DNA from: Ignavibacteriota bacterium
Lineage (GTDB): Bacteria > Bacteroidota > Ignavibacteria > UBA10030 > UBA6906
Assembly: GCA_963801355.1 (NCBI GenBank)
Contig: CAWDEM010000004.1
Coordinates: forward strand, 896,001-960,000
Direction: 5' to 3'
DNA length: 64,000 bases
In this document: positions 1 through 64,000 of the stretch, piece by piece
Layout of the letters: each line of letters starts with the position of its first letter
Numbering within the stretch: the first letter of the stretch is position 1
Position numbers and translations under genes: made by a program
The notes under the pieces: model-generated
What the model saw: only the letters and a program-made list of their open reading frames with translations
What the model was told of the DNA's origin: nothing
Database searches by the model: none

Positions 1-52
1 CCTCATTGGTGAATACGTCTTTACCCCTAACTGGAGATACATCGTTTCTCCA

Positions 53-262
53 ATGAAATCGGGAGGGCTCCCTGAAACCCCAGAGTGGGGCGGTACAAAC
101 TCCCGATACGTGTTGGAGATAGAGAACTTCCTGGAGGAAACAGACTCCACCGTGACCATCTTGTGGCGGGGGAAATCAGTAACACTCCCAAAATCTGAGA
201 TCACCATCGAGAAGCGTGAAGGGGGATGCCGGGTTACAGTGCCGGTGCGACTGCTGCAGTAG
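53..262 (+). CDS. Small hypothetical protein (69 aa)
   Basis: ORF-track ORF with a protein-like beta-rich pattern (ETDSTVTILWRGKSVTLPKSEITIE...VTVP); GGAGA lies ~15 nt upstream; nothing else supports it. Confidence 0.4.
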   Translation: MKSGGLPETPEWGGTNSRYVLEIENFLEETDSTVTILWRGKSVTLPKSEITIEKREGGCRVTVPVRLLQ

Positions 263-505
263 GACGGCCGGCTATGTCATGAACTACCGAACAATTGCTG
301 ACTTCACCGAAGGCGGGAAGAGAGTACTTTTTGGGGAGGGGAGGAGGCGACATATGATGAGATGAAGACGGGGCTCGGGATTGCTTCCGGGGGGGTGTTC
401 TTTGGAGCAAGGGGAACGGTGTAGTGTTGCGGTCATAGAGGGAGTGGAAAAGGCTTTTGAACCACGCAGAAAAGGGGTGAAAACGCCTCCTAGAGCTTCG
501 CACCA

Positions 506-546
506 TGTAAGAAAATTCCTACACAAAAATTGCCGAAATTCCTACA
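506..546. promoter_or_regulatory. Near-palindromic operator TGTAAG-AAAATT-CCTACA plus repeated half-site AAATTCCTACA
   Basis: 506-523 is one mismatch from TGTAAG-N6-CTTACA; AAATTCCTACA occurs at 513-523 and 536-546, just upstream of the promoter at 568. Confidence 0.55.
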
Positions 547-567
547 AGAGAATCAGACTTTCAGGAA

Positions 568-596
568 TTGACAATTCTTCTGGGGGGTGGTAAATT
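568..596 (+). promoter_or_regulatory. Sigma70-type promoter
   Basis: TTGACA (568-573), 17-nt spacer, TG-n-TAAATT (591-596). Confidence 0.7.
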
Positions 597-868
597 TGGA
601 CCACATAGGTCTCCATGCGGTGGACGGGGCGGTTCCCATATGAGACCTGAGAGCGCAAGTCCGATCCTTGCTTCTGCTCTTACACTCCCATCTCTCTTAC
701 GCGGTTACCAACCGGCTCATCCAACCGCCCAATCCATCGTACTGAATGCTGTTCGGATCTCGAGGGAAACGTCAATGCGTCGTCGAGCGTTCCTCCTTTC
801 CGACGACTCACCGACACGAGCCCAAGGCAGGCTCTAATACTCTACTGTCTAGTGAACGGAGGTGCGCA

Positions 869-3457
869 ATGAAACAAATACGGGCAACATTTCTGCTCAT
901 CGTTGTTTCGGTACTCTCCCCGGTGGTCGTGAATGCGCAATCCGTTCCCGACTTCGACATGACCGCATACAAGGCCTTCCTTGCAGCACACCTGGACATG
1001 AGTTCGGATCAGCTCCTCGCACTTCATCCGGCGAGTTACTTCCAGAAGGACGCGCCGACGACCTTCTCGACAGCACTTCATTTCCCGGCGATTGACGCGA
1101 TCTACAAGCTGACACCAGACGAAAGAGCCTTGCTCGGCCAGCACGGATTTGTTGTCACAGAACGAATAAGACCAAAAACATTCGCATCCGCGTTCCTGGA
1201 AATATACAAAGCCGACCTGCCCGTCTTCATTTCGACCGACGCGATTCTCCATGCGCTGCATCTATCATACGACCTGATCCTCGAACGGATTGAATATGCG
1301 GCAATGATTCCCAAGCTTAGGAGTGCGCTGACGACAATTCATGCACAGATCCCCGTACTTGCGATGCGGTATGCCCAGAGGCAGGAGATGGAACCAAGCC
1401 TGTCCGACGTCGATCTGTATCTTACGGTAGCGCGCAGGCTATTGGGTCAAACGGTTGTTCCCTTCTATATATCGACGTTACCTGCGTCGAACGACCTCCT
1501 CCAGAAGATTGCCGAAGCCCAGTGGGAGCAAGGCGCGAAACCGCTTTTCGCTGACTCGCTTCGCCTCGTGGATTACAGTCAATTCACGGTCCGTGGGCAC
1601 TACACACACAGCGAGGAGCTGTCGAGATACTTCCAATCGTTGATGTGGCTCGGGAGAACGGAGTTCTATCTTTCGCCGCCAACGGGAACAGAGGAACAAT
1701 ACACCGAGGCGCAAATCCAGCGCCAGGCGATTGCCGCTCTCCTCCTGAGGGAGGCTGTCATGCTGTCCGAGGCGGAAACATCCCTAAGTGAGATCGATGG
1801 TATCCTTCGGTTCTTCGTCGGCGATCCGGATAATGTAACCCTGAACCACTTGACGGGGCTGGTTGCTGATGTCGGAATGGCTGGTGCAGACGAGATGCTC
1901 GATACCTTGAAGTTCAGGGGCTTTCAGTCGGCCTTGCTCGAACATGCATGGGCATACCAGAGGATACTTTCGCAGATGCTCTGTTCGCGGAGTCCTCTCG
2001 CGACAGAACAGATACAGCCCGCTTCTTCATTTCTGCTCCTTGGTCAACGGTTTATTATTGACTCGTACGTGACCGGCAGCGTAGTGTACGACAAGATCGT
2101 ATACCAGAACACCAAGATAAAGCGGATGCTTCCCTCGACGCAGGATGTCCTCTTTGCGCTCGGCAACGATGCTTCAGGACAGCTCCTCGTTCCTGAACTT
2201 GATCAATATCATTATGCAACCAACCTTGCTGCGCTGCGGTACCTCATTGATGCGTACGAGCCTCAATTCTGGCGAACGACAATCTACAATGGCTGGCTGA
2301 ACGCGATTCGGGCCTTGAATCCTCCACGGGAGAGAGCCGGGCTTCCGCCTTTCATGCAGACCGCCGCCTGGTGGCAGGAGAAAATGAACACCCAGATGGC
2401 TTCCTGGGCAGAGCTGAGGCATGATAATCTCCTCTATGCAAAACAATCCTATACCGGCATCCCGGCTTGTATGTTTCCCTACGGGTACGTCGAGCCGATT
2501 CCGGAATTCTACCGGCGGCTTTCAGGGCTTGCTGACACCGCAGCGGCCTATTTCCGTCATCTTACGATCCCTGAGGTAGGAGATGTTGCCGCGTATTTCG
2601 TGAACATGAAGAAGACTGCGGACACACTAGCCGCGATTGCAGAAAAGGAACTGTCCAAGATTGAACTCGACGAATCCGAGAAAGGATTCCTGAGCCGGAC
2701 AATCTACCTGGGACCGTGTGGATCCGGCCGGGATGGATTTCCCAACGGGTGGTATGCTGATCTGTCTTTCGGGGCACCGCCGTCGACTACGGAGGACGAC
2801 ATTGTTGTGGCCGACGTTCATACGAGCCCCGCCAACGCGTCGGGAGCGATTGTGGGATGGGTCCTTCATGCAGGAACGGGTCCTCTCAATATGGCATTTG
2901 TGGTCACGGAATTACCACAGATCGGGAATGTCGCGTTTGTTGGGCCGGTGTTGAGCTATTACGAGTACGTCTCTTCAGACTTCAAACGCCTCACGGATGA
3001 AGAGTGGAAGGCGCAGTATGCAGGACTGCAAGTCTCACGTCCGTCCTGGGCAAACCTCTATCTGGCAAACCAATCCGGCACTACGCTTGGAACGGGTCCG
3101 ACACTGATTACCGGGATCCCGATTGATCCAGTTGAGTCCCGTATCCCCCAGAGCATAACGCTTGCGCAAAACTACCCCAATCCATTTAACCCGAGTACGA
3201 CTATTCGGTTTGAACTTCCCGGGGCTTCCTCCGTGCGATTGAAGTTGTACAATGTAATGGGTCAAGAGGTCCTGACACTTGTTGACGAGGAGATGCCTGC
3301 GGGTGTCTATGATGTTCGCTTTAACGGCTCGGGACTATCGAGCGGCGTGTACTTCTACAGAATGCAGGTCCGCCCTCCGGCCTCCGCTGTCGGGCGTGAC
3401 TTCAAGAGCGGAGCGGGAGACTTCGTGCAGACCAAGCGATTGATGCTTCTGAAGTAA
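869..3457 (+). CDS. DUF3160-like secreted protein with T9SS/Por-type C-terminal sorting domain
   Basis: GGAGG RBS at 858-862; signal peptide MKQIRATFLLIVVSVLSPVVVNA; DUF3160-like motifs (YSQFTVRGHYT, SWAELRHDNLLYAKQSY, GYVEP, VVADVHT); C-terminal LAQNYPNPFNPSTTIRF...SGVYFYR...TKRLMLLK. Confidence 0.85.
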   Translation: MKQIRATFLLIVVSVLSPVVVNAQSVPDFDMTAYKAFLAAHLDMSSDQLLALHPASYFQKDAPTTFSTALHFPAIDAIYKLTPDERALLGQHGFVVTERIRPKTFASAFLEIYKADLPVFISTDAILHALHLSYDLILERIEYAAMIPKLRSALTTIHAQIPVLAMRYAQRQEMEPSLSDVDLYLTVARRLLGQTVVPFYISTLPASNDLLQKIAEAQWEQGAKPLFADSLRLVDYSQFTVRGHYTHSEELSRYFQSLMWLGRTEFYLSPPTGTEEQYTEAQIQRQAIAALLLREAVMLSEAETSLSEIDGILRFFVGDPDNVTLNHLTGLVADVGMAGADEMLDTLKFRGFQSALLEHAWAYQRILSQMLCSRSPLATEQIQPASSFLLLGQRFIIDSYVTGSVVYDKIVYQNTKIKRMLPSTQDVLFALGNDASGQLLVPELDQYHYATNLAALRYLIDAYEPQFWRTTIYNGWLNAIRALNPPRERAGLPPFMQTAAWWQEKMNTQMASWAELRHDNLLYAKQSYTGIPACMFPYGYVEPIPEFYRRLSGLADTAAAYFRHLTIPEVGDVAAYFVNMKKTADTLAAIAEKELSKIELDESEKGFLSRTIYLGPCGSGRDGFPNGWYADLSFGAPPSTTEDDIVVADVHTSPANASGAIVGWVLHAGTGPLNMAFVVTELPQIGNVAFVGPVLSYYEYVSSDFKRLTDEEWKAQYAGLQVSRPSWANLYLANQSGTTLGTGPTLITGIPIDPVESRIPQSITLAQNYPNPFNPSTTIRFELPGASSVRLKLYNVMGQEVLTLVDEEMPAGVYDVRFNGSGLSSGVYFYRMQVRPPASAVGRDFKSGAGDFVQTKRLMLLK

Positions 3458-3563
3458 CGTTTATCAGGTGGGCAAACGAAAAGGTGGGTACAATGAATTA
3501 CAGCCACGCAATCAATCGGGTATCCTCCGTCTAACACGGATTCACGTTGTGCAAGGAACGAAA

Positions 3564-3577
3564 GGAACACCCTTTGC
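3564..3577 (+). promoter_or_regulatory. Possible sigma54 (-24/-12) promoter for the cupin gene
   Basis: GG-AACACCCTTT-GC, correct GG-N10-GC spacing with TTGC, but departs from TGGCAC. Confidence 0.3.
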
Positions 3578-3773
3578 GTTAGCATATATGACCGTCATGG
3601 GAGCAGAGGGATCTTCTTGCACATACTCGCGGCTTCTCAGCAACCTCTCCTACAGTCTCCCTCACCTCAGGCCACGCTTCGCACGCGTCTGAGGAAGGTG
3701 TCCCAATTGAGACGTGGATTCCGTGAACGAAAGAATCTACTCAATCCATTACATTCTAAAGGAAGGATTTGTT

Positions 3774-4223
3774 ATGAAGACAGTCACATCGTACATCGTA
3801 CTGCTCCTTGTAGGACTGATTTCCTTGGGGGCAACGGTAGCTTCGGCTCAAGGGAAGACGAATAAACAGGCGGTCCTGTGGGCTGCGGAAGACCTTAAAT
3901 GGGTACCGCTGGGTGCTGGAGCCCCGGGTGTCATGAGCGTAATGCTTTGGGGTGACAACACCAAGGGCGCATATGGTGGATTGACGAAGTTCCCTGCAGG
4001 CTTCAAGGCCCCGCTCCATTCCCATACCTACGCGACGAAGATCGTAGTTATCAAAGGAGCATATACGTACAACGGCAAGAAGTATGGACCGGGTTCTTAC
4101 GTCTTTGTTCCTGGTGGACTCAAGCATGAAAGCGGTGGGGTCGCGGATTCGGAGTCCATTTTCTTCATAGAACAGGACGGCTCATTTGATATGAAGCCGG
4201 TAGACGTGTCAAAAGAGAAGTAG
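3774..4223 (+). CDS. Secreted cupin-fold protein (DUF4437/ChrR-like)
   Basis: AAGGAAGG RBS; signal peptide; cupin motifs KFPAGFKAPLHSH and GPGSYVFVPGGLKH. Confidence 0.8.
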   Translation: MKTVTSYIVLLLVGLISLGATVASAQGKTNKQAVLWAAEDLKWVPLGAGAPGVMSVMLWGDNTKGAYGGLTKFPAGFKAPLHSHTYATKIVVIKGAYTYNGKKYGPGSYVFVPGGLKHESGGVADSESIFFIEQDGSFDMKPVDVSKEK

Positions 4224-4232
4224 TAGTTGGGA

Positions 4233-4293
4233 GCGCCGCCCTTCGGGGCGGGCAAAGTCAGAAAAAGCCCGGCCGTCGAGCGCCGGCCGGGCT
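4233..4293. terminator. Pair of hairpins between convergent genes
   Basis: GCGCCGCCC-TTCG-GGGCGGGC, then AAAAA-GCCCGGCCG...CGGCCGGGCT, giving a U-tail on the minus strand. Confidence 0.65.
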
Positions 4294-4322
4294 AGCTGAA
4301 AGGCGACGCTGTCACAGAGTCC

Positions 4323-4733
4323 TCAGTGAATCACCACAACGCTGTCAGCCCTGTTGTTGTAGACGTGTATTTGCATCGTCACAAAGTTTGACGCATCAGC
4401 ATGCTCGGTCCCGATACCCTGGATCACAACTCCGCTCGCCGTGCCACCCGACACAATCGAGTACTCGCCGTTACCGTTGATGGGGCGGTCCGTTAATTTC
4501 GTGAGGCCAGCAGCATCAGCGGTCAAGCCGACAAAGGAGCTGCCTCCACCGTCGAGAGTCGTCGGACGTATATAATACTGATGCGCGCGCGCAGCCAGGT
4601 TGACAAGGTCACCGCTGACGGCGTCACGGTTGCTGTCAGATGCGTTATCTGTGAACATTGTGATGCCGATTGCGATCGCGAGTCCAACGACGATTACGCC
4701 GAGAACTATGATTAGAAGCTGTTGCTGTCCCAT
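4323..4733 (-). CDS. Pilin-like protein (MGQQQLL... family)
   Basis: N-terminal MG|QQQ, a 20-residue hydrophobic helix, an amphipathic helix (NRDAVSGDLVNLAARAHQYY) and a small beta head; sigma54 promoter upstream. Confidence 0.7.
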   Translation of the reverse strand: MGQQQLLIIVLGVIVVGLAIAIGITMFTDNASDSNRDAVSGDLVNLAARAHQYYIRPTTLDGGGSSFVGLTADAAGLTKLTDRPINGNGEYSIVSGGTASGVVIQGIGTEHADASNFVTMQIHVYNNRADSVVVIH

Positions 4734-4813
4734 GGTATCGTTTCCCTACATAAGTGATGCTCTATGTCCGGTGATTGGCTCCATCAATATTGCGATTCGT
4801 CAACGGAAAAAGG

Positions 4814-4828
4814 GCAAATGCCGTGCCA
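4814..4828 (-). promoter_or_regulatory. Sigma54 promoter for the pilin-like gene
   Basis: Minus strand reads TGGCACGGCATTTGC, a perfect TGGCACG-N4-TTGC. Confidence 0.8.
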
Positions 4829-4909
4829 CCCAATCACCCCACAAGTAGGGCCTTTTTCTGGCCTAAGTGGGCACTTTGCTCCATGGGAATGGTAGAAACT
4901 ACCGATGAT

Positions 4910-4947
4910 AAAAAAAAATCCCCCGGCCGGGAACATCCGGCCGGGGG
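4910..4947 (-). terminator. Rho-independent terminator of the cold-shock gene
   Basis: 11-bp stem CCCCCGGCCGG/CCGGCCGGGGG with a 6-nt loop and a T9 tail on the minus strand. Confidence 0.85.
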
Positions 4948-4974
4948 TGATGCATTGAGCCTGGTCAGAAAAAA

Positions 4975-5175
4975 TTATGCTTTTGTGACGTTTGTGGCCT
5001 GAAGACCCTTCGGTCCCCGGGTAACCTCAAATGACACTTTGTCGCCTTCGTTCAGGGTCTTGTACCCTTCGCCGACGATTTCCTTGAAATGGACGAATAC
5101 ATCTTCGCCAGTTTCACGTTGAATAAAACCGAAGCCCTTGGCTCCGTTGAACCATTTCACAGATCCTGTTTCCAT
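4975..5175 (-). CDS. cspA: Cold-shock domain protein
   Basis: [18 protein letters not shown]...DVFVHF (RNP1/RNP2)...[10 protein letters not shown]; AGAGGT RBS. Confidence 0.95.
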
Positions 5176-5337
5176 GGAACACACCTCTTTGTATATGAAA
5201 GTCCGCAACCGGCGAACGCGGTCATGTACATCCGAAAGTGTGCTTTGGAAACGCAAAATCGCAACCCGGTCAACGATGCGCCATGGTTGCGATTTCAACA
5301 ACAGCTTGACAAGGCCCAATACGGTGTACGATGATAT

Positions 5338-5366
5338 ATAGTATGACTTATTCTGCTCAATAGCAA
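5338..5366 (-). promoter_or_regulatory. Sigma70 promoter of the cold-shock gene (~155-nt 5'UTR)
   Basis: TTGCTA-17 nt-TACTAT on the minus strand. Confidence 0.6.
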
Positions 5367-5408
5367 GCCCAAACGCCGAAAGTGGATATGCAGCATTTCG
5401 TCATTCTC

Positions 5409-6980
5409 TCAGCCGGTCGACTCCAGGGCAACGGGAACCTCGCGCTCCTTCGTCTCCTGGGACTTCAGGAATGCGTAGGGGTCATGGTAGATCGCACCCG
5501 GGGGCAGTGAGTGCCAGAGGGGACCCAGATCTTTCTTGATTTGCATTTCATAGTAAGCCGGCAGGATATCCGTTTCCTGTTCGAAGTAGTCACGGAACGC
5601 ACGATCGGAGATGAGCTGCCGGTGCACTTCCGCATAATAGCGAAGCCGTCCATATCCCTCGGAAGAAATCGCGCGGATCACGTTCAGCCATCGCGGGACA
5701 ACACCACTGGTTGCAGCCATACGGCGAAAGATCGCCCTTCGGGAGAATGAATGTCGCGTTAGATCGATGACATGCTCGTAAAACGCAGGCCATGCATAGT
5801 TCTTTGGCCGCATGTTCATAGCGCAGTTGTTGTTCAGGAAATGAAATGGAAATCCGATGAGCCGGCCTTGCTGTTGGTACTGGTAGTTGATCGGTGCAGC
5901 CTCGCCAAAGGAGGTGAGGAGCGAGTAACCGGGAAACGCCCCCGGTGAAAGATCAATGAAGTGTTTCGTCAGTGCGAAGGGTTCCGCCCCTGCGTCGGAA
6001 TCCAGGCCCAGAACAAAGTTGGTTTGAATATACGGTATGTAGCGGAGCACAAGATTGATGTGGTCCGCCACACGTTGTACTTTAGCTTCACCCTGGACCG
6101 ATCCGGTGCGCGACTTCTCTCCAAGGTCGAACCAGGATTCCACACCCGGCAGCAATGCCTTGAACCCGTTACGGTTCAGACGCTGGAGATGCGGCTCAGA
6201 GAGCAAGGACAGGCTGCTTTCGGCGATGAAGTCGATGCTGTCGGGGGGAACGGCCTCTTCAATTGCACCCATGATATCGTCAAAGCGGATGCCAAAATTC
6301 GGATCGTGCCAGCCGACGAGCGGCCGCTTGAAACGTGTGAGAAGGAACCGGAGATCCTCCTGAATGACGTCTGTATTCAGAAGCCGGTAGGGAACCGACG
6401 AATCAATGCAGAAACTGCATGTGTACGGGCATCCGGTGCTGGCGAGCATCGGTACAAGCTTTATCAGGGGAGCTTTACGGAGAGTGGCTTCAATGAACCC
6501 CCAGCGCTCCCGGACTCCTGGTATTTCCGCGGGCTGCCGCGGAGCCGAAAGCCGCACACCAAGCGGCACGTGCCGCGAACAATCGTGCAGGACGTCGTTG
6601 ATCACCGCCTCATCGGTGAAGCCAAGGACATAGTCGAAGTATTTTCTGGCATCCTCTGGATAACACCGTGCATGGGGTCCTCCCAAAACAGTAACCACGC
6701 CCTGAGCACGGAGACGGCTGCTGAGTGCGTAGGCGAGGAGGGCAGCCTCTGTGAAGGCACCGATAAACATGATATCAAGATCACGGGGAAGTTCTTTTTC
6801 GAGATCCTCAAAACCGGTATAACACATCAACGACACATCATGTCCCGCCCTCTGACACCAGACACCAACAACCTGCGGCATGATGCTCGACAGGTTTGCG
6901 TTCATCACTCTTGCCCAGAGCGCACGTGTGGAACTCTTGCTGGCAAGGTCAATGATGCCGATCCGCAATTTACGCGCCAA
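5409..6980 (-). CDS. Cobalamin-binding radical SAM protein
   Basis: N-terminal B12-binding-like domain (VLGGPHA); CxxxCxxC (GCPYTCSFC); TTG start at 6980 chosen from the AGGAGA RBS at 6988-6993. Confidence 0.85.
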   Translation of the reverse strand: MARKLRIGIIDLASKSSTRALWARVMNANLSSIMPQVVGVWCQRAGHDVSLMCYTGFEDLEKELPRDLDIMFIGAFTEAALLAYALSSRLRAQGVVTVLGGPHARCYPEDARKYFDYVLGFTDEAVINDVLHDCSRHVPLGVRLSAPRQPAEIPGVRERWGFIEATLRKAPLIKLVPMLASTGCPYTCSFCIDSSVPYRLLNTDVIQEDLRFLLTRFKRPLVGWHDPNFGIRFDDIMGAIEEAVPPDSIDFIAESSLSLLSEPHLQRLNRNGFKALLPGVESWFDLGEKSRTGSVQGEAKVQRVADHINLVLRYIPYIQTNFVLGLDSDAGAEPFALTKHFIDLSPGAFPGYSLLTSFGEAAPINYQYQQQGRLIGFPFHFLNNNCAMNMRPKNYAWPAFYEHVIDLTRHSFSRRAIFRRMAATSGVVPRWLNVIRAISSEGYGRLRYYAEVHRQLISDRAFRDYFEQETDILPAYYEMQIKKDLGPLWHSLPPGAIYHDPYAFLKSQETKEREVPVALESTG

Positions 6981-7278
6981 GTACTTTTCTCCTGATTGTT
7001 CTTTTCCTGCCAGATGATTTGTTCTCTTGCTGCTGCTTCTCGACAATGGCCTGCTTGATGATTTTCCTTAGCACTGCACGCGTCAGGGGATGGGGCGACA
7101 TTTCACCGTTCTTCAGGGCAGTATGGATCGCTGTGTGGAAGTCACCGATCGATGCATCGCTCAAGATGAAACGGCGCACACCTTCCCTTACGAGTTCGAA
7201 CGTGGCATCGAACTCCTTCGAGGCCCTCCCGCGACGTTTTGAAGGGCGAGTACTGGATGACAACCTTTTGCCGGGCAA
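6970..7278 (-). CDS. Small protein resembling the C-terminal half of a NarL-type receiver domain
   Basis: ELVREGVRRFILSDASIGDFHTAIHTALKNGEMSPHPLTRAVLRKI aligns by eye with QYVQAGVAGFVLKDATFADFVRTIREVAQGKKVLPPLLTSSLFSQI of the adjacent regulator; its stop overlaps the radical SAM start. Confidence 0.55.
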   Translation of the reverse strand: MPGKRLSSSTRPSKRRGRASKEFDATFELVREGVRRFILSDASIGDFHTAIHTALKNGEMSPHPLTRAVLRKIIKQAIVEKQQQENKSSGRKRTIRRKVLGA

Positions 7279-7461
7279 GACGGGGCCCTACTCTCTGTTG
7301 TGGGTCATCGTGCAGTATGCACGGCACCGAACTACACCGGGTCTCACGGGATGCTCCCGATGTGGACCTGCGTACAGAAGGATGCTCAGAATTCTGTTAA
7401 GTGGGTATCGCTCGGAGGGATGGAAAGAGGACTGGTCCCTTTGGGGGAGGGAACACGAAGG

Positions 7462-8145
7462 TCATTCGATTGCAGAAGCACTGTGCCGGTAACTGGCGAT
7501 TTCGAGGCGGGTGTGCAACTGGAGTTTTTCCAGAATATTGTGGACGTGGCTCTTAACGGTGTCGACTGCAAGATCAAGCCGGTGGGCGATCTGCTTGTTG
7601 CTGAGCCCTTCGGCAATCAACTCAACAACCTCGCGCTCCCGCTGCGTCATGCGGACCGATTTGAAAGGGTTACGCCTGCTGTCGCTGGCGGCATGATCGG
7701 CGATCTGGGAGAAGAGTGAAGAGGTCAGCAGAGGGGGGAGCACCTTCTTTCCTTGCGCAACTTCACGGATGGTTCGCACAAAATCGGCGAACGTTGCATC
7801 CTTCAGCACAAATCCAGCCACGCCCGCCTGAACGTATTGAACAAGGGAAGGTTGGATCGGCGCGAGATCCATTACGATGATCTTCGTGCTGGTGTGTGTT
7901 TCTCTGATCGAATGCACAAGGCGCAAACTCGTCTTGCTCCGCAGGACGAAATCCAGGAGAATCACATCGGTCTTGAGCTTTTTCCCCCGTATCAGCGCGT
8001 CACCGTTGCTCAGCGATGCGACGACGGTGAAGTCCGGTTGCTCTTTGAGCATCACGGTCAGACCCTCGCGGAGAAGACGGTTGTCTTCGACCAGGACTAT
8101 CCTGACCCGTTTTTTATCTGGGATTCGGGGCCGGGGCAAGGGCAT
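7462..8145 (-). CDS. NarL/LuxR-family response regulator
   Basis: Receiver domain (VLVEDN, DVILLD, FVLKD) plus LuxR HTH (MTQREREVVELIAEGLSNKQIA...TVKSHVHNILEKL). Confidence 0.93.
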   Translation of the reverse strand: MPLPRPRIPDKKRVRIVLVEDNRLLREGLTVMLKEQPDFTVVASLSNGDALIRGKKLKTDVILLDFVLRSKTSLRLVHSIRETHTSTKIIVMDLAPIQPSLVQYVQAGVAGFVLKDATFADFVRTIREVAQGKKVLPPLLTSSLFSQIADHAASDSRRNPFKSVRMTQREREVVELIAEGLSNKQIAHRLDLAVDTVKSHVHNILEKLQLHTRLEIASYRHSASAIE

Positions 8146-8198
8146 GTGTAGGTGTGTGGTTGCGCATCATTCTAAGTTATGGAAATCAGATGTTGATT

Positions 8199-9251
8199 TC
8201 AATAAGCCCGTTTACGGGCCTTCTCCCTGCTCTTCGTCACTTCATCCAGCATTGCGATATAGTTCTCGTACTTCACGTACTCGGGTATGCTGTTTCCTGA
8301 TCCGGCGCAGTAACCGGTGCCATTCCATGCGGCCGCGATGTTCTTGCGCACCTGCGCACGGACCTGCTCCTCTGTGCCCCGCGCGAGCATATCCACGTCC
8401 ACGTGACCTATCAGGCAGAGCCGGTCACCATACCGCCTCTTGACCTCGGCCAATTCCATCGCTTTCGGCTCGATCGGGTGGAGGGCGTCCACACCACAAC
8501 CGATAATCTCTTCCATGACATCATACAGCACGCCGTCGGTATGGAAGATGAGCGGTTTGCCGGCAGCCCGGGACATATCGCCAATCTTTTTGAGCCAGGG
8601 GAAGAAATACCGTCGCAGAATGGCAGGGGAGACCATGAGTCCAGTCGCGTATGCAATGTCATCGCTGTACCACAGCGCATCGATTGCCGGATTAGCAGCC
8701 ATTTTTTCAAACATTGACAGGACGATTTCCCCCAGTCTCTGGTTCAGGTCGTAGACGAGGTCGGGCTCCTCATATACCGCCATCGAAAAGCCCTCAAATC
8801 CCATCATTTCCCATGTCATGGTGAAGATGTCACCGTACTGCCCGACAATCCCCATACCCGGAGGAAGGTTTTTCTTGCCCTCCCTTATTCGTTCATACCC
8901 GATCTCATCGATGCCGGGGAACTGATATTTGTCCAGGTCCGTTCTGCTGACGATGATCCCATTCTGCTCGGATGCCCACTTGCGAACAACGGTCCCATCT
9001 TCGTTTGCCATCAGGTTACGTGTGGCTGCTATACCGGCCGGATCAAAGTTCACCTCGGGCTGCAATTTTACATAATCATATCCGGCCTTCCACCAGAATT
9101 CGATCTCGTCTGCGACCGAAGTTATTGAATGACCCAGAAACCTCTCCTTGACGACAGGGTGAACACCAAGTTCAGCGTTGGGTACGTACCCCGCCGGCTC
9201 GAGACGGAGAGTCTTGAGGAACTCGTGAATGTTGGGAGGCCGGGAGGTCAT
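8199..9251 (-). CDS. Uroporphyrinogen decarboxylase / MtaA-CmuA methyltransferase family protein
   Basis: Motifs SDDIAY, MVSP, IFHTDG, LHPIEP, LCLIGHVD, GSGNSIP. Confidence 0.85.
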   Translation of the reverse strand: MTSRPPNIHEFLKTLRLEPAGYVPNAELGVHPVVKERFLGHSITSVADEIEFWWKAGYDYVKLQPEVNFDPAGIAATRNLMANEDGTVVRKWASEQNGIIVSRTDLDKYQFPGIDEIGYERIREGKKNLPPGMGIVGQYGDIFTMTWEMMGFEGFSMAVYEEPDLVYDLNQRLGEIVLSMFEKMAANPAIDALWYSDDIAYATGLMVSPAILRRYFFPWLKKIGDMSRAAGKPLIFHTDGVLYDVMEEIIGCGVDALHPIEPKAMELAEVKRRYGDRLCLIGHVDVDMLARGTEEQVRAQVRKNIAAAWNGTGYCAGSGNSIPEYVKYENYIAMLDEVTKSREKARKRAY

Positions 9252-9328
9252 AGAACCTAATCTCTGATAACATGAATAGTTTTTAATGCCACTTTAAGCG
9301 AATCTTTAACCATTCGTTCGTATATTAT

Positions 9329-9371
9329 TGTGACTCCGATCACAGTAACCAGCTTCGCGTTGTCGTATACT
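9329..9371 (+). promoter_or_regulatory. CRP/FNR-family site with class II promoter
   Basis: TGTGA-CTCCGA-TCACA at 9329-9344; -10 TATACT at 9366-9371, putting the site centre at -41.5. Confidence 0.75.
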
Positions 9372-9398
9372 GAGCCAAAGACCCAACTGGGGGAAGAA

Positions 9399-9542
9399 AT
9401 GCATAAGACAGTGTTGGCAGTTGCAGCCTTACTCGCCGTGGCAGCAATCCCTTTCTACCTGGCCAGCCGGAAAAGAGCAGTGGTCCCCGTCGACAATGAT
9501 GGGAACGAACTCCTCGAATGGGATACGCAACCCTGGGAATGA
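9399..9542 (+). CDS. Small single-pass membrane protein (47 aa)
   Basis: GGGGGA RBS; hydrophobic N-terminus followed by RKR and an acidic tail; has its own promoter. Confidence 0.6.
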   Translation: MHKTVLAVAALLAVAAIPFYLASRKRAVVPVDNDGNELLEWDTQPWE

Positions 9543-9551
9543 CGGGCATTC

Positions 9552-11864
9552 TCAGAAACTGATCGTACCAAGTCCTTCCTCACCTTCCTGCCATTTGGAA
9601 CTCGTGTGTTTGTTGCAGCGTCCCGGAAGAGTCTTTGGAGTGAAATACTCCGTCATGGTTTTCGGGCAGTATTCAGTGGCGAGTTGTTTTGTCTCGGTAC
9701 AGATGGTTTCCTCTAACACGCTGTTGGGTCTCACAAAATACTCCAGAGGCATGCCGATATTGGGGTCTTCGTAGACGTACTTCATGAAGCGGCCCCAGAG
9801 AGGGGCGGCAGCGCGGCCTCCCTGACCATCCCAATTCTTGAATCGGACGATCTTGTTATCGAAGCCGACCCACACTGCTGCCGAAAGCTGAGGTGTGAAG
9901 CCCACGAACCAGGCATCCGCAAATTCCTGGGTGGTGCCGGTTTTCCCTGCGGCGGGCAGTTGAAAGAAATCGCGTACATGGGATCCGGTGCCGCCGTTCA
10001 CGACGCCTTCGAGCATCGATGTCATGAGAAAGGCCGTTGCTTCGCTTAGCACCTCGCGCTGCGTGGGCATGTTCTCTTCGATGATGTTGCCGTCCTTGTC
10101 CTCAATCCGCACGATCGCGTTTGGTTCGACATAGACTCCATGGTTCGGGAACACTCCGAATGCCGCCGCCATGTCCAGCGGTTTGACATCTCCCACGCCA
10201 AGTGCGAGTGACACGTAGGGGGGGAGCGGCGTGGTGATCCCCATGCGCTTCGCATAGTCGATCACCTGGTTGACCGGCGCGATGGTTTGAATTGCGCGGA
10301 TGGCAACAAGGTTGATAGACATCTTGATTGCTTCGCGGATCGTGCTTTTCCCGCCAAAGCTGTTATCAGAGTTGGAGGGCCGCCAGCTCTTCCCGTCCGG
10401 CATCATAATGGTAACCGGTTGGTTCATCAGCTCGAATGTCGGAGCATACCCATTGTCGATAGCGACCGTATACACGAACGGTTTGAATGCAGATCCGACC
10501 TGGCGCTGGATCTGGGTGATATGATTGATGCCGTACTTGAAGTTCTTGAAGTTCGAACCGCCCACCATCGCGAGAATGCCGCCGGTGGTCGGCTCCAGCA
10601 CTACAAATCCGACCTCGACCTGTTTGGCCACCTGCAGCATTGAGTCGACCCAGGCCTGGTTGTTTCGCAGCGCGGCAGAAACGCTGTCGCGCTCCGCTTG
10701 TGACTCGGTTTTGCGGTACTCCGGCGATGTCCGGACTGCCTGATCCAGCGCGAAACCCAGTGCTTCACGCTCCTTCCCCCACTGCCATTGCTTGTCGAAG
10801 AGCCGCTGGTAAATGGTGAGGTGCTCTTCCACTGCGCGGTTGGCGTGCCGCTGCATCCGGCTGTCCAATGTCGTGTAGACCGTAATGCCGTCACGATAGA
10901 TATCGAATCCGTATTTCTCAGCCTTCTCCGAGAGTGTCTGGCGGATGTATTCAACAAAATGGGAAGCGATGCCGCTTCGGGTGAACTCATCGGAGGGACG
11001 CAGCTGTATCGGTTCCCGGCGAGCGGCGCCCGCGGCCTCCCGCGTCAGATAGCCGTACTTCTGCATCTGACCGAGCACGATGTTGCGACGTGAGAGTGCA
11101 CGCTCGGGGTGATTTATGGGGTCGTAGTAGGCCGGACCCTTGACGAGGGCGATAAGCAATGCGGATTCCGTGAGTGTCAGCTCGTTGACCGGCTTCCCGA
11201 AAAATTGCTGGGCGGCCGACGCGATGCCGTACGTTCCCCGGCCGAAATAGACGACGTTGAGGTAGGCCTCGAGAATTTCGTCTTTGGTGAAGGTCCGTTC
11301 AATCTGGATGGCGGTGATGAACTCGCGGAGTTTGCGAGTGATGGTGTCGAAGATATTGGCATCTTCATGCCCCAGGTACAGACTGCGCGAGAGTTGCTGC
11401 GTAATGGTGCTGGCCCCTTCACGACGCTGGAACAGCGACAGCACGTTTTTCACCATCGCTTTCACGAAACGGATCGCGTCGACCCCCCAGTGACTGTAGA
11501 AATCCTTGTCTTCGGTGGCCAGAAGTGCTTCGACGGCGCTCCGCGATATTTCTTTCAGTGTAACCTGGGAACGGTTTTTGATGAAAAACTGATCAAGGAT
11601 TTCACCGTCGGAGGAGAACACCCGCGTGGCCAGCTCGGGTTTCGGGTTTTCAATCTTCTCGAGAGTCGGGAGACCGCTGAACAGGTAGACGACAAAGGCG
11701 GTGAAGAGAAGCAGCAACGGAATGCCGATCATGAGCGCCACCCGCAGCCGACGGCGGGCCACCGGCGCAGCGGCAGAACGTATGCGCTGCTGACGGAACT
11801 CCGGGTCCTTGAAGTACCGATCCAGTTCTTCGGCTGAGTACTGTCCGTTCGGTTTTGTTGTCAT
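9552..11864 (-). CDS. mrcA: Penicillin-binding protein 1A (class A PBP)
   Basis: Glycosyltransferase motifs EDKDFYSHWG, GASTITQQ, RKLRE; transpeptidase motifs SAFK, SIN, KTG. Confidence 0.93.
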   Translation of the reverse strand: MTTKPNGQYSAEELDRYFKDPEFRQQRIRSAAAPVARRRLRVALMIGIPLLLLFTAFVVYLFSGLPTLEKIENPKPELATRVFSSDGEILDQFFIKNRSQVTLKEISRSAVEALLATEDKDFYSHWGVDAIRFVKAMVKNVLSLFQRREGASTITQQLSRSLYLGHEDANIFDTITRKLREFITAIQIERTFTKDEILEAYLNVVYFGRGTYGIASAAQQFFGKPVNELTLTESALLIALVKGPAYYDPINHPERALSRRNIVLGQMQKYGYLTREAAGAARREPIQLRPSDEFTRSGIASHFVEYIRQTLSEKAEKYGFDIYRDGITVYTTLDSRMQRHANRAVEEHLTIYQRLFDKQWQWGKEREALGFALDQAVRTSPEYRKTESQAERDSVSAALRNNQAWVDSMLQVAKQVEVGFVVLEPTTGGILAMVGGSNFKNFKYGINHITQIQRQVGSAFKPFVYTVAIDNGYAPTFELMNQPVTIMMPDGKSWRPSNSDNSFGGKSTIREAIKMSINLVAIRAIQTIAPVNQVIDYAKRMGITTPLPPYVSLALGVGDVKPLDMAAAFGVFPNHGVYVEPNAIVRIEDKDGNIIEENMPTQREVLSEATAFLMTSMLEGVVNGGTGSHVRDFFQLPAAGKTGTTQEFADAWFVGFTPQLSAAVWVGFDNKIVRFKNWDGQGGRAAAPLWGRFMKYVYEDPNIGMPLEYFVRPNSVLEETICTETKQLATEYCPKTMTEYFTPKTLPGRCNKHTSSKWQEGEEGLGTISF

Positions 11865-11868
11865 GCTC

Positions 11869-12600
11869 TCAATCCCGCGTGGCGTCCCATGATGCAAGGC
11901 GAATGATGCCGGCCTCCATTATAGCATAGCTGTTGAAAGTGACCCAGTCACCCAGATTGACATAGACGCCGCCGTTAATTCTCAGAATTGACGGTCGGTG
12001 ACTGTGTCCCATCACCACAATGTGCATACCCTCGCGAATCCGTGCCTGTGCGAATCTCAGGAGGCCTTCCTCTTCACCGAAATCCTTCTGTGATGTGTAC
12101 GACCGGCTTGTCCGGGAGGAGCCACGCGCCAACGGGACTCCGAGATCGGGGTGCAGCCAGCGGTAGAGCCATACGGCGACGCGGTTGCGCAGAACCGGTT
12201 TGATGAGCCGGTAGCCGAGGTCGTGTGTCGCGAGTCCGTCACCATGGTGCAGGTACACACGGCGTCCCTGGATGTGCGCTTCGAACGGCGTCATGTGGGT
12301 TTCGATTCCGAGTTCTTCCGAGAAGAAATCCAATATCCAGCAGTCGTGGTTTCCAGTAAGAAATTTCACGGGAATTCCAGCGTCGGTGAAAGCTTGCAGC
12401 GCTGCGAGCGTGCGGTGGAATCCCTTCGGTATGACCGTGCGGTATTCAAACCAGAAATCGAACAGGTCCCCCACAATGTACAGCTCTTCGGTGTTCGGGA
12501 GGATGTCCTGCAACAGGGCAAGTAGCCGGTCTTCCTTTTTGCGTTCCTCGGCACGCGTTCCGAGGCCGAGGTGAACATCGGAGATGAAATAGACAGCCAT
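11869..12600 (-). CDS. lpxH: UDP-2,3-diacylglucosamine diphosphatase
   Basis: FISDVHLG, GDLFDFW, GNHD, HGD, GHSH, NLGDW. Confidence 0.88.
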   Translation of the reverse strand: MAVYFISDVHLGLGTRAEERKKEDRLLALLQDILPNTEELYIVGDLFDFWFEYRTVIPKGFHRTLAALQAFTDAGIPVKFLTGNHDCWILDFFSEELGIETHMTPFEAHIQGRRVYLHHGDGLATHDLGYRLIKPVLRNRVAVWLYRWLHPDLGVPLARGSSRTSRSYTSQKDFGEEEGLLRFAQARIREGMHIVVMGHSHRPSILRINGGVYVNLGDWVTFNSYAIMEAGIIRLASWDATRD

Positions 12601-12678
12601 CGTTTAATTTATGAAAAGAGGGGCGCAAAGTAAACAGTTGAAGCGCCGGATGCCCTGCTCAGCCGGAGGCCCTGCTCA

Positions 12679-13956
12679 TCAGACTGCCTGCTTTTCGGGA
12701 TAGGAGGGAGGTTCTGTGACTCCCTGCAGAAGCGCCAATCCGGCAACAAAAAAAACGCCGATTGCCAGCGCGGCATTCCGTTCACCGGTGAGGTCCGACA
12801 GTATTCCGAACAGCAGTGGTCCGACGACGGCGGAAGCCTTTCCGCACAAGCCGTCATAAAAGCCGAAGAATTCAGCTTCGCGGTTGCGCGGAGTCAGGAG
12901 TGCCATGAGACTCCGGCTGGCCGATTGAGAGGAACCCATGGCGACGCCGGCAGCCAGAGCGACACCGTAGAATTGTCCGGTTGTGGTGATGAAATAGGCT
13001 GCGATGACGATGCCGATCCAGAGGATCAGAGTGATGCTGATGGTCTTCTTCGGACCGATCTTGTCGGTGATGACCCCGAATACGGCGGAGCCGGCAATGG
13101 CACTCGTTTGTACGACCGCAAAAAAGGTGATGATCTCGGTATCGCTCATTTGCAGCACCTGTGCCGCGAAGATCGCAGCAAATGCAATGATCGTCAGGAT
13201 GCCGTCATTGTAGATGAAGAACGCGATCAGAAATCTGGCGAGCGACGGGTGTTGACGCTCCACGAAGAGCAGGCGGAGTGTGCCGAGCGCGCGCTGCATC
13301 CCTGCCCGCATCAATGACGGGGGGGGGGGGGCCGCAACAGGCGGTTCGGAGACGAAGAGGAACAGCGGCAGAGAGAACGTCAGAAAAAAAGCTGCGGCGA
13401 CGATGAACGAAAGGCGCACGACACCGAGGTACCCCGGATCCGATGATGGTGGCAGCATCGCGCTCACAATGAGCAGAATCGTCAGAGAGCCCACGTAGCC
13501 CATTGCGAAGCCGTAGCCTGAGACGCGTCCGTAGTTCTTGCGCGTGGTCAGGCCGGGAAGGAATGCGTCATAAAAAACGATTCCCCCTTCGAACCCGATG
13601 TTGGCAATGATGAAAAACAGCATGCCCGCAACGATCATCCCCTCGTGGATGGTGTACAACAGGGCGGTGCAGGCGACGGATGCAAGGGTGAAGATGAGCA
13701 GGTACCGTTTGCGGTTTCTGGAGAAATCGGCGGCGGCGCCGAGCGGCGGGGCGAGTATGGCGGCACTGAGCATGGAGAGACTGACCGCGAGTCCCCAGAG
13801 CCAGCGCTGGCCGCCGGCCACATGACCGATAAAGTACCGGGGGAAGATGACGGTGACGACGATGACCGAGAACGCCGTATTGGCAAAATCAAACAGGGTC
13901 CAGCTGAAGATCTGTCCTCGTGTTGCGGCGTCCCGGTGGGGAGGCTGGGGGATCAC
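12679..13956 (-). CDS. MFS transporter (Atg22/UMF1-like)
   Basis: WTLFDFANTAF, FYDAFLP, GRVSGYGFAMGYVG, YNDG, QSASRSL, EFFGFY; about 12 hydrophobic segments. Confidence 0.88.
   Translation of the reverse strand: MIPQPPHRDAATRGQIFSWTLFDFANTAFSVIVVTVIFPRYFIGHVAGGQRWLWGLAVSLSMLSAAILAPPLGAAADFSRNRKRYLLIFTLASVACTALLYTIHEGMIVAGMLFFIIANIGFEGGIVFYDAFLPGLTTRKNYGRVSGYGFAMGYVGSLTILLIVSAMLPPSSDPGYLGVVRLSFIVAAAFFLTFSLPLFLFVSEPPVAAPPPPSLMRAGMQRALGTLRLLFVERQHPSLARFLIAFFIYNDGILTIIAFAAIFAAQVLQMSDTEIITFFAVVQTSAIAGSAVFGVITDKIGPKKTISITLILWIGIVIAAYFITTTGQFYGVALAAGVAMGSSQSASRSLMALLTPRNREAEFFGFYDGLCGKASAVVGPLLFGILSDLTGERNAALAIGVFFVAGLALLQGVTEPPSYPEKQAV
13319..13331. repeat. G13 homopolymer (C13 on the coding strand) inside the MFS gene
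   Basis: 13 consecutive G; encodes the A-P-P-P-P segment of the central loop. Confidence 0.9.
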
Positions 13957-14462
13957 TGCTGTCTGGTCCGTGGTTTGGGTACCCGCGTATCCGGATCACC
14001 GTCGTAGAGGCCCCTCCCTGCTTTCGTGACGGCGCCCTCAACGAGCGCTTCGGGTCCGCCTTTCTTGATTTCGGCGAGCACCGCGTCCAGCACGCCATTG
14101 ACGAACTGACCGCTCTTCTCTGTACTGAACAGCTTCGCCAGTTCGATGGCTTCATTCATGGTGACCTTTGGCGGGATTTCGCGGAAATAAAGAAGTTCGC
14201 AAATTCCCATGCGCAGAATCAGTCGGTCGAGAATCGCGATGCGCTTGAAATCCCAGTTGGCCACGCGCGTACGGATGATCTTGTCGATATCCGCGCTGTG
14301 GGCGACGGTGGCCTCGACGAGGTTCTTGGCGAATTCATGTGCGGGCTTGTTGCCTGCGAGTCCGATCAACACGCAGGCATTCACGTGCTCCAGCGGGTCT
14401 CCCGACATCTCGTGCGCGTAGAGCGCCTGAACAACCTTTTCGCGGATAATACGTCGTCTCAC
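13953..14462 (-). CDS. nusB: Transcription antitermination factor NusB
   Basis: RRIIREKVVQALY, NWDFKRIAILDRLILR, PPKVTMNEAIELAK, FVNGVLD. Confidence 0.95.
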   Translation of the reverse strand: MRRRIIREKVVQALYAHEMSGDPLEHVNACVLIGLAGNKPAHEFAKNLVEATVAHSADIDKIIRTRVANWDFKRIAILDRLILRMGICELLYFREIPPKVTMNEAIELAKLFSTEKSGQFVNGVLDAVLAEIKKGGPEALVEGAVTKAGRGLYDGDPDTRVPKPRTRQQ

Positions 14463-14483
14463 CAGGGCAATCCTTTCTTCCGC

Positions 14484-15263
14484 TCACCGGAGCACGGTTA
14501 CGCGCGGGGAGTCGAGCTTCGGGTGTCGGTCAACCAGGACGTCGGCCTTGAAGACCGTCCGGATACGGTCGGCGGTCAGGACGTCATCGGGCGCACCGAG
14601 CGCGGCGAGTGTCCCGGCCTGCAACATCGCAATGCGATCACTATTCATCGCCGCAAGATTCAAATCGTGAGACACCGAGATTACCGTTAGTCCCGAATCG
14701 GTGCTCAGCGAGCGCAGCAACCGGAAGATTTCCACCTGGTGCGCGATGTCGAGGTAGGCGGTCGGTTCATCCAGCAGAATGACCGGGGCCTGCTGCGCGA
14801 GGGCGCGGGCGATGAATGCGCGCTGGCGTTCGCCTCCGGAAAGATTCGTGATGGTATGATCCGCAAGGTGGCGAATATCCGTCAGGTCCATCATGCGCCG
14901 GGCGATTTCCCTGTCACGGGAGCTCTCGAACAGGCGTCCGTCCGCATGCGGTGCGCGGCCCATGAGCACGATTTCCTCGACAGTGAACGGGAATTGCGTT
15001 TCCCGTTCCTGGGGCACGAAGGCAATCGTGCGGGCGAGATCGGTGCGTGTGTAGGAGGGGAGCGGTTTTCCTTCCAGGTGAATCGTGCCTTCGAGCGGGA
15101 GGTAAATGCGGTCCAGGAGCTTGAGAAGTGTGGATTTGCCCGAGCCATTCGGTCCGACGAGCGTCAGGAACTCGCCGCGCTGAACAGAGAATGATACATT
15201 GCGCAGCGTTGGAACATCTGCGAGATAACTGAACGAAACGTTGTCGATGGTGAGAACGGACAT
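14484..15263 (-). CDS. Cobalamin/Fe-siderophore ABC transporter ATPase (BtuD/FecE-like)
   Basis: GPNGSGKST, LSGGERQR, LLDEPT, SHDLNLA. Confidence 0.9.
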   Translation of the reverse strand: MSVLTIDNVSFSYLADVPTLRNVSFSVQRGEFLTLVGPNGSGKSTLLKLLDRIYLPLEGTIHLEGKPLPSYTRTDLARTIAFVPQERETQFPFTVEEIVLMGRAPHADGRLFESSRDREIARRMMDLTDIRHLADHTITNLSGGERQRAFIARALAQQAPVILLDEPTAYLDIAHQVEIFRLLRSLSTDSGLTVISVSHDLNLAAMNSDRIAMLQAGTLAALGAPDDVLTADRIRTVFKADVLVDRHPKLDSPRVTVLR

Positions 15264-15334
15264 ACCTCTGGTACAGTCAGTTGGGTTACAATACTCTTAA
15301 TCTACGGAAAAGGAGAGAAGAACACAACGCCTTC

Positions 15335-16354
15335 TCACCGTCGTCTCAGAAGGTACACGAACACGGGAGCACCAAGGGCGGCCGTCACCGCACCGACGGG
15401 GATTTCGGCGGGTGCAATAATTGTCCGCGCGAGCGTATCCGCGAGCACCAGAAAGGCACCGCCGAGCAGGAATGAGGAGGGAAGAAGAATTCTGTGATCC
15501 GGACCGAACAAAATCCTGCAGACATGAGGAACGATCAATCCCACGAACCCGATCACTCCGCTCACCGATACCACGGCGCCGGTGATCAGTGACGCCACAA
15601 TATACGTGCGTTTGCGCAACGCGCGCACATTCACGCCCAGCTGCGACGCCGTTTCCTCCCCCGTGGCAATCAGGTTGAACCGCCGTGCATCGAGTCCACC
15701 CAGCGTGACACCGAGGAGTGTCAACGGTCCGGCGATCCAGAGCGATTCCATTTGTGCGCTGCTCAGGTTCCCCATGAGCCAGAGGAACGCATTGCGCAGC
15801 TCCTGGTTGAACAGCGCGAACGTGAGAAGGACGGCTGCGTTGAAGAAGGCGCCGACCATCACTCCGGCAAGCAGGAGCGTATAGGGATCCAGGCGGCCCC
15901 GCCTGTGTGCGAGCATATAGACAAGGAACATGACGAGCGCGGAGCCGGCGAATGATGCGACCGGACCGAACACCATTCCCGCACTCCCGGCGATCGCTGC
16001 CACTAGAATTGTACCCATGGTTCCGCCGCTGGAAATTCCCAGAATATACGGCTCGGCGAGGGGATTGCGGAGCATTGCCTGCAGCATCGCGCCGGCCACG
16101 GAGAGTCCCGCCCCGACAATGATGGCGAGTAATACCCTGGGAAGGCGAATGGCGAGAACGATGGTCCGTTCCGGACCGGTTGCATCACCGATGCCCGTGA
16201 AGGCGGAGATGACATGGGAGAGGGGCACGTTCACGCTGCCGACTGCGAGCGCAAACAGTGAGGTCGCGATGAGAGCGCAGGCAAGAAGGCCCACCATGAA
16301 CCCCAGCCTGGAAGCCGTCAGCGGGCCGCGGTGCCTGAACAGGGCGGGAATCAC
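15335..16354 (-). CDS. FecCD/BtuC-family ABC permease
   Basis: [47 protein letters not shown]. Confidence 0.92.
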
Positions 16355-17382
16355 ACGAGCTCCGGTGCTGTTGCGCGGGAGGGGCGCGTGGGGCGCCGGG
16401 GCTTCCTGAGTGCAAGGTCAATGGCCTGTATCAGTTCGCGCACTCCGGTACCGCTTACGGCGGAAATGAAATGCATTTCTTTCCGCCCGAGTTTTATGGA
16501 GCGTAATTTCTTGAGCGCGGGACCATCAAGGGTGTCAATTTTCGTTACCGCGACGATCGAACGTTTTCGCGCAAGCTCCGCGTCGAAGCTCTGCAGTTCG
16601 TTGGTCAGCACGGCATAGTCCTCTTTGAGCTTGCCGCGTGGGGCTTCCACCAGAAGGACGAGCACCTTGGTGCGCTGGATGTGACGCAGGAATTGGATGC
16701 CAAGCCCCTTTCCCAGATGTGCGCCCTCTATCAATCCCGGGATATCTGCCACGACAAAACTTCTGCCCTCGGCGACACGCACAATACCGAGGTTCGGAAT
16801 GAGCGTTGTAAAAGGATAGTCGGCGATCTTCGGGCGTGCCGCGGAGATGACCGAGATGAGAGTGGATTTCCCGGCATTCGGTAACCCCACAAGTCCGACA
16901 TCCGCCAACAACTTGAGCTCGAGTTCGATCTCCTTTTCTTCGCCGGGTTCTCCCTTCTCCGCCCGTCGCGGTGCCTGATCCGTGGATGTGGCGAACGTCG
17001 CGTTACCCCGTCCCCCCTTGCCACCCCTGGCGATCACGCATTCTTCTTCATGTTTCGTCAGGTCTGCAAGTATTGTACCCGAAGACACCTCCCGCACCAG
17101 GGTGCCTTCCGGAACCTTGATCACAAGGTCGCTGCCGCTCCTCCCGGTCTTCGTCGAACCGGCGCCGTTTTCGCCCCGGGGGGCGTGATAGACGGTACGG
17201 TATTGAAAATCCAGAAGGGTCGTCAGATGGCGGTTCGCGCGCACGATGATGTCACCCCCTCTTCCGCCGTTACCACCGTCCGGCCCTCCTTTGGGTACAT
17301 ATTTCTCACGGCGGAATCTGACCACACCGTCACCACCGTCGCCGGCTTTGAGAGAGATCTGCACGAGATCGACGAATTTCAT
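16351..17382 (-). CDS. obgE: GTPase ObgE/CgtA
   Basis: [36 protein letters not shown]; ATGA-coupled start. Confidence 0.96.
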
Positions 17383-18719
17383 TGTTGTGCCGTCCGGAAC
17401 AGGTTGCATCTCTTTTGGAGCACATCGGTGAAGGCAATCGCGGTCTTTTCAAATGGATCAATGTCATTGATATCGAAAAGTTCCCGGAGATACGCGGAAG
17501 TTTCGGCCCACGAATGCATTTCATCGAGTCGCGCAATGACCAGTTCGTAGAACTCCGCGTCCCTGCCGCAAATCACATGGACGAAACGGCGGCGGAGAGG
17601 ATCCGGAATCATCTCCGCCAGACGGGGAGGTGGTCCGGTCCCGGGAAGTTCAGCTTCGGGGGGCTTCAGGAGCTCCTCCCGGAGTGAAGGTATCGTGGGT
17701 GGCGTGAGGTCTTCTTCGAAAGATCCGAACTCCTTGATCGGCGCTTCCTGTGCCGCCGCATCACGCGGTGGAGGTTCCCACGGAGGAATCTCCGGAGGAG
17801 GGGACACATCAATAACGGCTATGTCCGGTAGAGCGTTTTCCGGAACTGCGATTGCCGGTACAGCCATTTCCGGAACCGCCGTTGCCGGCTCAGCACTTTC
17901 GCCCGGCAGCTGCTTTGGAGGCTCCTCCATCGCGGGGGTCAAAGTGGGAGAAGATTGTCCGGCTGCAAAATCCTCGTTCAGCTCGATGAACTCTTCTATG
18001 GTGATATCCGATTTACCCCGCATATGCCAGACGCCCTCGACATATTCGCAGAGCGGGCCGAGTCGCTTGTCTTCGAGGAAGAGAAGCAGTGCGCGGAGAG
18101 CAATCGGCTTGTTCTCGATGTCGGAGGTGAGGAGAAAGAACCGGAATATCGGCCTTGCGAGGAGGCCCCGTTCACGGGGCGTATGTTCGCGGATCACTGC
18201 ATCGTCAATCCGGGCGATGGCGGCGCTGCATTCAGCAGGCGTGACCACTTGTCTGCCGCTGCTGGTCACCATCCGGCGCAGGAGCTGCGGCAGATATGCG
18301 TAGTCGGCAATAAAGTCAAGCTTGTGGAGGAGCATCTCCGTGGTGATTGCCGGCTGATCAAGGAAGAGGAAGCTGGAGAGCGTCCATCGTGGCCGGCAGA
18401 GATAGTTCTCGGTAAAACGTGTGGCATTCTCGAGCAACTCGAGAAATTCGTCCCGGGGAAATACATATTGTCCGGCAGCGTGGGTGAGGAGTGCATCCCG
18501 AACGGCATCCGGGCCTGCGGCCGGAGATGCCAGGCGCGCGAAATGGGGTGCAAGGGTGAGATCTTCTGCCAGCCGGTTGACGATTCCGGTGTGCATATAG
18601 CGGGCCACGCCTGGTGGAATCGGGGCTGCAAGCAACGCGCCCATGGAAAGGAACGATTCTTTGCCGATGGTGCGTGCAATCAGTGTGTCGAGCAGTATGT
18701 CACTGGTGGGAGCGTTCAT
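17379..18719 (-). CDS. Hypothetical protein with Pro/Glu-rich linker
   Basis: Long ORF overlapping both neighbours by ATGA; two globular regions joined by a low-complexity linker. Confidence 0.75.
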
Positions 18720-21700
18720 GGTTTTTGAGGATTCTTCTTCATAATGGCGGAGACGCGGTTGATCTCTTTGCGGGCTGCCGCCTTAAACGTTTCGTCGATG
18801 CCCGGGCGATCGATGATCTGTTTGTACATGGTCAGCGCCTGGTCGGAACGTCCCATTTTTTCGTATGATTGCCCGCACATGTACAAAGAATTCGCGGTCC
18901 AGTCAATCTTTCCCTTTTTGGTTACCAGATAGGGCACCTTCAGGAAATCAAGAATTGCCTGCTGGTAGTCGCCCTTATAGTAGTATGATTCACCGATGTA
19001 GTAGCGGATCTCTCCCTCAAGATCGCTTCCGGCCTCGTCGAGGAGCGACTGGAGGTGCAGCACGGCCTGATCGTGATACCCGAGTCGCTGGTAGAGAATC
19101 CCGATCTTGATTCTCTTGTCAAACGCATCTTCGGCGTTCGGATACAGGTCAAGATACTTGCGCGTGAGCGTGAGCGCACCATCGAACACGCCGGCAGTTT
19201 CGTACGTCTCGATCAGATTGCTCATCGCATACGGGAGCAATGCCGGATCGGGCTGCGGAGAATCGGTGACCACGCGATAGTTCTTGATGGACTCGTCCCA
19301 TTTTTCCGCGCGGTAGTAGATGTTGCCGAGGGCGAAGTGCACTCTCTGAAGAATGCCGGAGTCAAGATGCTCCTTCGTCAGGGTCTCTAACTGTGCGATC
19401 GCTTCCTGAAGACGGTTGGTGGCTTCGTACACCTTGCCGATCCAGAACCGGGCGCCCGGAGCGGAAGGGGTGTCGTCGAATTTGGATGCCACCAGCTGGA
19501 ATGATTTCAGCGCCCCGGCGTATTCCTCTTTGCGGAAGAGCGCGTTGCCCCGTTCCAGCTCGAACTGTGCTGCTTCGTTGTCCGTCTCTTTGTACGTCTT
19601 GAGGAATCCGGAGATTTCTTTGTCGGCCCGGGCGATGTCATCGGTGCGAAGGGTTGCCACAATCGCACGCGCACGGAAATTCCGGCGCTCATTGTCGTCT
19701 TTGGAAAGCTGCGCGAGCAGGGTGTATTGCCTGAGCGCGTCGGAGTACTCGCCGCTTTCGAACAGGATGTCAGCGATTTCCCGGCTTGTTGCTGTTGCCG
19801 GCGCAGCAGCGGCTGCTTGCCTGAAGTAGGAAGTGGCAAGGTCAGCCGATCCCTCATTCTTGTAGATCATGCCGAGTGCCGAATACGCTTCCGCCGCACG
19901 GTCGCCTGTTCCCTCGCCGGCAACGAGGGCGAATAACATCGACTTGGCCTGTTGCGAAGCGCCCGCCAACGCATAGGCTTTGCCAAGGGCGAGGAGGAGC
20001 GAAGGGTCACGATGCCCGGTGGTAGGTGGGAGGGCGGAGACGGGATCGAGCAGTTCCTGGTACTGCTCAATTGCGCTCTGCGGGTCGCCGCTGGCAAGGA
20101 GTGCATCGGCCAGCGCTCGTTGACTCTTGTGATGTGCATCGGTGTAAGGAAAACGGGTGGTGATCTGCTGCAAGAGCTCGACCGCCCGGTCCGCCTGTCC
20201 GCGCTTCAGTGCAAGGTCTCCCAGCGTGCCGAGCACTTCCGGCGTGTGTCTGCCGTCGGGAAATCCCGCACAATACCTGTTCCCCACGGCGACGGCTGAG
20301 TCGGTGAGCCCGGCTGCGAGGAGCATCCGGAATCTGTGATACCCCGCCTGTTCGGCCACGGGTGATGCAGGGGAGATCTGCGCGGCTTCAGTAAACGCGG
20401 CAAGGGCGGCTGCAGTGCTGTCGGCCTTCTCCAGCAGCCTCCCCAACTGCAACACCATCGCATCCCGGTACGGGTAAGCGGGGTTGGCCGTCGTGATGGC
20501 GATATACGCCGCGCGGGCCTCGCCCAGTGAACCTGTGCTGAGCATGAAGATCGCGAGCCGGGCTTCGGCTGCGCGCGGGTCGGTGGGAGTCCGGGTAATG
20601 AATGCCCGGTAGGCTTCGATGGCGGATGGTACGCGTGAGGCGTCCCGGCGCGACAGGAACTCGAGCGACCGCGCCCGCAGATAGAGTGCATCCGGGAGGT
20701 AGGGTGCGCCAGGGTTTCCCGCAATGGCATTGGCGAATTGCGTCGCCGCAGCATCATAGTTCTTGAGGTCTTTGAAGGAGATCTCGCCGAGCCGGTATGC
20801 CATGCTGCTCCGGTCCTTTTCCGACACGACGTCACCTACGAGCAATGCAAGTTTCTCCAGGCCGGCGTCTTTGTTTTTGGCCTCGAACGTCTCAACCGAT
20901 GCGATGTGCTCTTCAGCCTGCTCACGCAAGTCCGAAGAGGGGAAGAGCCTGAGGAACTCGCTGTACAGCTGCAACGCCCTGTCGAATTCGCGCAACTGCT
21001 CCTGGCAGCGGGCGGCGCCGATCAACGCATCATCGGCGAACGCGGATCGCGGATGCCGGTCGGCCAGCATGTCGTAGATCGCCGATGCCTTGCGCGTGTC
21101 ATGAAGGTCGTTCTCCGTAATGACTGCGGATTCGTACAGCACGGCGGGTGTTGCGCGGTGCTCGGGGAATGATTCCGCAAACCTGCCGTAGTATTGTATG
21201 GCGAGATTCGGCGTTCCCTGTTTTCGTGCGTTGTGTGCGAGCTGCAGCAGCGCGTGCTGCGTGTATTCGTCCGACCCCGCGGATTTGAGTAAACGGTTGC
21301 AGGCATCATTCGATTTCCGGAAATCCTGCGCCCGGGCGGCAGTAGAGGCGAGTTTCCATAGCACCTCCGGCACCTGTGCGCCGGCCGGGCTCAATTCAAG
21401 GAAACGACCATATTGTGCGACAGCGTTCTGCATTTCGCCCTGAGCAGCATAGGCGTCGCCGAGCGCTATGACCGCCTCGCGCGCAAGTACGGTGTCGACG
21501 TTTTTTGTCAGGGCCAGAGCTTTCCGGAGATAGTCGATGGCTTCGGAGGTCTTTCCCGCGGCTGCTTCGAGTCTGGCGAGGCTGACAAGGGCACCCTGCA
21601 ACGCCGCGGAGGACTTGTATTGCGTGATGATTTCCTGGTAGTGTGTCCGCGCCTGATCGGGCCGTCCCATGTTCTGCCGGATGTTCCCCAGGATCAGCAA

Positions 21701-22351
21701 TGCCTGCGCGCGGGCATCAGGGGAAGGGTCGCCATCGACGACGCGCTTGAGCTCGTTCTGTGCGAGTGCGAGGTTGCCTTCTTCGAAGTATATCTGGCCG
21801 AGCTGGGTCCGGGCGCCGACGACGGCGGTGCTGGCGGGATACTCCTGCAGGATCCCGCGCAACAACCTGCGGGCATTGTCCCTCTCACCGGCAAGGGCGA
21901 AGTACCGCGCGGCACGCAGCAATGCATCGGGTGCCCACTTGCTCTTCGGGTGGAATACCTTTACGCGTTCATACGCCAGAGCCGCCTCCTTCATGTTACC
22001 GAGCGCGGCATACGCCTCGCCGACATTCCACCATGCCTCGGGCGCGCGGGGATTGTCCTGATACGTCAACGCAAAGGTCTGGAAGGTGATCCGGGCTTCG
22101 TCGTACTGCTTGAGTTGTGATTGCACCAGCCCCAAATAGAACCGCGCTTCGATTCCTTCGGAAGTGGCCGGGTACGCAGCAATGAACTGTTTCAGTTGCT
22201 CGAGGGCGAGATCATACAGCCGGTCGTTGTACAGATTGATCGCGAGCTTGAAGTCGGCGTTTTCTTTGGTGTTCTGGGAGAGTGCAATGGGAGCAGAGGC
22301 AAGCAGCGCTGCAAGAAGGATGGCAAGCGGTACCGTGAACGTGCGTTTCAT
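18716..22351 (-). CDS. Large periplasmic tetratricopeptide-repeat protein
   Basis: Signal peptide MKRTFTVPLAILLAALLASAPIALS; many TPR units (e.g. EARFYLG...YDEA...F...YP); start could be 22357 or 22384. Confidence 0.88.
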   Translation of the reverse strand: MKRTFTVPLAILLAALLASAPIALSQNTKENADFKLAINLYNDRLYDLALEQLKQFIAAYPATSEGIEARFYLGLVQSQLKQYDEARITFQTFALTYQDNPRAPEAWWNVGEAYAALGNMKEAALAYERVKVFHPKSKWAPDALLRAARYFALAGERDNARRLLRGILQEYPASTAVVGARTQLGQIYFEEGNLALAQNELKRVVDGDPSPDARAQALLILGNIRQNMGRPDQARTHYQEIITQYKSSAALQGALVSLARLEAAAGKTSEAIDYLRKALALTKNVDTVLAREAVIALGDAYAAQGEMQNAVAQYGRFLELSPAGAQVPEVLWKLASTAARAQDFRKSNDACNRLLKSAGSDEYTQHALLQLAHNARKQGTPNLAIQYYGRFAESFPEHRATPAVLYESAVITENDLHDTRKASAIYDMLADRHPRSAFADDALIGAARCQEQLREFDRALQLYSEFLRLFPSSDLREQAEEHIASVETFEAKNKDAGLEKLALLVGDVVSEKDRSSMAYRLGEISFKDLKNYDAAATQFANAIAGNPGAPYLPDALYLRARSLEFLSRRDASRVPSAIEAYRAFITRTPTDPRAAEARLAIFMLSTGSLGEARAAYIAITTANPAYPYRDAMVLQLGRLLEKADSTAAALAAFTEAAQISPASPVAEQAGYHRFRMLLAAGLTDSAVAVGNRYCAGFPDGRHTPEVLGTLGDLALKRGQADRAVELLQQITTRFPYTDAHHKSQRALADALLASGDPQSAIEQYQELLDPVSALPPTTGHRDPSLLLALGKAYALAGASQQAKSMLFALVAGEGTGDRAAEAYSALGMIYKNEGSADLATSYFRQAAAAAPATATSREIADILFESGEYSDALRQYTLLAQLSKDDNERRNFRARAIVATLRTDDIARADKEISGFLKTYKETDNEAAQFELERGNALFRKEEYAGALKSFQLVASKFDDTPSAPGARFWIGKVYEATNRLQEAIAQLETLTKEHLDSGILQRVHFALGNIYYRAEKWDESIKNYRVVTDSPQPDPALLPYAMSNLIETYETAGVFDGALTLTRKYLDLYPNAEDAFDKRIKIGILYQRLGYHDQAVLHLQSLLDEAGSDLEGEIRYYIGESYYYKGDYQQAILDFLKVPYLVTKKGKIDWTANSLYMCGQSYEKMGRSDQALTMYKQIIDRPGIDETFKAAARKEINRVSAIMKKNPQKP

Positions 22352-22537
22352 GAGCATACGTCTGATGCGATAGTGACGTGTCATTCTCCCCCTGTGCGTT
22401 TCTCTGCCGTTAAACTACGAGTAATTTGGATGGCTTGCAAGGAAACCGCCGGACAGTTGCCTTTCTTCCCCCTTCTTTGCACCTTGTTCTTCACTAAACC
22501 GTTCCTGCCACCAGTTGTGAACTCCGGCACCACATCC

Positions 22538-23764
22538 ATGAGATTTCCCAGGCTTTCTCTGACACAGTGGATTTTTGTCGGCATGGGCATCGGACTCGTC
22601 CTGGGGTGGTTTGCCCCGGATCTCGCCGTGTCCCTCCGGCCGCTCAGCACAATCTTCCTCCGCCTGATCAGGTCAATCATCGCCCCCCTCATTTTCGCGA
22701 CTCTCGTGGTCGGCATCGCAGGCCATGGCAACATGAAGCAGGTCGGGAGAATGGGCGTGAAAGCGCTGATCTACTTTGAAGTGATCACCACGCTGGCATT
22801 GATCGTCGGCCTGGTCGCCGTCAACCTTACGCGACCGGGCGTGGGAGTCAATATCCATGCGGGGACGCAGACCGGAGAGATTGCCGGGAAACAGCAGTCC
22901 ATCTCCGAAGTGATCACGCACATTTTTCCGCAGAGCATCGTTCAGGCGGCGGCAGAAGGAGAAGTGCTGCAGATTGTCGTCTTTGCTGTCATCTTCAGCT
23001 TTGCACTCGCGTTGATACCGGTGGAGAAACGCAAGGTGATTCTCTCGTTTTGCGACAGTCTCGCAGAAACGATGTTCAAGTTCACCGGCATCGTGATGCG
23101 CTATGCCCCCGTCGGCGTCGGAGCGGCGATTGCGTTCGCCGTCGGCCACCGCGGACTCTCCGTGCTGATCAACCTCGGGCTTCTCATTCTCACTATGTAC
23201 GGGGCACTTCTGGTCTTCTCGGTGGTTGTGCTCGGGGGAGTCGCGCTCATTGCCCGGGTGCCGATTCGCGAGTTCCTCGGTGCAGTGAAAGAACCGGCAC
23301 TGATTGCATTTTCCACCACGAGCTCCGAAGCGGCCCTGCCGAAGGCCATGGAAGGGATGGAAAGGATCGGGGTTCCCAGGCGCATTGTGTCGTTCATCAT
23401 CCCGACGGGCTACAGTTTCAATCTGGATGGCAGCACGCTCTACCTCGCTCTTGCCTCAGTGTTCGTCGCCCAGGCAGCCGGAGTAGAAATGAGCGTCGGC
23501 CAGCAATTGCTGATGATGCTGACGCTGATTTTGACGAGCAAAGGTGTTGCTGGCGTTCCCCGGGCAGCGCTTGTCATCCTCGCGGGCACCGTCGCTTCAT
23601 TCGGGCTGCCGCTCGAGGGGGTCGCCATTATCCTGGGCATCGACGAGATCATGGATATGGGCCGCACCACGGTGAATGTGGTGGGGAACTGCCTCGCGAG
23701 TGTGGTGATCGCCCGGTGGGAAGGGGAATTCCGTCAGGAAGGCGGCGCGGCCACGCCCGTGTGA
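22538..23764 (+). CDS. Dicarboxylate/amino acid:cation symporter (DAACS, GltP/DctA-like)
   Basis: IFLRLIRSIIAPLIF, AFSTTSSEAALP, GYSFNLDG, SKGVAGVP, DMGRTTVNVVGN. Confidence 0.93.
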   Translation: MRFPRLSLTQWIFVGMGIGLVLGWFAPDLAVSLRPLSTIFLRLIRSIIAPLIFATLVVGIAGHGNMKQVGRMGVKALIYFEVITTLALIVGLVAVNLTRPGVGVNIHAGTQTGEIAGKQQSISEVITHIFPQSIVQAAAEGEVLQIVVFAVIFSFALALIPVEKRKVILSFCDSLAETMFKFTGIVMRYAPVGVGAAIAFAVGHRGLSVLINLGLLILTMYGALLVFSVVVLGGVALIARVPIREFLGAVKEPALIAFSTTSSEAALPKAMEGMERIGVPRRIVSFIIPTGYSFNLDGSTLYLALASVFVAQAAGVEMSVGQQLLMMLTLILTSKGVAGVPRAALVILAGTVASFGLPLEGVAIILGIDEIMDMGRTTVNVVGNCLASVVIARWEGEFRQEGGAATPV

Positions 23765-25167
23765 TGCCCCGTAGCGCGTTCGATGTATTCCCGGTTCTTC
23801 TCGTCGCATAACACCCTCCAACCCAGCCGCTCCAGGCGTTCTGCCTCTCCGCGCGGAATCATCGGTACAAACAGAACGGACGTGTTTCCCTTTCGCTGGA
23901 CAACGACGTCATGGACGTCTCTGACAAAGGGACTCCGCACAGGCTCCACGGCATCGTTCTCAAACCAGAAGATCGGTCCCACACCGGTCATAATCACCGT
24001 CCTGTCCGGAACCGTGATGGACGCAAGACTGCTTCGCCATGCATGCAACTCCTGCCGTGTCTGGAATTCCTCAAGCACGAATCCTGTGTGGACGTTGAAT
24101 CCGGGAGTTCCTTTTGCACCCCAGTGCGTGATGACATCCGGGTTGATGAAGGCGAACGATATGAGGCAAAGCGTGAAGAGCGCAATCGCGCGGGGAGTGG
24201 CCAGACGGTCCAGGAGCAGCAGGAGAAAGGGAAGAGCGGAGAGAAGATAAGATTTTTCGAACGGAAAGAGTACAAAGGGAACAATAAGGACACTCACGGC
24301 GATCAACGACGGGCGGAAGAGGGAATCACGGGTCGCCCATGCAGATCTCCATGCAGCGGGCCTCGCGAGGATCCATGCCGCGCCGATGACGGCCAGAGGC
24401 CCGATGGCATAGACGGCACGATACGCGCACGTGAGCAGTCTCTCCGTCAGACTCATTCTGTCCGCATCGAATTGTCTGGAGAGCTGGGAGAGCCAGCCGG
24501 ACATTCCGTAGGTATGGAAAACCGGAAGAAAAACGATCAGGGCCGTGACACAGGAGGCAGCAAGAAACTTCATCACCACGATCCACATGGTATTCCGGGA
24601 GGAAAGTGCAGAGGGGGACAGCGTTTTGTGCATGGAGATTTCCGCAAGCAGCAGTGAGACCAGCGGGATCAGGAGCACGCCATTTGCCGGTCGAAATCCA
24701 ATGGCGAGGCCGGCCCAGATTCCCGCGCTAAGGGGTTTCATCTTCAAGCCGGCGTGCATCGCCAGAAGAATCATGAGTATCGACCAGACGTAGTCCATCG
24801 TCGTGGCGGAGTTCACCCAGAACAACGGAGCGAACGCGAAGGCGAAAGTGAGCGGGGCCGGTCGTTTGGTGCGGCCCTGCACGAGCCTATGCCACACCAT
24901 GACCGTCATGAGGGACACGGCAAGCGTCGCAGCGTTTGAGAGCATTGATCCGCCGAGACCGACGAGGGGAGCGGAAACGATCTCATGCGCGGGATAGCCC
25001 GGAGGTCTGGACATTTCATAGACTCCCGAGGTCCAGAGTGTGTAGCTGACCTGTGCCACTCTCCAGGCATCCCCGTCGGATCCGTAGCCCGTGTACAGGA
25101 ACGGGAGCCGCGTAACGACAATTGCCAGAACGAAGAGGGCGGGAAGGAATTTCGGGGTACCGGTCAT
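23734..25167 (-). CDS. Polytopic membrane protein, possibly a GT-C-fold glycosyltransferase
   Basis: Multiple TM segments; acidic loop GSDGD and SRPPGYP after TM1; APLFW, AIGFRP; 3' end overlaps the symporter gene. Confidence 0.7.
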   Translation of the reverse strand: MTGTPKFLPALFVLAIVVTRLPFLYTGYGSDGDAWRVAQVSYTLWTSGVYEMSRPPGYPAHEIVSAPLVGLGGSMLSNAATLAVSLMTVMVWHRLVQGRTKRPAPLTFAFAFAPLFWVNSATTMDYVWSILMILLAMHAGLKMKPLSAGIWAGLAIGFRPANGVLLIPLVSLLLAEISMHKTLSPSALSSRNTMWIVVMKFLAASCVTALIVFLPVFHTYGMSGWLSQLSRQFDADRMSLTERLLTCAYRAVYAIGPLAVIGAAWILARPAAWRSAWATRDSLFRPSLIAVSVLIVPFVLFPFEKSYLLSALPFLLLLLDRLATPRAIALFTLCLISFAFINPDVITHWGAKGTPGFNVHTGFVLEEFQTRQELHAWRSSLASITVPDRTVIMTGVGPIFWFENDAVEPVRSPFVRDVHDVVVQRKGNTSVLFVPMIPRGEAERLERLGWRVLCDEKNREYIERATGHHTGVAAPPS

Positions 25168-25229
25168 CCTGTAATACTAAGCGTATTTTCCGCGTCCCGC
25201 AAGACGGCAGGCCCCTGATCCCGGTTGGA

Positions 25230-25296
25230 TTCTCGGAGTTGGCAAGTTGTCGGAGCTGATGAGTTCTCGGAGCTGGTGAATTCCAGGAGTTGGGAA
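25230..25296. repeat. Degenerate 17-nt tandem repeat (4 copies)
   Basis: TTCTCGGAGTTGGCAAG / TTGTCGGAGCTGATGAG / TTCTCGGAGCTGGTGAA / TTCCAGGAGTTGGGAA. Confidence 0.8.
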
Positions 25297-25388
25297 TTCC
25301 CTCCCCGCCATTCTCATTAGTTGGAAGCCGGCGCCGGAAAACGCTTGAATTGTGGACGATTTCGGGGCATGAATATTGCTTAGCTAAT

Positions 25389-25418
25389 TAATGGGTTAAC
25401 CCGATAACCCTCTAACCG
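25389..25418. promoter_or_regulatory. Candidate GntR operator
   Basis: Palindrome GGGTTAACCC (25393-25402) inside TAATGGGTTAACCCGATA, plus TAACC(C/G) repeated every 8 nt at 25397, 25405 and 25413, directly upstream of the GGAGG RBS. Confidence 0.5.
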
Positions 25419-25430
25419 GAGGAACCCGCT

Positions 25431-26192
25431 TTGAAAAAACAGATCCCCGATCCCACCCTCCAACGGGAAAGCATCATCCCTCTCTACTACCAGCTCATGG
25501 AGATCCTGATTGATCAGATTGAAACAGGCCTCCTGAACCCCGGTGATCCCGTTCCCTCGGAAAATCAGCTGTGCAGGAAGTACGGTGTGAGCAAGAATAC
25601 CGTCCTTCAGGCAATCCAGGCTCTCGTGAACAAGAGGCTGATCTATCGCACACGGGGGAAAGGCACTTTTGTAGCGAACCCGAAGATCACGCAAAGCATC
25701 ACCTCGATGCTGAGCTTTTCATCGGAAATGGTGGGGCTCAACGGTTCATTGAAGAACAGATCGATCGAGTCCAAGGAAGTTCCCGCACTTCCCGCCATCG
25801 CCCGTCACCTCGGGATTCCCGAGAACATGCCCGTCTTTCACATTCAGATACTCCGGGAAGCGCAGGGGAAGCCGATCGCGCTTCAAACATCGTTTCTCCC
25901 GTCCGATCTCTGTCCGGGATTGATCCATACCCCTTTCGAAGGAGGGTCGCTGCTCAAGACGCTTCAGGACCGGTACGGGCTTCGGATCGACTCGGTCAGG
26001 GAGACATTTCAGGCCGTCAAATCGGATGCGTATGAAGCCAGGCTTCTTGAAATCAGGATCGGCGATCCGCTGGTGCTCCTCGAACGACTGTCCACCGAAA
26101 AAGGAGGACGGATCATCGAGCTGGTCAGGACGCTGCTGCGGGGAGATCGATGCAAGTTTGATATCGAACTGAAGAGAGGGACGACTTCATGA
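25431..26192 (+). CDS. GntR-family regulator, HutC subfamily (wHTH + UTRA)
   Basis: PLYYQL...PGDPVPSENQLCRKYGVSKNTV...RGKGTFV; UTRA-like C-domain; TTG start with GGAGG RBS. Confidence 0.93.
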   Translation: MKKQIPDPTLQRESIIPLYYQLMEILIDQIETGLLNPGDPVPSENQLCRKYGVSKNTVLQAIQALVNKRLIYRTRGKGTFVANPKITQSITSMLSFSSEMVGLNGSLKNRSIESKEVPALPAIARHLGIPENMPVFHIQILREAQGKPIALQTSFLPSDLCPGLIHTPFEGGSLLKTLQDRYGLRIDSVRETFQAVKSDAYEARLLEIRIGDPLVLLERLSTEKGGRIIELVRTLLRGDRCKFDIELKRGTTS

Positions 26193-26740
26193 ATCAATGG
26201 GAGTCCTGGATTGATCCATTCGTCCCCCCTCCGCCGGAGATCGAACTGGCCGGTGTGCGGCGGCCGTTCCTGACCCCGAAGCGGATTGCACGCATCTCCA
26301 TCTTCATCGCCCTGAGCGCCGTGGGCGCGATGACGAAGATTCCGAGTCCGACAGGAACGGTCGCGTTGGATTCGTGCATGGGGTATTTCTCTGCGGTTGC
26401 ATTCGGCTATGGCGAGGGCGCCATGGTTGCAGCGATGGGTCATCTGCTCACAGCTCTGACAACCGGGTTTCCCCTCGGCCTCCCCATACATCTCTACATT
26501 GCGTTGCAGATGGCTTGCTGGGTGATGGCGTACAGGTTCTTTGCGACCCGGATTCACCCGACTGTCGGGATCATTGTTGCGACGGCGCTCAACGGCATTG
26601 CCTCCGCCTATCTCATCGTCCCGTTTGGAGGAATCGGACTTGCCGCCGCACTCGTGGTCCCTCTGACCATCGGGTCATTTGCCAATGTGGCGATAGCCGC
26701 CGCTGCTTATGCGGTCGTCAAGAAGAGTAATCTCATCTGA
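26189..26740 (+). CDS. cblT: ECF S component, alpha-ribazole transporter CblT-like
   Basis: IALSAVGAMTKIPSPTGTVALDS...GHLLTALTTGFPLGLPIH matches my recollection of CblT; sits next to a CblS-like gene. Confidence 0.75.
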   Translation: MNQWESWIDPFVPPPPEIELAGVRRPFLTPKRIARISIFIALSAVGAMTKIPSPTGTVALDSCMGYFSAVAFGYGEGAMVAAMGHLLTALTTGFPLGLPIHLYIALQMACWVMAYRFFATRIHPTVGIIVATALNGIASAYLIVPFGGIGLAAALVVPLTIGSFANVAIAAAAYAVVKKSNLI

Positions 26741-26748
26741 GTGATTCT

Positions 26749-27573
26749 TTGGACATGGAACTACCATATCGTGACCTCCTGGCCAGGTACCGGAGCGCGG
26801 CAGCCGCACAGGGCGGCGGGATTTTCCGGACACGGCAAGTCCGCGATCTAACCGTGATCGACCTGCTCGGGGACCTCTCGTTTGTCGTTGCGGTCGACTC
26901 CGACGGAGGAATTGGACCCAAGCCTCACGACACCGTACAGACCACGGGGTACGTCTGCGGACGTTTCGCGACCAGGGTTCCGCTCATGGAGATCGTTGCC
27001 TGTGGTGCTCTGGCGGTTGCCGCTTTCGATGTGCTTGCGGTCGAGATGGAGCCGCTGGGAAAAGAAATCATCCGCGGTGTGAGAGACGAGCTTGCCGGCA
27101 TCGGCCTTGGTCCGGATTTCCCTCTTTCCGGCAGCACGGAAGATAATGTGCCGACGACGCAGACCGGCATGGGGGTCATGGTGATCGGTATCGTCGAACA
27201 GGCCCGCTTCCGGCCGGGAACCGCGCGCACACGTGATGCCGTGTACTGTGTGGGCATTCCGAAGTCCGGTCCACGTCATACGGTTATTCTGGGAGACCCG
27301 GAAATCGCCGACGCAGTCGCCGTGCTCGGCGCTGCCGCAGTAGAGGGCGTCCACGACATTCTTCCGGTGGGCTCCCGCGGTATCAGGTACGAAGCACATC
27401 AACTGGCCGTCTCGGCGCAGAGGGGCTTCACTCCGGCCACAGAGTGCGCCATCGATGTCGGGATCTCGGCGGGCCCATCTACCTGTTTTCTGGTCTCCGG
27501 GGCGGAGGGGCTTACAGAGTCTCTGCGGGACCGCACGCACAAGCCGGTGTCCATTGTCGGCAGGATTTCATGA
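26749..27573 (+). CDS. cblS: AIR-synthase/PurM-fold kinase, alpha-ribazole kinase CblS-like
   Basis: VRDLTVI...VAVDSDGGIGPKPHD...RVPLME...EMEPLG...GSTEDN...ILPVGSRGI...SAGPSTC. Confidence 0.78.
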   Translation: MDMELPYRDLLARYRSAAAAQGGGIFRTRQVRDLTVIDLLGDLSFVVAVDSDGGIGPKPHDTVQTTGYVCGRFATRVPLMEIVACGALAVAAFDVLAVEMEPLGKEIIRGVRDELAGIGLGPDFPLSGSTEDNVPTTQTGMGVMVIGIVEQARFRPGTARTRDAVYCVGIPKSGPRHTVILGDPEIADAVAVLGAAAVEGVHDILPVGSRGIRYEAHQLAVSAQRGFTPATECAIDVGISAGPSTCFLVSGAEGLTESLRDRTHKPVSIVGRIS

Positions 27574-29327
27574 ACGAACAACCAGCCATTGCGGAAGCAC
27601 GCGCAGTAGGCTATGCATACCCCCGGATGAACGTGCCGGCGCTGCAGGGCGTGTCACTCAGGATACGCGCCGGCGAGTTCGTTGCGCTCATGGGGCGGAC
27701 GGGAGCCGGGAAGACCACACTGCTCTCCTTGCTGAACGGCCTCATCCCGCAATTCCATGAGGGGGAGTTCTCGGGTGACGTCGTCGTCAGCCACATGAAC
27801 ACCCGCCGGTACCGCGTCCAGACACTTGCCCGGCGGGTGGGAATGGTGTTGCAGGATACGGAAGCGCAGATTATCGGCTCCACGGTCTTTAACGATGTCG
27901 TCTTTGGTCCGTGCAACCTCGGGCTTCCGCGTGCTCAGGTGATCGACAACGCACGGAACGCACTTGAGGCGGTCGCCCTGACGGGGTTTGAGGATCGTCT
28001 GCCCACAACCCTCTCGGGCGGAGAAATGCAGCGGCTCGCCGTTGCAGGCGTACTCGCCATGGAACCGGTGCTCCTCGCGCTGGACGAACCCACTTCGGAG
28101 CTCGATCCCCTCACGGCGGTCACCCTGTTCGAGTTGCTGGACCGTCTACGCCGTGCCCGCCCCATGGCCATTGTGCTCTCTTCCCATGACACGGAATTGG
28201 TTGCACGATACGCTGATCGACTCCTGGTCGTTGACAGCGGAAGCGTGGTGTGGGATGGTCCTCCCCTGGAGCTCTTCTCCGATGTGTCGCGCTGCCGTGA
28301 GTACGGAATCAGACCACCACAACTCATGGAGCTTCTCACCCGTGTACAGGCGATGGCAATGCTCCCGCCCGGGTCTGCTGGTCTTACCGTGGATGAAGTT
28401 GCCGGTCTCCTCCGTCCCCTCATTGCGCGGGGTGTCGCAAGCAGCCCGGCTGCCGACCCTGCACCTCATGCGACCACGAGCGTCCCGGCAGCGATCGTCA
28501 TTGACGGACTGCATCATGCGTACGGCAATTCGGTCGAGGCCCTGCAGGGTGTCTCCTTGATGATCCAGCAGGGCGAGTTTGTTGCGATTGTGGGGAGAAA
28601 CGGTGCCGGCAAAAGCACACTGGCGAAGCATCTGAACGGACTGTTGCGGCCCGATGCGGGCCATGTGCTTGTCAACGGCAAGGACACGCGCTCCTGCCCG
28701 GTTGCACGCCTCAGCCATGAAGTCGGTTTTGTCTTTCAGAATCCGGATCATCAGATCTTCTGTTCATCCGTCACTGAGGAGCTGGCATTCGGCCTGCGGC
28801 ATGCCGGAGACATTTCTCCGGCCGAAGCCCGCCTGCGGATTCAATCGGCACTCGAATTTGTCGGCCTCCAGGAAATGGGTGATCGTCATCCCTGTACTCT
28901 CGGGAAAGGCGAAAGGCAACTTCTGGCTGTCGCGACCGTGCTGGCCGTTGCCCCGCCAATCATCGTCATTGATGAGCCGACGACCGGTCTTGACTGGCAA
29001 GGAACACAACGCATGATGACCCTCATCCATGCGCTGCACGAGCGACAGCATACGATTATCATCATCACACACGACATGCAGCTGGCCGCGGAACATGCCG
29101 GGCGCATCGTGGTGATGAAGGCGGGCCGTGTCGTTGCCGACGGCTCACCGGCAGCGGTTTTCAAGGAGACAGCAACCATCAAGGATGCATCGCTTGCCCT
29201 TCCTCCGATGGCGGAGCTGGCGCATGCGGTTGTTGATGGGCGGGAGCCGTTGCCGGCGGTCACGCTGGAGCAAATGATATCTCTGCTGCCCCACCCGGCT
29301 CAGGAAGGACACAGGTATGCTCACTGA
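27570..29327 (+). CDS. ecfA: ECF transporter fused double ATPase (A-A')
   Basis: Two NBDs: GRTGAGKT/LSGGEMQR/LDEPT and GRNGAGKS/FQNPDHQ/IDEPT; ATGA-coupled to cblS. Confidence 0.9.
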   Translation: MNEQPAIAEARAVGYAYPRMNVPALQGVSLRIRAGEFVALMGRTGAGKTTLLSLLNGLIPQFHEGEFSGDVVVSHMNTRRYRVQTLARRVGMVLQDTEAQIIGSTVFNDVVFGPCNLGLPRAQVIDNARNALEAVALTGFEDRLPTTLSGGEMQRLAVAGVLAMEPVLLALDEPTSELDPLTAVTLFELLDRLRRARPMAIVLSSHDTELVARYADRLLVVDSGSVVWDGPPLELFSDVSRCREYGIRPPQLMELLTRVQAMAMLPPGSAGLTVDEVAGLLRPLIARGVASSPAADPAPHATTSVPAAIVIDGLHHAYGNSVEALQGVSLMIQQGEFVAIVGRNGAGKSTLAKHLNGLLRPDAGHVLVNGKDTRSCPVARLSHEVGFVFQNPDHQIFCSSVTEELAFGLRHAGDISPAEARLRIQSALEFVGLQEMGDRHPCTLGKGERQLLAVATVLAVAPPIIVIDEPTTGLDWQGTQRMMTLIHALHERQHTIIIITHDMQLAAEHAGRIVVMKAGRVVADGSPAAVFKETATIKDASLALPPMAELAHAVVDGREPLPAVTLEQMISLLPHPAQEGHRYAH

Positions 29328-30126
29328 GTACCGGCCGGGGAACTCTCTTCTGCACCAGCTGGATGTCCGGACAAAGCTGTTCTGTTTTGTGGTGGCAATC
29401 GTCCTGGCATTCGGTTTTCAGCATCCCCTCATCAACGGAGCTATCCTGCTCGGTCTGTTTATTCTGGCGTGGTCCATGCGGCTGCCCCTGCAGGGAATCG
29501 GCCGCATGCTGGGTCTGCTGGCGCCCGTTTTCGCCGTCATGTTTGCTGTGACGGCTTTCACCTTCACCCCTGAGCGGTTCACTACCGCCGCCGCACAGCG
29601 GGTGCTCTTTTTCCTCTTTCCGGGAGACGCAGCGCCGCTGACGGTGGGAGGGATTCTTGTGGGTCTGACCCTTGTGTGCCGTATGGGTATTTTTGTCCTT
29701 GCGTCATCGCTGTTTGCACAGACAACGCCGGTTGATGATTTCCTGCGGTTGGGCCGCCGCCTGAAGATCTCACAGAAATTTGCATTCATCATCACGATGG
29801 CTGTCCGGTTTGTTCCCACTATGGAAGGAAAAGCTGCGCAAGTACTCGACGCGCAGCGGGCCCGGGGCCTGGATATTTCAGAAGGGGGTTTCTTCGGACG
29901 CATGCGTGCGTACCTGACACTGATGATTCCCATGGTGGTGGACAGCATCCGGATGTCGGAGACGCTGGCTATCTCCATGGTCAACCGGGGCTTCGGTGCC
30001 ACAAAACAATCGACGCAGCTTGAGGATTTGAAGATGCGGCGAGCAGACTATGTCACCATCGTGATCACCTGCGCAGTGCTGTTAACAGGCCTTCTGATGA
30101 TGCGCGGCGGCATAGGTGTCCTCTAA
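29317..30126 (+). CDS. ecfT: ECF transporter transmembrane T component
   Basis: YRPGNSLLHQLDVRTKL, RFVP, AQRARG and SMVNRGF (paired xRG motifs). Confidence 0.92.
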   Translation: MLTEYRPGNSLLHQLDVRTKLFCFVVAIVLAFGFQHPLINGAILLGLFILAWSMRLPLQGIGRMLGLLAPVFAVMFAVTAFTFTPERFTTAAAQRVLFFLFPGDAAPLTVGGILVGLTLVCRMGIFVLASSLFAQTTPVDDFLRLGRRLKISQKFAFIITMAVRFVPTMEGKAAQVLDAQRARGLDISEGGFFGRMRAYLTLMIPMVVDSIRMSETLAISMVNRGFGATKQSTQLEDLKMRRADYVTIVITCAVLLTGLLMMRGGIGVL

Positions 30127-30139
30127 AGGACGGTCAACA

Positions 30140-31156
30140 ATGATCAGTGAACAAGCCTTCTTTAGAAAAGCCTTCGGGTGTCTTGCCGGTGTAGCATGCG
30201 GTGATGCGATGGGGATGCCGACATCCATGATGTCTCCCGACGCCGTCCGCAAGGCATTTCCACAGGGAATCGACGCCTTCAGGCCGCCACCGCCGGGGCA
30301 CCCGATTCACGGAGGGTTGCTTGCCGGACAGGTGACTGATGATACCATGCAGACACTTGTTGTGGCCGACGCCATCCTTGACGACAGGGGGGTCATCCCG
30401 CGCAACCTGGCGCTGGGTCTTCTCCGCTGGGCCGAAAGTCTGAATGGCTTTCAGTCCTCGTTGCTCGGGCCGAGTTCCCTCCGCGCGCTGCGCGCCATCA
30501 AGGAAGGGAAGGATATCAATGAAACCGGCGCATTCGGAGATACGAATGGTGCATGCATGAGGATTGCCCCTGTCGGGATCATCCACGCAGGAGAAATTCT
30601 CGAAACTGTTGACGACGTCGCCCTTGCCTGCCTTCCAACACACAACACCAACATTGCGATCGCGGGTGCTTCGGCGGTGGCATGTGCGATTGCGGCCGGC
30701 ATCACCGGCGTTGACGGCATCAACGGTGTCTTGCAGGCGGCACGTGTCGGGGCTGAGCTTGGCATGCAGAGAGGGCGTCCCTGGTATGGGGCATCCATCA
30801 CCGCGCGTCTGGACCTCGCACGGCACTATGGCGCCCTGCACCCGACGGACGAGAAGTTCCTCGGCTATCTCTATGACATCATCGGTGCGGGTGTGGCAGT
30901 GACAGAGACCGTTCCCGCGTGTCTCGCTCTCGTGGAGTTCGCAGGCGGTGATCCGGTGCGGACCATCACCCTTGCCGCGAATCTGGGCGGGGACGCCGAC
31001 ACCATTGCCTCCATCGCCGGAGGAATCGCGGGAGCCTATGCCGGCATCGACGCATTTCCGGCGGCGTTACTGCAGACCATCGAGACGGTCAATCATCTTG
31101 ATCTGGAGACGTACGCGTACAGGCTGACCCAGTTCGCTCTGTACCGAAGAAAATGA
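30140..31156 (+). CDS. ADP-ribosylglycohydrolase (ARH/DraG) family protein, YegU-like
   Basis: GDAMGMP, GQVTDDT, LGPS, TNGACMRIAP, PTH, ETVP, GGDADTIASIAG. Confidence 0.92.
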   Translation: MISEQAFFRKAFGCLAGVACGDAMGMPTSMMSPDAVRKAFPQGIDAFRPPPPGHPIHGGLLAGQVTDDTMQTLVVADAILDDRGVIPRNLALGLLRWAESLNGFQSSLLGPSSLRALRAIKEGKDINETGAFGDTNGACMRIAPVGIIHAGEILETVDDVALACLPTHNTNIAIAGASAVACAIAAGITGVDGINGVLQAARVGAELGMQRGRPWYGASITARLDLARHYGALHPTDEKFLGYLYDIIGAGVAVTETVPACLALVEFAGGDPVRTITLAANLGGDADTIASIAGGIAGAYAGIDAFPAALLQTIETVNHLDLETYAYRLTQFALYRRK

Positions 31157-31190
31157 CAGTGTCAATCCATCGCTCTGCGGGAGAGTTCGT

Positions 31191-33020
31191 GTGAACGCAT
31201 ACGGCCATCTCATCATTCTTGCACTCGCGACCACTGTGTCCGCCCTAACAGCGAACGCACAGCACGCAACGGTGGTTGTTCCGTCTTCCACGCGCCTGAC
31301 CTTTGCAGTCATGGGTGATCCGCAGCCCGAGGAACCTCCGACCGAGGAACCCCTTGCGTTCCGGGAAATCCTCCGCGACCTGCATGCGTTGAACCCTGAT
31401 GCGATCATGATCGTGGGAGACCTGATCAGAGGATTTACCGACGATTCTCTGATGCTCCGCCGGGAGTGGGAGGGCTTCTTTGCGGCGGTACGGGGATTCA
31501 CGATTCCCTTTATGTATGCTGTCGGGAATCATGATATCTGGGATGAGCGGAGCCAGAGGGAATACCTCAAGCACTTTGGCAGTCTGTACGGCTCCTGGGA
31601 CATCGGTGCAGTCCATTTTATCAGCCTGAACAGCTTCGACCTTGGTGGGCACAACACCATCCCCGCCGGGCAGCTGGAGTGGCTGCGAAACGACCTGGAA
31701 GCCCATCGATCGGCCCGTCACATTTTTGTGGGTGTGCACACCCCGCTCTGGGCGTTCGGGAACGCCAGCAACTGGCAGAGTGAAGTCCACCCACTGCTCA
31801 GGCGGTACAATGTCAGGGCTGTGTTTGCCGGACACTGGCATATCTATCAGCGCTCCGGGATACAGGACGGCATCCGCTACTACATCACCGGAGGGGCGGG
31901 CGGGATGATGCCGGAAACCTCCACCGGCACCGGCGATTTCCACCACTACATGCTGATCTCCGTCCGTGACGACAGCGTCTCCTATGCTGTCATGACACCC
32001 GGCTCTGTGATGAAGGATGATATTGTGACCAGGGAAAGCTCCGCTTTCTTCATGAAACTGGCCGATGAAGTTGTCGGCGATCCCCGCCTCCTTCTCCGGG
32101 ATGACTCTTCCGCAACGGCCACAGCAACAGTGCGGGTGAAGAACGTATTCGCCGCTCCGCTCCACGGGAACCTCCGATGGGTCCTCTCCCCGGAAATGTT
32201 CACGCTGGATCGGTATGAACGGGAATTTGTGCTTGCGCCGGGTGACCGGGCCGACCTCCGTTTCGCATTCACCGCGCGCGCCGGGTCCACTTCTGCATTT
32301 ACCACCCGACCCAGACCCCGTTTTGAATGCACTCTCCGCCTCGGTGATTCGGCACTCGGGCCCCCCGTCACCAAAGAACTGGTCATCGTACACACCGTAG
32401 CGTCTGTGCAACTGCACGGACGCATGGCCATCGATGGCAATCTGGCCGACTGGCCGGGCTCGTGGCCGATCACGATTGCATCCCGTAGCCAGGTAACGCT
32501 TGTGCCCGGACGATGGGCCGGGCCACAGGAGTCATCGGGCGAATTTGCGGTCGCTCTGGGTGACTCGGAGCTCTATTTCGCCGGCCGTGTGGTTGATCCC
32601 GACATCCTGCATGCAAGCCGCGAAGCTGAGCCGTATCAGGCCGATGCTGTCTCGCTCTACCTCGACCTTCGTGATTCCCTCAGTTTTCAACAACGATTCT
32701 TCACCGACGGCATCTTCCTTGCGGTGTTTGCACCGGAATCCGACGATCACCGGAAGGCCTACTGGATATCGGTCTATCCCAATGCGCATCCGATGAAAGA
32801 TATCAGGTTCGGATCACAACGTACGGATGACGAGTACACCGTTGAAGCGTCAATCCCGCTCCGGGAATTACCCCATTTCCCCGGGAGGGGATCAACCGTT
32901 GGCCTGGACGTGTGCATCGACAACCTTCAGGCAAACGGCAACCGGACCAGACTGCTCTGGAACGGGATATGGGCGAATTTCATGTATGCCAATCGTTACG
33001 GACTTCTCCATCTCCGGTGA
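31191..33020 (+). CDS. Secreted calcineurin-like metallophosphoesterase with C-terminal CBM9-like domain
   Basis: Signal peptide; GDPQ, VGDL, GNHD, GHWH motifs; C-terminal IDGNLADW...YTVEASIP. Confidence 0.85.
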   Translation: MNAYGHLIILALATTVSALTANAQHATVVVPSSTRLTFAVMGDPQPEEPPTEEPLAFREILRDLHALNPDAIMIVGDLIRGFTDDSLMLRREWEGFFAAVRGFTIPFMYAVGNHDIWDERSQREYLKHFGSLYGSWDIGAVHFISLNSFDLGGHNTIPAGQLEWLRNDLEAHRSARHIFVGVHTPLWAFGNASNWQSEVHPLLRRYNVRAVFAGHWHIYQRSGIQDGIRYYITGGAGGMMPETSTGTGDFHHYMLISVRDDSVSYAVMTPGSVMKDDIVTRESSAFFMKLADEVVGDPRLLLRDDSSATATATVRVKNVFAAPLHGNLRWVLSPEMFTLDRYEREFVLAPGDRADLRFAFTARAGSTSAFTTRPRPRFECTLRLGDSALGPPVTKELVIVHTVASVQLHGRMAIDGNLADWPGSWPITIASRSQVTLVPGRWAGPQESSGEFAVALGDSELYFAGRVVDPDILHASREAEPYQADAVSLYLDLRDSLSFQQRFFTDGIFLAVFAPESDDHRKAYWISVYPNAHPMKDIRFGSQRTDDEYTVEASIPLRELPHFPGRGSTVGLDVCIDNLQANGNRTRLLWNGIWANFMYANRYGLLHLR

Positions 33021-33042
33021 AGCGGAAAAACGGATCATACCC

Positions 33043-34071
33043 ATGAGCGACACAACGGAGTGGTCGGCGCGGGTGCGGAAGATGCCCAAGGTGGAACTCC
33101 ATCTCCATCTTGAAGGTGCCTTCACGCTCGAGACGCTCCTCAGGCTCATCAGGAAGCATGAGCCCTCCTCGTCGATCCACTCGACGGATGATCTGCAGGC
33201 GCGGTTGACCTACACCGACTTCTCCGGTTTCATCGATGCGTGGAACTGGAAGAATTCCTTTTTTCGGTCTGGCAAAGACTTTGAGCTCCTGGCATACCAT
33301 ACGCTCGAGTCGCTGAGCCGGCAGAATGTTCTGTATGTTGAGCCGTTCTTTTCACCCTGGGATTTCGAGGACAACGGCATCAGTATGGAAGAGATCACGG
33401 AGTCCATTCTCGCCGGCTGCGCCCGCGCGACGCGCGACTCCGGTATCGAATGGAATCTCATCGCCGATATCAACCGGGAGCACGGTCCGGAAAAGGGAAT
33501 GGCACGGATCGAACAGATTCTCCGGTACCGTGACCGCGGGGTGATCGGCGTCGGGTTGGGGGGGAGGGAGAAAGAATATCCGGCGGAGCGATTTGCACAG
33601 GTCTACGCGCAGGCGGACCGGGGGCGCTTGCTGCTCACCGCGCACGCAGGCGAAGCGGATGGACCGGCATCGATCCGGGCGGCGCTCGACCGGCTTCACG
33701 TCCATCGCATCGGGCACGGCATCAGGGCGCGCGAGGATGACGCTTTGATGGCACAGCTGGCTGAACGGAAGATACCGCTCGAAGTGTGTATCACCAGCAA
33801 TGTGAAGACGGGCGTGGTGCCGTCGTTGCGCGGGCATCCGGTGCGCACACTCTTCGACCGGCATCTGTATGTCACGATCAACAGTGATGACCCCACAATG
33901 TTTGATTGCTCTCTCACGGGAGAATATCTCTTGCTGCTCGAGCAGCTGGGATTCACGCCCGCCGAGATCAAAACCCTGAGCCTGAACGGAGTCACGGCAT
34001 CGGGGCTGGATGAGCATGCGAAGCTGAAGCTCTGTTCTCGCTTCGAGGAATTCTGGACGCAGTATCTCTGA
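33043..34071 (+). CDS. add: Adenosine/adenine deaminase family protein
   Basis: PKVELHLHLEG, AHAGE, RIGHG, EVCITSN, NSDDP. Confidence 0.9.
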   Translation: MSDTTEWSARVRKMPKVELHLHLEGAFTLETLLRLIRKHEPSSSIHSTDDLQARLTYTDFSGFIDAWNWKNSFFRSGKDFELLAYHTLESLSRQNVLYVEPFFSPWDFEDNGISMEEITESILAGCARATRDSGIEWNLIADINREHGPEKGMARIEQILRYRDRGVIGVGLGGREKEYPAERFAQVYAQADRGRLLLTAHAGEADGPASIRAALDRLHVHRIGHGIRAREDDALMAQLAERKIPLEVCITSNVKTGVVPSLRGHPVRTLFDRHLYVTINSDDPTMFDCSLTGEYLLLLEQLGFTPAEIKTLSLNGVTASGLDEHAKLKLCSRFEEFWTQYL

Positions 34072-34092
34072 AACAGATCAAGGAATGTTCCC

Positions 34093-35025
34093 ATGAAGAA
34101 GCTCACGCACGTTCCCGGACAGAACATCGCGGGCATTGTCTGCTTGATGGTCCTGGCTGCCTCTCCGCTGTTCGGGCAGATCAGGATTGTCAGCCTTTCG
34201 CCGACGCCTACCGAAATTGTGTACGCGCTGGGGGCCGGAGGACAGCTCGTCGGCGCCACCAGCGTGTGCATCGAGCCCCCGGAAGTCCTGCGCGACATTG
34301 CAGAAGGCAGGGTGAAAATCGTCAGCAACTTCAACACTACAGACTTCGCCTTGATCGACTCCCTGAAGCCCGGCCTGATTCTCACGGATACGGACTTCCA
34401 GCGTAAAATTACCGCGGAGCTTCGCGCCAAAGGCTACAAAGTGCTCCACTATGTTCCCAGGACTCTGCGCGATGTCTTCCAGAGTATGGAGGAGATCGGT
34501 GAAGCTATCGGGAAGGGCGCGTACGCCCGCCAGCTGACCGCGCAGTACTGGGCCGAGATCGATTCCATTAAAGCGAAAAGCCGGACCCTCCAGAAAACCC
34601 GCGTCTATATAGAGATCAACCATATCGGTCCGTGGGCGGTGGGCGCGATTTCTCCGCTGAACGATCTCATCGAGGCCGCCGGTGGACAGAACATCTTTGC
34701 CGACAGCGCCTGCGGGGTGTTCAAAACGACGAACGAAGAGATCGTCCGCCGGAACCCGGAAGTGATTCTTTCTCCCATCTGGCTTCATGCAAAGCTGGGG
34801 CGGTACGATGGGATTACACCGCTTGCTGAGATCTATGCGCGCAAAGGATATGACTCCACCGCGGCTGTTCAGCGGAGCCGCGTACTCTACTATGATTCCG
34901 CCCTGCTGAAGCATGAAGGTCCCCGCCAGGTGCTGGCGATCCGCAAGCTGGCGCGCATTCTGCATCCCGAGGTCTTTCCGGACCCCCCGGGAACGATCCC
35001 CTGGGAGCTCGGATGGATCAGATGA
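34093..35025 (+). CDS. btuF: Periplasmic cobalamin/Fe-siderophore-binding protein (BtuF-like)
   Basis: RIVSLSPTPTEIVYALG, AGGQNIF, EEIVRRNPEVI, GPR; signal peptide. Confidence 0.8.
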   Translation: MKKLTHVPGQNIAGIVCLMVLAASPLFGQIRIVSLSPTPTEIVYALGAGGQLVGATSVCIEPPEVLRDIAEGRVKIVSNFNTTDFALIDSLKPGLILTDTDFQRKITAELRAKGYKVLHYVPRTLRDVFQSMEEIGEAIGKGAYARQLTAQYWAEIDSIKAKSRTLQKTRVYIEINHIGPWAVGAISPLNDLIEAAGGQNIFADSACGVFKTTNEEIVRRNPEVILSPIWLHAKLGRYDGITPLAEIYARKGYDSTAAVQRSRVLYYDSALLKHEGPRQVLAIRKLARILHPEVFPDPPGTIPWELGWIR

Positions 35026-36278
35026 ACGAGGCAGCCACAGTATCGGAGACAAAAGACACCGCGATGAAGCAAGAATTTCTCGTTGCCAATCCTGATCTGG
35101 CGCCGGAAGGGCGCCGCAAAATCGAATGGGTGGCCCCCCGGATGCCGGTGCTCAACCGTTTGTGCGACCGTTTTCGCGCGGACGATGTTTTCCAGGGGAG
35201 GACCCTCGCCGTTTCCGTCCACCTCGAAGCAAAGACCGCCTACCTCTGCCTGGTGATGAAGAAGCTCGGGGCGGATGTGTGGGCGACGGGGAGCAACCCC
35301 TTCTCCACCAAAGACGACGTGACGGCCGCCCTGGTCGAAGAAGGTATCCACGTCTTCGCGCGCCACGGGGTCAGCGAGCAGGAGCACCGGACCGAATTGG
35401 CATTCATCACGAACGCGAGACCCGAAGCAGTGCTCGACGACGGAGCGGATCTTTGTATGGCGCTCCATGCGCAGCCCGAGCGCGGCAACCGGCTCAGAGG
35501 CCTCAGCGAAGAGACGACGACCGGGGTGCGCCGCCTCCAGCATCTTGCCGCGGAGGGGAAACTGCTCTTTCCCGCGATCACCGTGAACAATGCGAAATCC
35601 AAGCACCTCTTCGACAACCGGTATGGCACCGGACAGTCGACCTGGACAGCCATCACGCACCTGACGAATATGAACGTCGCCGGGCGGACGGTGGTGATTC
35701 TCGGCTACGGCTGGGTGGGGATGGGTGTTGCCTCTCAAGCGCGGGGCATGGGGGCGCACGTTGTGGTGACGGAGGTCGATCCCTGGAAGGCTCTGGAAGC
35801 CCACATGGATGGATTCACGGTGATGCCGCTGGAATCGGCAGCGCGCATCGGCCACATCTTTGTCACGGCGACCGGACTGGAAGGAATCTTGCGGACGGAG
35901 CATATCGCGCTAATGCCCGAGGGCGCGCTGATCGCCAATGCCGGCCATTCCGACCTGGAAACCGATGTCCCCGGCCTTCGCACAATAGCCAGGTCGGTAC
36001 GGGAAGCACGGGAGAATGTCTACGGCTATCTTCTCCCGAACGGAAGGAATGTCTTTCTGCTTGCCGACGGACGCATCGTGAATATCGCCGGCGGATTCGG
36101 TCATCCCGTAGAAATTATGGATATGTCCTTCTCACTCCAGCTGGCGTCGCTCCACTATTTGTTGCGCACTCCACAGCGCGATCCCGGGATCTACGCTCTG
36201 CCCACGGAGATCGACGAACTTGTGGCCAGGGAAAAACTCGCCGCCGAAGGAGTGGCAATTGACGCAGTAAAGAGTTGA
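35022..36278 (+). CDS. ahcY: S-adenosyl/S-inosyl-homocysteine hydrolase
   Basis: HLEAKTA, SNPFST, LDDGAD, EETTTG, KHLFDNRYGT, GYGWVG, NAGH, GHP; ATGA-coupled to btuF. Confidence 0.92.
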   Translation: MNEAATVSETKDTAMKQEFLVANPDLAPEGRRKIEWVAPRMPVLNRLCDRFRADDVFQGRTLAVSVHLEAKTAYLCLVMKKLGADVWATGSNPFSTKDDVTAALVEEGIHVFARHGVSEQEHRTELAFITNARPEAVLDDGADLCMALHAQPERGNRLRGLSEETTTGVRRLQHLAAEGKLLFPAITVNNAKSKHLFDNRYGTGQSTWTAITHLTNMNVAGRTVVILGYGWVGMGVASQARGMGAHVVVTEVDPWKALEAHMDGFTVMPLESAARIGHIFVTATGLEGILRTEHIALMPEGALIANAGHSDLETDVPGLRTIARSVREARENVYGYLLPNGRNVFLLADGRIVNIAGGFGHPVEIMDMSFSLQLASLHYLLRTPQRDPGIYALPTEIDELVAREKLAAEGVAIDAVKS

Positions 36279-36311
36279 CATTCTCAGATCTCAGTGTATC
36301 ATGGAGGCAAT

Positions 36312-38195
36312 ATGAAGCATTTCCTGTGTACATCGCTGGCGTTGTTCGCGCTGTCGGCAGTCCTGCTTGTCGCACCGGCGGCTTCGCAGCAGGACACACT
36401 CAAGCTTTCGGAAAAAGTCTCCACGTCGGAGGCCGTGCTGACGCGGGCGGACTTCAAGCGACTGGCGTGTGAGAATGTCGGGGACGCGCTGAAGAATATC
36501 ACCGGCGTGTATGTCCGCAATGGCCAAATTGCACTCCGCGATGTGGCCCCGGACAAAGTGGTGATTCTCCTTGACAATCAGCGTTTGAACACCGCTCAGG
36601 GAGGAGGCGTCGATGTCATCACCCTCCCGATCGATATCGTGGAAAAAGTAGAAGTTATCCGCGGGGGAAGTTCGGCATTGTACGGTGCGGATGCAGTCGG
36701 AGGCGTCATCAAGATCACGACACGGGGAAAATCCACGGAACAGGCAAGCCAGATCAACGCCAATGCGCATGTGACTGTCGCGTCCTTTCATACGTTTGTG
36801 ACAGCCCTGGATCTGGCACACCGGATCGACCATCTGAACTACCTGGTATCATACAAGCGGACCACATCCCGCGGGGACTACGACTACGTGACGCCCACGA
36901 CCGGCGTCAAAGGCCCCTGGCTGAACAACGACCAATCCATCCATGACCTGTTTCTCAAAGGGTCCTATGCACTCTCCGACGAAGCAACCTTTGCACTCTC
37001 CGGCAGCATGTACAATGCGGGCACGGGAGCCCCGGGGATCATCGATCAATTGACTCCGTTTGCGCGATTGGGCTACAACAACAAGAACATCAATGCCGCC
37101 TATGACCAGGCGAACGTCTTCGGCAACTTTGGCCTGAAGGTGCAGACGTATTTCCTCTTCTTTGAGTTGACGTACAAGAATCCCGTGGGCATTGCGCCAT
37201 CGGATAGCAAGCATGACAACGACGCGATTTCGTTTGAGGTCCAACAGACCGGGTCCGTCAGCGATCATCTCGAACTTGCCTACGGCTACACGTATCGTCA
37301 TGACAAGCTCACGAGCACAGATATCGGCAGACGCGACCGTAACAACCATGCCGCGTATACTATGGCCACGGTGGGTTTCAAGGAGATCCCCTTCTTCTTT
37401 GACGAGATGTCCATTACCCCGGCGCTGCGCTACGACTATCCCTCCGACTTCCGCGCAGAGTGGAGCCCGAAGATTTCGGTGGTGCTCAAGCACAGTGGTA
37501 CCTTTTCACTCACGCTCAAGTCGCACGTCACCCGTTCCTACCGGGCCCCGACGTTCAACGACCTCTATTGGCCGAAGGACAGCTATTCAGAGGGAAACCC
37601 GAACCTCGTTCCGGAGATCGGCGTGAACTACGACGCCGGCATTTCAATCAGCTACCCCCTGCTGGGTGAAGTCACGTTGAGCAGCAACTATTACGTCAAC
37701 AACCTTGATAATCTGATTCTCTGGGCCCCCGGGGGCGACGGTCTCTGGCGCCCGAGCAACATTTCGAAGACTGAAGGGCACGGTATCGAGACCGCGTTCC
37801 GGTGGAAACCCCTTGGTGATGTTCTCGAGCTGGGTGCGGACTACACCTATATGCAGGCCCTCGACAAAAGCGAGTCCAAGGCGACGCGAAACAAAGACCT
37901 TATTTACCGGCCGCGCAACAAATTTGATATCACGCTGGGGCTCCGCCTGTTTGGAGTCGAGCTCAATGTGATGGATCACTTTGTGGGGAAACGGTACACG
38001 ACAGCGGCAAATACGAAGTGGCTCGATGCCTATAATGTTGTCGACGGCAATATCGGTTATTCCTTCAAAGCATGGGATTTCAACTGGTCGCTCAAATTCG
38101 AAACGAACAATCTCGCCGACCTCAATTACACGGCGGTGGAGGGGTCCCCTGTGCCCGGCCGTGAACTGCGGTTTACGCTCGGGTGCGGATTCTGA
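36312..38195 (+). CDS. TonB-dependent receptor, BtuB-like
   Basis: Signal peptide; plug EVIRGGSSALYGADAVGGVI; YRAPTFNDLYW...GNPNLVPE; C-terminal F. Confidence 0.9.
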   Translation: MKHFLCTSLALFALSAVLLVAPAASQQDTLKLSEKVSTSEAVLTRADFKRLACENVGDALKNITGVYVRNGQIALRDVAPDKVVILLDNQRLNTAQGGGVDVITLPIDIVEKVEVIRGGSSALYGADAVGGVIKITTRGKSTEQASQINANAHVTVASFHTFVTALDLAHRIDHLNYLVSYKRTTSRGDYDYVTPTTGVKGPWLNNDQSIHDLFLKGSYALSDEATFALSGSMYNAGTGAPGIIDQLTPFARLGYNNKNINAAYDQANVFGNFGLKVQTYFLFFELTYKNPVGIAPSDSKHDNDAISFEVQQTGSVSDHLELAYGYTYRHDKLTSTDIGRRDRNNHAAYTMATVGFKEIPFFFDEMSITPALRYDYPSDFRAEWSPKISVVLKHSGTFSLTLKSHVTRSYRAPTFNDLYWPKDSYSEGNPNLVPEIGVNYDAGISISYPLLGEVTLSSNYYVNNLDNLILWAPGGDGLWRPSNISKTEGHGIETAFRWKPLGDVLELGADYTYMQALDKSESKATRNKDLIYRPRNKFDITLGLRLFGVELNVMDHFVGKRYTTAANTKWLDAYNVVDGNIGYSFKAWDFNWSLKFETNNLADLNYTAVEGSPVPGRELRFTLGCGF

Positions 38196-38218
38196 TTTCC
38201 TTTCGTGAAGGTCGATCA

Positions 38219-40447
38219 ATGTCAAAGCTCCTGGTTCTTGTTGTCTTGATCCTCTGCAGCTCTGTGCCATTGCAGGCGCAGGACGGCGGCGTGGTGTCCG
38301 GAAGGGTGTTGGAAAAAACCTCCCGGCACCCGATTCCGGGAGCGAACGTCTTCGTCGAGGGGACAGTCCTCGGGGTGTGCACCAACGGAGAGGGATACTT
38401 CGAGATTACGGCTGTTCCTCCGGGACCACACCGTATCCGTGCGAGCGCCGTGGGGTATGCCGCGTCGACAGCCGACATTGTCGTTTCCGGGCAGAATGGC
38501 GCGACCCTGATCTTCCGCCTGGAGGAGACGGTCTACCAGGTGAACCCCGTGACCGTGACGGCAACACGGGAACGCTCGCTGGTGAGCGACGTGCCCGCCG
38601 TCGTGGATGTGATTCCCGCACGAGAGCTGGAGCAGCGGAACATACAGGATATCGGCCAGGCTGTGGAGCGGCTTCCCGGTGTGCGCGTGAACACGTATGG
38701 CACGCTGGGCGACCTGAAAACGGTCTCCATCCGCGGATCCACCGCGAGCCAGGTGCTTGTGCTCGTGGATGGACAGCGAGTGAACAACGCCCAGACAGGT
38801 CAGGTGGACCTCAGCACGATTCCAACGGAGGGGATCGAGACCATCGAGGTGGTGCGCGGCGGGACATCCGCCCTGTACGGGGCGGACGCTGTCGGCGGGG
38901 TCATCAACGTCATCACGAAATCCCATCCGCACGAGTCATCGTTCGCTGCCGGGGCGAACGTCACCGGCGGATCATTCGGCATGAGGGGTCTGGAGGTAAA
39001 CTCGACTCTTTCCAGCGAGGCCACGTTCGGCTTCCTGTCGTACAAGTATCTCGTCACCGATGGGGACTTTGAGTACACCACGCCCCTCGGCGAAAGACAG
39101 AAGAGACAGAATGCGGATTTCCGTTCCCACAGCCTCTTTGGAAAAGCCAAATGGACTCTCGGAGAAGAAGGCCTGGGCGGATCGATTGCGGCATCCGCAC
39201 AGGCCCACTTTGCGCGATCGGGATCTCCCGGCTCGATTGAACAGCCCAAGTATGATGCCCGCAAAAAGGAAGGAGATCAGTCCGTCAATCTGGTGTTTGA
39301 GCACAAGCTCGGATCGCCCTACAACAGTGTGAAGCTGCAATCGTACGTTATGAATTCCGAGTACAACTACGATGATGCCGGATCGGCGTATCCCGAGCAT
39401 TCATACAGCCACAACATCGCATGGGGAGCAGAAGCGCAGGCAAAACTCATTGCGACGGACTGGAGTACCGTGACGGGGGGGTATGCTGTCAGACGCGACT
39501 ATTTGTCCGGCACCACTACGGTCACACCGCCGCGGCGGACGCTGCACAGCATCTACGCCCAGACCGAGCTCTCACCGCTTCTCGGCAGCAGTAGTTTCCT
39601 CCGGAGGGTTATCGCCATCCCTGCGGTGCGGTGGGACAGTTTCTCCGATTTTGGCGAGGAGATAAGTCCGAAGATCGGCGTCGTGCTGAGTGCCGGGACT
39701 GTCTGGCAAGCTTCACTGAAGACCAACTACGGATCATCCTTCCGGGCTCCTTCGTTCAACGACCTGTATTGGCCGAAGGACGCATTCTCGGCTGGAAATC
39801 CGGAGTTGAAGCCGGAGTTGGGGAAGGACTTCGATGCCGGGTTCATGGTGCGCCTGCCTCTCCTTGTCGGTCTGGGCATCGACGCCACGTATTTTCACAA
39901 CACCGTCGATGATCTGATTCTGTGGCAACAGGGGGCGGGCGGGCTCTGGAGCCCGACGAACGTGGGCAAGGCAAACATCAGCGGCCTTGAGTCGAGGGTG
40001 TCACTGGACCCCTGGAAGGGGCTCCTGCGTGTGGAGTGGACCTACACCTATCTGGATGCACGGAACAAGACGGAGAAGCACACGGAGTATGACAAGAGAC
40101 TACCCTACCGCTCCCGTCATGCGCACACGCTCTCGGCCGGCGCGACATGGGGTGACCTGTCCGCGCTTGTGGAGTTTTCCTACTTCTCCTCCCGGTACAC
40201 GAACACGGCGAACACGATTCTTCTGGATCCCTATCATGTCACGAATGTCATTGCAGGCGCCACTATCCTGCATGACCCGGTGTCGGCGGACCTGAAGCTG
40301 GAAATCAGAAACCTCGAGGACCTGGAGTACAAGGCGATGGAAGGATTTCCCATGCCGGGGAGGGAATTGCGTCTCTCCCTGAACGTCAAGTTTGCACAGC
40401 TGTACGATGCACATCAAACCCAAGGAGAGCAAATTGGGAAACCATAA
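38219..40447 (+). CDS. TonB-dependent receptor, BtuB-like, with N-terminal carboxypeptidase-regulatory-like domain
   Basis: SGRV...PIPGANV...GYFEI; TonB box VTVTATR; EVVRGGTSALYGADAVGGVINVIT; FRAPSFNDLYW; 17-aa extension after the expected terminal F. Confidence 0.9.
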   Translation: MSKLLVLVVLILCSSVPLQAQDGGVVSGRVLEKTSRHPIPGANVFVEGTVLGVCTNGEGYFEITAVPPGPHRIRASAVGYAASTADIVVSGQNGATLIFRLEETVYQVNPVTVTATRERSLVSDVPAVVDVIPARELEQRNIQDIGQAVERLPGVRVNTYGTLGDLKTVSIRGSTASQVLVLVDGQRVNNAQTGQVDLSTIPTEGIETIEVVRGGTSALYGADAVGGVINVITKSHPHESSFAAGANVTGGSFGMRGLEVNSTLSSEATFGFLSYKYLVTDGDFEYTTPLGERQKRQNADFRSHSLFGKAKWTLGEEGLGGSIAASAQAHFARSGSPGSIEQPKYDARKKEGDQSVNLVFEHKLGSPYNSVKLQSYVMNSEYNYDDAGSAYPEHSYSHNIAWGAEAQAKLIATDWSTVTGGYAVRRDYLSGTTTVTPPRRTLHSIYAQTELSPLLGSSSFLRRVIAIPAVRWDSFSDFGEEISPKIGVVLSAGTVWQASLKTNYGSSFRAPSFNDLYWPKDAFSAGNPELKPELGKDFDAGFMVRLPLLVGLGIDATYFHNTVDDLILWQQGAGGLWSPTNVGKANISGLESRVSLDPWKGLLRVEWTYTYLDARNKTEKHTEYDKRLPYRSRHAHTLSAGATWGDLSALVEFSYFSSRYTNTANTILLDPYHVTNVIAGATILHDPVSADLKLEIRNLEDLEYKAMEGFPMPGRELRLSLNVKFAQLYDAHQTQGEQIGKP

Positions 40448-40496
40448 CAGCGGGAAGCTCTCTCACCGCTCATGTATGCATTTTAGAGGAGGAATC

Positions 40497-41507
40497 ATGA
40501 AACTCAAAACCTTTGTCCTCTTCACCCTCACCGTTGCCATCGGATTGCTTGCCGGCTGTGAGAAGAGCGACGATGAAGTGACCGCCCCGCCTGCCACCTC
40601 AAAGGCGGTGTACGTCCTCAACGGATTGGGGAAGACGCTTTCGGTGATCGATCTGAACACCGGTGTTGCCACAAACAACGTGGCAACCGTCGGCCTCTAC
40701 CCGAACCATGTGCTCTATTACAGCGGCAAGTTGTTCGTTGTGAACTCCGGGTCGAATACCGTCCAGGTCTTCAACGCGGACAGCTATGCGTTGTTGGGCA
40801 CGATTACCCTTGCGGCGAACAGCAACCCGATGACGATCGCCATTCTGAATGACACCAAGGGCTACGTTGCCTGCTCCATGTCCAACTCGGTGGTCGTGGT
40901 GAATCCAACGACGTTTGCGGTGGTGAAGACCATTGCGGCGGGGGTCGGCACGTCGGGCATCGCGATTGCCAACGCGAAGGTGTATGCCTCCAACACTGCA
41001 TTTGACGGCCAGACATATGCCTACGGGCAGGGAACGGTGACGGTGATCAATACGACGACGGATGCGGTGAGCACGACCCTCAACGTCAGCAAGAATCCCC
41101 AGGCGATTGCCATCGCTCCTGACGGGAAGCTTCATGTGCTGTGCAGCGGCGACTATGGTGCAACCGTGGGATCTGTTGCGGTGATTGATCCGAGTACGGA
41201 TGCCATTGTGAAAAATCTGACGATCGGCGGCAGTCCGGGAAACATCACGATCGCTTCGAACAACATGGCCTATTGCGGTCTCTTCGGGACCGGGTTGATC
41301 ACGTACAATGCGTCCACGTATGCCATCAAGGATTCTTCGACAAATCCGTTATTGAAGAAGGGTGGTTCGGGGACCGTGGTCGACCTGTCCGGCAATATTT
41401 ATGTGGCGGACTTTTCCGGTGACCAGGTGATCATGCTGGACAACACGTACGCGCAGAAGAAGGTGTATGACGTGGGGGATGGTCCGCTGTCGATGAGTCT
41501 GAAGTAG
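40497..41507 (+). CDS. YncE/YVTN beta-propeller lipoprotein, BtuG-like
   Basis: Lipobox LLAG-C then EKSDDE; repeated blades (VYVLN..LSVID, LFVVNSGSNTVQV, GYVA..SVVVVN, VGDGP); follows the TonB receptors. Confidence 0.8.
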   Translation: MKLKTFVLFTLTVAIGLLAGCEKSDDEVTAPPATSKAVYVLNGLGKTLSVIDLNTGVATNNVATVGLYPNHVLYYSGKLFVVNSGSNTVQVFNADSYALLGTITLAANSNPMTIAILNDTKGYVACSMSNSVVVVNPTTFAVVKTIAAGVGTSGIAIANAKVYASNTAFDGQTYAYGQGTVTVINTTTDAVSTTLNVSKNPQAIAIAPDGKLHVLCSGDYGATVGSVAVIDPSTDAIVKNLTIGGSPGNITIASNNMAYCGLFGTGLITYNASTYAIKDSSTNPLLKKGGSGTVVDLSGNIYVADFSGDQVIMLDNTYAQKKVYDVGDGPLSMSLK

Positions 41508-41532
41508 CGGGTGATCCGCGGGACTGGATGTA

Positions 41533-41562
41533 TCCCTGGCGGGTCTGATGGCCCGCCAGGGA
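41533..41562. terminator. Hairpin between the convergent operon end and sdhB
   Basis: TCCCTGGCGGG...CCCGCCAGGGA, 11-bp stem. Confidence 0.65.
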
Positions 41563-41570
41563 GCAGTTTC

Positions 41571-42314
41571 CTATACGATTTTTGCCCGGATATATTCCTC
41601 GTTCAGCCGTGCAATATGATCCACGGAGATGTGCTTCGGGCATTCCACTTCGCAGGCATAGGTATTTGAACACGCACCAAACCCTTCCGCGTCCATTTGC
41701 GCCAGCATCTGTTCCACGCGTTCTTTCCGTTCCGCGCGGCCCTGGGGCAGCAGGACGAGATGGGAGACCTTCGCAGCAACGAAGAGCATTGCCGAGCCGT
41801 TCGGGCATGTAGCGACGCACGCGCCGCAGCCGATGCATGCGGCGGCATCCATGGCCTCCTCGGAGTCGGCTTTGGGGACCGGGATGGAATTCGCTTCCGG
41901 AGCCGCCCCAGTGCGGACGGACACATACCCCCCGGCCTGCATGATGCGATCGAACGCTGTGCGGTCGACGATCAGGTCTTTGATGACCGGGAAGGGTCTG
42001 GCCCGCCAGGGTTCAACAACGATCGTATCGCCGTCCGGGAAACTGCGCATCCGCAGTTCACATGTGGTCTCACGCTGGTTCGGGCCGTGGGCGCGTCCTT
42101 TGATCATGATGCCGCAGCTGCCGCATATGCCTTCGCGGCAATCGTGATCAAATGCAACCGGTTCTTCGCCCTTCGTCACCAGATCCTCGTTCAGGATATC
42201 CAGCATCTCCAGAAACGAGGCGTCCGGAGAGATATCGCGCACGGTGTAGGTGACAAGCCCGCCCTCGGCCTGCCGGTTCTTCTGTCGCCAGATCTTGAGT
42301 GTGAAGTTCATCAC
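41571..42314 (-). CDS. sdhB: Succinate dehydrogenase/fumarate reductase Fe-S subunit
   Basis: [35 protein letters not shown]. Confidence 0.95.
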
Positions 42315-44224
42315 TTATAACTCCTCTGGGAGGGTTTCGCGTATTCGAATTCCAACGGCTCTTTGTGGAGGTCCGGCTTGGCGAGGTCGCCGGTATACGC
42401 CCAGGCAGCAACGTAGCTGAATTTCTTGTCATCGCGCTTGGCTTCGCCTTCTTCGGTCTGATATTCCTCCCGGAAGTGCCCGCCGCAGGATTCGTTGCGA
42501 TGGAGAGCGTCGCGGGCGAGCAACTCGCCGAGTTCCAGGAAATCCGCGATGCGCCCGGCCCGTTCGAGTTCCATATTGAGATCATCCGAAGAGCCGACCA
42601 CGTTGACATCCTGCCAGAATTCCTCACGCAGGGCTGCGATGTCGCTGATCGCCGTCTCCAGTCCTTTCTTGTTCCGGGCCATCCCGACATTGTGCCACAT
42701 GATCGAGCCGAGGGCCTTATGGAAGTCGTCGGGCGTCCGGTGTCCCTTGATGGACATCAACGATGCGATCCGCTCTTCCACTTCCCTGGATACTTCTCTG
42801 CATGGTCCGTCATCGGGTCGCACCTGGGAGAATGCCGCTGTGGCAAGATAGTCGCCGATGGTGTACGGAAGCACGAAATACCCGTCGGCCAACCCCTGCA
42901 TCAGCGCACTTGCACCCAGGCGGTTAGCGCCGTGGTCGGAGAAATTCGCCTCACCGATCACGTACAGACCCGGGATCGTGCTCATGAGATTGTAGTCCAC
43001 CCAGAGGCCGCCCATGGTGTAATGGACCGCAGGATAGATCCTCATGGGGACTCTGTACGGATCTTCGGCCGTAATCTCATGGTACATATCAAACAGGTTG
43101 CCGTACTTCTCTTCGATCCAATGCTTGCCGTTGCGCTGTATGGCATCGGCAAAATCCAGGTAGACCGCGAGTTGTGTCGGGCCGACACCGAATCCTTTGT
43201 CACACATTTCCTTTGCTCTGCGCGAAGCCACATCGCGCGGCACGAGGTTGCCGAATGACGGATAGAGGCGTTCCAGGTAGTAATCGCGTTCTTCTTCCGG
43301 AATATCTCCCGGGCCCCGGGTATCGCCCTTGGTTTTCGGGACCCAGATGCGGCCGTCATTGCGGAGGCTCTCACTCATGAGCGTCAGCTTCGATTGGTAC
43401 GAACCACTCTGCGGGATGCATGTGGGATGGATCTGGGTAAAGCAGGGATTCCCGAAGTACGCGCCCCGCTTGTGCGCACGCCAGATGGCGGTGGCATTGC
43501 AGGCTTTGGCATTTGTCGACAGATAGAACGTGTTGCCATAGCCGCCGGTGGCAAGGACCACGGCGTGGCCGGTGTAGACTTCAAGTGCTCCGCTGACCAT
43601 ATTGCGTGCGACAATACCGCGCGCCTGGCCGTCGACGACGACGAGGTCGAGCATTTCGCGGCGGGGATAGAATTTCACGGTGCCGGCATCCATCTGCCGG
43701 ACAAGTGCGGAATACGCTCCCAGCAACAGCTGCTGCCCGGTCTGTCCCCGCGCATAGAATGTGCGTGACACCTGCGCGCCGCCGAATGACCGGTTGTCGA
43801 GCAATCCGCCGTATTCACGGCCGAACGGAACACCCTGGGCGACACACTGGTCGATGATGCTCCCGCTTACCTCCGCGAGGCGGTAGACGTTTGCTTCGCG
43901 CGCACGGTAGTCCCCGCCCTTCACCGTATCATAGAAAAGACGATATACGCTGTCGCCGTCATTGGTGTAGTTCTTCGGCGCGTTGATGCCTCCCTGGGCG
44001 GCAATGCTGTGCGCCCGGCGCGGGGATTCATGGTAGCAAAGGGCGATCACGTTGTAGCCAAGTTCCGCAAGCGACGCGGCGGCGGAGGCCCCCGCGAGTC
44101 CCGTGCCTACCACCACGATGGTATACTTCCGTTTGTTTGCGGGGTTGATGAGCTTGAGGGAAAAACGATGGTTGTCCCATTTCTTTTCGATGGGGCCGGA
44201 TGGTATTTTTGCGTTCAGTGTCAT
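42311..44224 (-). CDS. sdhA: Succinate dehydrogenase/fumarate reductase flavoprotein subunit
   Basis: [43 protein letters not shown]. Confidence 0.96.
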
Positions 44225-44236
44225 GGCGATGGTTCC

Positions 44237-44890
44237 TTACTTGCCCCAGAAGAAGTAGAGTGGCATTGCGGCAAACCCGAGCGGGATGACCAACCAGAAC
44301 AGTGCTGCCACCAGGTCGATCAGGCGCTTGTAATGCTCATGACGCACGCCGAATGTCTGGAACGCCGACTGGAATCCGTGATGCAGGTGATAGCCCAGGA
44401 GGGCAAGTGCAACGAGGTACAGTGCAACGGTCCACGGATTTAGAAATGCCTCCGCGACAATATCATACATGCTCCGCCCGGGAGTGAGGAACCGGGAAAC
44501 GATGAAGAATTCCTGGATGTGAATTACGAGGAAGACGGCGATGATGGGACCCGTCACCCACATGATGCGCGATGAGAAGTCGCTGGTTTCACCGGCCTTG
44601 CGCAGAGCGTACTTCACCGGCCGTGCGCGCCGGTTCATCAGCCAGAGCCAGATGCCGAGAGCGGAATGGAGGAGGAACCCTGCAAACAGGGCGACCTCCA
44701 GGGGACGCAGAAGCGGATACGTTGACATGAACTCCGCATACGCGTCATACTCGCGGCCGTCGTCACGTACGAAGAGAAAGAGGTTGATGTAGAGATGGAC
44801 GACAAGGAAGCTGGCAAGGAAGAGTCCGGACAGCGCCATGATCAGCTTTCTTCCGACCGAGCTTTTGATAAATGATATTGGTCTTCTCAT
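44237..44890 (-). CDS. sdhC: Succinate dehydrogenase cytochrome b subunit
   Basis: SSVGRKLIMALSG, conserved heme-ligand His residues, HLHHGFQSAFQTFG. Confidence 0.92.
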   Translation of the reverse strand: MRRPISFIKSSVGRKLIMALSGLFLASFLVVHLYINLFLFVRDDGREYDAYAEFMSTYPLLRPLEVALFAGFLLHSALGIWLWLMNRRARPVKYALRKAGETSDFSSRIMWVTGPIIAVFLVIHIQEFFIVSRFLTPGRSMYDIVAEAFLNPWTVALYLVALALLGYHLHHGFQSAFQTFGVRHEHYKRLIDLVAALFWLVIPLGFAAMPLYFFWGK

Positions 44891-44983
44891 AGATGCCGCT
44901 CGCTGCAATTGTGGACACCGGAATTGTGGAGAGGTGAACCAAAATGGGATGCTCTGACCGGTATGAACGCGCGTCGATGCTCA

Positions 44984-45012
44984 ATGGTACAAAAGACCGG
45001 CTACTTGTGCAA
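44984..45012 (-). promoter_or_regulatory. Sigma70 promoter of sdhCAB
   Basis: TTGCAC-17 nt-TACCAT on the minus strand. Confidence 0.5.
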
Positions 45013-45014
45013 CC

Positions 45015-45893
45015 CTATCGGCTGTTTCCCGGACGAATGAACCGGAAGGCGGAAATGACACTTCCGACGAAGCCAAGGGCAACCCCTGCCGCAACCACAC
45101 CAGCATAGAACACCATGTCCATTCCGATAAACTCGGCAAGCTCACTGGAGAAGAACCCTACCCCGCGCGTGAGAATGAGGTAGAGGATCCCTGCGGCAAG
45201 TCCCCCGCCCAAAAGTCCCTGCCAGACACCCTCCAGCAAGAACGGGAGACGGATGAATGTCCGGGTCGCGCCCACGAGCTCCATTGTCCGGATCAACTCG
45301 CGCTTTGCATAGATCGCCAGCCGTATCGTGTTGGACACGAGGATGAGAGCCGACAGCCCGACAAGAGCGCTGAGTCCAAGCCCGACATTGTGCACCGTGG
45401 TGGCGCGCTGGTCGATCGTTTCGAGCATGGCCTTGCGGTATATGACGCTGTCTATCTCGCTCATCGACTGGAGTCGCGACTCCACCCCTTGAATGTACTG
45501 GGGCGTTTTGAATCCGTCCTTCATATGTATCTTCAATGAGGGGGGGAAGGGATTGAAATTCAGCACATTGAAAACGTCATCGCCTGTTTCTTCTTTGAAT
45601 ATCTCGGCGGCATCTGCCTTTGACACGTAGACCACACTATCGACCTCCGGGAATGATGCGATGACTTGTCCGAGACTGTCAACCGTAATGATTGAGATTG
45701 GTTCGGACAAGAATGCTTCCACCTCCACCTGGCTCCGCAACTGCACCATGAACCGGTCTACATGAATGGTGATCACTGCAAAAAGACCCAGGAGCAGCAG
45801 AGCGATGCACACCGTGAGAATGGAAATCGTGCTTGAGATCTTTGTCCGCCGAAAACCCGAGAAGCTTTCGCGGAGAGTATAGGAGAGGCTCAT
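45015..45893 (-). CDS. ftsX: Cell division permease FtsX
   Basis: YVSKADA, NPFPPS, NTIRLAIYAKRELIRTMELVGAT, PFLLEG. Confidence 0.93.
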   Translation of the reverse strand: MSLSYTLRESFSGFRRTKISSTISILTVCIALLLLGLFAVITIHVDRFMVQLRSQVEVEAFLSEPISIITVDSLGQVIASFPEVDSVVYVSKADAAEIFKEETGDDVFNVLNFNPFPPSLKIHMKDGFKTPQYIQGVESRLQSMSEIDSVIYRKAMLETIDQRATTVHNVGLGLSALVGLSALILVSNTIRLAIYAKRELIRTMELVGATRTFIRLPFLLEGVWQGLLGGGLAAGILYLILTRGVGFFSSELAEFIGMDMVFYAGVVAAGVALGFVGSVISAFRFIRPGNSR

Positions 45894-45998
45894 AGGGTAC
45901 TCAAAAAGACTCTGAAAGCTTGAAATTCAGGTTAAGGCTGCGTGCTCGGAAGAGAAAGGCTGCACGTGAAACGCTTTCTCTGCGTCCTTCTCTGTGAT

Positions 45999-46559
45999 CT
46001 AGAAATTGCTCTCATCCCGCCACCGGACAATTCTCCACGGATCGTTGATGCGGTTCCGGCGGAACGTGAGATTCGCATATCCGTCGATCCGTTCGATGTC
46101 GCTGGGATTGAACACCAGTGTCAGATTGAATCCCCGGACGATATTCACGCTCGTGGATTCCGCGGTGGTCGTAATAATATTGTTCCAGATGAGGTCGAGT
46201 TTCTGGGCGTTCTGGAACAAACCAAATGTTGTCCGCAATTCATCATCGCGCCCCCACGCCACGTCGATGCCCAGGTCGTAGTTGCGGTACACAAACACAA
46301 ATTCCGGATCAAGAAGTTGTCCGTACACCGTGGTATCGCGGAACGTGTACGCGGCCTGGAAGCACTGGAACATCCCTTCCACCGTCTGCGGGTTGCAGGT
46401 GGATTCGGCCGGAGCATTGTCCCACCCCGGGGCGAAGGGATTGATGCAGCCCGGGAGAACGAGGCACGTGCACAGAAGCAGGGGCAGGCATACGGGCTGC
46501 GCGCCCTCTCCCTGTGCCGCCCTGTTCGTCCTTCGGGTTCTCCCGCCTGGCCTAGTCAC
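45999..46559 (-). CDS. Hypothetical lipoprotein
   Basis: LPG-CINPFAP lipobox-like segment; NTF2-like pattern ending WRIVRWRDES; GTG start overlapping the upstream stop. Confidence 0.7.
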   Translation of the reverse strand: MTRPGGRTRRTNRAAQGEGAQPVCLPLLLCTCLVLPGCINPFAPGWDNAPAESTCNPQTVEGMFQCFQAAYTFRDTTVYGQLLDPEFVFVYRNYDLGIDVAWGRDDELRTTFGLFQNAQKLDLIWNNIITTTAESTSVNIVRGFNLTLVFNPSDIERIDGYANLTFRRNRINDPWRIVRWRDESNF

Positions 46560-47151
46560 TGAACCTGCCCTTGAAATGACTCCACGAAATATCATTCGTG
46601 GTCTTGAAATCCACCCACCGCTGAATCATCCAGTAATTGCTCTGACTCGGGCGCAGCGTGAACTGCAACGTGCCCCGGGCTTTCTTCGGAAAGCCCTCAT
46701 CACTATGTTCGAACACAAACGTGTAGTCATAGCCGTACACCACGGAGTCGGCAGAGACCGTGGATCCCGTTGCGGTGAGAGTAAGGCTCGAGTAGGCCTG
46801 CGCCGAGCTGCGGGCAATGAGGTTCTCAAAATAGGTCTGTTCGTCGCCGAGCGTCCATGACTCCAGAGCCCCGGTATACAACCCTGCGGCTTCGGGAGAA
46901 GGAGTGAAGATGAAGGGCGCATTTCCTTTCATCGGGTCGGCAAAACAGCTGATGTAGTTGGCGGCGTTCTTCTGCTCGATTGCGCTCTGCAGGTTGGCAA
47001 TGACAACAGACGGCTCCGTGGGCGGCTTGAAATTGAGACTGGATTGGGACGGTTCCTCGGGATCGCGCGGTTCAAAAAGTCCGCATCCCGTAAATAACGC
47101 ACAAAACAGAAGGCTGAACAGGCCGAGATATGCCGGGAAACGGGGAATCAC
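46552..47151 (-). CDS. Hypothetical lipoprotein
   Basis: [15 protein letters not shown] lipobox; ends WMIQRWVD...SWSHFKG; coupled to recR. Confidence 0.75.
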
Positions 47152-47744
47152 AGTGTGATCCTTCCCTCCAGTGCCCTCGACAGCGTGGCTTCGTCCGCAA
47201 ATTCCAGGTTCCCGCCGACAGGGATGCCCCGGGCCAGCCGTGTGACCTTCACTCCCAGCGGTTTCAGCAGTTTCGCGAGATAGATCGTCGTGGCTTCTCC
47301 CTCGACCGTCGGATTGAGCGCCAGGATGACCTCGGTGACCTCGCCGGGGAAGCGCCGGAGCAGTTCCCTTACCTTCAGGTCATCCGGCCCGATGCCGTCG
47401 AGCGGAGAGAGCGCACCGCCGAGCACATGATACAGCCCGCGGAACTCATTGGTTTTCTCCAGAGCCATGACATCGCTCGGTTCCTCGACGACGCACACCG
47501 TCGTGCGCTCTCGTTTCGTGCTCGTGCAGATGGCACACGGGTCAGACTCGGTGATGTTGCAGCAGACGGAGCAGGAAGTGATGCGGTCTTTGACGTCCAC
47601 CAGTGCGCGGGCCATTTTCACGACATCCTCCCGCGGACGCTTCAGCACGAACAGGGCAAGGCGGAGCGCGGTCTTCCGCCCGATGCCCGGGAGTTGCGCA
47701 AATTCCTCGATCAGCTGCTGCAAAGCCTCAGATGTGTAGAGCAC
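47148..47744 (-). CDS. recR: Recombination mediator RecR
   Basis: [14 protein letters not shown]4 zinc finger, [15 protein letters not shown]. Confidence 0.96.
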
Positions 47745-47745
47745 C

Positions 47746-48084
47746 TTACAGCCCCGGCAGGTTCAGTCCCGGGATGTTCGGCAAGAGACCGCTCGTTGCT
47801 TTCGACATCTCGTCCTGGGCAAGTTTCTGGGATTCTTCGATGGCTTTGTTGGCCGCGGCGAGAATGAGGTCTTCGAGCATCTCGCGATCGTCGGGATTGA
47901 TGACTTCCTTCTCAATCGCCAGCGCGGTGAGACGCTGTTTCCCGTTTGCGGTTACCTTCACCATGCCGCCTCCGGCGTCGCCAACCACGGTCTTGTGCTC
48001 GAGCTCTTCATTGACCTGCGCCATGCGCTCCTGCATCTTTTGCACCTGTTTCATCATCCCGGACATGTTGGGCATTGCCGCCAT
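47746..48084 (-). CDS. ybaB: YbaB/EbfC nucleoid-associated protein
   Basis: [31 protein letters not shown]. Confidence 0.93.
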
Positions 48085-48123
48085 AGGGGTCCTCGGTGTG
48101 AAAAAGAGAGACAATTGCCAAAA

Positions 48124-48183
48124 AATATACCTGAAAGGGCAGGGAAAGTCAAATTTGACTTTCCAGGCGAAAACCGTTACCTT
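48124..48183. promoter_or_regulatory. Bidirectional promoter built on a perfect 22-bp palindrome
   Basis: GGAAAGTCAAATTTGACTTTCC (48143-48164); plus strand TTGACT-17-TACCTT, minus strand TTGACT-17-TATATT. Confidence 0.7.
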
Positions 48184-48247
48184 TTTCTTCCAGCCGTCTG
48201 CAATTCTCGGGCGGGACACGTCTATCTTTGATGGGAGAGTGTATTAG

Positions 48248-49084
48248 TTGACCAGGGGTCCGCAGGAAGCGTCGGGCGAAGACAAGCCAAAGCAGGAACA
48301 GCTTCGTTCTTCAGGGGAGATTCCCCGACATATTGCCATCATCATGGACGGAAACGGCCGATGGGCGAAACAGCGAGGGCTGCCGCGCATTGCGGGCCAT
48401 CGTGAGGGCGTCGAGTCCGTTCGAGATATCGTCGAGGCCTGCGGTCAGCTGGGCGTCGGCTATCTCACCCTGTACACGTTTTCGACGGAAAACTGGAAGC
48501 GTCCCCAGGAAGAAGTATCAATGTTGATGCGGCTTCTGCTCACCGCCCTTCGCGACGAGACAGACCGCCTCCACACCAACAATGTCCGCGTCCGCACCAT
48601 CGGTGACGTGCGCGCACTCCCGCGCGAAATCCAGGCACAACTTCACGATGCCGGAGCAAAGACCGCCGAGAACACCGGACTCACCTTAATGCTCGCACTG
48701 AGCTATAGCGGACGATGGGAACTGACCGAAGCAGTGAAGGCCATTGCCCGCAAGGTCGCCGACGGGCAGCTCCGGCCGGATGAGATCGGTGAAGCAACCG
48801 TGGCAGGGCAGCTGCAAACAGCCGGGGCGCCTGATCCGGATCTTCTCGTGCGCACGAGCGGGGAACTGCGGCTGAGCAATTTTCTGCTCTGGCAATTGGC
48901 CTACACTGAATTGTACATAACGCCGAAATACTGGCCTGCGTTCCGGCGTCTGGAACTGTATGAAGCAATAGCCGCCTATCAGAGGCGCGAACGCCGGTTC
49001 GGCATGGTGAGCGAACAGGTGCAACAGCCCGAGACGAAAAAGGGGAGCCTCGGTCGAATTCTCAAGAGTGCGGTAGGACCCTGA
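48248..49084 (+). CDS. uppS: Undecaprenyl diphosphate synthase
   Basis: PRHIAIIMDGNGRWA, FSTENWKRP, RTSGELRLSNFLLWQ, RERRFG. Confidence 0.96.
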   Translation: MTRGPQEASGEDKPKQEQLRSSGEIPRHIAIIMDGNGRWAKQRGLPRIAGHREGVESVRDIVEACGQLGVGYLTLYTFSTENWKRPQEEVSMLMRLLLTALRDETDRLHTNNVRVRTIGDVRALPREIQAQLHDAGAKTAENTGLTLMLALSYSGRWELTEAVKAIARKVADGQLRPDEIGEATVAGQLQTAGAPDPDLLVRTSGELRLSNFLLWQLAYTELYITPKYWPAFRRLELYEAIAAYQRRERRFGMVSEQVQQPETKKGSLGRILKSAVGP

Positions 49085-49089
49085 TCATT

Positions 49090-51462
49090 ATGAAGAAGCA
49101 AGCTTCTGTGCTGGTGGCCATCGGCGTGCTGTTGTCTGTCCCGTTCCATCTCCAAGCGCAAAACCAACCTCCCCAGGAAGTCTACAAGATCCTCGGCATC
49201 ACCGTCGAAGGGAACAGCCTTGCTGATCCGGCGGCGATTATCGCCAATTCGGGCCTGAAGGTCGAAAATGAAATTGCCGTACCCGGCGATCAGGTGGGCA
49301 ATGCCGTGAAGAAACTCTGGTCTCTCCGCCTGTTTGAAGACGTGCAGGTGTCCATCGACCGGAAGATGGGCAATGGCGTCTTTCTGCTTATCAAGGTGAA
49401 AGAATACCCGCGCTTCGAAACCATGGAGATCACAGGTAACGACGAGCTGAGCACTGACGACATCAAGAAAGTCATGCCCCTGGTCCGCGGCCAGGTCCTT
49501 GCCCCTGCCGATCTTAAGAAAATGGAGCGGGACATCAAGAAACTCTACGATAAGGATGGGTATCTCCTGGCAAAGGTAGACATCACGACCGTTCCTGCCG
49601 ACACCGGCGACCGGCGCAGGAATGTGGAAGTGCGTATCGATGAGGGCAACAAGGTCACCATCCGGAGCATTACCTTCGACGGCGATACGGCGTTCGATGA
49701 CGGCGATCTCCGGGGCGCAATGGACGAGACTTCCGAAAGCGCCTGGTGGAAATTCTGGTCATCGGCGAAATTCGACGCGAAGAAGTACGAAGAGGACAAA
49801 GGCAAGATCATCCAGTTCTACCGGAAACACGGGTATCGCGATGCACAGATCCTTTCCGACTCCATCTGGTACAGCCAGGACAAGGAGGATATGTTCATCC
49901 ACATACGCGTCAACGAGGGTGCGCAGTACAAGATCCGCCACATCACATGGCAGGGGAACACGGTGTACCCCGACGCCATCCTGAACGACCGCCTGAATAT
50001 ACTCCCCGGGGAAGTGTATAACGCCGAGAAGTTCGAACAAAACCTCCGCGGCAATGAAGACCAGTCCGATGTCGCATCACTCTACCTGGACAACGGATAC
50101 CTCCGGTTCAACCTCGAACCCAAAGAGACCCGGGTCGGGACCGACAGTATCGATATCCAGATCAGCGTGTACGAGATGAACCAGTTCAAGCTGGCGCACG
50201 TGAACATCAAAGGCAACACGAAAACGCAGGAAAAGGTCATCCGGCGTGAACTCTATACCCGTCCCGGCGACTATTTCAGCCGCGCTGCGATTGTGCGCAG
50301 CATCCGCCAGCTTTCGCAGCTCAATTATTTCAATCCGGAAAAGATCAAGCCGGACTACGTCCTTGCGGACGAGAAGACGGTGGATCTCACGTACGAAGTG
50401 GAAGAGAAATCCAGCGACAATATCAACGCGTCGGTCGGCTACAGCGGGGCGTTCGGTGTCACGGGTGCTCTGGGCTTCACGATCAACAACTTCTCCATCA
50501 GCGAGCCGCTCTCGGGCGGAGCGGGTCAGATTCTGAATTTCGAATGGATGTTCGGCGAAGGATCGCGCTACCGCACATTCACACTCGGATTCACCGAACC
50601 GTGGTTGTTCGATACGGCAACCTTGCTGGGGGTGACGTTGTTTGACACCCGGCAGATCTACACGTTTGATTATGAGCGGACCGGCGGGTCAGTCCGTGTC
50701 GGCCGACGTTTCCGGTGGCCCGACGACTACTTCCGCGGCGACTGGATCATCGACGGCCAGGTCAACGAAGTGCGCGACGGTGCAGGCATCTACCGCGAAG
50801 GGCGGTCCACACAGGTGAGTCTGACACAGGTGATTTCCCGCAACAGCATTGACAACCCGATCTTTCCAACCACCGGGTCCAATGTCTCGCTCTCGATTCA
50901 AATGTCCGGGGGCCCCTTGCTCCCCGGCAACCTCGATTTTCACAAGTGGCTCCTGAGCGGCGAGTGGTACCTTCCGCTGTTCAATTCCAGCAAGCTGGCG
51001 CTCTACCTGAGCTCCTCGTACGGGTACATTGCACAGTTCTACAAGGATTCCTGGATCCAGCCCGTGGACTTGTTCTTCATGGGTGGTACCGGTCTGGGCT
51101 ATATTTCCACCACGCCACTCCGCGGGTACGAAGATCAATCGGTCGGTCCACGCAACGCGAACGGTGAAATTGTGGGGGGGCGGGCAATGGCGAAGCAGAC
51201 ACTCGAGCTTCGCTTTGCCGTCTCCATCAATCCGATACCCATCTATGTCCTCGCCTTCGCCGAGGGCGGCAATGTCTTTGAATCGTTCTCCCGTGCAGAC
51301 TTTTTTGATCTGAAGCGATCCGTCGGTCTTGGTGCCCGGATCCAGATCAATCCCATCGGGATGATCGGGTTTGATTACGGCTACGGGTTTGACGACGTGT
51401 ATCCGCGCGACGGCAAAGCGGACGGCTGGAAATTCCACTTTGTCTTCGGGCGCGGGTTCTGA
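49090..51462 (+). CDS. bamA: Outer membrane protein assembly factor BamA
   Basis: POTRA repeats, GNTKTQEKVIRRE, LRGY, C-terminal FHFVFGRGF. Confidence 0.95.
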   Translation: MKKQASVLVAIGVLLSVPFHLQAQNQPPQEVYKILGITVEGNSLADPAAIIANSGLKVENEIAVPGDQVGNAVKKLWSLRLFEDVQVSIDRKMGNGVFLLIKVKEYPRFETMEITGNDELSTDDIKKVMPLVRGQVLAPADLKKMERDIKKLYDKDGYLLAKVDITTVPADTGDRRRNVEVRIDEGNKVTIRSITFDGDTAFDDGDLRGAMDETSESAWWKFWSSAKFDAKKYEEDKGKIIQFYRKHGYRDAQILSDSIWYSQDKEDMFIHIRVNEGAQYKIRHITWQGNTVYPDAILNDRLNILPGEVYNAEKFEQNLRGNEDQSDVASLYLDNGYLRFNLEPKETRVGTDSIDIQISVYEMNQFKLAHVNIKGNTKTQEKVIRRELYTRPGDYFSRAAIVRSIRQLSQLNYFNPEKIKPDYVLADEKTVDLTYEVEEKSSDNINASVGYSGAFGVTGALGFTINNFSISEPLSGGAGQILNFEWMFGEGSRYRTFTLGFTEPWLFDTATLLGVTLFDTRQIYTFDYERTGGSVRVGRRFRWPDDYFRGDWIIDGQVNEVRDGAGIYREGRSTQVSLTQVISRNSIDNPIFPTTGSNVSLSIQMSGGPLLPGNLDFHKWLLSGEWYLPLFNSSKLALYLSSSYGYIAQFYKDSWIQPVDLFFMGGTGLGYISTTPLRGYEDQSVGPRNANGEIVGGRAMAKQTLELRFAVSINPIPIYVLAFAEGGNVFESFSRADFFDLKRSVGLGARIQINPIGMIGFDYGYGFDDVYPRDGKADGWKFHFVFGRGF

Positions 51463-51505
51463 TGTCCTGCTCAATTCACACCATCATACAAAGAACGAGG
51501 TAGAC

Positions 51506-52030
51506 GTGAAGAAATACGTTTTTGCCCTTCTCGCAGTCGCGATGTGCATTACCGGCGCACGTGCACAGTCCCAGAAAATCGGCTATGTCAATTCCGCCAA
51601 GATATTCCAGGAGCTCCCGGCGGCCCAGGAAGCGCAGCGCAAGATCGACGCACTCGGCAAGCCGATCCAGGACTCTCTCGAGGCCATGCAGAGGGAGTTG
51701 CAGGCGCGCTACGATGAATATCAGAAGAAGGAAGCGCTGATGACCGAGACCGCCAAGAAGACGGAGCAGCAGAAACTGGTCGAGTTCCAGCGCAAGGCCG
51801 AAGAATACCGCGTGGCGAAACTCGGCAACGACGGCGAGCTTGCCCGCGAAACGGAAAAACTGCTCACCCCGTTGCGCGAGCGGATCAAGAACGCCATCGC
51901 CGCCGTCGCAAAAGAAGAAAAGTACAGCTTTGTCTTCGACAAGACCGAAACCATCCAGATTCTCCTCTACGGCGATCCGGCACATGACGTCACCTTCAAG
52001 GTCATCGACCGTCTGAAGCGGGGGCGGTAA
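51506..52030 (+). CDS. skp: OmpH/Skp chaperone
   Basis: KIGYVNSAKIFQELP, YSFVFDK, DVTFKV; GTG start with GAGG RBS. Confidence 0.9.
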   Translation: MKKYVFALLAVAMCITGARAQSQKIGYVNSAKIFQELPAAQEAQRKIDALGKPIQDSLEAMQRELQARYDEYQKKEALMTETAKKTEQQKLVEFQRKAEEYRVAKLGNDGELARETEKLLTPLRERIKNAIAAVAKEEKYSFVFDKTETIQILLYGDPAHDVTFKVIDRLKRGR

Positions 52031-52059
52031 TCCCGCTCACCGGCGCAACCTATCGGAGA

Positions 52060-52584
52060 ATGCGTATGAAATCCACAGTCGTTATCCTGCTGCTTGTGTG
52101 CGTCACGGCGTTCGGGATCGGACAGACCAAGATCGCCCACATCAACTCCGAATCCATCATGCAAACGCTGCCGGAGGCCATCGACGCACAGAAATCTCTC
52201 GACGCCCTCGTGGCTCAATGGGAGACGGAATTGCAGAAGATGCAGGCGGAGTGGAAGAAGAAATTCGATGACTACGACAAGAAGAAGCTGATTCTGACGG
52301 AACAGGTGCGCGGCGATCAGGAAAAGGAACTCCGCGACATGGATGCGGCAGTGTCGGACTTCCGGAACAAGAAGTTTGGCCCGAGCGGTGAGCTGTTCCA
52401 GAAACAAAACGAAGTCATGAAGCCGATCCAGAACAAGATCTTCAAGGTTCTGGACGAAATCGCCAAGGAAGATGGTTTCGACTACATCTTCGACAAGAGC
52501 GGGGAGATCCTCTTGCTGTATTCGAACGACAAACTGGATCTGACCCAGCGGGTGATCTCGCGTATGCAATCGTTCGGCAAGTAA
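52060..52584 (+). CDS. skp: OmpH/Skp chaperone (second copy)
   Basis: [31 protein letters not shown]. Confidence 0.9.
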
Positions 52585-52597
52585 GCGGACGCCGGGC

Positions 52598-53674
52598 ATG
52601 ACACTCCGGGAGATCGCCCAATTCCTCGATGCGACGCTCGAGGGGAACCCCGACCAGGAGATCCTCCGTGTGGCGAAAATCGAAGAGGCGGGCGCGGGAG
52701 CAATCACGTTCCTCGCCAACCCGAAGTACGCGCGCCATCTTGCCACAACGCATGCATCCGCGGCAATTGTCGGTCGTGCCGTCACGGTGGAAGGCAGGCC
52801 GCCCGAGCTGCCGCCCCTGACGCTTGTGCGCGTGGCCGATCCCTACGTCGGGTTCGTCCGGATTCTGGCGAAGCTCCACCCGCCTCCGCCGCCGCTCCCC
52901 CCCGGCATTCATCCGACGGCTGTCGTGGATTCCAGCGCCACGCTCGGCGCCGATGTGCGCATCGGAGCACACGCGGTGATCGGGGCACGGTGTCAGCTCG
53001 GTGCACGCACAATGATCGGCCCCTGTGCCACCGTGGGTGATGATGTGCGCATCGGAGACGATTCCATCCTGTACGCCAACGTCAGCATCCGCGAAGGATG
53101 CTGCATCGGTGCGCGATGCATCCTCCAGCCGGGCGCGGTCATCGGCAGCGACGGTTTCGGCTTTGCGCCGAAACCGGACGGTTCGTACGAGAAGATTCCA
53201 CAGATGGGCGTCGTCGTGATCGAAGACGATGTCGAAATCGGAGCCAACACGACGGTGGATCGCGCCACGCTGGGCGAAACCCGCATCAAAAAGGGCGCGA
53301 AGCTGGATAATCTGATCCAGGTCGCGCACAATGTCGTGATCGGCCAGAACACCGTGATGGCTGCACAGAGCGGCATCTCCGGCAGCACGCGGATCGGCAA
53401 CAATGTCATGGTGGCCGGGCAGGTGGGATTCACCGGCCACATCGAGGTGGCCGACGGCGTCAAGATCGGAGCGCAATCCGGTGTTCACCGTTCGTTGACG
53501 ACGGCCAACGCGACGTATTTCGGGACCCCGGCGTACCCCCATCGTGAAGCAATGCGCATCTACGGGTCCTTTCCCCAGCTGCCGGATCTCCTCGCGACGG
53601 TGCGGGACCTCGTCAAGCGTTTGGGCTCTCACACCCCTCCGGAGGGAGAGAGCCGGTCCGGACCTCAACAGTAA
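52598..53674 (+). CDS. lpxD: UDP-3-O-acylglucosamine N-acyltransferase
   Basis: FLANPKY, hexapeptide repeats, [22 protein letters not shown]. Confidence 0.95.
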
Positions 53675-53730
53675 GCTGAACCGCAATCTCCTGAAGAGCG
53701 CAACCTCAACCCTAAACTCTCACACACCCC

Positions 53731-55149
53731 ATGCTCGTCCAACAACGCACCCTCAAACAACTGGGCTCCATCCACGGCGTCGGTCTGCACACCGGAAGTC
53801 TGACCACAATGACATTCCGGCCCGCCCCCGAAGACACGGGCATCCGGTTCCGTCGCATTGATATGGGCGGGTCGCCGGAGATCCCGGCGGACGTGGACCA
53901 CGTGGTCGACATTTCGCGCGGGACGACCATCGGCATCGGCGATGCCCGCGTGCACACGATCGAGCATGTGATGGCGGCACTCGTGGGGCTTGAGGTGGAC
54001 AACTGCATTATCGAACTTGACGCCAACGAACCGCCCATCGGTGACGGAAGCGCCATGCCGTATGTCGATGTGCTGCTCAAGGCCGGCTTCGAAAAGCAGA
54101 ATGCACCCAAGGACTATCTGATCATCGACCAGACCGTCACCTATCACAACGAGGCGAAAGGCGTCGATATTGTCGCATTGCCACTCGACGACTATCGTAT
54201 CACCGTGATGGTGGACTATAACAACCCCGCGCTCGGAAGTCAGCACACCGGTCTGTTCAACCTGGAAAAGGAGTTCGTGACGGAGTTCGCTCCCACGCGA
54301 ACATTCTGTTTCCTCCACGAAGTGGAAATGCTCCACAGCGCCGGGCTGATCAAGGGCGGAAATCTCGACAACGCCATCGTCATTGTCGACCGTGACCTGG
54401 ATGACGATGAAATCCGCCGCATCTCCAGCAAGCTGGGTATCACGCACGCGGTCATCCTCGGTACCAAGGGCACACTCGACGACCGCCCTCTCCGGTTCAA
54501 GAACGAGCCTGCACGGCACAAGCTGCTCGATTTGATGGGCGATCTTGCACTGATCGGTGTACCGCTGAAGGCGCAGATTCTTGCCGCGCGCCCCGGCCAC
54601 GCAAGCAACATTGAATTTGCACGGCTCATCCGCAAACTGTACCAGCAAAAGAAGCTCATACGCAAATATCAGCACGAACGCAAAGAAGGTGTGGTCTTCG
54701 ACATCAACGCGATCCAGAAGATCCTTCCTCATCGCTATCCGTTTTTGCTGATTGACAAGATCATCGATTTCAAGATCGACGAAAGCGTTGTCGGGGTGAA
54801 GAATGTCACCGTCAACGAGCCGTTCTTCGAGGGGCATTTCCCGGGTCAACCCGTGATGCCCGGCGTCCTGATCATTGAAGCCATGGCCCAGACAGGCGGG
54901 GTCCTCCTCCTCAACGGCGTGGAAAATCCCGGTGACAAACTGGTGTTCTTCATGTCCATCAACAACGCAAAGTTCCGCCGCCCGGTGGTCCCGGGGGACC
55001 AGCTGGTTTTCGAACTGAAGATGACGACGCGGAAGAGCCGGATCTGCACGATGAGCGGAAAAGCGTATGTCGACGGGAGCCTCGTCGCGGAGGCGGAACT
55101 GATGGCGTCGATTATTGATCGGAACGATGCGAAGAAACCCTCATCCTGA
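53731..55149 (+). CDS. lpxC-fabZ: Bifunctional LpxC/FabZ
   Basis: GVGLHTG, TIEH, RTF, HKLLD (LpxC); LPHRYPFLLID, GHFP, PGVLIIEAMAQ (FabZ). Confidence 0.96.
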   Translation: MLVQQRTLKQLGSIHGVGLHTGSLTTMTFRPAPEDTGIRFRRIDMGGSPEIPADVDHVVDISRGTTIGIGDARVHTIEHVMAALVGLEVDNCIIELDANEPPIGDGSAMPYVDVLLKAGFEKQNAPKDYLIIDQTVTYHNEAKGVDIVALPLDDYRITVMVDYNNPALGSQHTGLFNLEKEFVTEFAPTRTFCFLHEVEMLHSAGLIKGGNLDNAIVIVDRDLDDDEIRRISSKLGITHAVILGTKGTLDDRPLRFKNEPARHKLLDLMGDLALIGVPLKAQILAARPGHASNIEFARLIRKLYQQKKLIRKYQHERKEGVVFDINAIQKILPHRYPFLLIDKIIDFKIDESVVGVKNVTVNEPFFEGHFPGQPVMPGVLIIEAMAQTGGVLLLNGVENPGDKLVFFMSINNAKFRRPVVPGDQLVFELKMTTRKSRICTMSGKAYVDGSLVAEAELMASIIDRNDAKKPSS

Positions 55150-55161
55150 AGCCGGAACACT

Positions 55162-55962
55162 ATGACGGCGCAGATTGATCCGCGGGCGGTAGTCAGTCCC
55201 AGGGCGCAACTGGGCAACAACGTGACGATCGGCCCCTTCACCGTCGTCGAAGACGGGGCGGAGATCGGCGACGGCACCAGCGTGGCCGCGAATGCGTTGA
55301 TCGCCACCGGGGCCCGAATCGGCAAAGAGTGCAGGATTCACCACGCGGCCGTCATCGGTCACGCCCCGCAGGATCTGAAGTACGCGAACGAGCTGTCCGT
55401 GTGCGAGATCGGGGATCGGACGGTGGTGCGCGAGTTTGCGGCGCTTCACCGCGGGACCGGCGAGGGGGGCCGTACCGTGATCGGCACCGATTGCTTCCTG
55501 ATGGCATTTGTGCATGTCGCGCACGACTGCGTGGTCGGCAATCAGGTGGTCATGGCCAACGCCGCAATGCTGGCAGGGCACGTCATCGTGGAAGACTGGG
55601 TAATCATCGGCGGTCTTACGCCGGTCCACCAATTTTCCCACATCGGATGCCATGCCATGGTGGGCGGCGGTGTGCGGGTTTCGAAAGATGTTCCGCCGTA
55701 TTGCCTCGCCAGCAATCACCCCCTCGTCTTCGAAGGTCTCAACTCCATCGGCCTGCGACGCAGAGGTTTCAGCAGACAAACAATCGATGCGCTTGACCGG
55801 ACCTACCAGTTGGTGTACCGGTCCGGCAAGAACGTCACGCAGGCGCTCGAGAGTATCGCGGGGGAGCCTGCCCTCATGGCATTCCCCGAGGTCGCTCACG
55901 TCGTGGAGTTTATCCGTGCCAGTGAACGGGGTATTATCGGGGCTCCGCGTCTCCGTGCCTGA
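55162..55962 (+). CDS. lpxA: UDP-N-acetylglucosamine acyltransferase
   Basis: PQDLKY, HVAHDC, LAGHV, VHQF, DVPPY, GLRRRGF. Confidence 0.95.
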   Translation: MTAQIDPRAVVSPRAQLGNNVTIGPFTVVEDGAEIGDGTSVAANALIATGARIGKECRIHHAAVIGHAPQDLKYANELSVCEIGDRTVVREFAALHRGTGEGGRTVIGTDCFLMAFVHVAHDCVVGNQVVMANAAMLAGHVIVEDWVIIGGLTPVHQFSHIGCHAMVGGGVRVSKDVPPYCLASNHPLVFEGLNSIGLRRRGFSRQTIDALDRTYQLVYRSGKNVTQALESIAGEPALMAFPEVAHVVEFIRASERGIIGAPRLRA

Positions 55963-56731
55963 TCCTCCGTCCGCTCCCGGCAACTGGAGATTTGAAGATT
56001 CCGGCGCATGCCGGGGTGCGGAAAACATGCGCGCCGACGAGCAACGGGCCCTCGCGCTCCAGGCGTCGTCCGGGGACGGCGCGTTCGCGTCGCTTCGCCT
56101 GTACCGCTGGCAGCCCTGGACAATCTCGCTCGGCCATCACCAGTCTCCCGAGGATCTGGACCTCGGCCGATGCGCCGCGGAGGGTATCGATGTCGTCCGG
56201 CGGCCGACGGGAGGGCGTGCGATTCTTCATGCGGAGGAACTCACCTATTGCGTGGTGATGTACACCGGGCGACGCGCCGTTATGACGGTGTACAACGATA
56301 TCAGTCGCGCTCTCGTGCGCGGCCTGCAGTTGTTCGGTGTCGAAGTCACTCTTCAGAAATCACAGCCCAACTTCCCGGAAGCGTACCGGCATGCCTCGGC
56401 CATTCCCTGCTTCACGAGTTCCGCCCGTTACGAAATCGAATGGCGGGGCCGGAAACTGGTGGGAAGCGCGCAGCGGCGGTACGGTGATGGGGAGCGTGAC
56501 GTCGTCCTCCAGCACGGATCCATTCTCTGCGGCCCGGCACACAAAAGGCTCGTGGAGTTTCTCCGCGTTGCCGATCGGGCCGTGATGGACCGTGTCCGCC
56601 GGGAGATGGAAACGAAGACCGTGGATCTCCGGGAGATCACCGGAGCCGGTGTCGCCATCGATCGCCTCGCCGGCTGCATCAAGCGCGGATTTGAGGAAGA
56701 ATGGGGGATACAGTTCAGGACGGAAATGTGA
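55955..56731 (+). CDS. Lipoate-protein ligase / octanoyltransferase (LplA/LipM family)
   Basis: NMRADE, LRLYRW, VRRPTGGRAILH, ELTY, KLVGSAQ, QHGS. Confidence 0.88.
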   Translation: MPDPPSAPGNWRFEDSGACRGAENMRADEQRALALQASSGDGAFASLRLYRWQPWTISLGHHQSPEDLDLGRCAAEGIDVVRRPTGGRAILHAEELTYCVVMYTGRRAVMTVYNDISRALVRGLQLFGVEVTLQKSQPNFPEAYRHASAIPCFTSSARYEIEWRGRKLVGSAQRRYGDGERDVVLQHGSILCGPAHKRLVEFLRVADRAVMDRVRREMETKTVDLREITGAGVAIDRLAGCIKRGFEEEWGIQFRTEM

Positions 56732-56790
56732 ATCCACCATCCACGGTTGTGTATCCAGCTCGAGGATCCGCAACCAGCAGGAGACATGCC

Positions 56791-57615
56791 ATGAGCACAG
56801 CCCAGACCGAACAGAAGCCCCGGGTCGTCACTACCCGCTCGATCATGAAGATGAAAAGCACAGGCGAGAAAATCTGCGCGCTCACCGCGTACGATTTCCT
56901 TATCGCGCGTTTTCTCGACGAGGTCGGCATCGACATCATTCTCGTCGGAGACTCCCTGGGGAACGTTGTGCAAGGGCATGAAACCACCCTCCCGGTCACA
57001 GTGGAGGATATGATCTACCATGCCAAAGCGGTGAAACGGGCGGTGAAAAATGCGCTGATCGTGGTGGACATGCCCTTCATGTCATACCAGAACAGCCTCG
57101 AAGAGGCCGTCCGCAATTGTGGACGTGTCATGAAAGATGTGGGGGTCGGCGCGGTGAAGCTCGAAGGCGGGGCGTTCATTGCGGAGAAAGTCAGGCACCT
57201 TGTTGAAATCGGTATTCCGGTGATGGGGCACCTCGGATTGACGCCGCAGGCGATCAACAAATTCGGCACCTATGAAGTGCGCGCCACGGACAAGGCGGAA
57301 GCGGACCGGTTGGTGCGGGATGCGAAGATTCTCCAGGAGGCGGGCGTGTTTGCGATCGTCCTTGAAAAGATTCCCTCGAAGCTCGCGAAGAAGGTCACCG
57401 ACGTGCTGGCGGTCCCCACCGTCGGCATCGGCGCGGGGCCGCACTGCAACGGACAGGTTCTTGTGGTCTATGATATGCTCGGTCTGACCGAGGAATTCAA
57501 ACCCCGCTTTGTGAGGCGGTACGGGGAACTTGCCGGCGATGTCCGCAAGTCGTTCCGGAAATACATCCAGGATGTGAAATCCGGAGAGTTTCCATCAATG
57601 AAGGAGAGCTATTGA
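56791..57615 (+). CDS. panB: 3-methyl-2-oxobutanoate hydroxymethyltransferase
   Basis: LTAYD, LVGDSLG, DMPF, VKLEGG, GHLGLTPQ, GIGAG. Confidence 0.96.
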   Translation: MSTAQTEQKPRVVTTRSIMKMKSTGEKICALTAYDFLIARFLDEVGIDIILVGDSLGNVVQGHETTLPVTVEDMIYHAKAVKRAVKNALIVVDMPFMSYQNSLEEAVRNCGRVMKDVGVGAVKLEGGAFIAEKVRHLVEIGIPVMGHLGLTPQAINKFGTYEVRATDKAEADRLVRDAKILQEAGVFAIVLEKIPSKLAKKVTDVLAVPTVGIGAGPHCNGQVLVVYDMLGLTEEFKPRFVRRYGELAGDVRKSFRKYIQDVKSGEFPSMKESY

Positions 57616-57620
57616 GGGGA

Positions 57621-57684
57621 TGAGGCAATAGGCATCAGGCACGAGGGAGAAACCCAGTGCCTCGTGCTCCGTGCCTCCTGCCTG
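57621..57684. repeat. Inverted heptamer-repeat element
   Basis: TGAGGCA ATAGGCA TCAGGCA CGAGGGA ... GTGCCTC GTGCTCC GTGCCTC CTGCCTG. Confidence 0.7.
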
Positions 57685-57697
57685 CTCTTTATCACCT

Positions 57698-58477
57698 ATG
57701 CTGCACATTCTCATATGCAACGACGACGGCATTGACGCATCCGGAATTTTTGCGCTGGTGCAGGAGATCAGGAAGATCGCGCGTGTGACCGTGGTCGCAC
57801 CCGACCGTCAGCAGAGTGCTGTGGGACACGCAATCACGATGCAGTACCCGCTGCGGGCGTTCCCCTTTCACAAGAATGGCGAGTTGTTCGGGTACGCGGT
57901 CAAAGGCACTCCGGCCGATGCGGTGAAACTCGCTGTCAAGCAGCTGGTGAAGGAACCGGTGGACATGGTTCTCTCGGGGATCAACCACGGTTCCAATACC
58001 GCAATCAATATCATGTACTCCGGTACGGTGTCAGCGGCGACCGAAGGGACGATACTCGGCATTCCCTCGATAGCCGTCTCACTCACAACCTACGGTGAGG
58101 CCGACTTCAGCCCGGCGGCCCGGTTTGCGGCACGGCTCGTGCAGTTGGTGGCCGACAAAGGGCTGCCCGCGGGAACATTGCTGAATGTCAACGTGCCCCC
58201 GCTTCCGGCAGAGAAGATCCGCGGGGTGAAGATCACGGCGCAGGGGAAATCCTCGTGGGAAGATACGTTTGATGTGCGTTGTGATCCCGCCGGCCGTGAA
58301 TATTTCTGGTTGACCGGCCACATGAACGTCACGGACACCGATCGCGACACCGACGAGGTGGCCATTGGCGAGGGGTATATTTCCGTGACGCCGATTCATT
58401 ACGATCTTACCGACAGGCGGCAATTGGGCGTGATGAGGGATTGGGACATTGCCTCATTGCTTTCCCGATCCGTGTGA
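57698..58477 (+). CDS. surE: 5'/3'-nucleotidase SurE
   Basis: ILICNDDG, VVAP..QSA, GTPAD, SGINHG, YSGT. Confidence 0.95.
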   Translation: MLHILICNDDGIDASGIFALVQEIRKIARVTVVAPDRQQSAVGHAITMQYPLRAFPFHKNGELFGYAVKGTPADAVKLAVKQLVKEPVDMVLSGINHGSNTAINIMYSGTVSAATEGTILGIPSIAVSLTTYGEADFSPAARFAARLVQLVADKGLPAGTLLNVNVPPLPAEKIRGVKITAQGKSSWEDTFDVRCDPAGREYFWLTGHMNVTDTDRDTDEVAIGEGYISVTPIHYDLTDRRQLGVMRDWDIASLLSRSV

Positions 58478-58532
58478 GGCTTCGGGGGTGCAGCAAAGGG
58501 GGGGTGTTTTCTGGGTTTGTCTGGTGGCGGAG

Positions 58533-58698
58533 TTGACATTAAGGGGGGAAAAGCTTACCATACTAACCCTTCACGGGAACCGCCAGGCAGGCCCTTAGCG
58601 TTGTTGAGTGCAGCCCATTTCGGGCACGGAATTCCACGAAATAATTCGTGTGAGAGAAACATCCGGTACTTGACATCGCGGGGAAAAGGTTGTATATT
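58533..58698 (+). promoter_or_regulatory. Tandem rRNA promoters P1/P2
   Basis: TTGACA-17-TACCAT (58533-58561) and TTGACA-17-TATATT (58670-58698), the latter followed by a GC-rich discriminator. Confidence 0.75.
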
Positions 58699-58739
58699 AA
58701 AAGCCCGCCACGATTGCGGTCTTCAAGCAAGACGAAGAA

Positions 58740-58751
58740 TGTTCTTTGAAA
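58740..58751 (+). promoter_or_regulatory. rRNA leader boxA antiterminator
   Basis: TGTTCTTTGAAA; second copy TGTTCTTTGACA at 60796-60807; AGTGTGCATAGCC (58755-58767) pairs with GGCTATGCACACT (60480-60492) as the 16S processing stem. Confidence 0.8.
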
Positions 58752-58862
58752 AACAGTGTGCATAGCCAAAGTCAATGACTCCGAGCACTCAATCTTGGCG
58801 ATCCTTTCTACTGAAAGGTAGGGAGTGAGCGCTGAGTATCAGACTCAACGGTGTAATAAACC

Positions 58863-60404
<1,542 letters not shown>

Positions 60405-60506
60405 AGTCTTATGGTGCCATCGACCCTTCACGGGGGTCGCAACGGTACCGTGAGCAGAGTCTCGAAGTCATTACACTGCGGCTATGCACACTTATTATTG
60501 TACACA

Positions 60507-60548
60507 TTGACAATTGTCAATTGTCCGTTGACAGTTGTCAGTTGTGAT
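60507..60548. repeat. Heptamer tandem repeat (TTGWCAR-like, x6) in the ITS
   Basis: TTGACAA TTGTCAA TTGTCCG TTGACAG TTGTCAG TTGTGAT directly before tRNA-Ile. Confidence 0.8.
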
Positions 60549-60622
<74 letters not shown>

Positions 60623-60675
60623 CAAACCGTCAGGTAGGGTTGCGCGAACGTGGTCGCTGGATCACCGGAGTCTAC

Positions 60676-60748
60676 GGGGCTATAGCTCAATTGGGAGAGC
60701 GCCTGGTTTGCAACCAGGAGGTTACCGGTTCGATCCCGGTTAGCTCCA
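60676..60748 (+). tRNA. tRNA-Ala(TGC)
   Basis: GGGGCTA...TAGCTCC-A acceptor stem with G3:U70, anticodon loop TTTGCAA; CCA not encoded. Confidence 0.97.
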
Positions 60749-60797
60749 CAACCAATGGACGATAGTCTATAGTCGATTGACTATGGTCAATTGGTTG
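60749..60797. repeat. Palindromic heptamer repeat in the ITS after tRNA-Ala
   Basis: ATGGACG ATAGTCT ATAGTCG ATTGACT ATGGTCA ATTGGTT, bounded by CAACCAAT/ATTGGTTG. Confidence 0.7.
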
Positions 60798-60974
60798 TTC
60801 TTTGACAAACAGGAAGAGCTGGTTCGGTGGCAACGTCGGTAGTTGTCCCGCGGTATGCGGGACGAACAAAGGCGATGCGGCCGGCCGCTGAAAGTAAACT
60901 GATCAAGAATTCTGTCAAGATGTATTCTTATTGGAGCACCTGATGTTTCTGTATCGGGATCAATAAGGATTTTT

Positions 60975-64000
<3,026 letters not shown>

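Follow-up and report, generated by a model that had tools for sequence, protein, structure and literature searches.

The 64,000-nucleotide stretch of Ignavibacteriota DNA analysed here (the window) carries what profile searches and gene order identify as a real, conserved 13-gene operon, which combines vitamin B12-like uptake parts with the importer, kinase and predicted sugar-base-cleaving enzyme of what would be an unusual nucleoside. We tentatively read it, with a probability of about 40%, as a GntR-controlled scavenging operon through which a scarce riboside and a larger phosphorylated precursor would be captured, dephosphorylated, imported, phosphorylated and cleaved. In this reading, the substrate would most likely be an alpha-riboside of a cobamide lower ligand, for instance alpha-ribazole or adeninyl alpha-riboside, whether it occurs free or has to be released from a corrinoid. 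Because the genome cannot assemble a nucleotide loop, such a route would be one of breakdown or recycling, not of B12 synthesis.

Operon structure

All 13 open reading frames lie co-oriented on the forward strand at 25431-41507 (Table 1), as described in an earlier note on this DNA together with three ATGA couplings and a closing hairpin, and profile searches upheld each of that note's 13 family calls. The ATGA overlaps fall at 26189-26192 (g01/g02), 27570-27573 (g03/g04) and 35022-35025 (g09/g10), and 11-nt overlaps join g04 to g05 and g05 to g06. Probable starts are internal to the longest open reading frames for g04 (ATG 27570), g08 (ATG 32986), g11 (ATG 36312) and g13 (ATG 40497), while a fifth, that of g12 (ATG 38219), rests on translation from that base only. 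Signal-peptide-like N-termini are found in g07, g09, g11 and g12.

The closing hairpin has no clear T tract after it, and a pattern scan therefore did not list it. The intergenic region upstream of g01 contains three direct repeats with 17-nt spacing (25230-25292) and overlapping palindromes (25375-25415), including GGGTTAACCC at 25393-25402, with a palindrome count that shows no excess over chance; a search of the same region for a sigma-70-like site found none. The sigma-70-like site ahead of g11 is a possible internal promoter and only a lead, with four such sites in the region versus 5.7 in shuffles, which is no excess.

Table 1. Operon genes and neighbouring features, with positions in the window
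Feature	Position	Strand	Basis
g01, GntR/HutC-type regulator, winged helix plus UTRA effector domain	25431-26192	+	PF00392 60 bits, PF07702 118.5 bits
g02, ECF S component, CblT-like	26189-26740	+	PF12822 45 bits
g03, CblS-family (PurM-fold) kinase, predicted riboside kinase	26755-27573	+	weak PF00586 (AIRS-N) match; ORF opens TTG 26749
g04, fused EcfA-EcfA' ATPase	27570-29327	+	TIGR04521 457 bits (cut-off 330), TIGR04520 447.5 bits (cut-off 315)
g05, EcfT transmembrane component	29317-30126	+	PF02361 88 bits
g06, ARH-fold glycohydrolase, YegU subfamily	30116-31156	+	PF03747 207.5 bits, whole profile
g07, exported metallophosphoesterase plus CBM9-like C-terminal domain	31191-33020	+	PF00149 57 bits, PF06452 41 bits
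g08, cytoplasmic ADA-family deaminase	32986-34071	+	TIGR01430 296 bits (cut-off 216.55)
g09, periplasmic binding protein, BtuF/heme class	34093-35025	+	PF01497 (Peripla_BP_2) 76 bits
g10, AhcY paralog, putative S-inosyl-L-homocysteine hydrolase type	35022-36278	+	PF05221, PF00670; HxExK
g11, TonB-dependent receptor 1 (TBDR1), BtuB-like, without N-terminal extension	36312-38195	+	plug plus barrel
g12, TonB-dependent receptor 2 (TBDR2), BtuB-like, with CarboxypepD_reg domain	38219-40447	+	profile searches
g13, surface lipoprotein, BtuG-like beta-propeller	40497-41507	+	lipobox LLAGC
Candidate terminator, GC-rich hairpin, 10+8+10 nt	41534-41561	+	27 nt past last stop; read directly
Upstream intergenic region, candidate regulatory sites	25168-25430	.	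function inferred only
Sigma-70-like site TTGACA-16 nt-TATCAT	36275-36302	+	11/12 matches; just before TBDR1
BtuCD-like pair outside operon: FecCD permease 15335-16354, ABC ATPase 14484-15263	14484-16354	-	PF01032 318 bits

Conservation of the gene set

We compared 80 loci seeded with the kinase, limiting counts to those with enough flank, and found the gene set kept together across phyla, which agrees with the conserved neighbourhood that the note had suggested looking for. Where the flanks were long enough, an ARH gene stands beside the kinase (50 of 54 loci), and the GntR regulator is present in 41 of 50 ARH-linked loci whose upstream sequence extends for 1.8 kb or more. Further downstream, TBDR2 follows TBDR1 (25/25 loci), the beta-propeller follows TBDR2 (16/16) and the AhcY paralog is present (10/10). 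The order is kept in Ignavibacteriota, Calditrichota, Fidelibacterota (Marinimicrobia), Bacteroidota, Lentisphaerota, Acidobacteriota, Bacillota and Actinomycetota, with monoderm loci holding only a core of regulator, ECF, kinase and ARH. Among 201 sampled genomes of the phylum, the kinase occurs in three, and the same three are the only ones with an AhcY paralog above 500 bits, located on the kinase contig (0 of the other 198).

Regulator, importer, kinase and glycohydrolase

The regulator g01 is 29% identical to E. coli YegW (GgaR) over 145 residues. The S component g02 and the kinase g03 belong, on homology, to the CblT/CblS family, an assignment made in the earlier note and borne out by two loci (L073 and L074) in which relatives of both genes stand downstream of a cobalamin riboswitch; at L073 these are followed by an aminotransferase gene, which we take to be CobD-like. 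The PF12822 match and the similarity of g02 to the S components of these loci (84-111 bits, versus 183-252 bits to cluster orthologs) agree with CblT, and tblastn found no second genomic copy of g02 or of EcfT. Similarly, g03 is 46-47% identical to the riboswitch-linked kinases (189-193 bits), its ESM Atlas neighbour cluster carries the name 'alpha-ribazole kinase' (score, 0.97), and its AF2 model (pLDDT 94.1) has the PurM-superfamily fold, with HypE, PurM, ThiL and SelD as best folds (TMq 0.53-0.68). Two further marks of the classical pair, cobalamin riboswitch control for CblT and CobS in the same genome for CblS, are missing at g02 and g03, respectively. The activity of g03 as a riboside kinase is a prediction from these relationships.

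The glycohydrolase g06, previously placed in the ARH family generically, keeps that family and can be assigned to the YegU subfamily, known from enteric modules with a nucleoside transporter and a kinase. With E. coli YegU it shares 38% identity over 332 residues (197 bits), against at most 92 bits with any solved ARH, which places it nearer YegU than ARH1/3, DraG or MJ1187. Enzymes of the ARH family cleave alpha-linked ribosyl bonds, and their Asp/Thr motifs are metal ligands. The sequence of g06 contains GDAMG, VTDDT and GGDADT, and the ARH orthologs have GGD[CAS]DT in 65 of 67 cases and GxAxGD[AS]xG in all 67.

Surface and periplasmic uptake proteins

The operon had been credited with a BtuB-BtuG-BtuF corrinoid uptake set. 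BtuB is indeed the best-matching model and structure for both receptors, and BtuG for the lipoprotein, but scores fall far below the BtuB and BtuF cut-offs, and the proteins are better described as paralogs of riboswitch-controlled importers. The two receptors, which share 34% identity, reach 143.5 bits (g11, for which this is the best NCBIfam model) and 230 bits (g12) with TonB-B12, below its cut-off of 599.7 (BtuB TIGR01779, NF007926). Their best solved matches are 8bmx_C and 8blw_A for g11 (about 79 bits), and B. thetaiotaomicron BtuB1 (117 bits) and E. coli BtuB (116.7 bits) for g12. The binding protein g09 scores 70 bits against the BtuF model NF002894, far under the cut-off of 234, and about 50 bits against E. 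coli BtuF structures; it may pair with the BtuCD-like permease and ATPase outside the operon.

For the AF2 model of g13 (pLDDT 92.7), seven of the first eight Foldseek matches are B. thetaiotaomicron B12-binding lipoproteins (BtuG1/2/3, BT1954, BT2095), six further ones are listed at ranks 10-17, and BtuG-type matches have TMq 0.77-0.79 at 18-20% identity. With BtuG1/2/3 as its best match, g13 resembles BtuG in fold, lipoprotein signal and gene order, and its corrinoid binding is predicted only.

Cobalamin riboswitches occur elsewhere in 22 of 28 cluster genomes, where they control BtuB-like receptors that score 77-214 bits against g12; some of these loci also carry beta-propeller, binding-protein and FecCD genes. 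Because such separate importers exist in cluster genomes, the cluster copies are not the canonical B12 importers, and sequence similarity marks the operon's receptors, lipoprotein and binding protein as their paralogs.

Phosphoesterase, deaminase and AhcY paralog

The phosphoesterase g07 gave weak matches only to purple acid phosphatases and Rv0805, and a PHP-domain protein occupies its position in Melioribacter-type loci. The deaminase g08 is a second copy in a genome that has a housekeeping Add elsewhere (NF006847 485 bits; cut-off 412). Its ADA-family assignment stands, with the type now revised to adenine-deaminase-like. The motif reads LHLHLEG in g08 versus LHDHLDG in the housekeeping enzyme, so that g08 lacks the HxHLDG of adenosine deaminases, whose Asp touches the ribose 5'-OH; the Glu of HxHLEG is found in 8/8 cluster orthologs. 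The best solved match of g08, 3ou8 (173.6 bits), has an identical HxHLEG motif and is presumably Pa0148 adenine deaminase. On this evidence, g08 looks like an enzyme of the adenine-deaminase type.

The AhcY paralog g10 carries the motif HLEAK, as do 18/18 cluster orthologs, and a housekeeping metK-ahcY pair elsewhere encodes an AhcY with HVTKE (TIGR00936 598 bits; cut-off 497.6). According to an excerpt of PMC10978960, the nucleobase motif HxExK, instead of HxTxE(Q), marks AhcY homologs that prefer S-inosylhomocysteine (SIH), and by this rule g10 would be of the SIH type. AhcY homology was thus upheld, and the earlier choice between SAH and SIH hydrolase was narrowed to the latter. We know of no place for an SIH hydrolase in cobamide metabolism; it does not fit a single route that also includes the kinase and the ARH enzyme, which counts against our preferred reading.

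Proposed function and alternatives

In the reading that we prefer, the two BtuB-like receptors, the BtuG-like lipoprotein and the BtuF-like periplasmic protein would capture the phosphorylated precursor, from which the exported phosphoesterase would strip phosphate in the periplasm. The freed riboside would be imported through the dedicated ECF transporter with its CblT-like S component and phosphorylated by the CblS-family kinase, after which the YegU-type hydrolase would release the free base from the riboside phosphate, leaving ribose-5-phosphate. The ADA-family deaminase and SIH-type hydrolase may handle the adenine or adenosyl side, giving hypoxanthine compounds and homocysteine. Several observations favour this reading. 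The gene set is conserved, and four unrelated nucleoside-type importers replace one another (the ECF transporter, CNT/NupC, Bmp/PnrA ABC systems and, in E. coli, the NHS-type YegT); likewise, a PHP-domain protein replaces the phosphoesterase in some loci, and a PfkB enzyme replaces the kinase in E. coli yegTUV and Salmonella STM4065-4067. On the cobamide side are the CblT/CblS family of g02 and g03, the BtuB and BtuG best matches, the ARH-linked kinase as sole CblS-family gene in four CobS-positive genomes without CobT, and, in this genome, an operon with the only BtuB/G/F-like genes together with a split MetH and seven B12-binding-domain matches. A biosynthetic role is disfavoured by the lack of CobS, CobT and CobU here and of CobS in 30 of 34 ARH-linked genomes. 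The families, conservation, paralogy and motifs are findings of the analysis, and every substrate, the kinase-then-hydrolase order and the cobamide link are inferences.

The idea of a system for capturing and dismantling cobamides, put forward in the earlier note, thus keeps its conserved gene set, its CblT/CblS family, its BtuG and BtuB best matches and the absence of CobS, CobT and CobU, while the uptake parts, ARH, deaminase and AhcY have been recast. A more far-reaching reading, a first pathway of nucleotide-loop breakdown in which BtuB/G/F paralogs capture corrinoids or their fragments, the phosphoesterase frees the alpha-riboside, and a CblS-family alpha-riboside kinase and a YegU-family alpha-riboside-5'-phosphate N-glycosidase act on it, strikes us as doubtful. 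High-affinity uptake of a lower-ligand riboside is puzzling in a cell without CobS, which counts against the preferred reading, as do the low scores of the receptors and the binding protein, the separate riboswitch-controlled importers, the lack of a cobalamin riboswitch at the ARH-linked loci scanned and the absence of any cobamide-specific family from the 25 commonest in the 132 neighbouring ORFs.

Alternatively, though we consider this rather unlikely, the substrate has nothing to do with cobamides and is some other unusual riboside or nucleotide, such as a modified purine or imidazole nucleoside released by dead cells; the Btu/Cbl likeness would then reflect ancestry only. Both CNT/NupC, as the commonest extra partner (10 of 132 unmatched neighbour ORFs), and the Bmp-type systems of some loci point to nucleosides, as do the YegU subfamily of the ARH and the enteric operons, where a nucleoside transporter stands with a kinase of the PfkB type, that of Salmonella acting on aminoimidazole riboside. 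The deaminase and SIH-type hydrolase likewise suggest adenine or hypoxanthine nucleosides. A scan of 21 loci matched a cobalamin riboswitch only at L073, which has no ARH, and L074, which ends directly after the kinase; the other 19, all ARH-linked or truncated, gave no match, and neither did the window or the whole genome. Canonical B12 importers lie elsewhere in carrier genomes. Ancestry alone is harder to reconcile with four separate components whose nearest characterised relatives act in cobamide uptake or lower-ligand salvage, and with a kinase tree in which riboswitch- or CobS-linked members are interleaved with ARH-linked ones and form no clade of their own. Moreover, in the 4 of 34 ARH-linked genomes that do have CobS, CobT is absent (0/4), and alpha-ribazole phosphate could come only from the ARH-linked kinase, their sole CblS-family gene.

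An improbable alternative has the operon composed of independent modules that share a regulator and all serve B12-dependent methionine synthesis: an importer of B12 (the two receptors, the lipoprotein, g09 and the BtuCD-like pair 10 kb upstream), an SAH-clearing deamination route (deaminase and SIH hydrolase) and a YegTUV-like module. In its favour, BtuB/G/F-like genes occur nowhere else in this genome, the FecCD permease nearby is the genome's only strong FecCD match, and the genome encodes MetH, with neither cobamide synthesis genes nor a riboswitch; the monoderm loci consist of the core only, and the core can therefore work alone. Such independence fits poorly with a module order constant across several phyla and an AhcY paralog that tracks the kinase (3/3 carriers, 0/198 others), and other carriers already possess riboswitch-controlled B12 importers. 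The genome also has a short MetE-like gene, so its need for B12 may not be strict.

Classical CblT/CblS salvage of alpha-ribazole for cobamide assembly in the source organism, which the family membership of g02 and g03 would suggest and which may apply to the four carriers that have CobS but no CobT, is very improbable here: no riboswitch is present, the neighbouring hydrolase should break the product down again, and the absence of CobS, CobT and CobU from a 100%-complete genome, found on following up the note's proposal to look for cobS and cobU elsewhere, rules it out barring an unknown CobS replacement. A CbiZ-like or CbiR-like gene was not seen either.

Comparison with known systems

Among the titles and abstracts listed in literature searches, none describes this gene combination. 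The operon bears on the turnover of environmental B12 analogues and lower ligands, and the conserved pairing of a hydrolase with a CblS-family kinase, in genomes most of which cannot build cobamides, would fill part of a gap in the cofactor ecology of sediments, soils and the sea. If the breakdown reading is true, E. coli yegTUV and Salmonella STM4065-4067 would gain a testable function, and a bacterial branch of ADA-family deaminase and SIH hydrolase would be added for adenine-type ligands. Even with a substrate that does not stem from cobamides, the operon would still be a widespread outer-membrane-to-cytoplasm route for a nucleoside.

The alpha-ribazole salvage of Listeria and Geobacillus by CblT/CblS was reportedly described by Gray and Escalante-Semerena in 2010. 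This salvage, cited in excerpts of PMC6461909, PMC6167548 and PMC5064896, shares with our operon an ECF S component and a kinase that has the PurM fold and belongs to the same family. The operon differs in having GntR for the riboswitch, its own EcfAA'T and an added YegU-type hydrolase, and its kinase product cannot enter a cobamide because the genome lacks CobS, CobT and CobU.

CbiR is a cobamide remodelling enzyme, and to our knowledge the known lower-ligand enzymes CbiZ, CbiR, CblS/T and CobT all serve rebuilding, not breakdown. CbiZ is likewise presented as a remodelling enzyme in an excerpt of PMC6461909. If our preferred reading is right, the operon and these two enzymes would alike begin by detaching the lower-ligand nucleotide from the cobamide, but the enzyme that might make the cut here is an exported metallophosphoesterase or a PHP protein, and rebuilding enzymes are absent.

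The Bacteroides BtuB-BtuG-BtuFCD systems (PDB 8blw, 8bmx, 8p97, 8bn0 and others) share the succession of receptor and beta-propeller lipoprotein, and a BtuF-class protein. In contrast to them, the operon has two tandem receptors, no riboswitch and no permease inside it.

The E. coli and Salmonella YegU-type operons have no B12 link known to us. Both yegW(ggaR)-yegTUV and STM4065-4066-4067 resemble our operon in combining GntR, a nucleoside-type transporter, an ARH-family hydrolase and a kinase; they differ in that a PfkB kinase replaces the CblS-family one, the transporter is not ECF, and outer-membrane, deaminase and AhcY parts are missing. ADP-glucose has been proposed as an effector (excerpt of PMC10819704), and aminoimidazole riboside (AIRs) kinase activity of the Salmonella enzyme is cited in an excerpt of PMC3161100. 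This riboside is a beta-riboside, which counts against the cobamide reading.

Finally, the Methanocaldococcus/Thermotoga route of deaminase and SIH hydrolase, as excerpted from PMC10978960, also has an HxExK AhcY homolog near a deaminase gene. The deaminase there is DadD/MtaD whereas here it belongs to the ADA family (PF00962), and, unlike the excerpted route, the genome here also retains a normal metK-ahcY pair. The pairing of an SIH-type AhcY paralog with an ADA-family deaminase would be new, and is found in FCB-group bacteria (Ignavibacteriota, Bacteroidota and relatives).

Organization of the operon

Reading of the ORFs revealed 13 plus-strand genes filling the operon (see table), as the earlier note had proposed: a GntR/UTRA regulator (g01), an S component (g02), a kinase (g03), EcfAA' (g04), EcfT (g05), an ADP-ribosylglycohydrolase family (ARH) protein of the YegU subfamily (g06), an exported metallophosphoesterase (g07), an ADA-family deaminase (g08), a binding protein (g09), an AhcY paralog (g10), two TonB-dependent receptors (TBDR1, g11; TBDR2, g12) and a beta-propeller lipoprotein (g13). 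The family names in that note were all confirmed by Pfam and NCBIfam, and direct reading bore out both the ATGA overlaps it had listed (g01/g02, g03/g04 and g09/g10) and the closing hairpin. Other junctions comprise 11-nt overlaps (g04/g05 and g05/g06) or gaps of about 21-34 nt (g06/g07 and g08/g09). Signal-peptide-like N-termini occur on g07, g09, g11 and g12, and a lipobox on g13, with g08 lacking a signal. The direct repeats and palindromes are possible operator sites.

Coordinates of features in the window, elsewhere in its genome (G000, contig C4) and in loci of other genomes (L052, L059 and L078)
Feature	Position	Strand	Remark
MFS (ATG22-like) transporter and small cytoplasmic-type metallophosphoesterase	11869-13956	-	beside the FecCD pair
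FecCD permease (BtuCD-like) and ABC ATPase	14484-16354	-	only strong FecCD match in genome; 10 kb upstream of operon; no binding-protein gene of its own
Large ORF, 446 aa	17379-18719	-	no Pfam family at E 1e-4
Large ORF, 477 aa	23734-25167	-	no Pfam family at E 1e-4
Three direct repeats, 17-nt spacing	25230-25292		TTCTCGGAGNTG-like; 5' of GntR gene
Nest of palindromes	25375-25415		includes GGGTTAACCC; 5' of GntR gene
13-gene operon	25431-41507	+
g04 start	27570	+	probable; internal to longest ORF
g08 start	32986	+	probable; internal to longest ORF
Sigma-70-like site	36275-36302		just 5' of TBDR1; 11/12 matches, frequency here not above shuffles
g11 start	36312	+	probable; internal to longest ORF
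g12 start	38219	+	placed by translation alone; no match in string search
g13 start	40497	+	probable; internal to longest ORF
GC-rich hairpin	41534-41561		3' of operon
rRNA operon	58863-64000		16S, two tRNAs, then 23S truncated by window edge
MetH, two adjacent ORFs	G000:C4:1103242-1106732		676 aa (model positions 2-612) and 588 aa (615-1182)
MetE-like gene	G000:C4:1217635-1218613		339 aa; Meth_synt_2 domain only, last 46 model positions in second frame
EamA-like (DMT) protein	L059:19848-20795		weak Pfam match
EamA-like (DMT) protein	L052:19261-20193		weak Pfam match
ORF at corresponding place	L078:19747-20700		no EamA match

Conservation of the gene set

A search seeded with an alignment of kinase homologs, limited to one genome per species, yielded 80 loci. 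The six-frame ORFs of every locus were scored against all 13 proteins of the window, and the counts given here are restricted to loci whose flank was long enough. The ARH gene was present in 50 of 54 loci (missing from L045, L067, L071 and L075), the GntR gene in 41 of 50 and the AhcY paralog in 10 of 10, while TBDR1 lay directly 3' of the ARH gene in 27 of 51 and was followed by TBDR2 (25/25) and then the beta-propeller (16/16). Conservation together in other genomes, a check named in the earlier note, was thus borne out. The 24 other loci without TBDR1 at this place were from monoderm Bacillota and Actinomycetota, Acidobacteriota, L051 and L037 (other genes between). Two main forms were seen: a monoderm core of GntR, S component, kinase, EcfAA', EcfT and ARH, and a diderm form in which the core, with or without ECF genes, is joined by the phosphoesterase, TBDR1 and TBDR2, usually by the lipoprotein and binding protein, and further by the AhcY paralog, a CNT nucleoside transporter and the deaminase. 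Melioribacter roseus, Brevibacillus fluminis and Bacillus litorisediminis are among the cultured bacteria with the cluster. Two contigs look like binning errors: L033, in an 'archaeon' MAG, carries a full diderm cluster including TonB-dependent receptors, and L051, in a 'Betaproteobacteria' MAG, carries a Bacillota-like cluster with its kinase nested among Bacillota.

Across the window's phylum, the kinase was found in only 3 of 201 sampled genomes; AhcY matches above 500 bits occurred in the same three alone, on the kinase's contig, and both genes were absent from all four sampled genomes of the window's own family. The system is therefore rare, has a patchy distribution and is inherited en bloc.

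A proposed nucleoside breakdown core

The hydrolase g06 is 38% identical to E. coli YegU over its whole length, any solved ARH being far more distant. Importers found beside YegU-type hydrolases are an ECF, CNT, Bmp/PnrA ABC or NHS system, and kinases are of the CblS or PfkB type; these swaps around the hydrolase point to one job, namely riboside uptake, phosphorylation and glycosidic-bond cleavage. The riboside would be imported and then, in the order that we infer, phosphorylated and cut at its glycosidic bond, and ARH enzymes have alpha-bond specificity. Overall, the nucleoside theme of the operon is well supported.

The kinase g03 gave only a weak AIRS-N match in Pfam, with no match in NCBIfam and no sequence match to any solved structure in the PDB; its predicted model (pLDDT 94.1) has the PurM-superfamily fold. 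No fused forms were seen among the longer proteins searched, which is weak evidence. Kinases 46-47% identical to g03 sit 3' of a cobalamin riboswitch and an S component at two loci, L073 and L074, with an aminotransferase that we take to be CobD-like 3' of the kinase in L073, and one ESM Atlas cluster neighbouring the kinase bears the name 'alpha-ribazole kinase'. Accordingly, the proposed CblT/CblS assignment of S component and kinase holds at family level. A separate clade of ARH-linked kinases was rejected, as a quick tree interleaved riboswitch- or CobS-linked kinases among them on long branches; 6 of its 13 'no ARH' rows are loci ending at contig ends. In two Atribacterota loci without ARH (L067 and L071), a CblS-family kinase lies directly 3' of a Bmp/PnrA nucleoside ABC transporter in a CobS-positive genome, which would be an alpha-ribazole salvage variant with an ABC importer in place of ECF-CblT.

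Uptake proteins and the cobamide theme

The outer-membrane and periplasmic genes had been read as a Bacteroides-type BtuB/BtuG/BtuF set, which stands in part. BtuB supplied the best-matching models and structures for both receptors, with scores far under curated cut-offs, and g09 fell in the BtuF/heme class, also under cut-off. For the predicted model of g13 (pLDDT 92.7), 7 of the first 8 Foldseek matches were B. thetaiotaomicron B12-binding lipoproteins (BtuG1/2/3, BT1954 and BT2095), as were six more among those listed at ranks 10-17, with TMq of 0.77-0.79 to BtuG-type lipoproteins versus at most 0.65 to other propellers. Among carrier genomes, however, 22 of 28 had cobalamin riboswitches away from the cluster. 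We fetched 17 stretches 3' of such riboswitches, and 10 of the 15 usable ones opened with a different BtuB-like receptor (77-214 bits to g12, compared with 420-550 for cluster orthologs), several also containing a propeller, binding protein, FecCD and ATPase. The cluster's uptake proteins thus form a distinct paralog set rather than the canonical B12 importer. Melioribacter-type loci encode a PHP-domain protein in place of g07, a swap that fits a need for periplasmic dephosphorylation of some compound.

We tentatively favour capture and breakdown of cobamide-type alpha-ribosides, at a probability of roughly 40%. What speaks for the cobamide theme is resemblance to four families, each independent of the others (CblT, CblS, BtuB/F and, most of all, BtuG), together with the alpha-bond specificity of ARH. 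Counting against it are the separate canonical importers, the B12-free setting of enteric YegU operons, an S-inosyl-L-homocysteine (SIH) hydrolase without an explained role and the absence of riboswitch control: no cobalamin riboswitch was found in the window, in the whole genome or in 19 of 21 scanned kinase loci, the two matches being L073, which lacks ARH, and L074, which ends right after the kinase. Riboswitch control of the cluster was therefore rejected. Also counting against it, the 25 commonest families among 132 neighbouring ORFs included no cobamide-specific one, the top family being the CNT transporter (10 members). An unusual nucleoside unrelated to cobamides, to which these points lend weight and the BtuG and CblT/CblS resemblances do not, is a somewhat less likely substrate.

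Methionine synthesis and a probable adenine/hypoxanthine branch

The window's own genome contained no second BtuB-like uptake set, and here the operon may double as a source of B12 for the split MetH and for further B12-binding proteins. The two MetH ORFs are either naturally split or the result of a frameshift. The short MetE-like gene, which may be frameshifted, leaves strict B12 auxotrophy unsupported.

Housekeeping roles for g10 and g08 were rejected, since higher-scoring counterparts lie elsewhere in the genome, namely an ordinary metK-ahcY pair and an ordinary Add. The paralog g10 and all 18 cluster orthologs carry HLEAK (HxExK) where the housekeeping AhcY has HxTxE, and HxExK is found in AhcY enzymes preferring SIH (Koeppl et al., PMC10978960). 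The deaminase g08 and 8/8 orthologs read HxH[LI]EG, versus HxHLDG in housekeeping Add, and share this motif with the nearest structure, 3ou8. We take 3ou8 to be Pa0148, reported to deaminate adenine. Together, these motifs point to adenine-to-hypoxanthine chemistry and homocysteine release, a branch linked to the core module by co-inheritance only. A mosaic serving B12-dependent methionine synthesis is improbable. EamA-like membrane proteins follow the AhcY paralog and transporter at two loci; the EamA/DMT superfamily includes the SAM/SAH carriers of certain intracellular bacteria.

Cobamide synthesis genes in carriers

All six genomes in which no ARH is seen at the kinase locus have CobS, including that of L074, whose locus ends right after the kinase. 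Of the 34 ARH-linked genomes, just four have CobS; these genomes are MAGs, and gaps may account for part of the absences. The four CobS-positive ones hold one CblS-family gene apiece and none has CobT, so that the ARH-linked kinase is their only visible route to alpha-ribazole phosphate. Such a route is what classical salvage feeding cobamide assembly would use; the window's own genome, 100% complete, lacks CobS, CobT and CobU, the earlier note having called for a check on cobS and cobU, and we consider this salvage highly unlikely. Neither NAD or ADP-ribose, queuosine, methylthioadenosine or 5'-deoxyadenosine, nor poly(ADP-ribose) fragments as single substrate, nor adenosyl removal from adenosylcobalamin by the AhcY paralog, fits all parts.

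Comparison with known systems

Among the papers that our searches listed, no title or abstract describes the combination, and a prior description may exist. As a cobamide nucleotide-loop breakdown system, the operon is a bold but unproven proposal. In E. coli, yegTUV, an operon of unknown function, combines a nucleoside-type transporter, an ARH and a PfkB kinase under repression by the GntR-type YegW (PMC10819704); Salmonella STM4065-4066-4067 is composed in the same way, its STM4066 being active as an aminoimidazole riboside kinase (PMC3161100). We class the operon as a receptor-led locus for scavenging, with nucleoside breakdown as its core.
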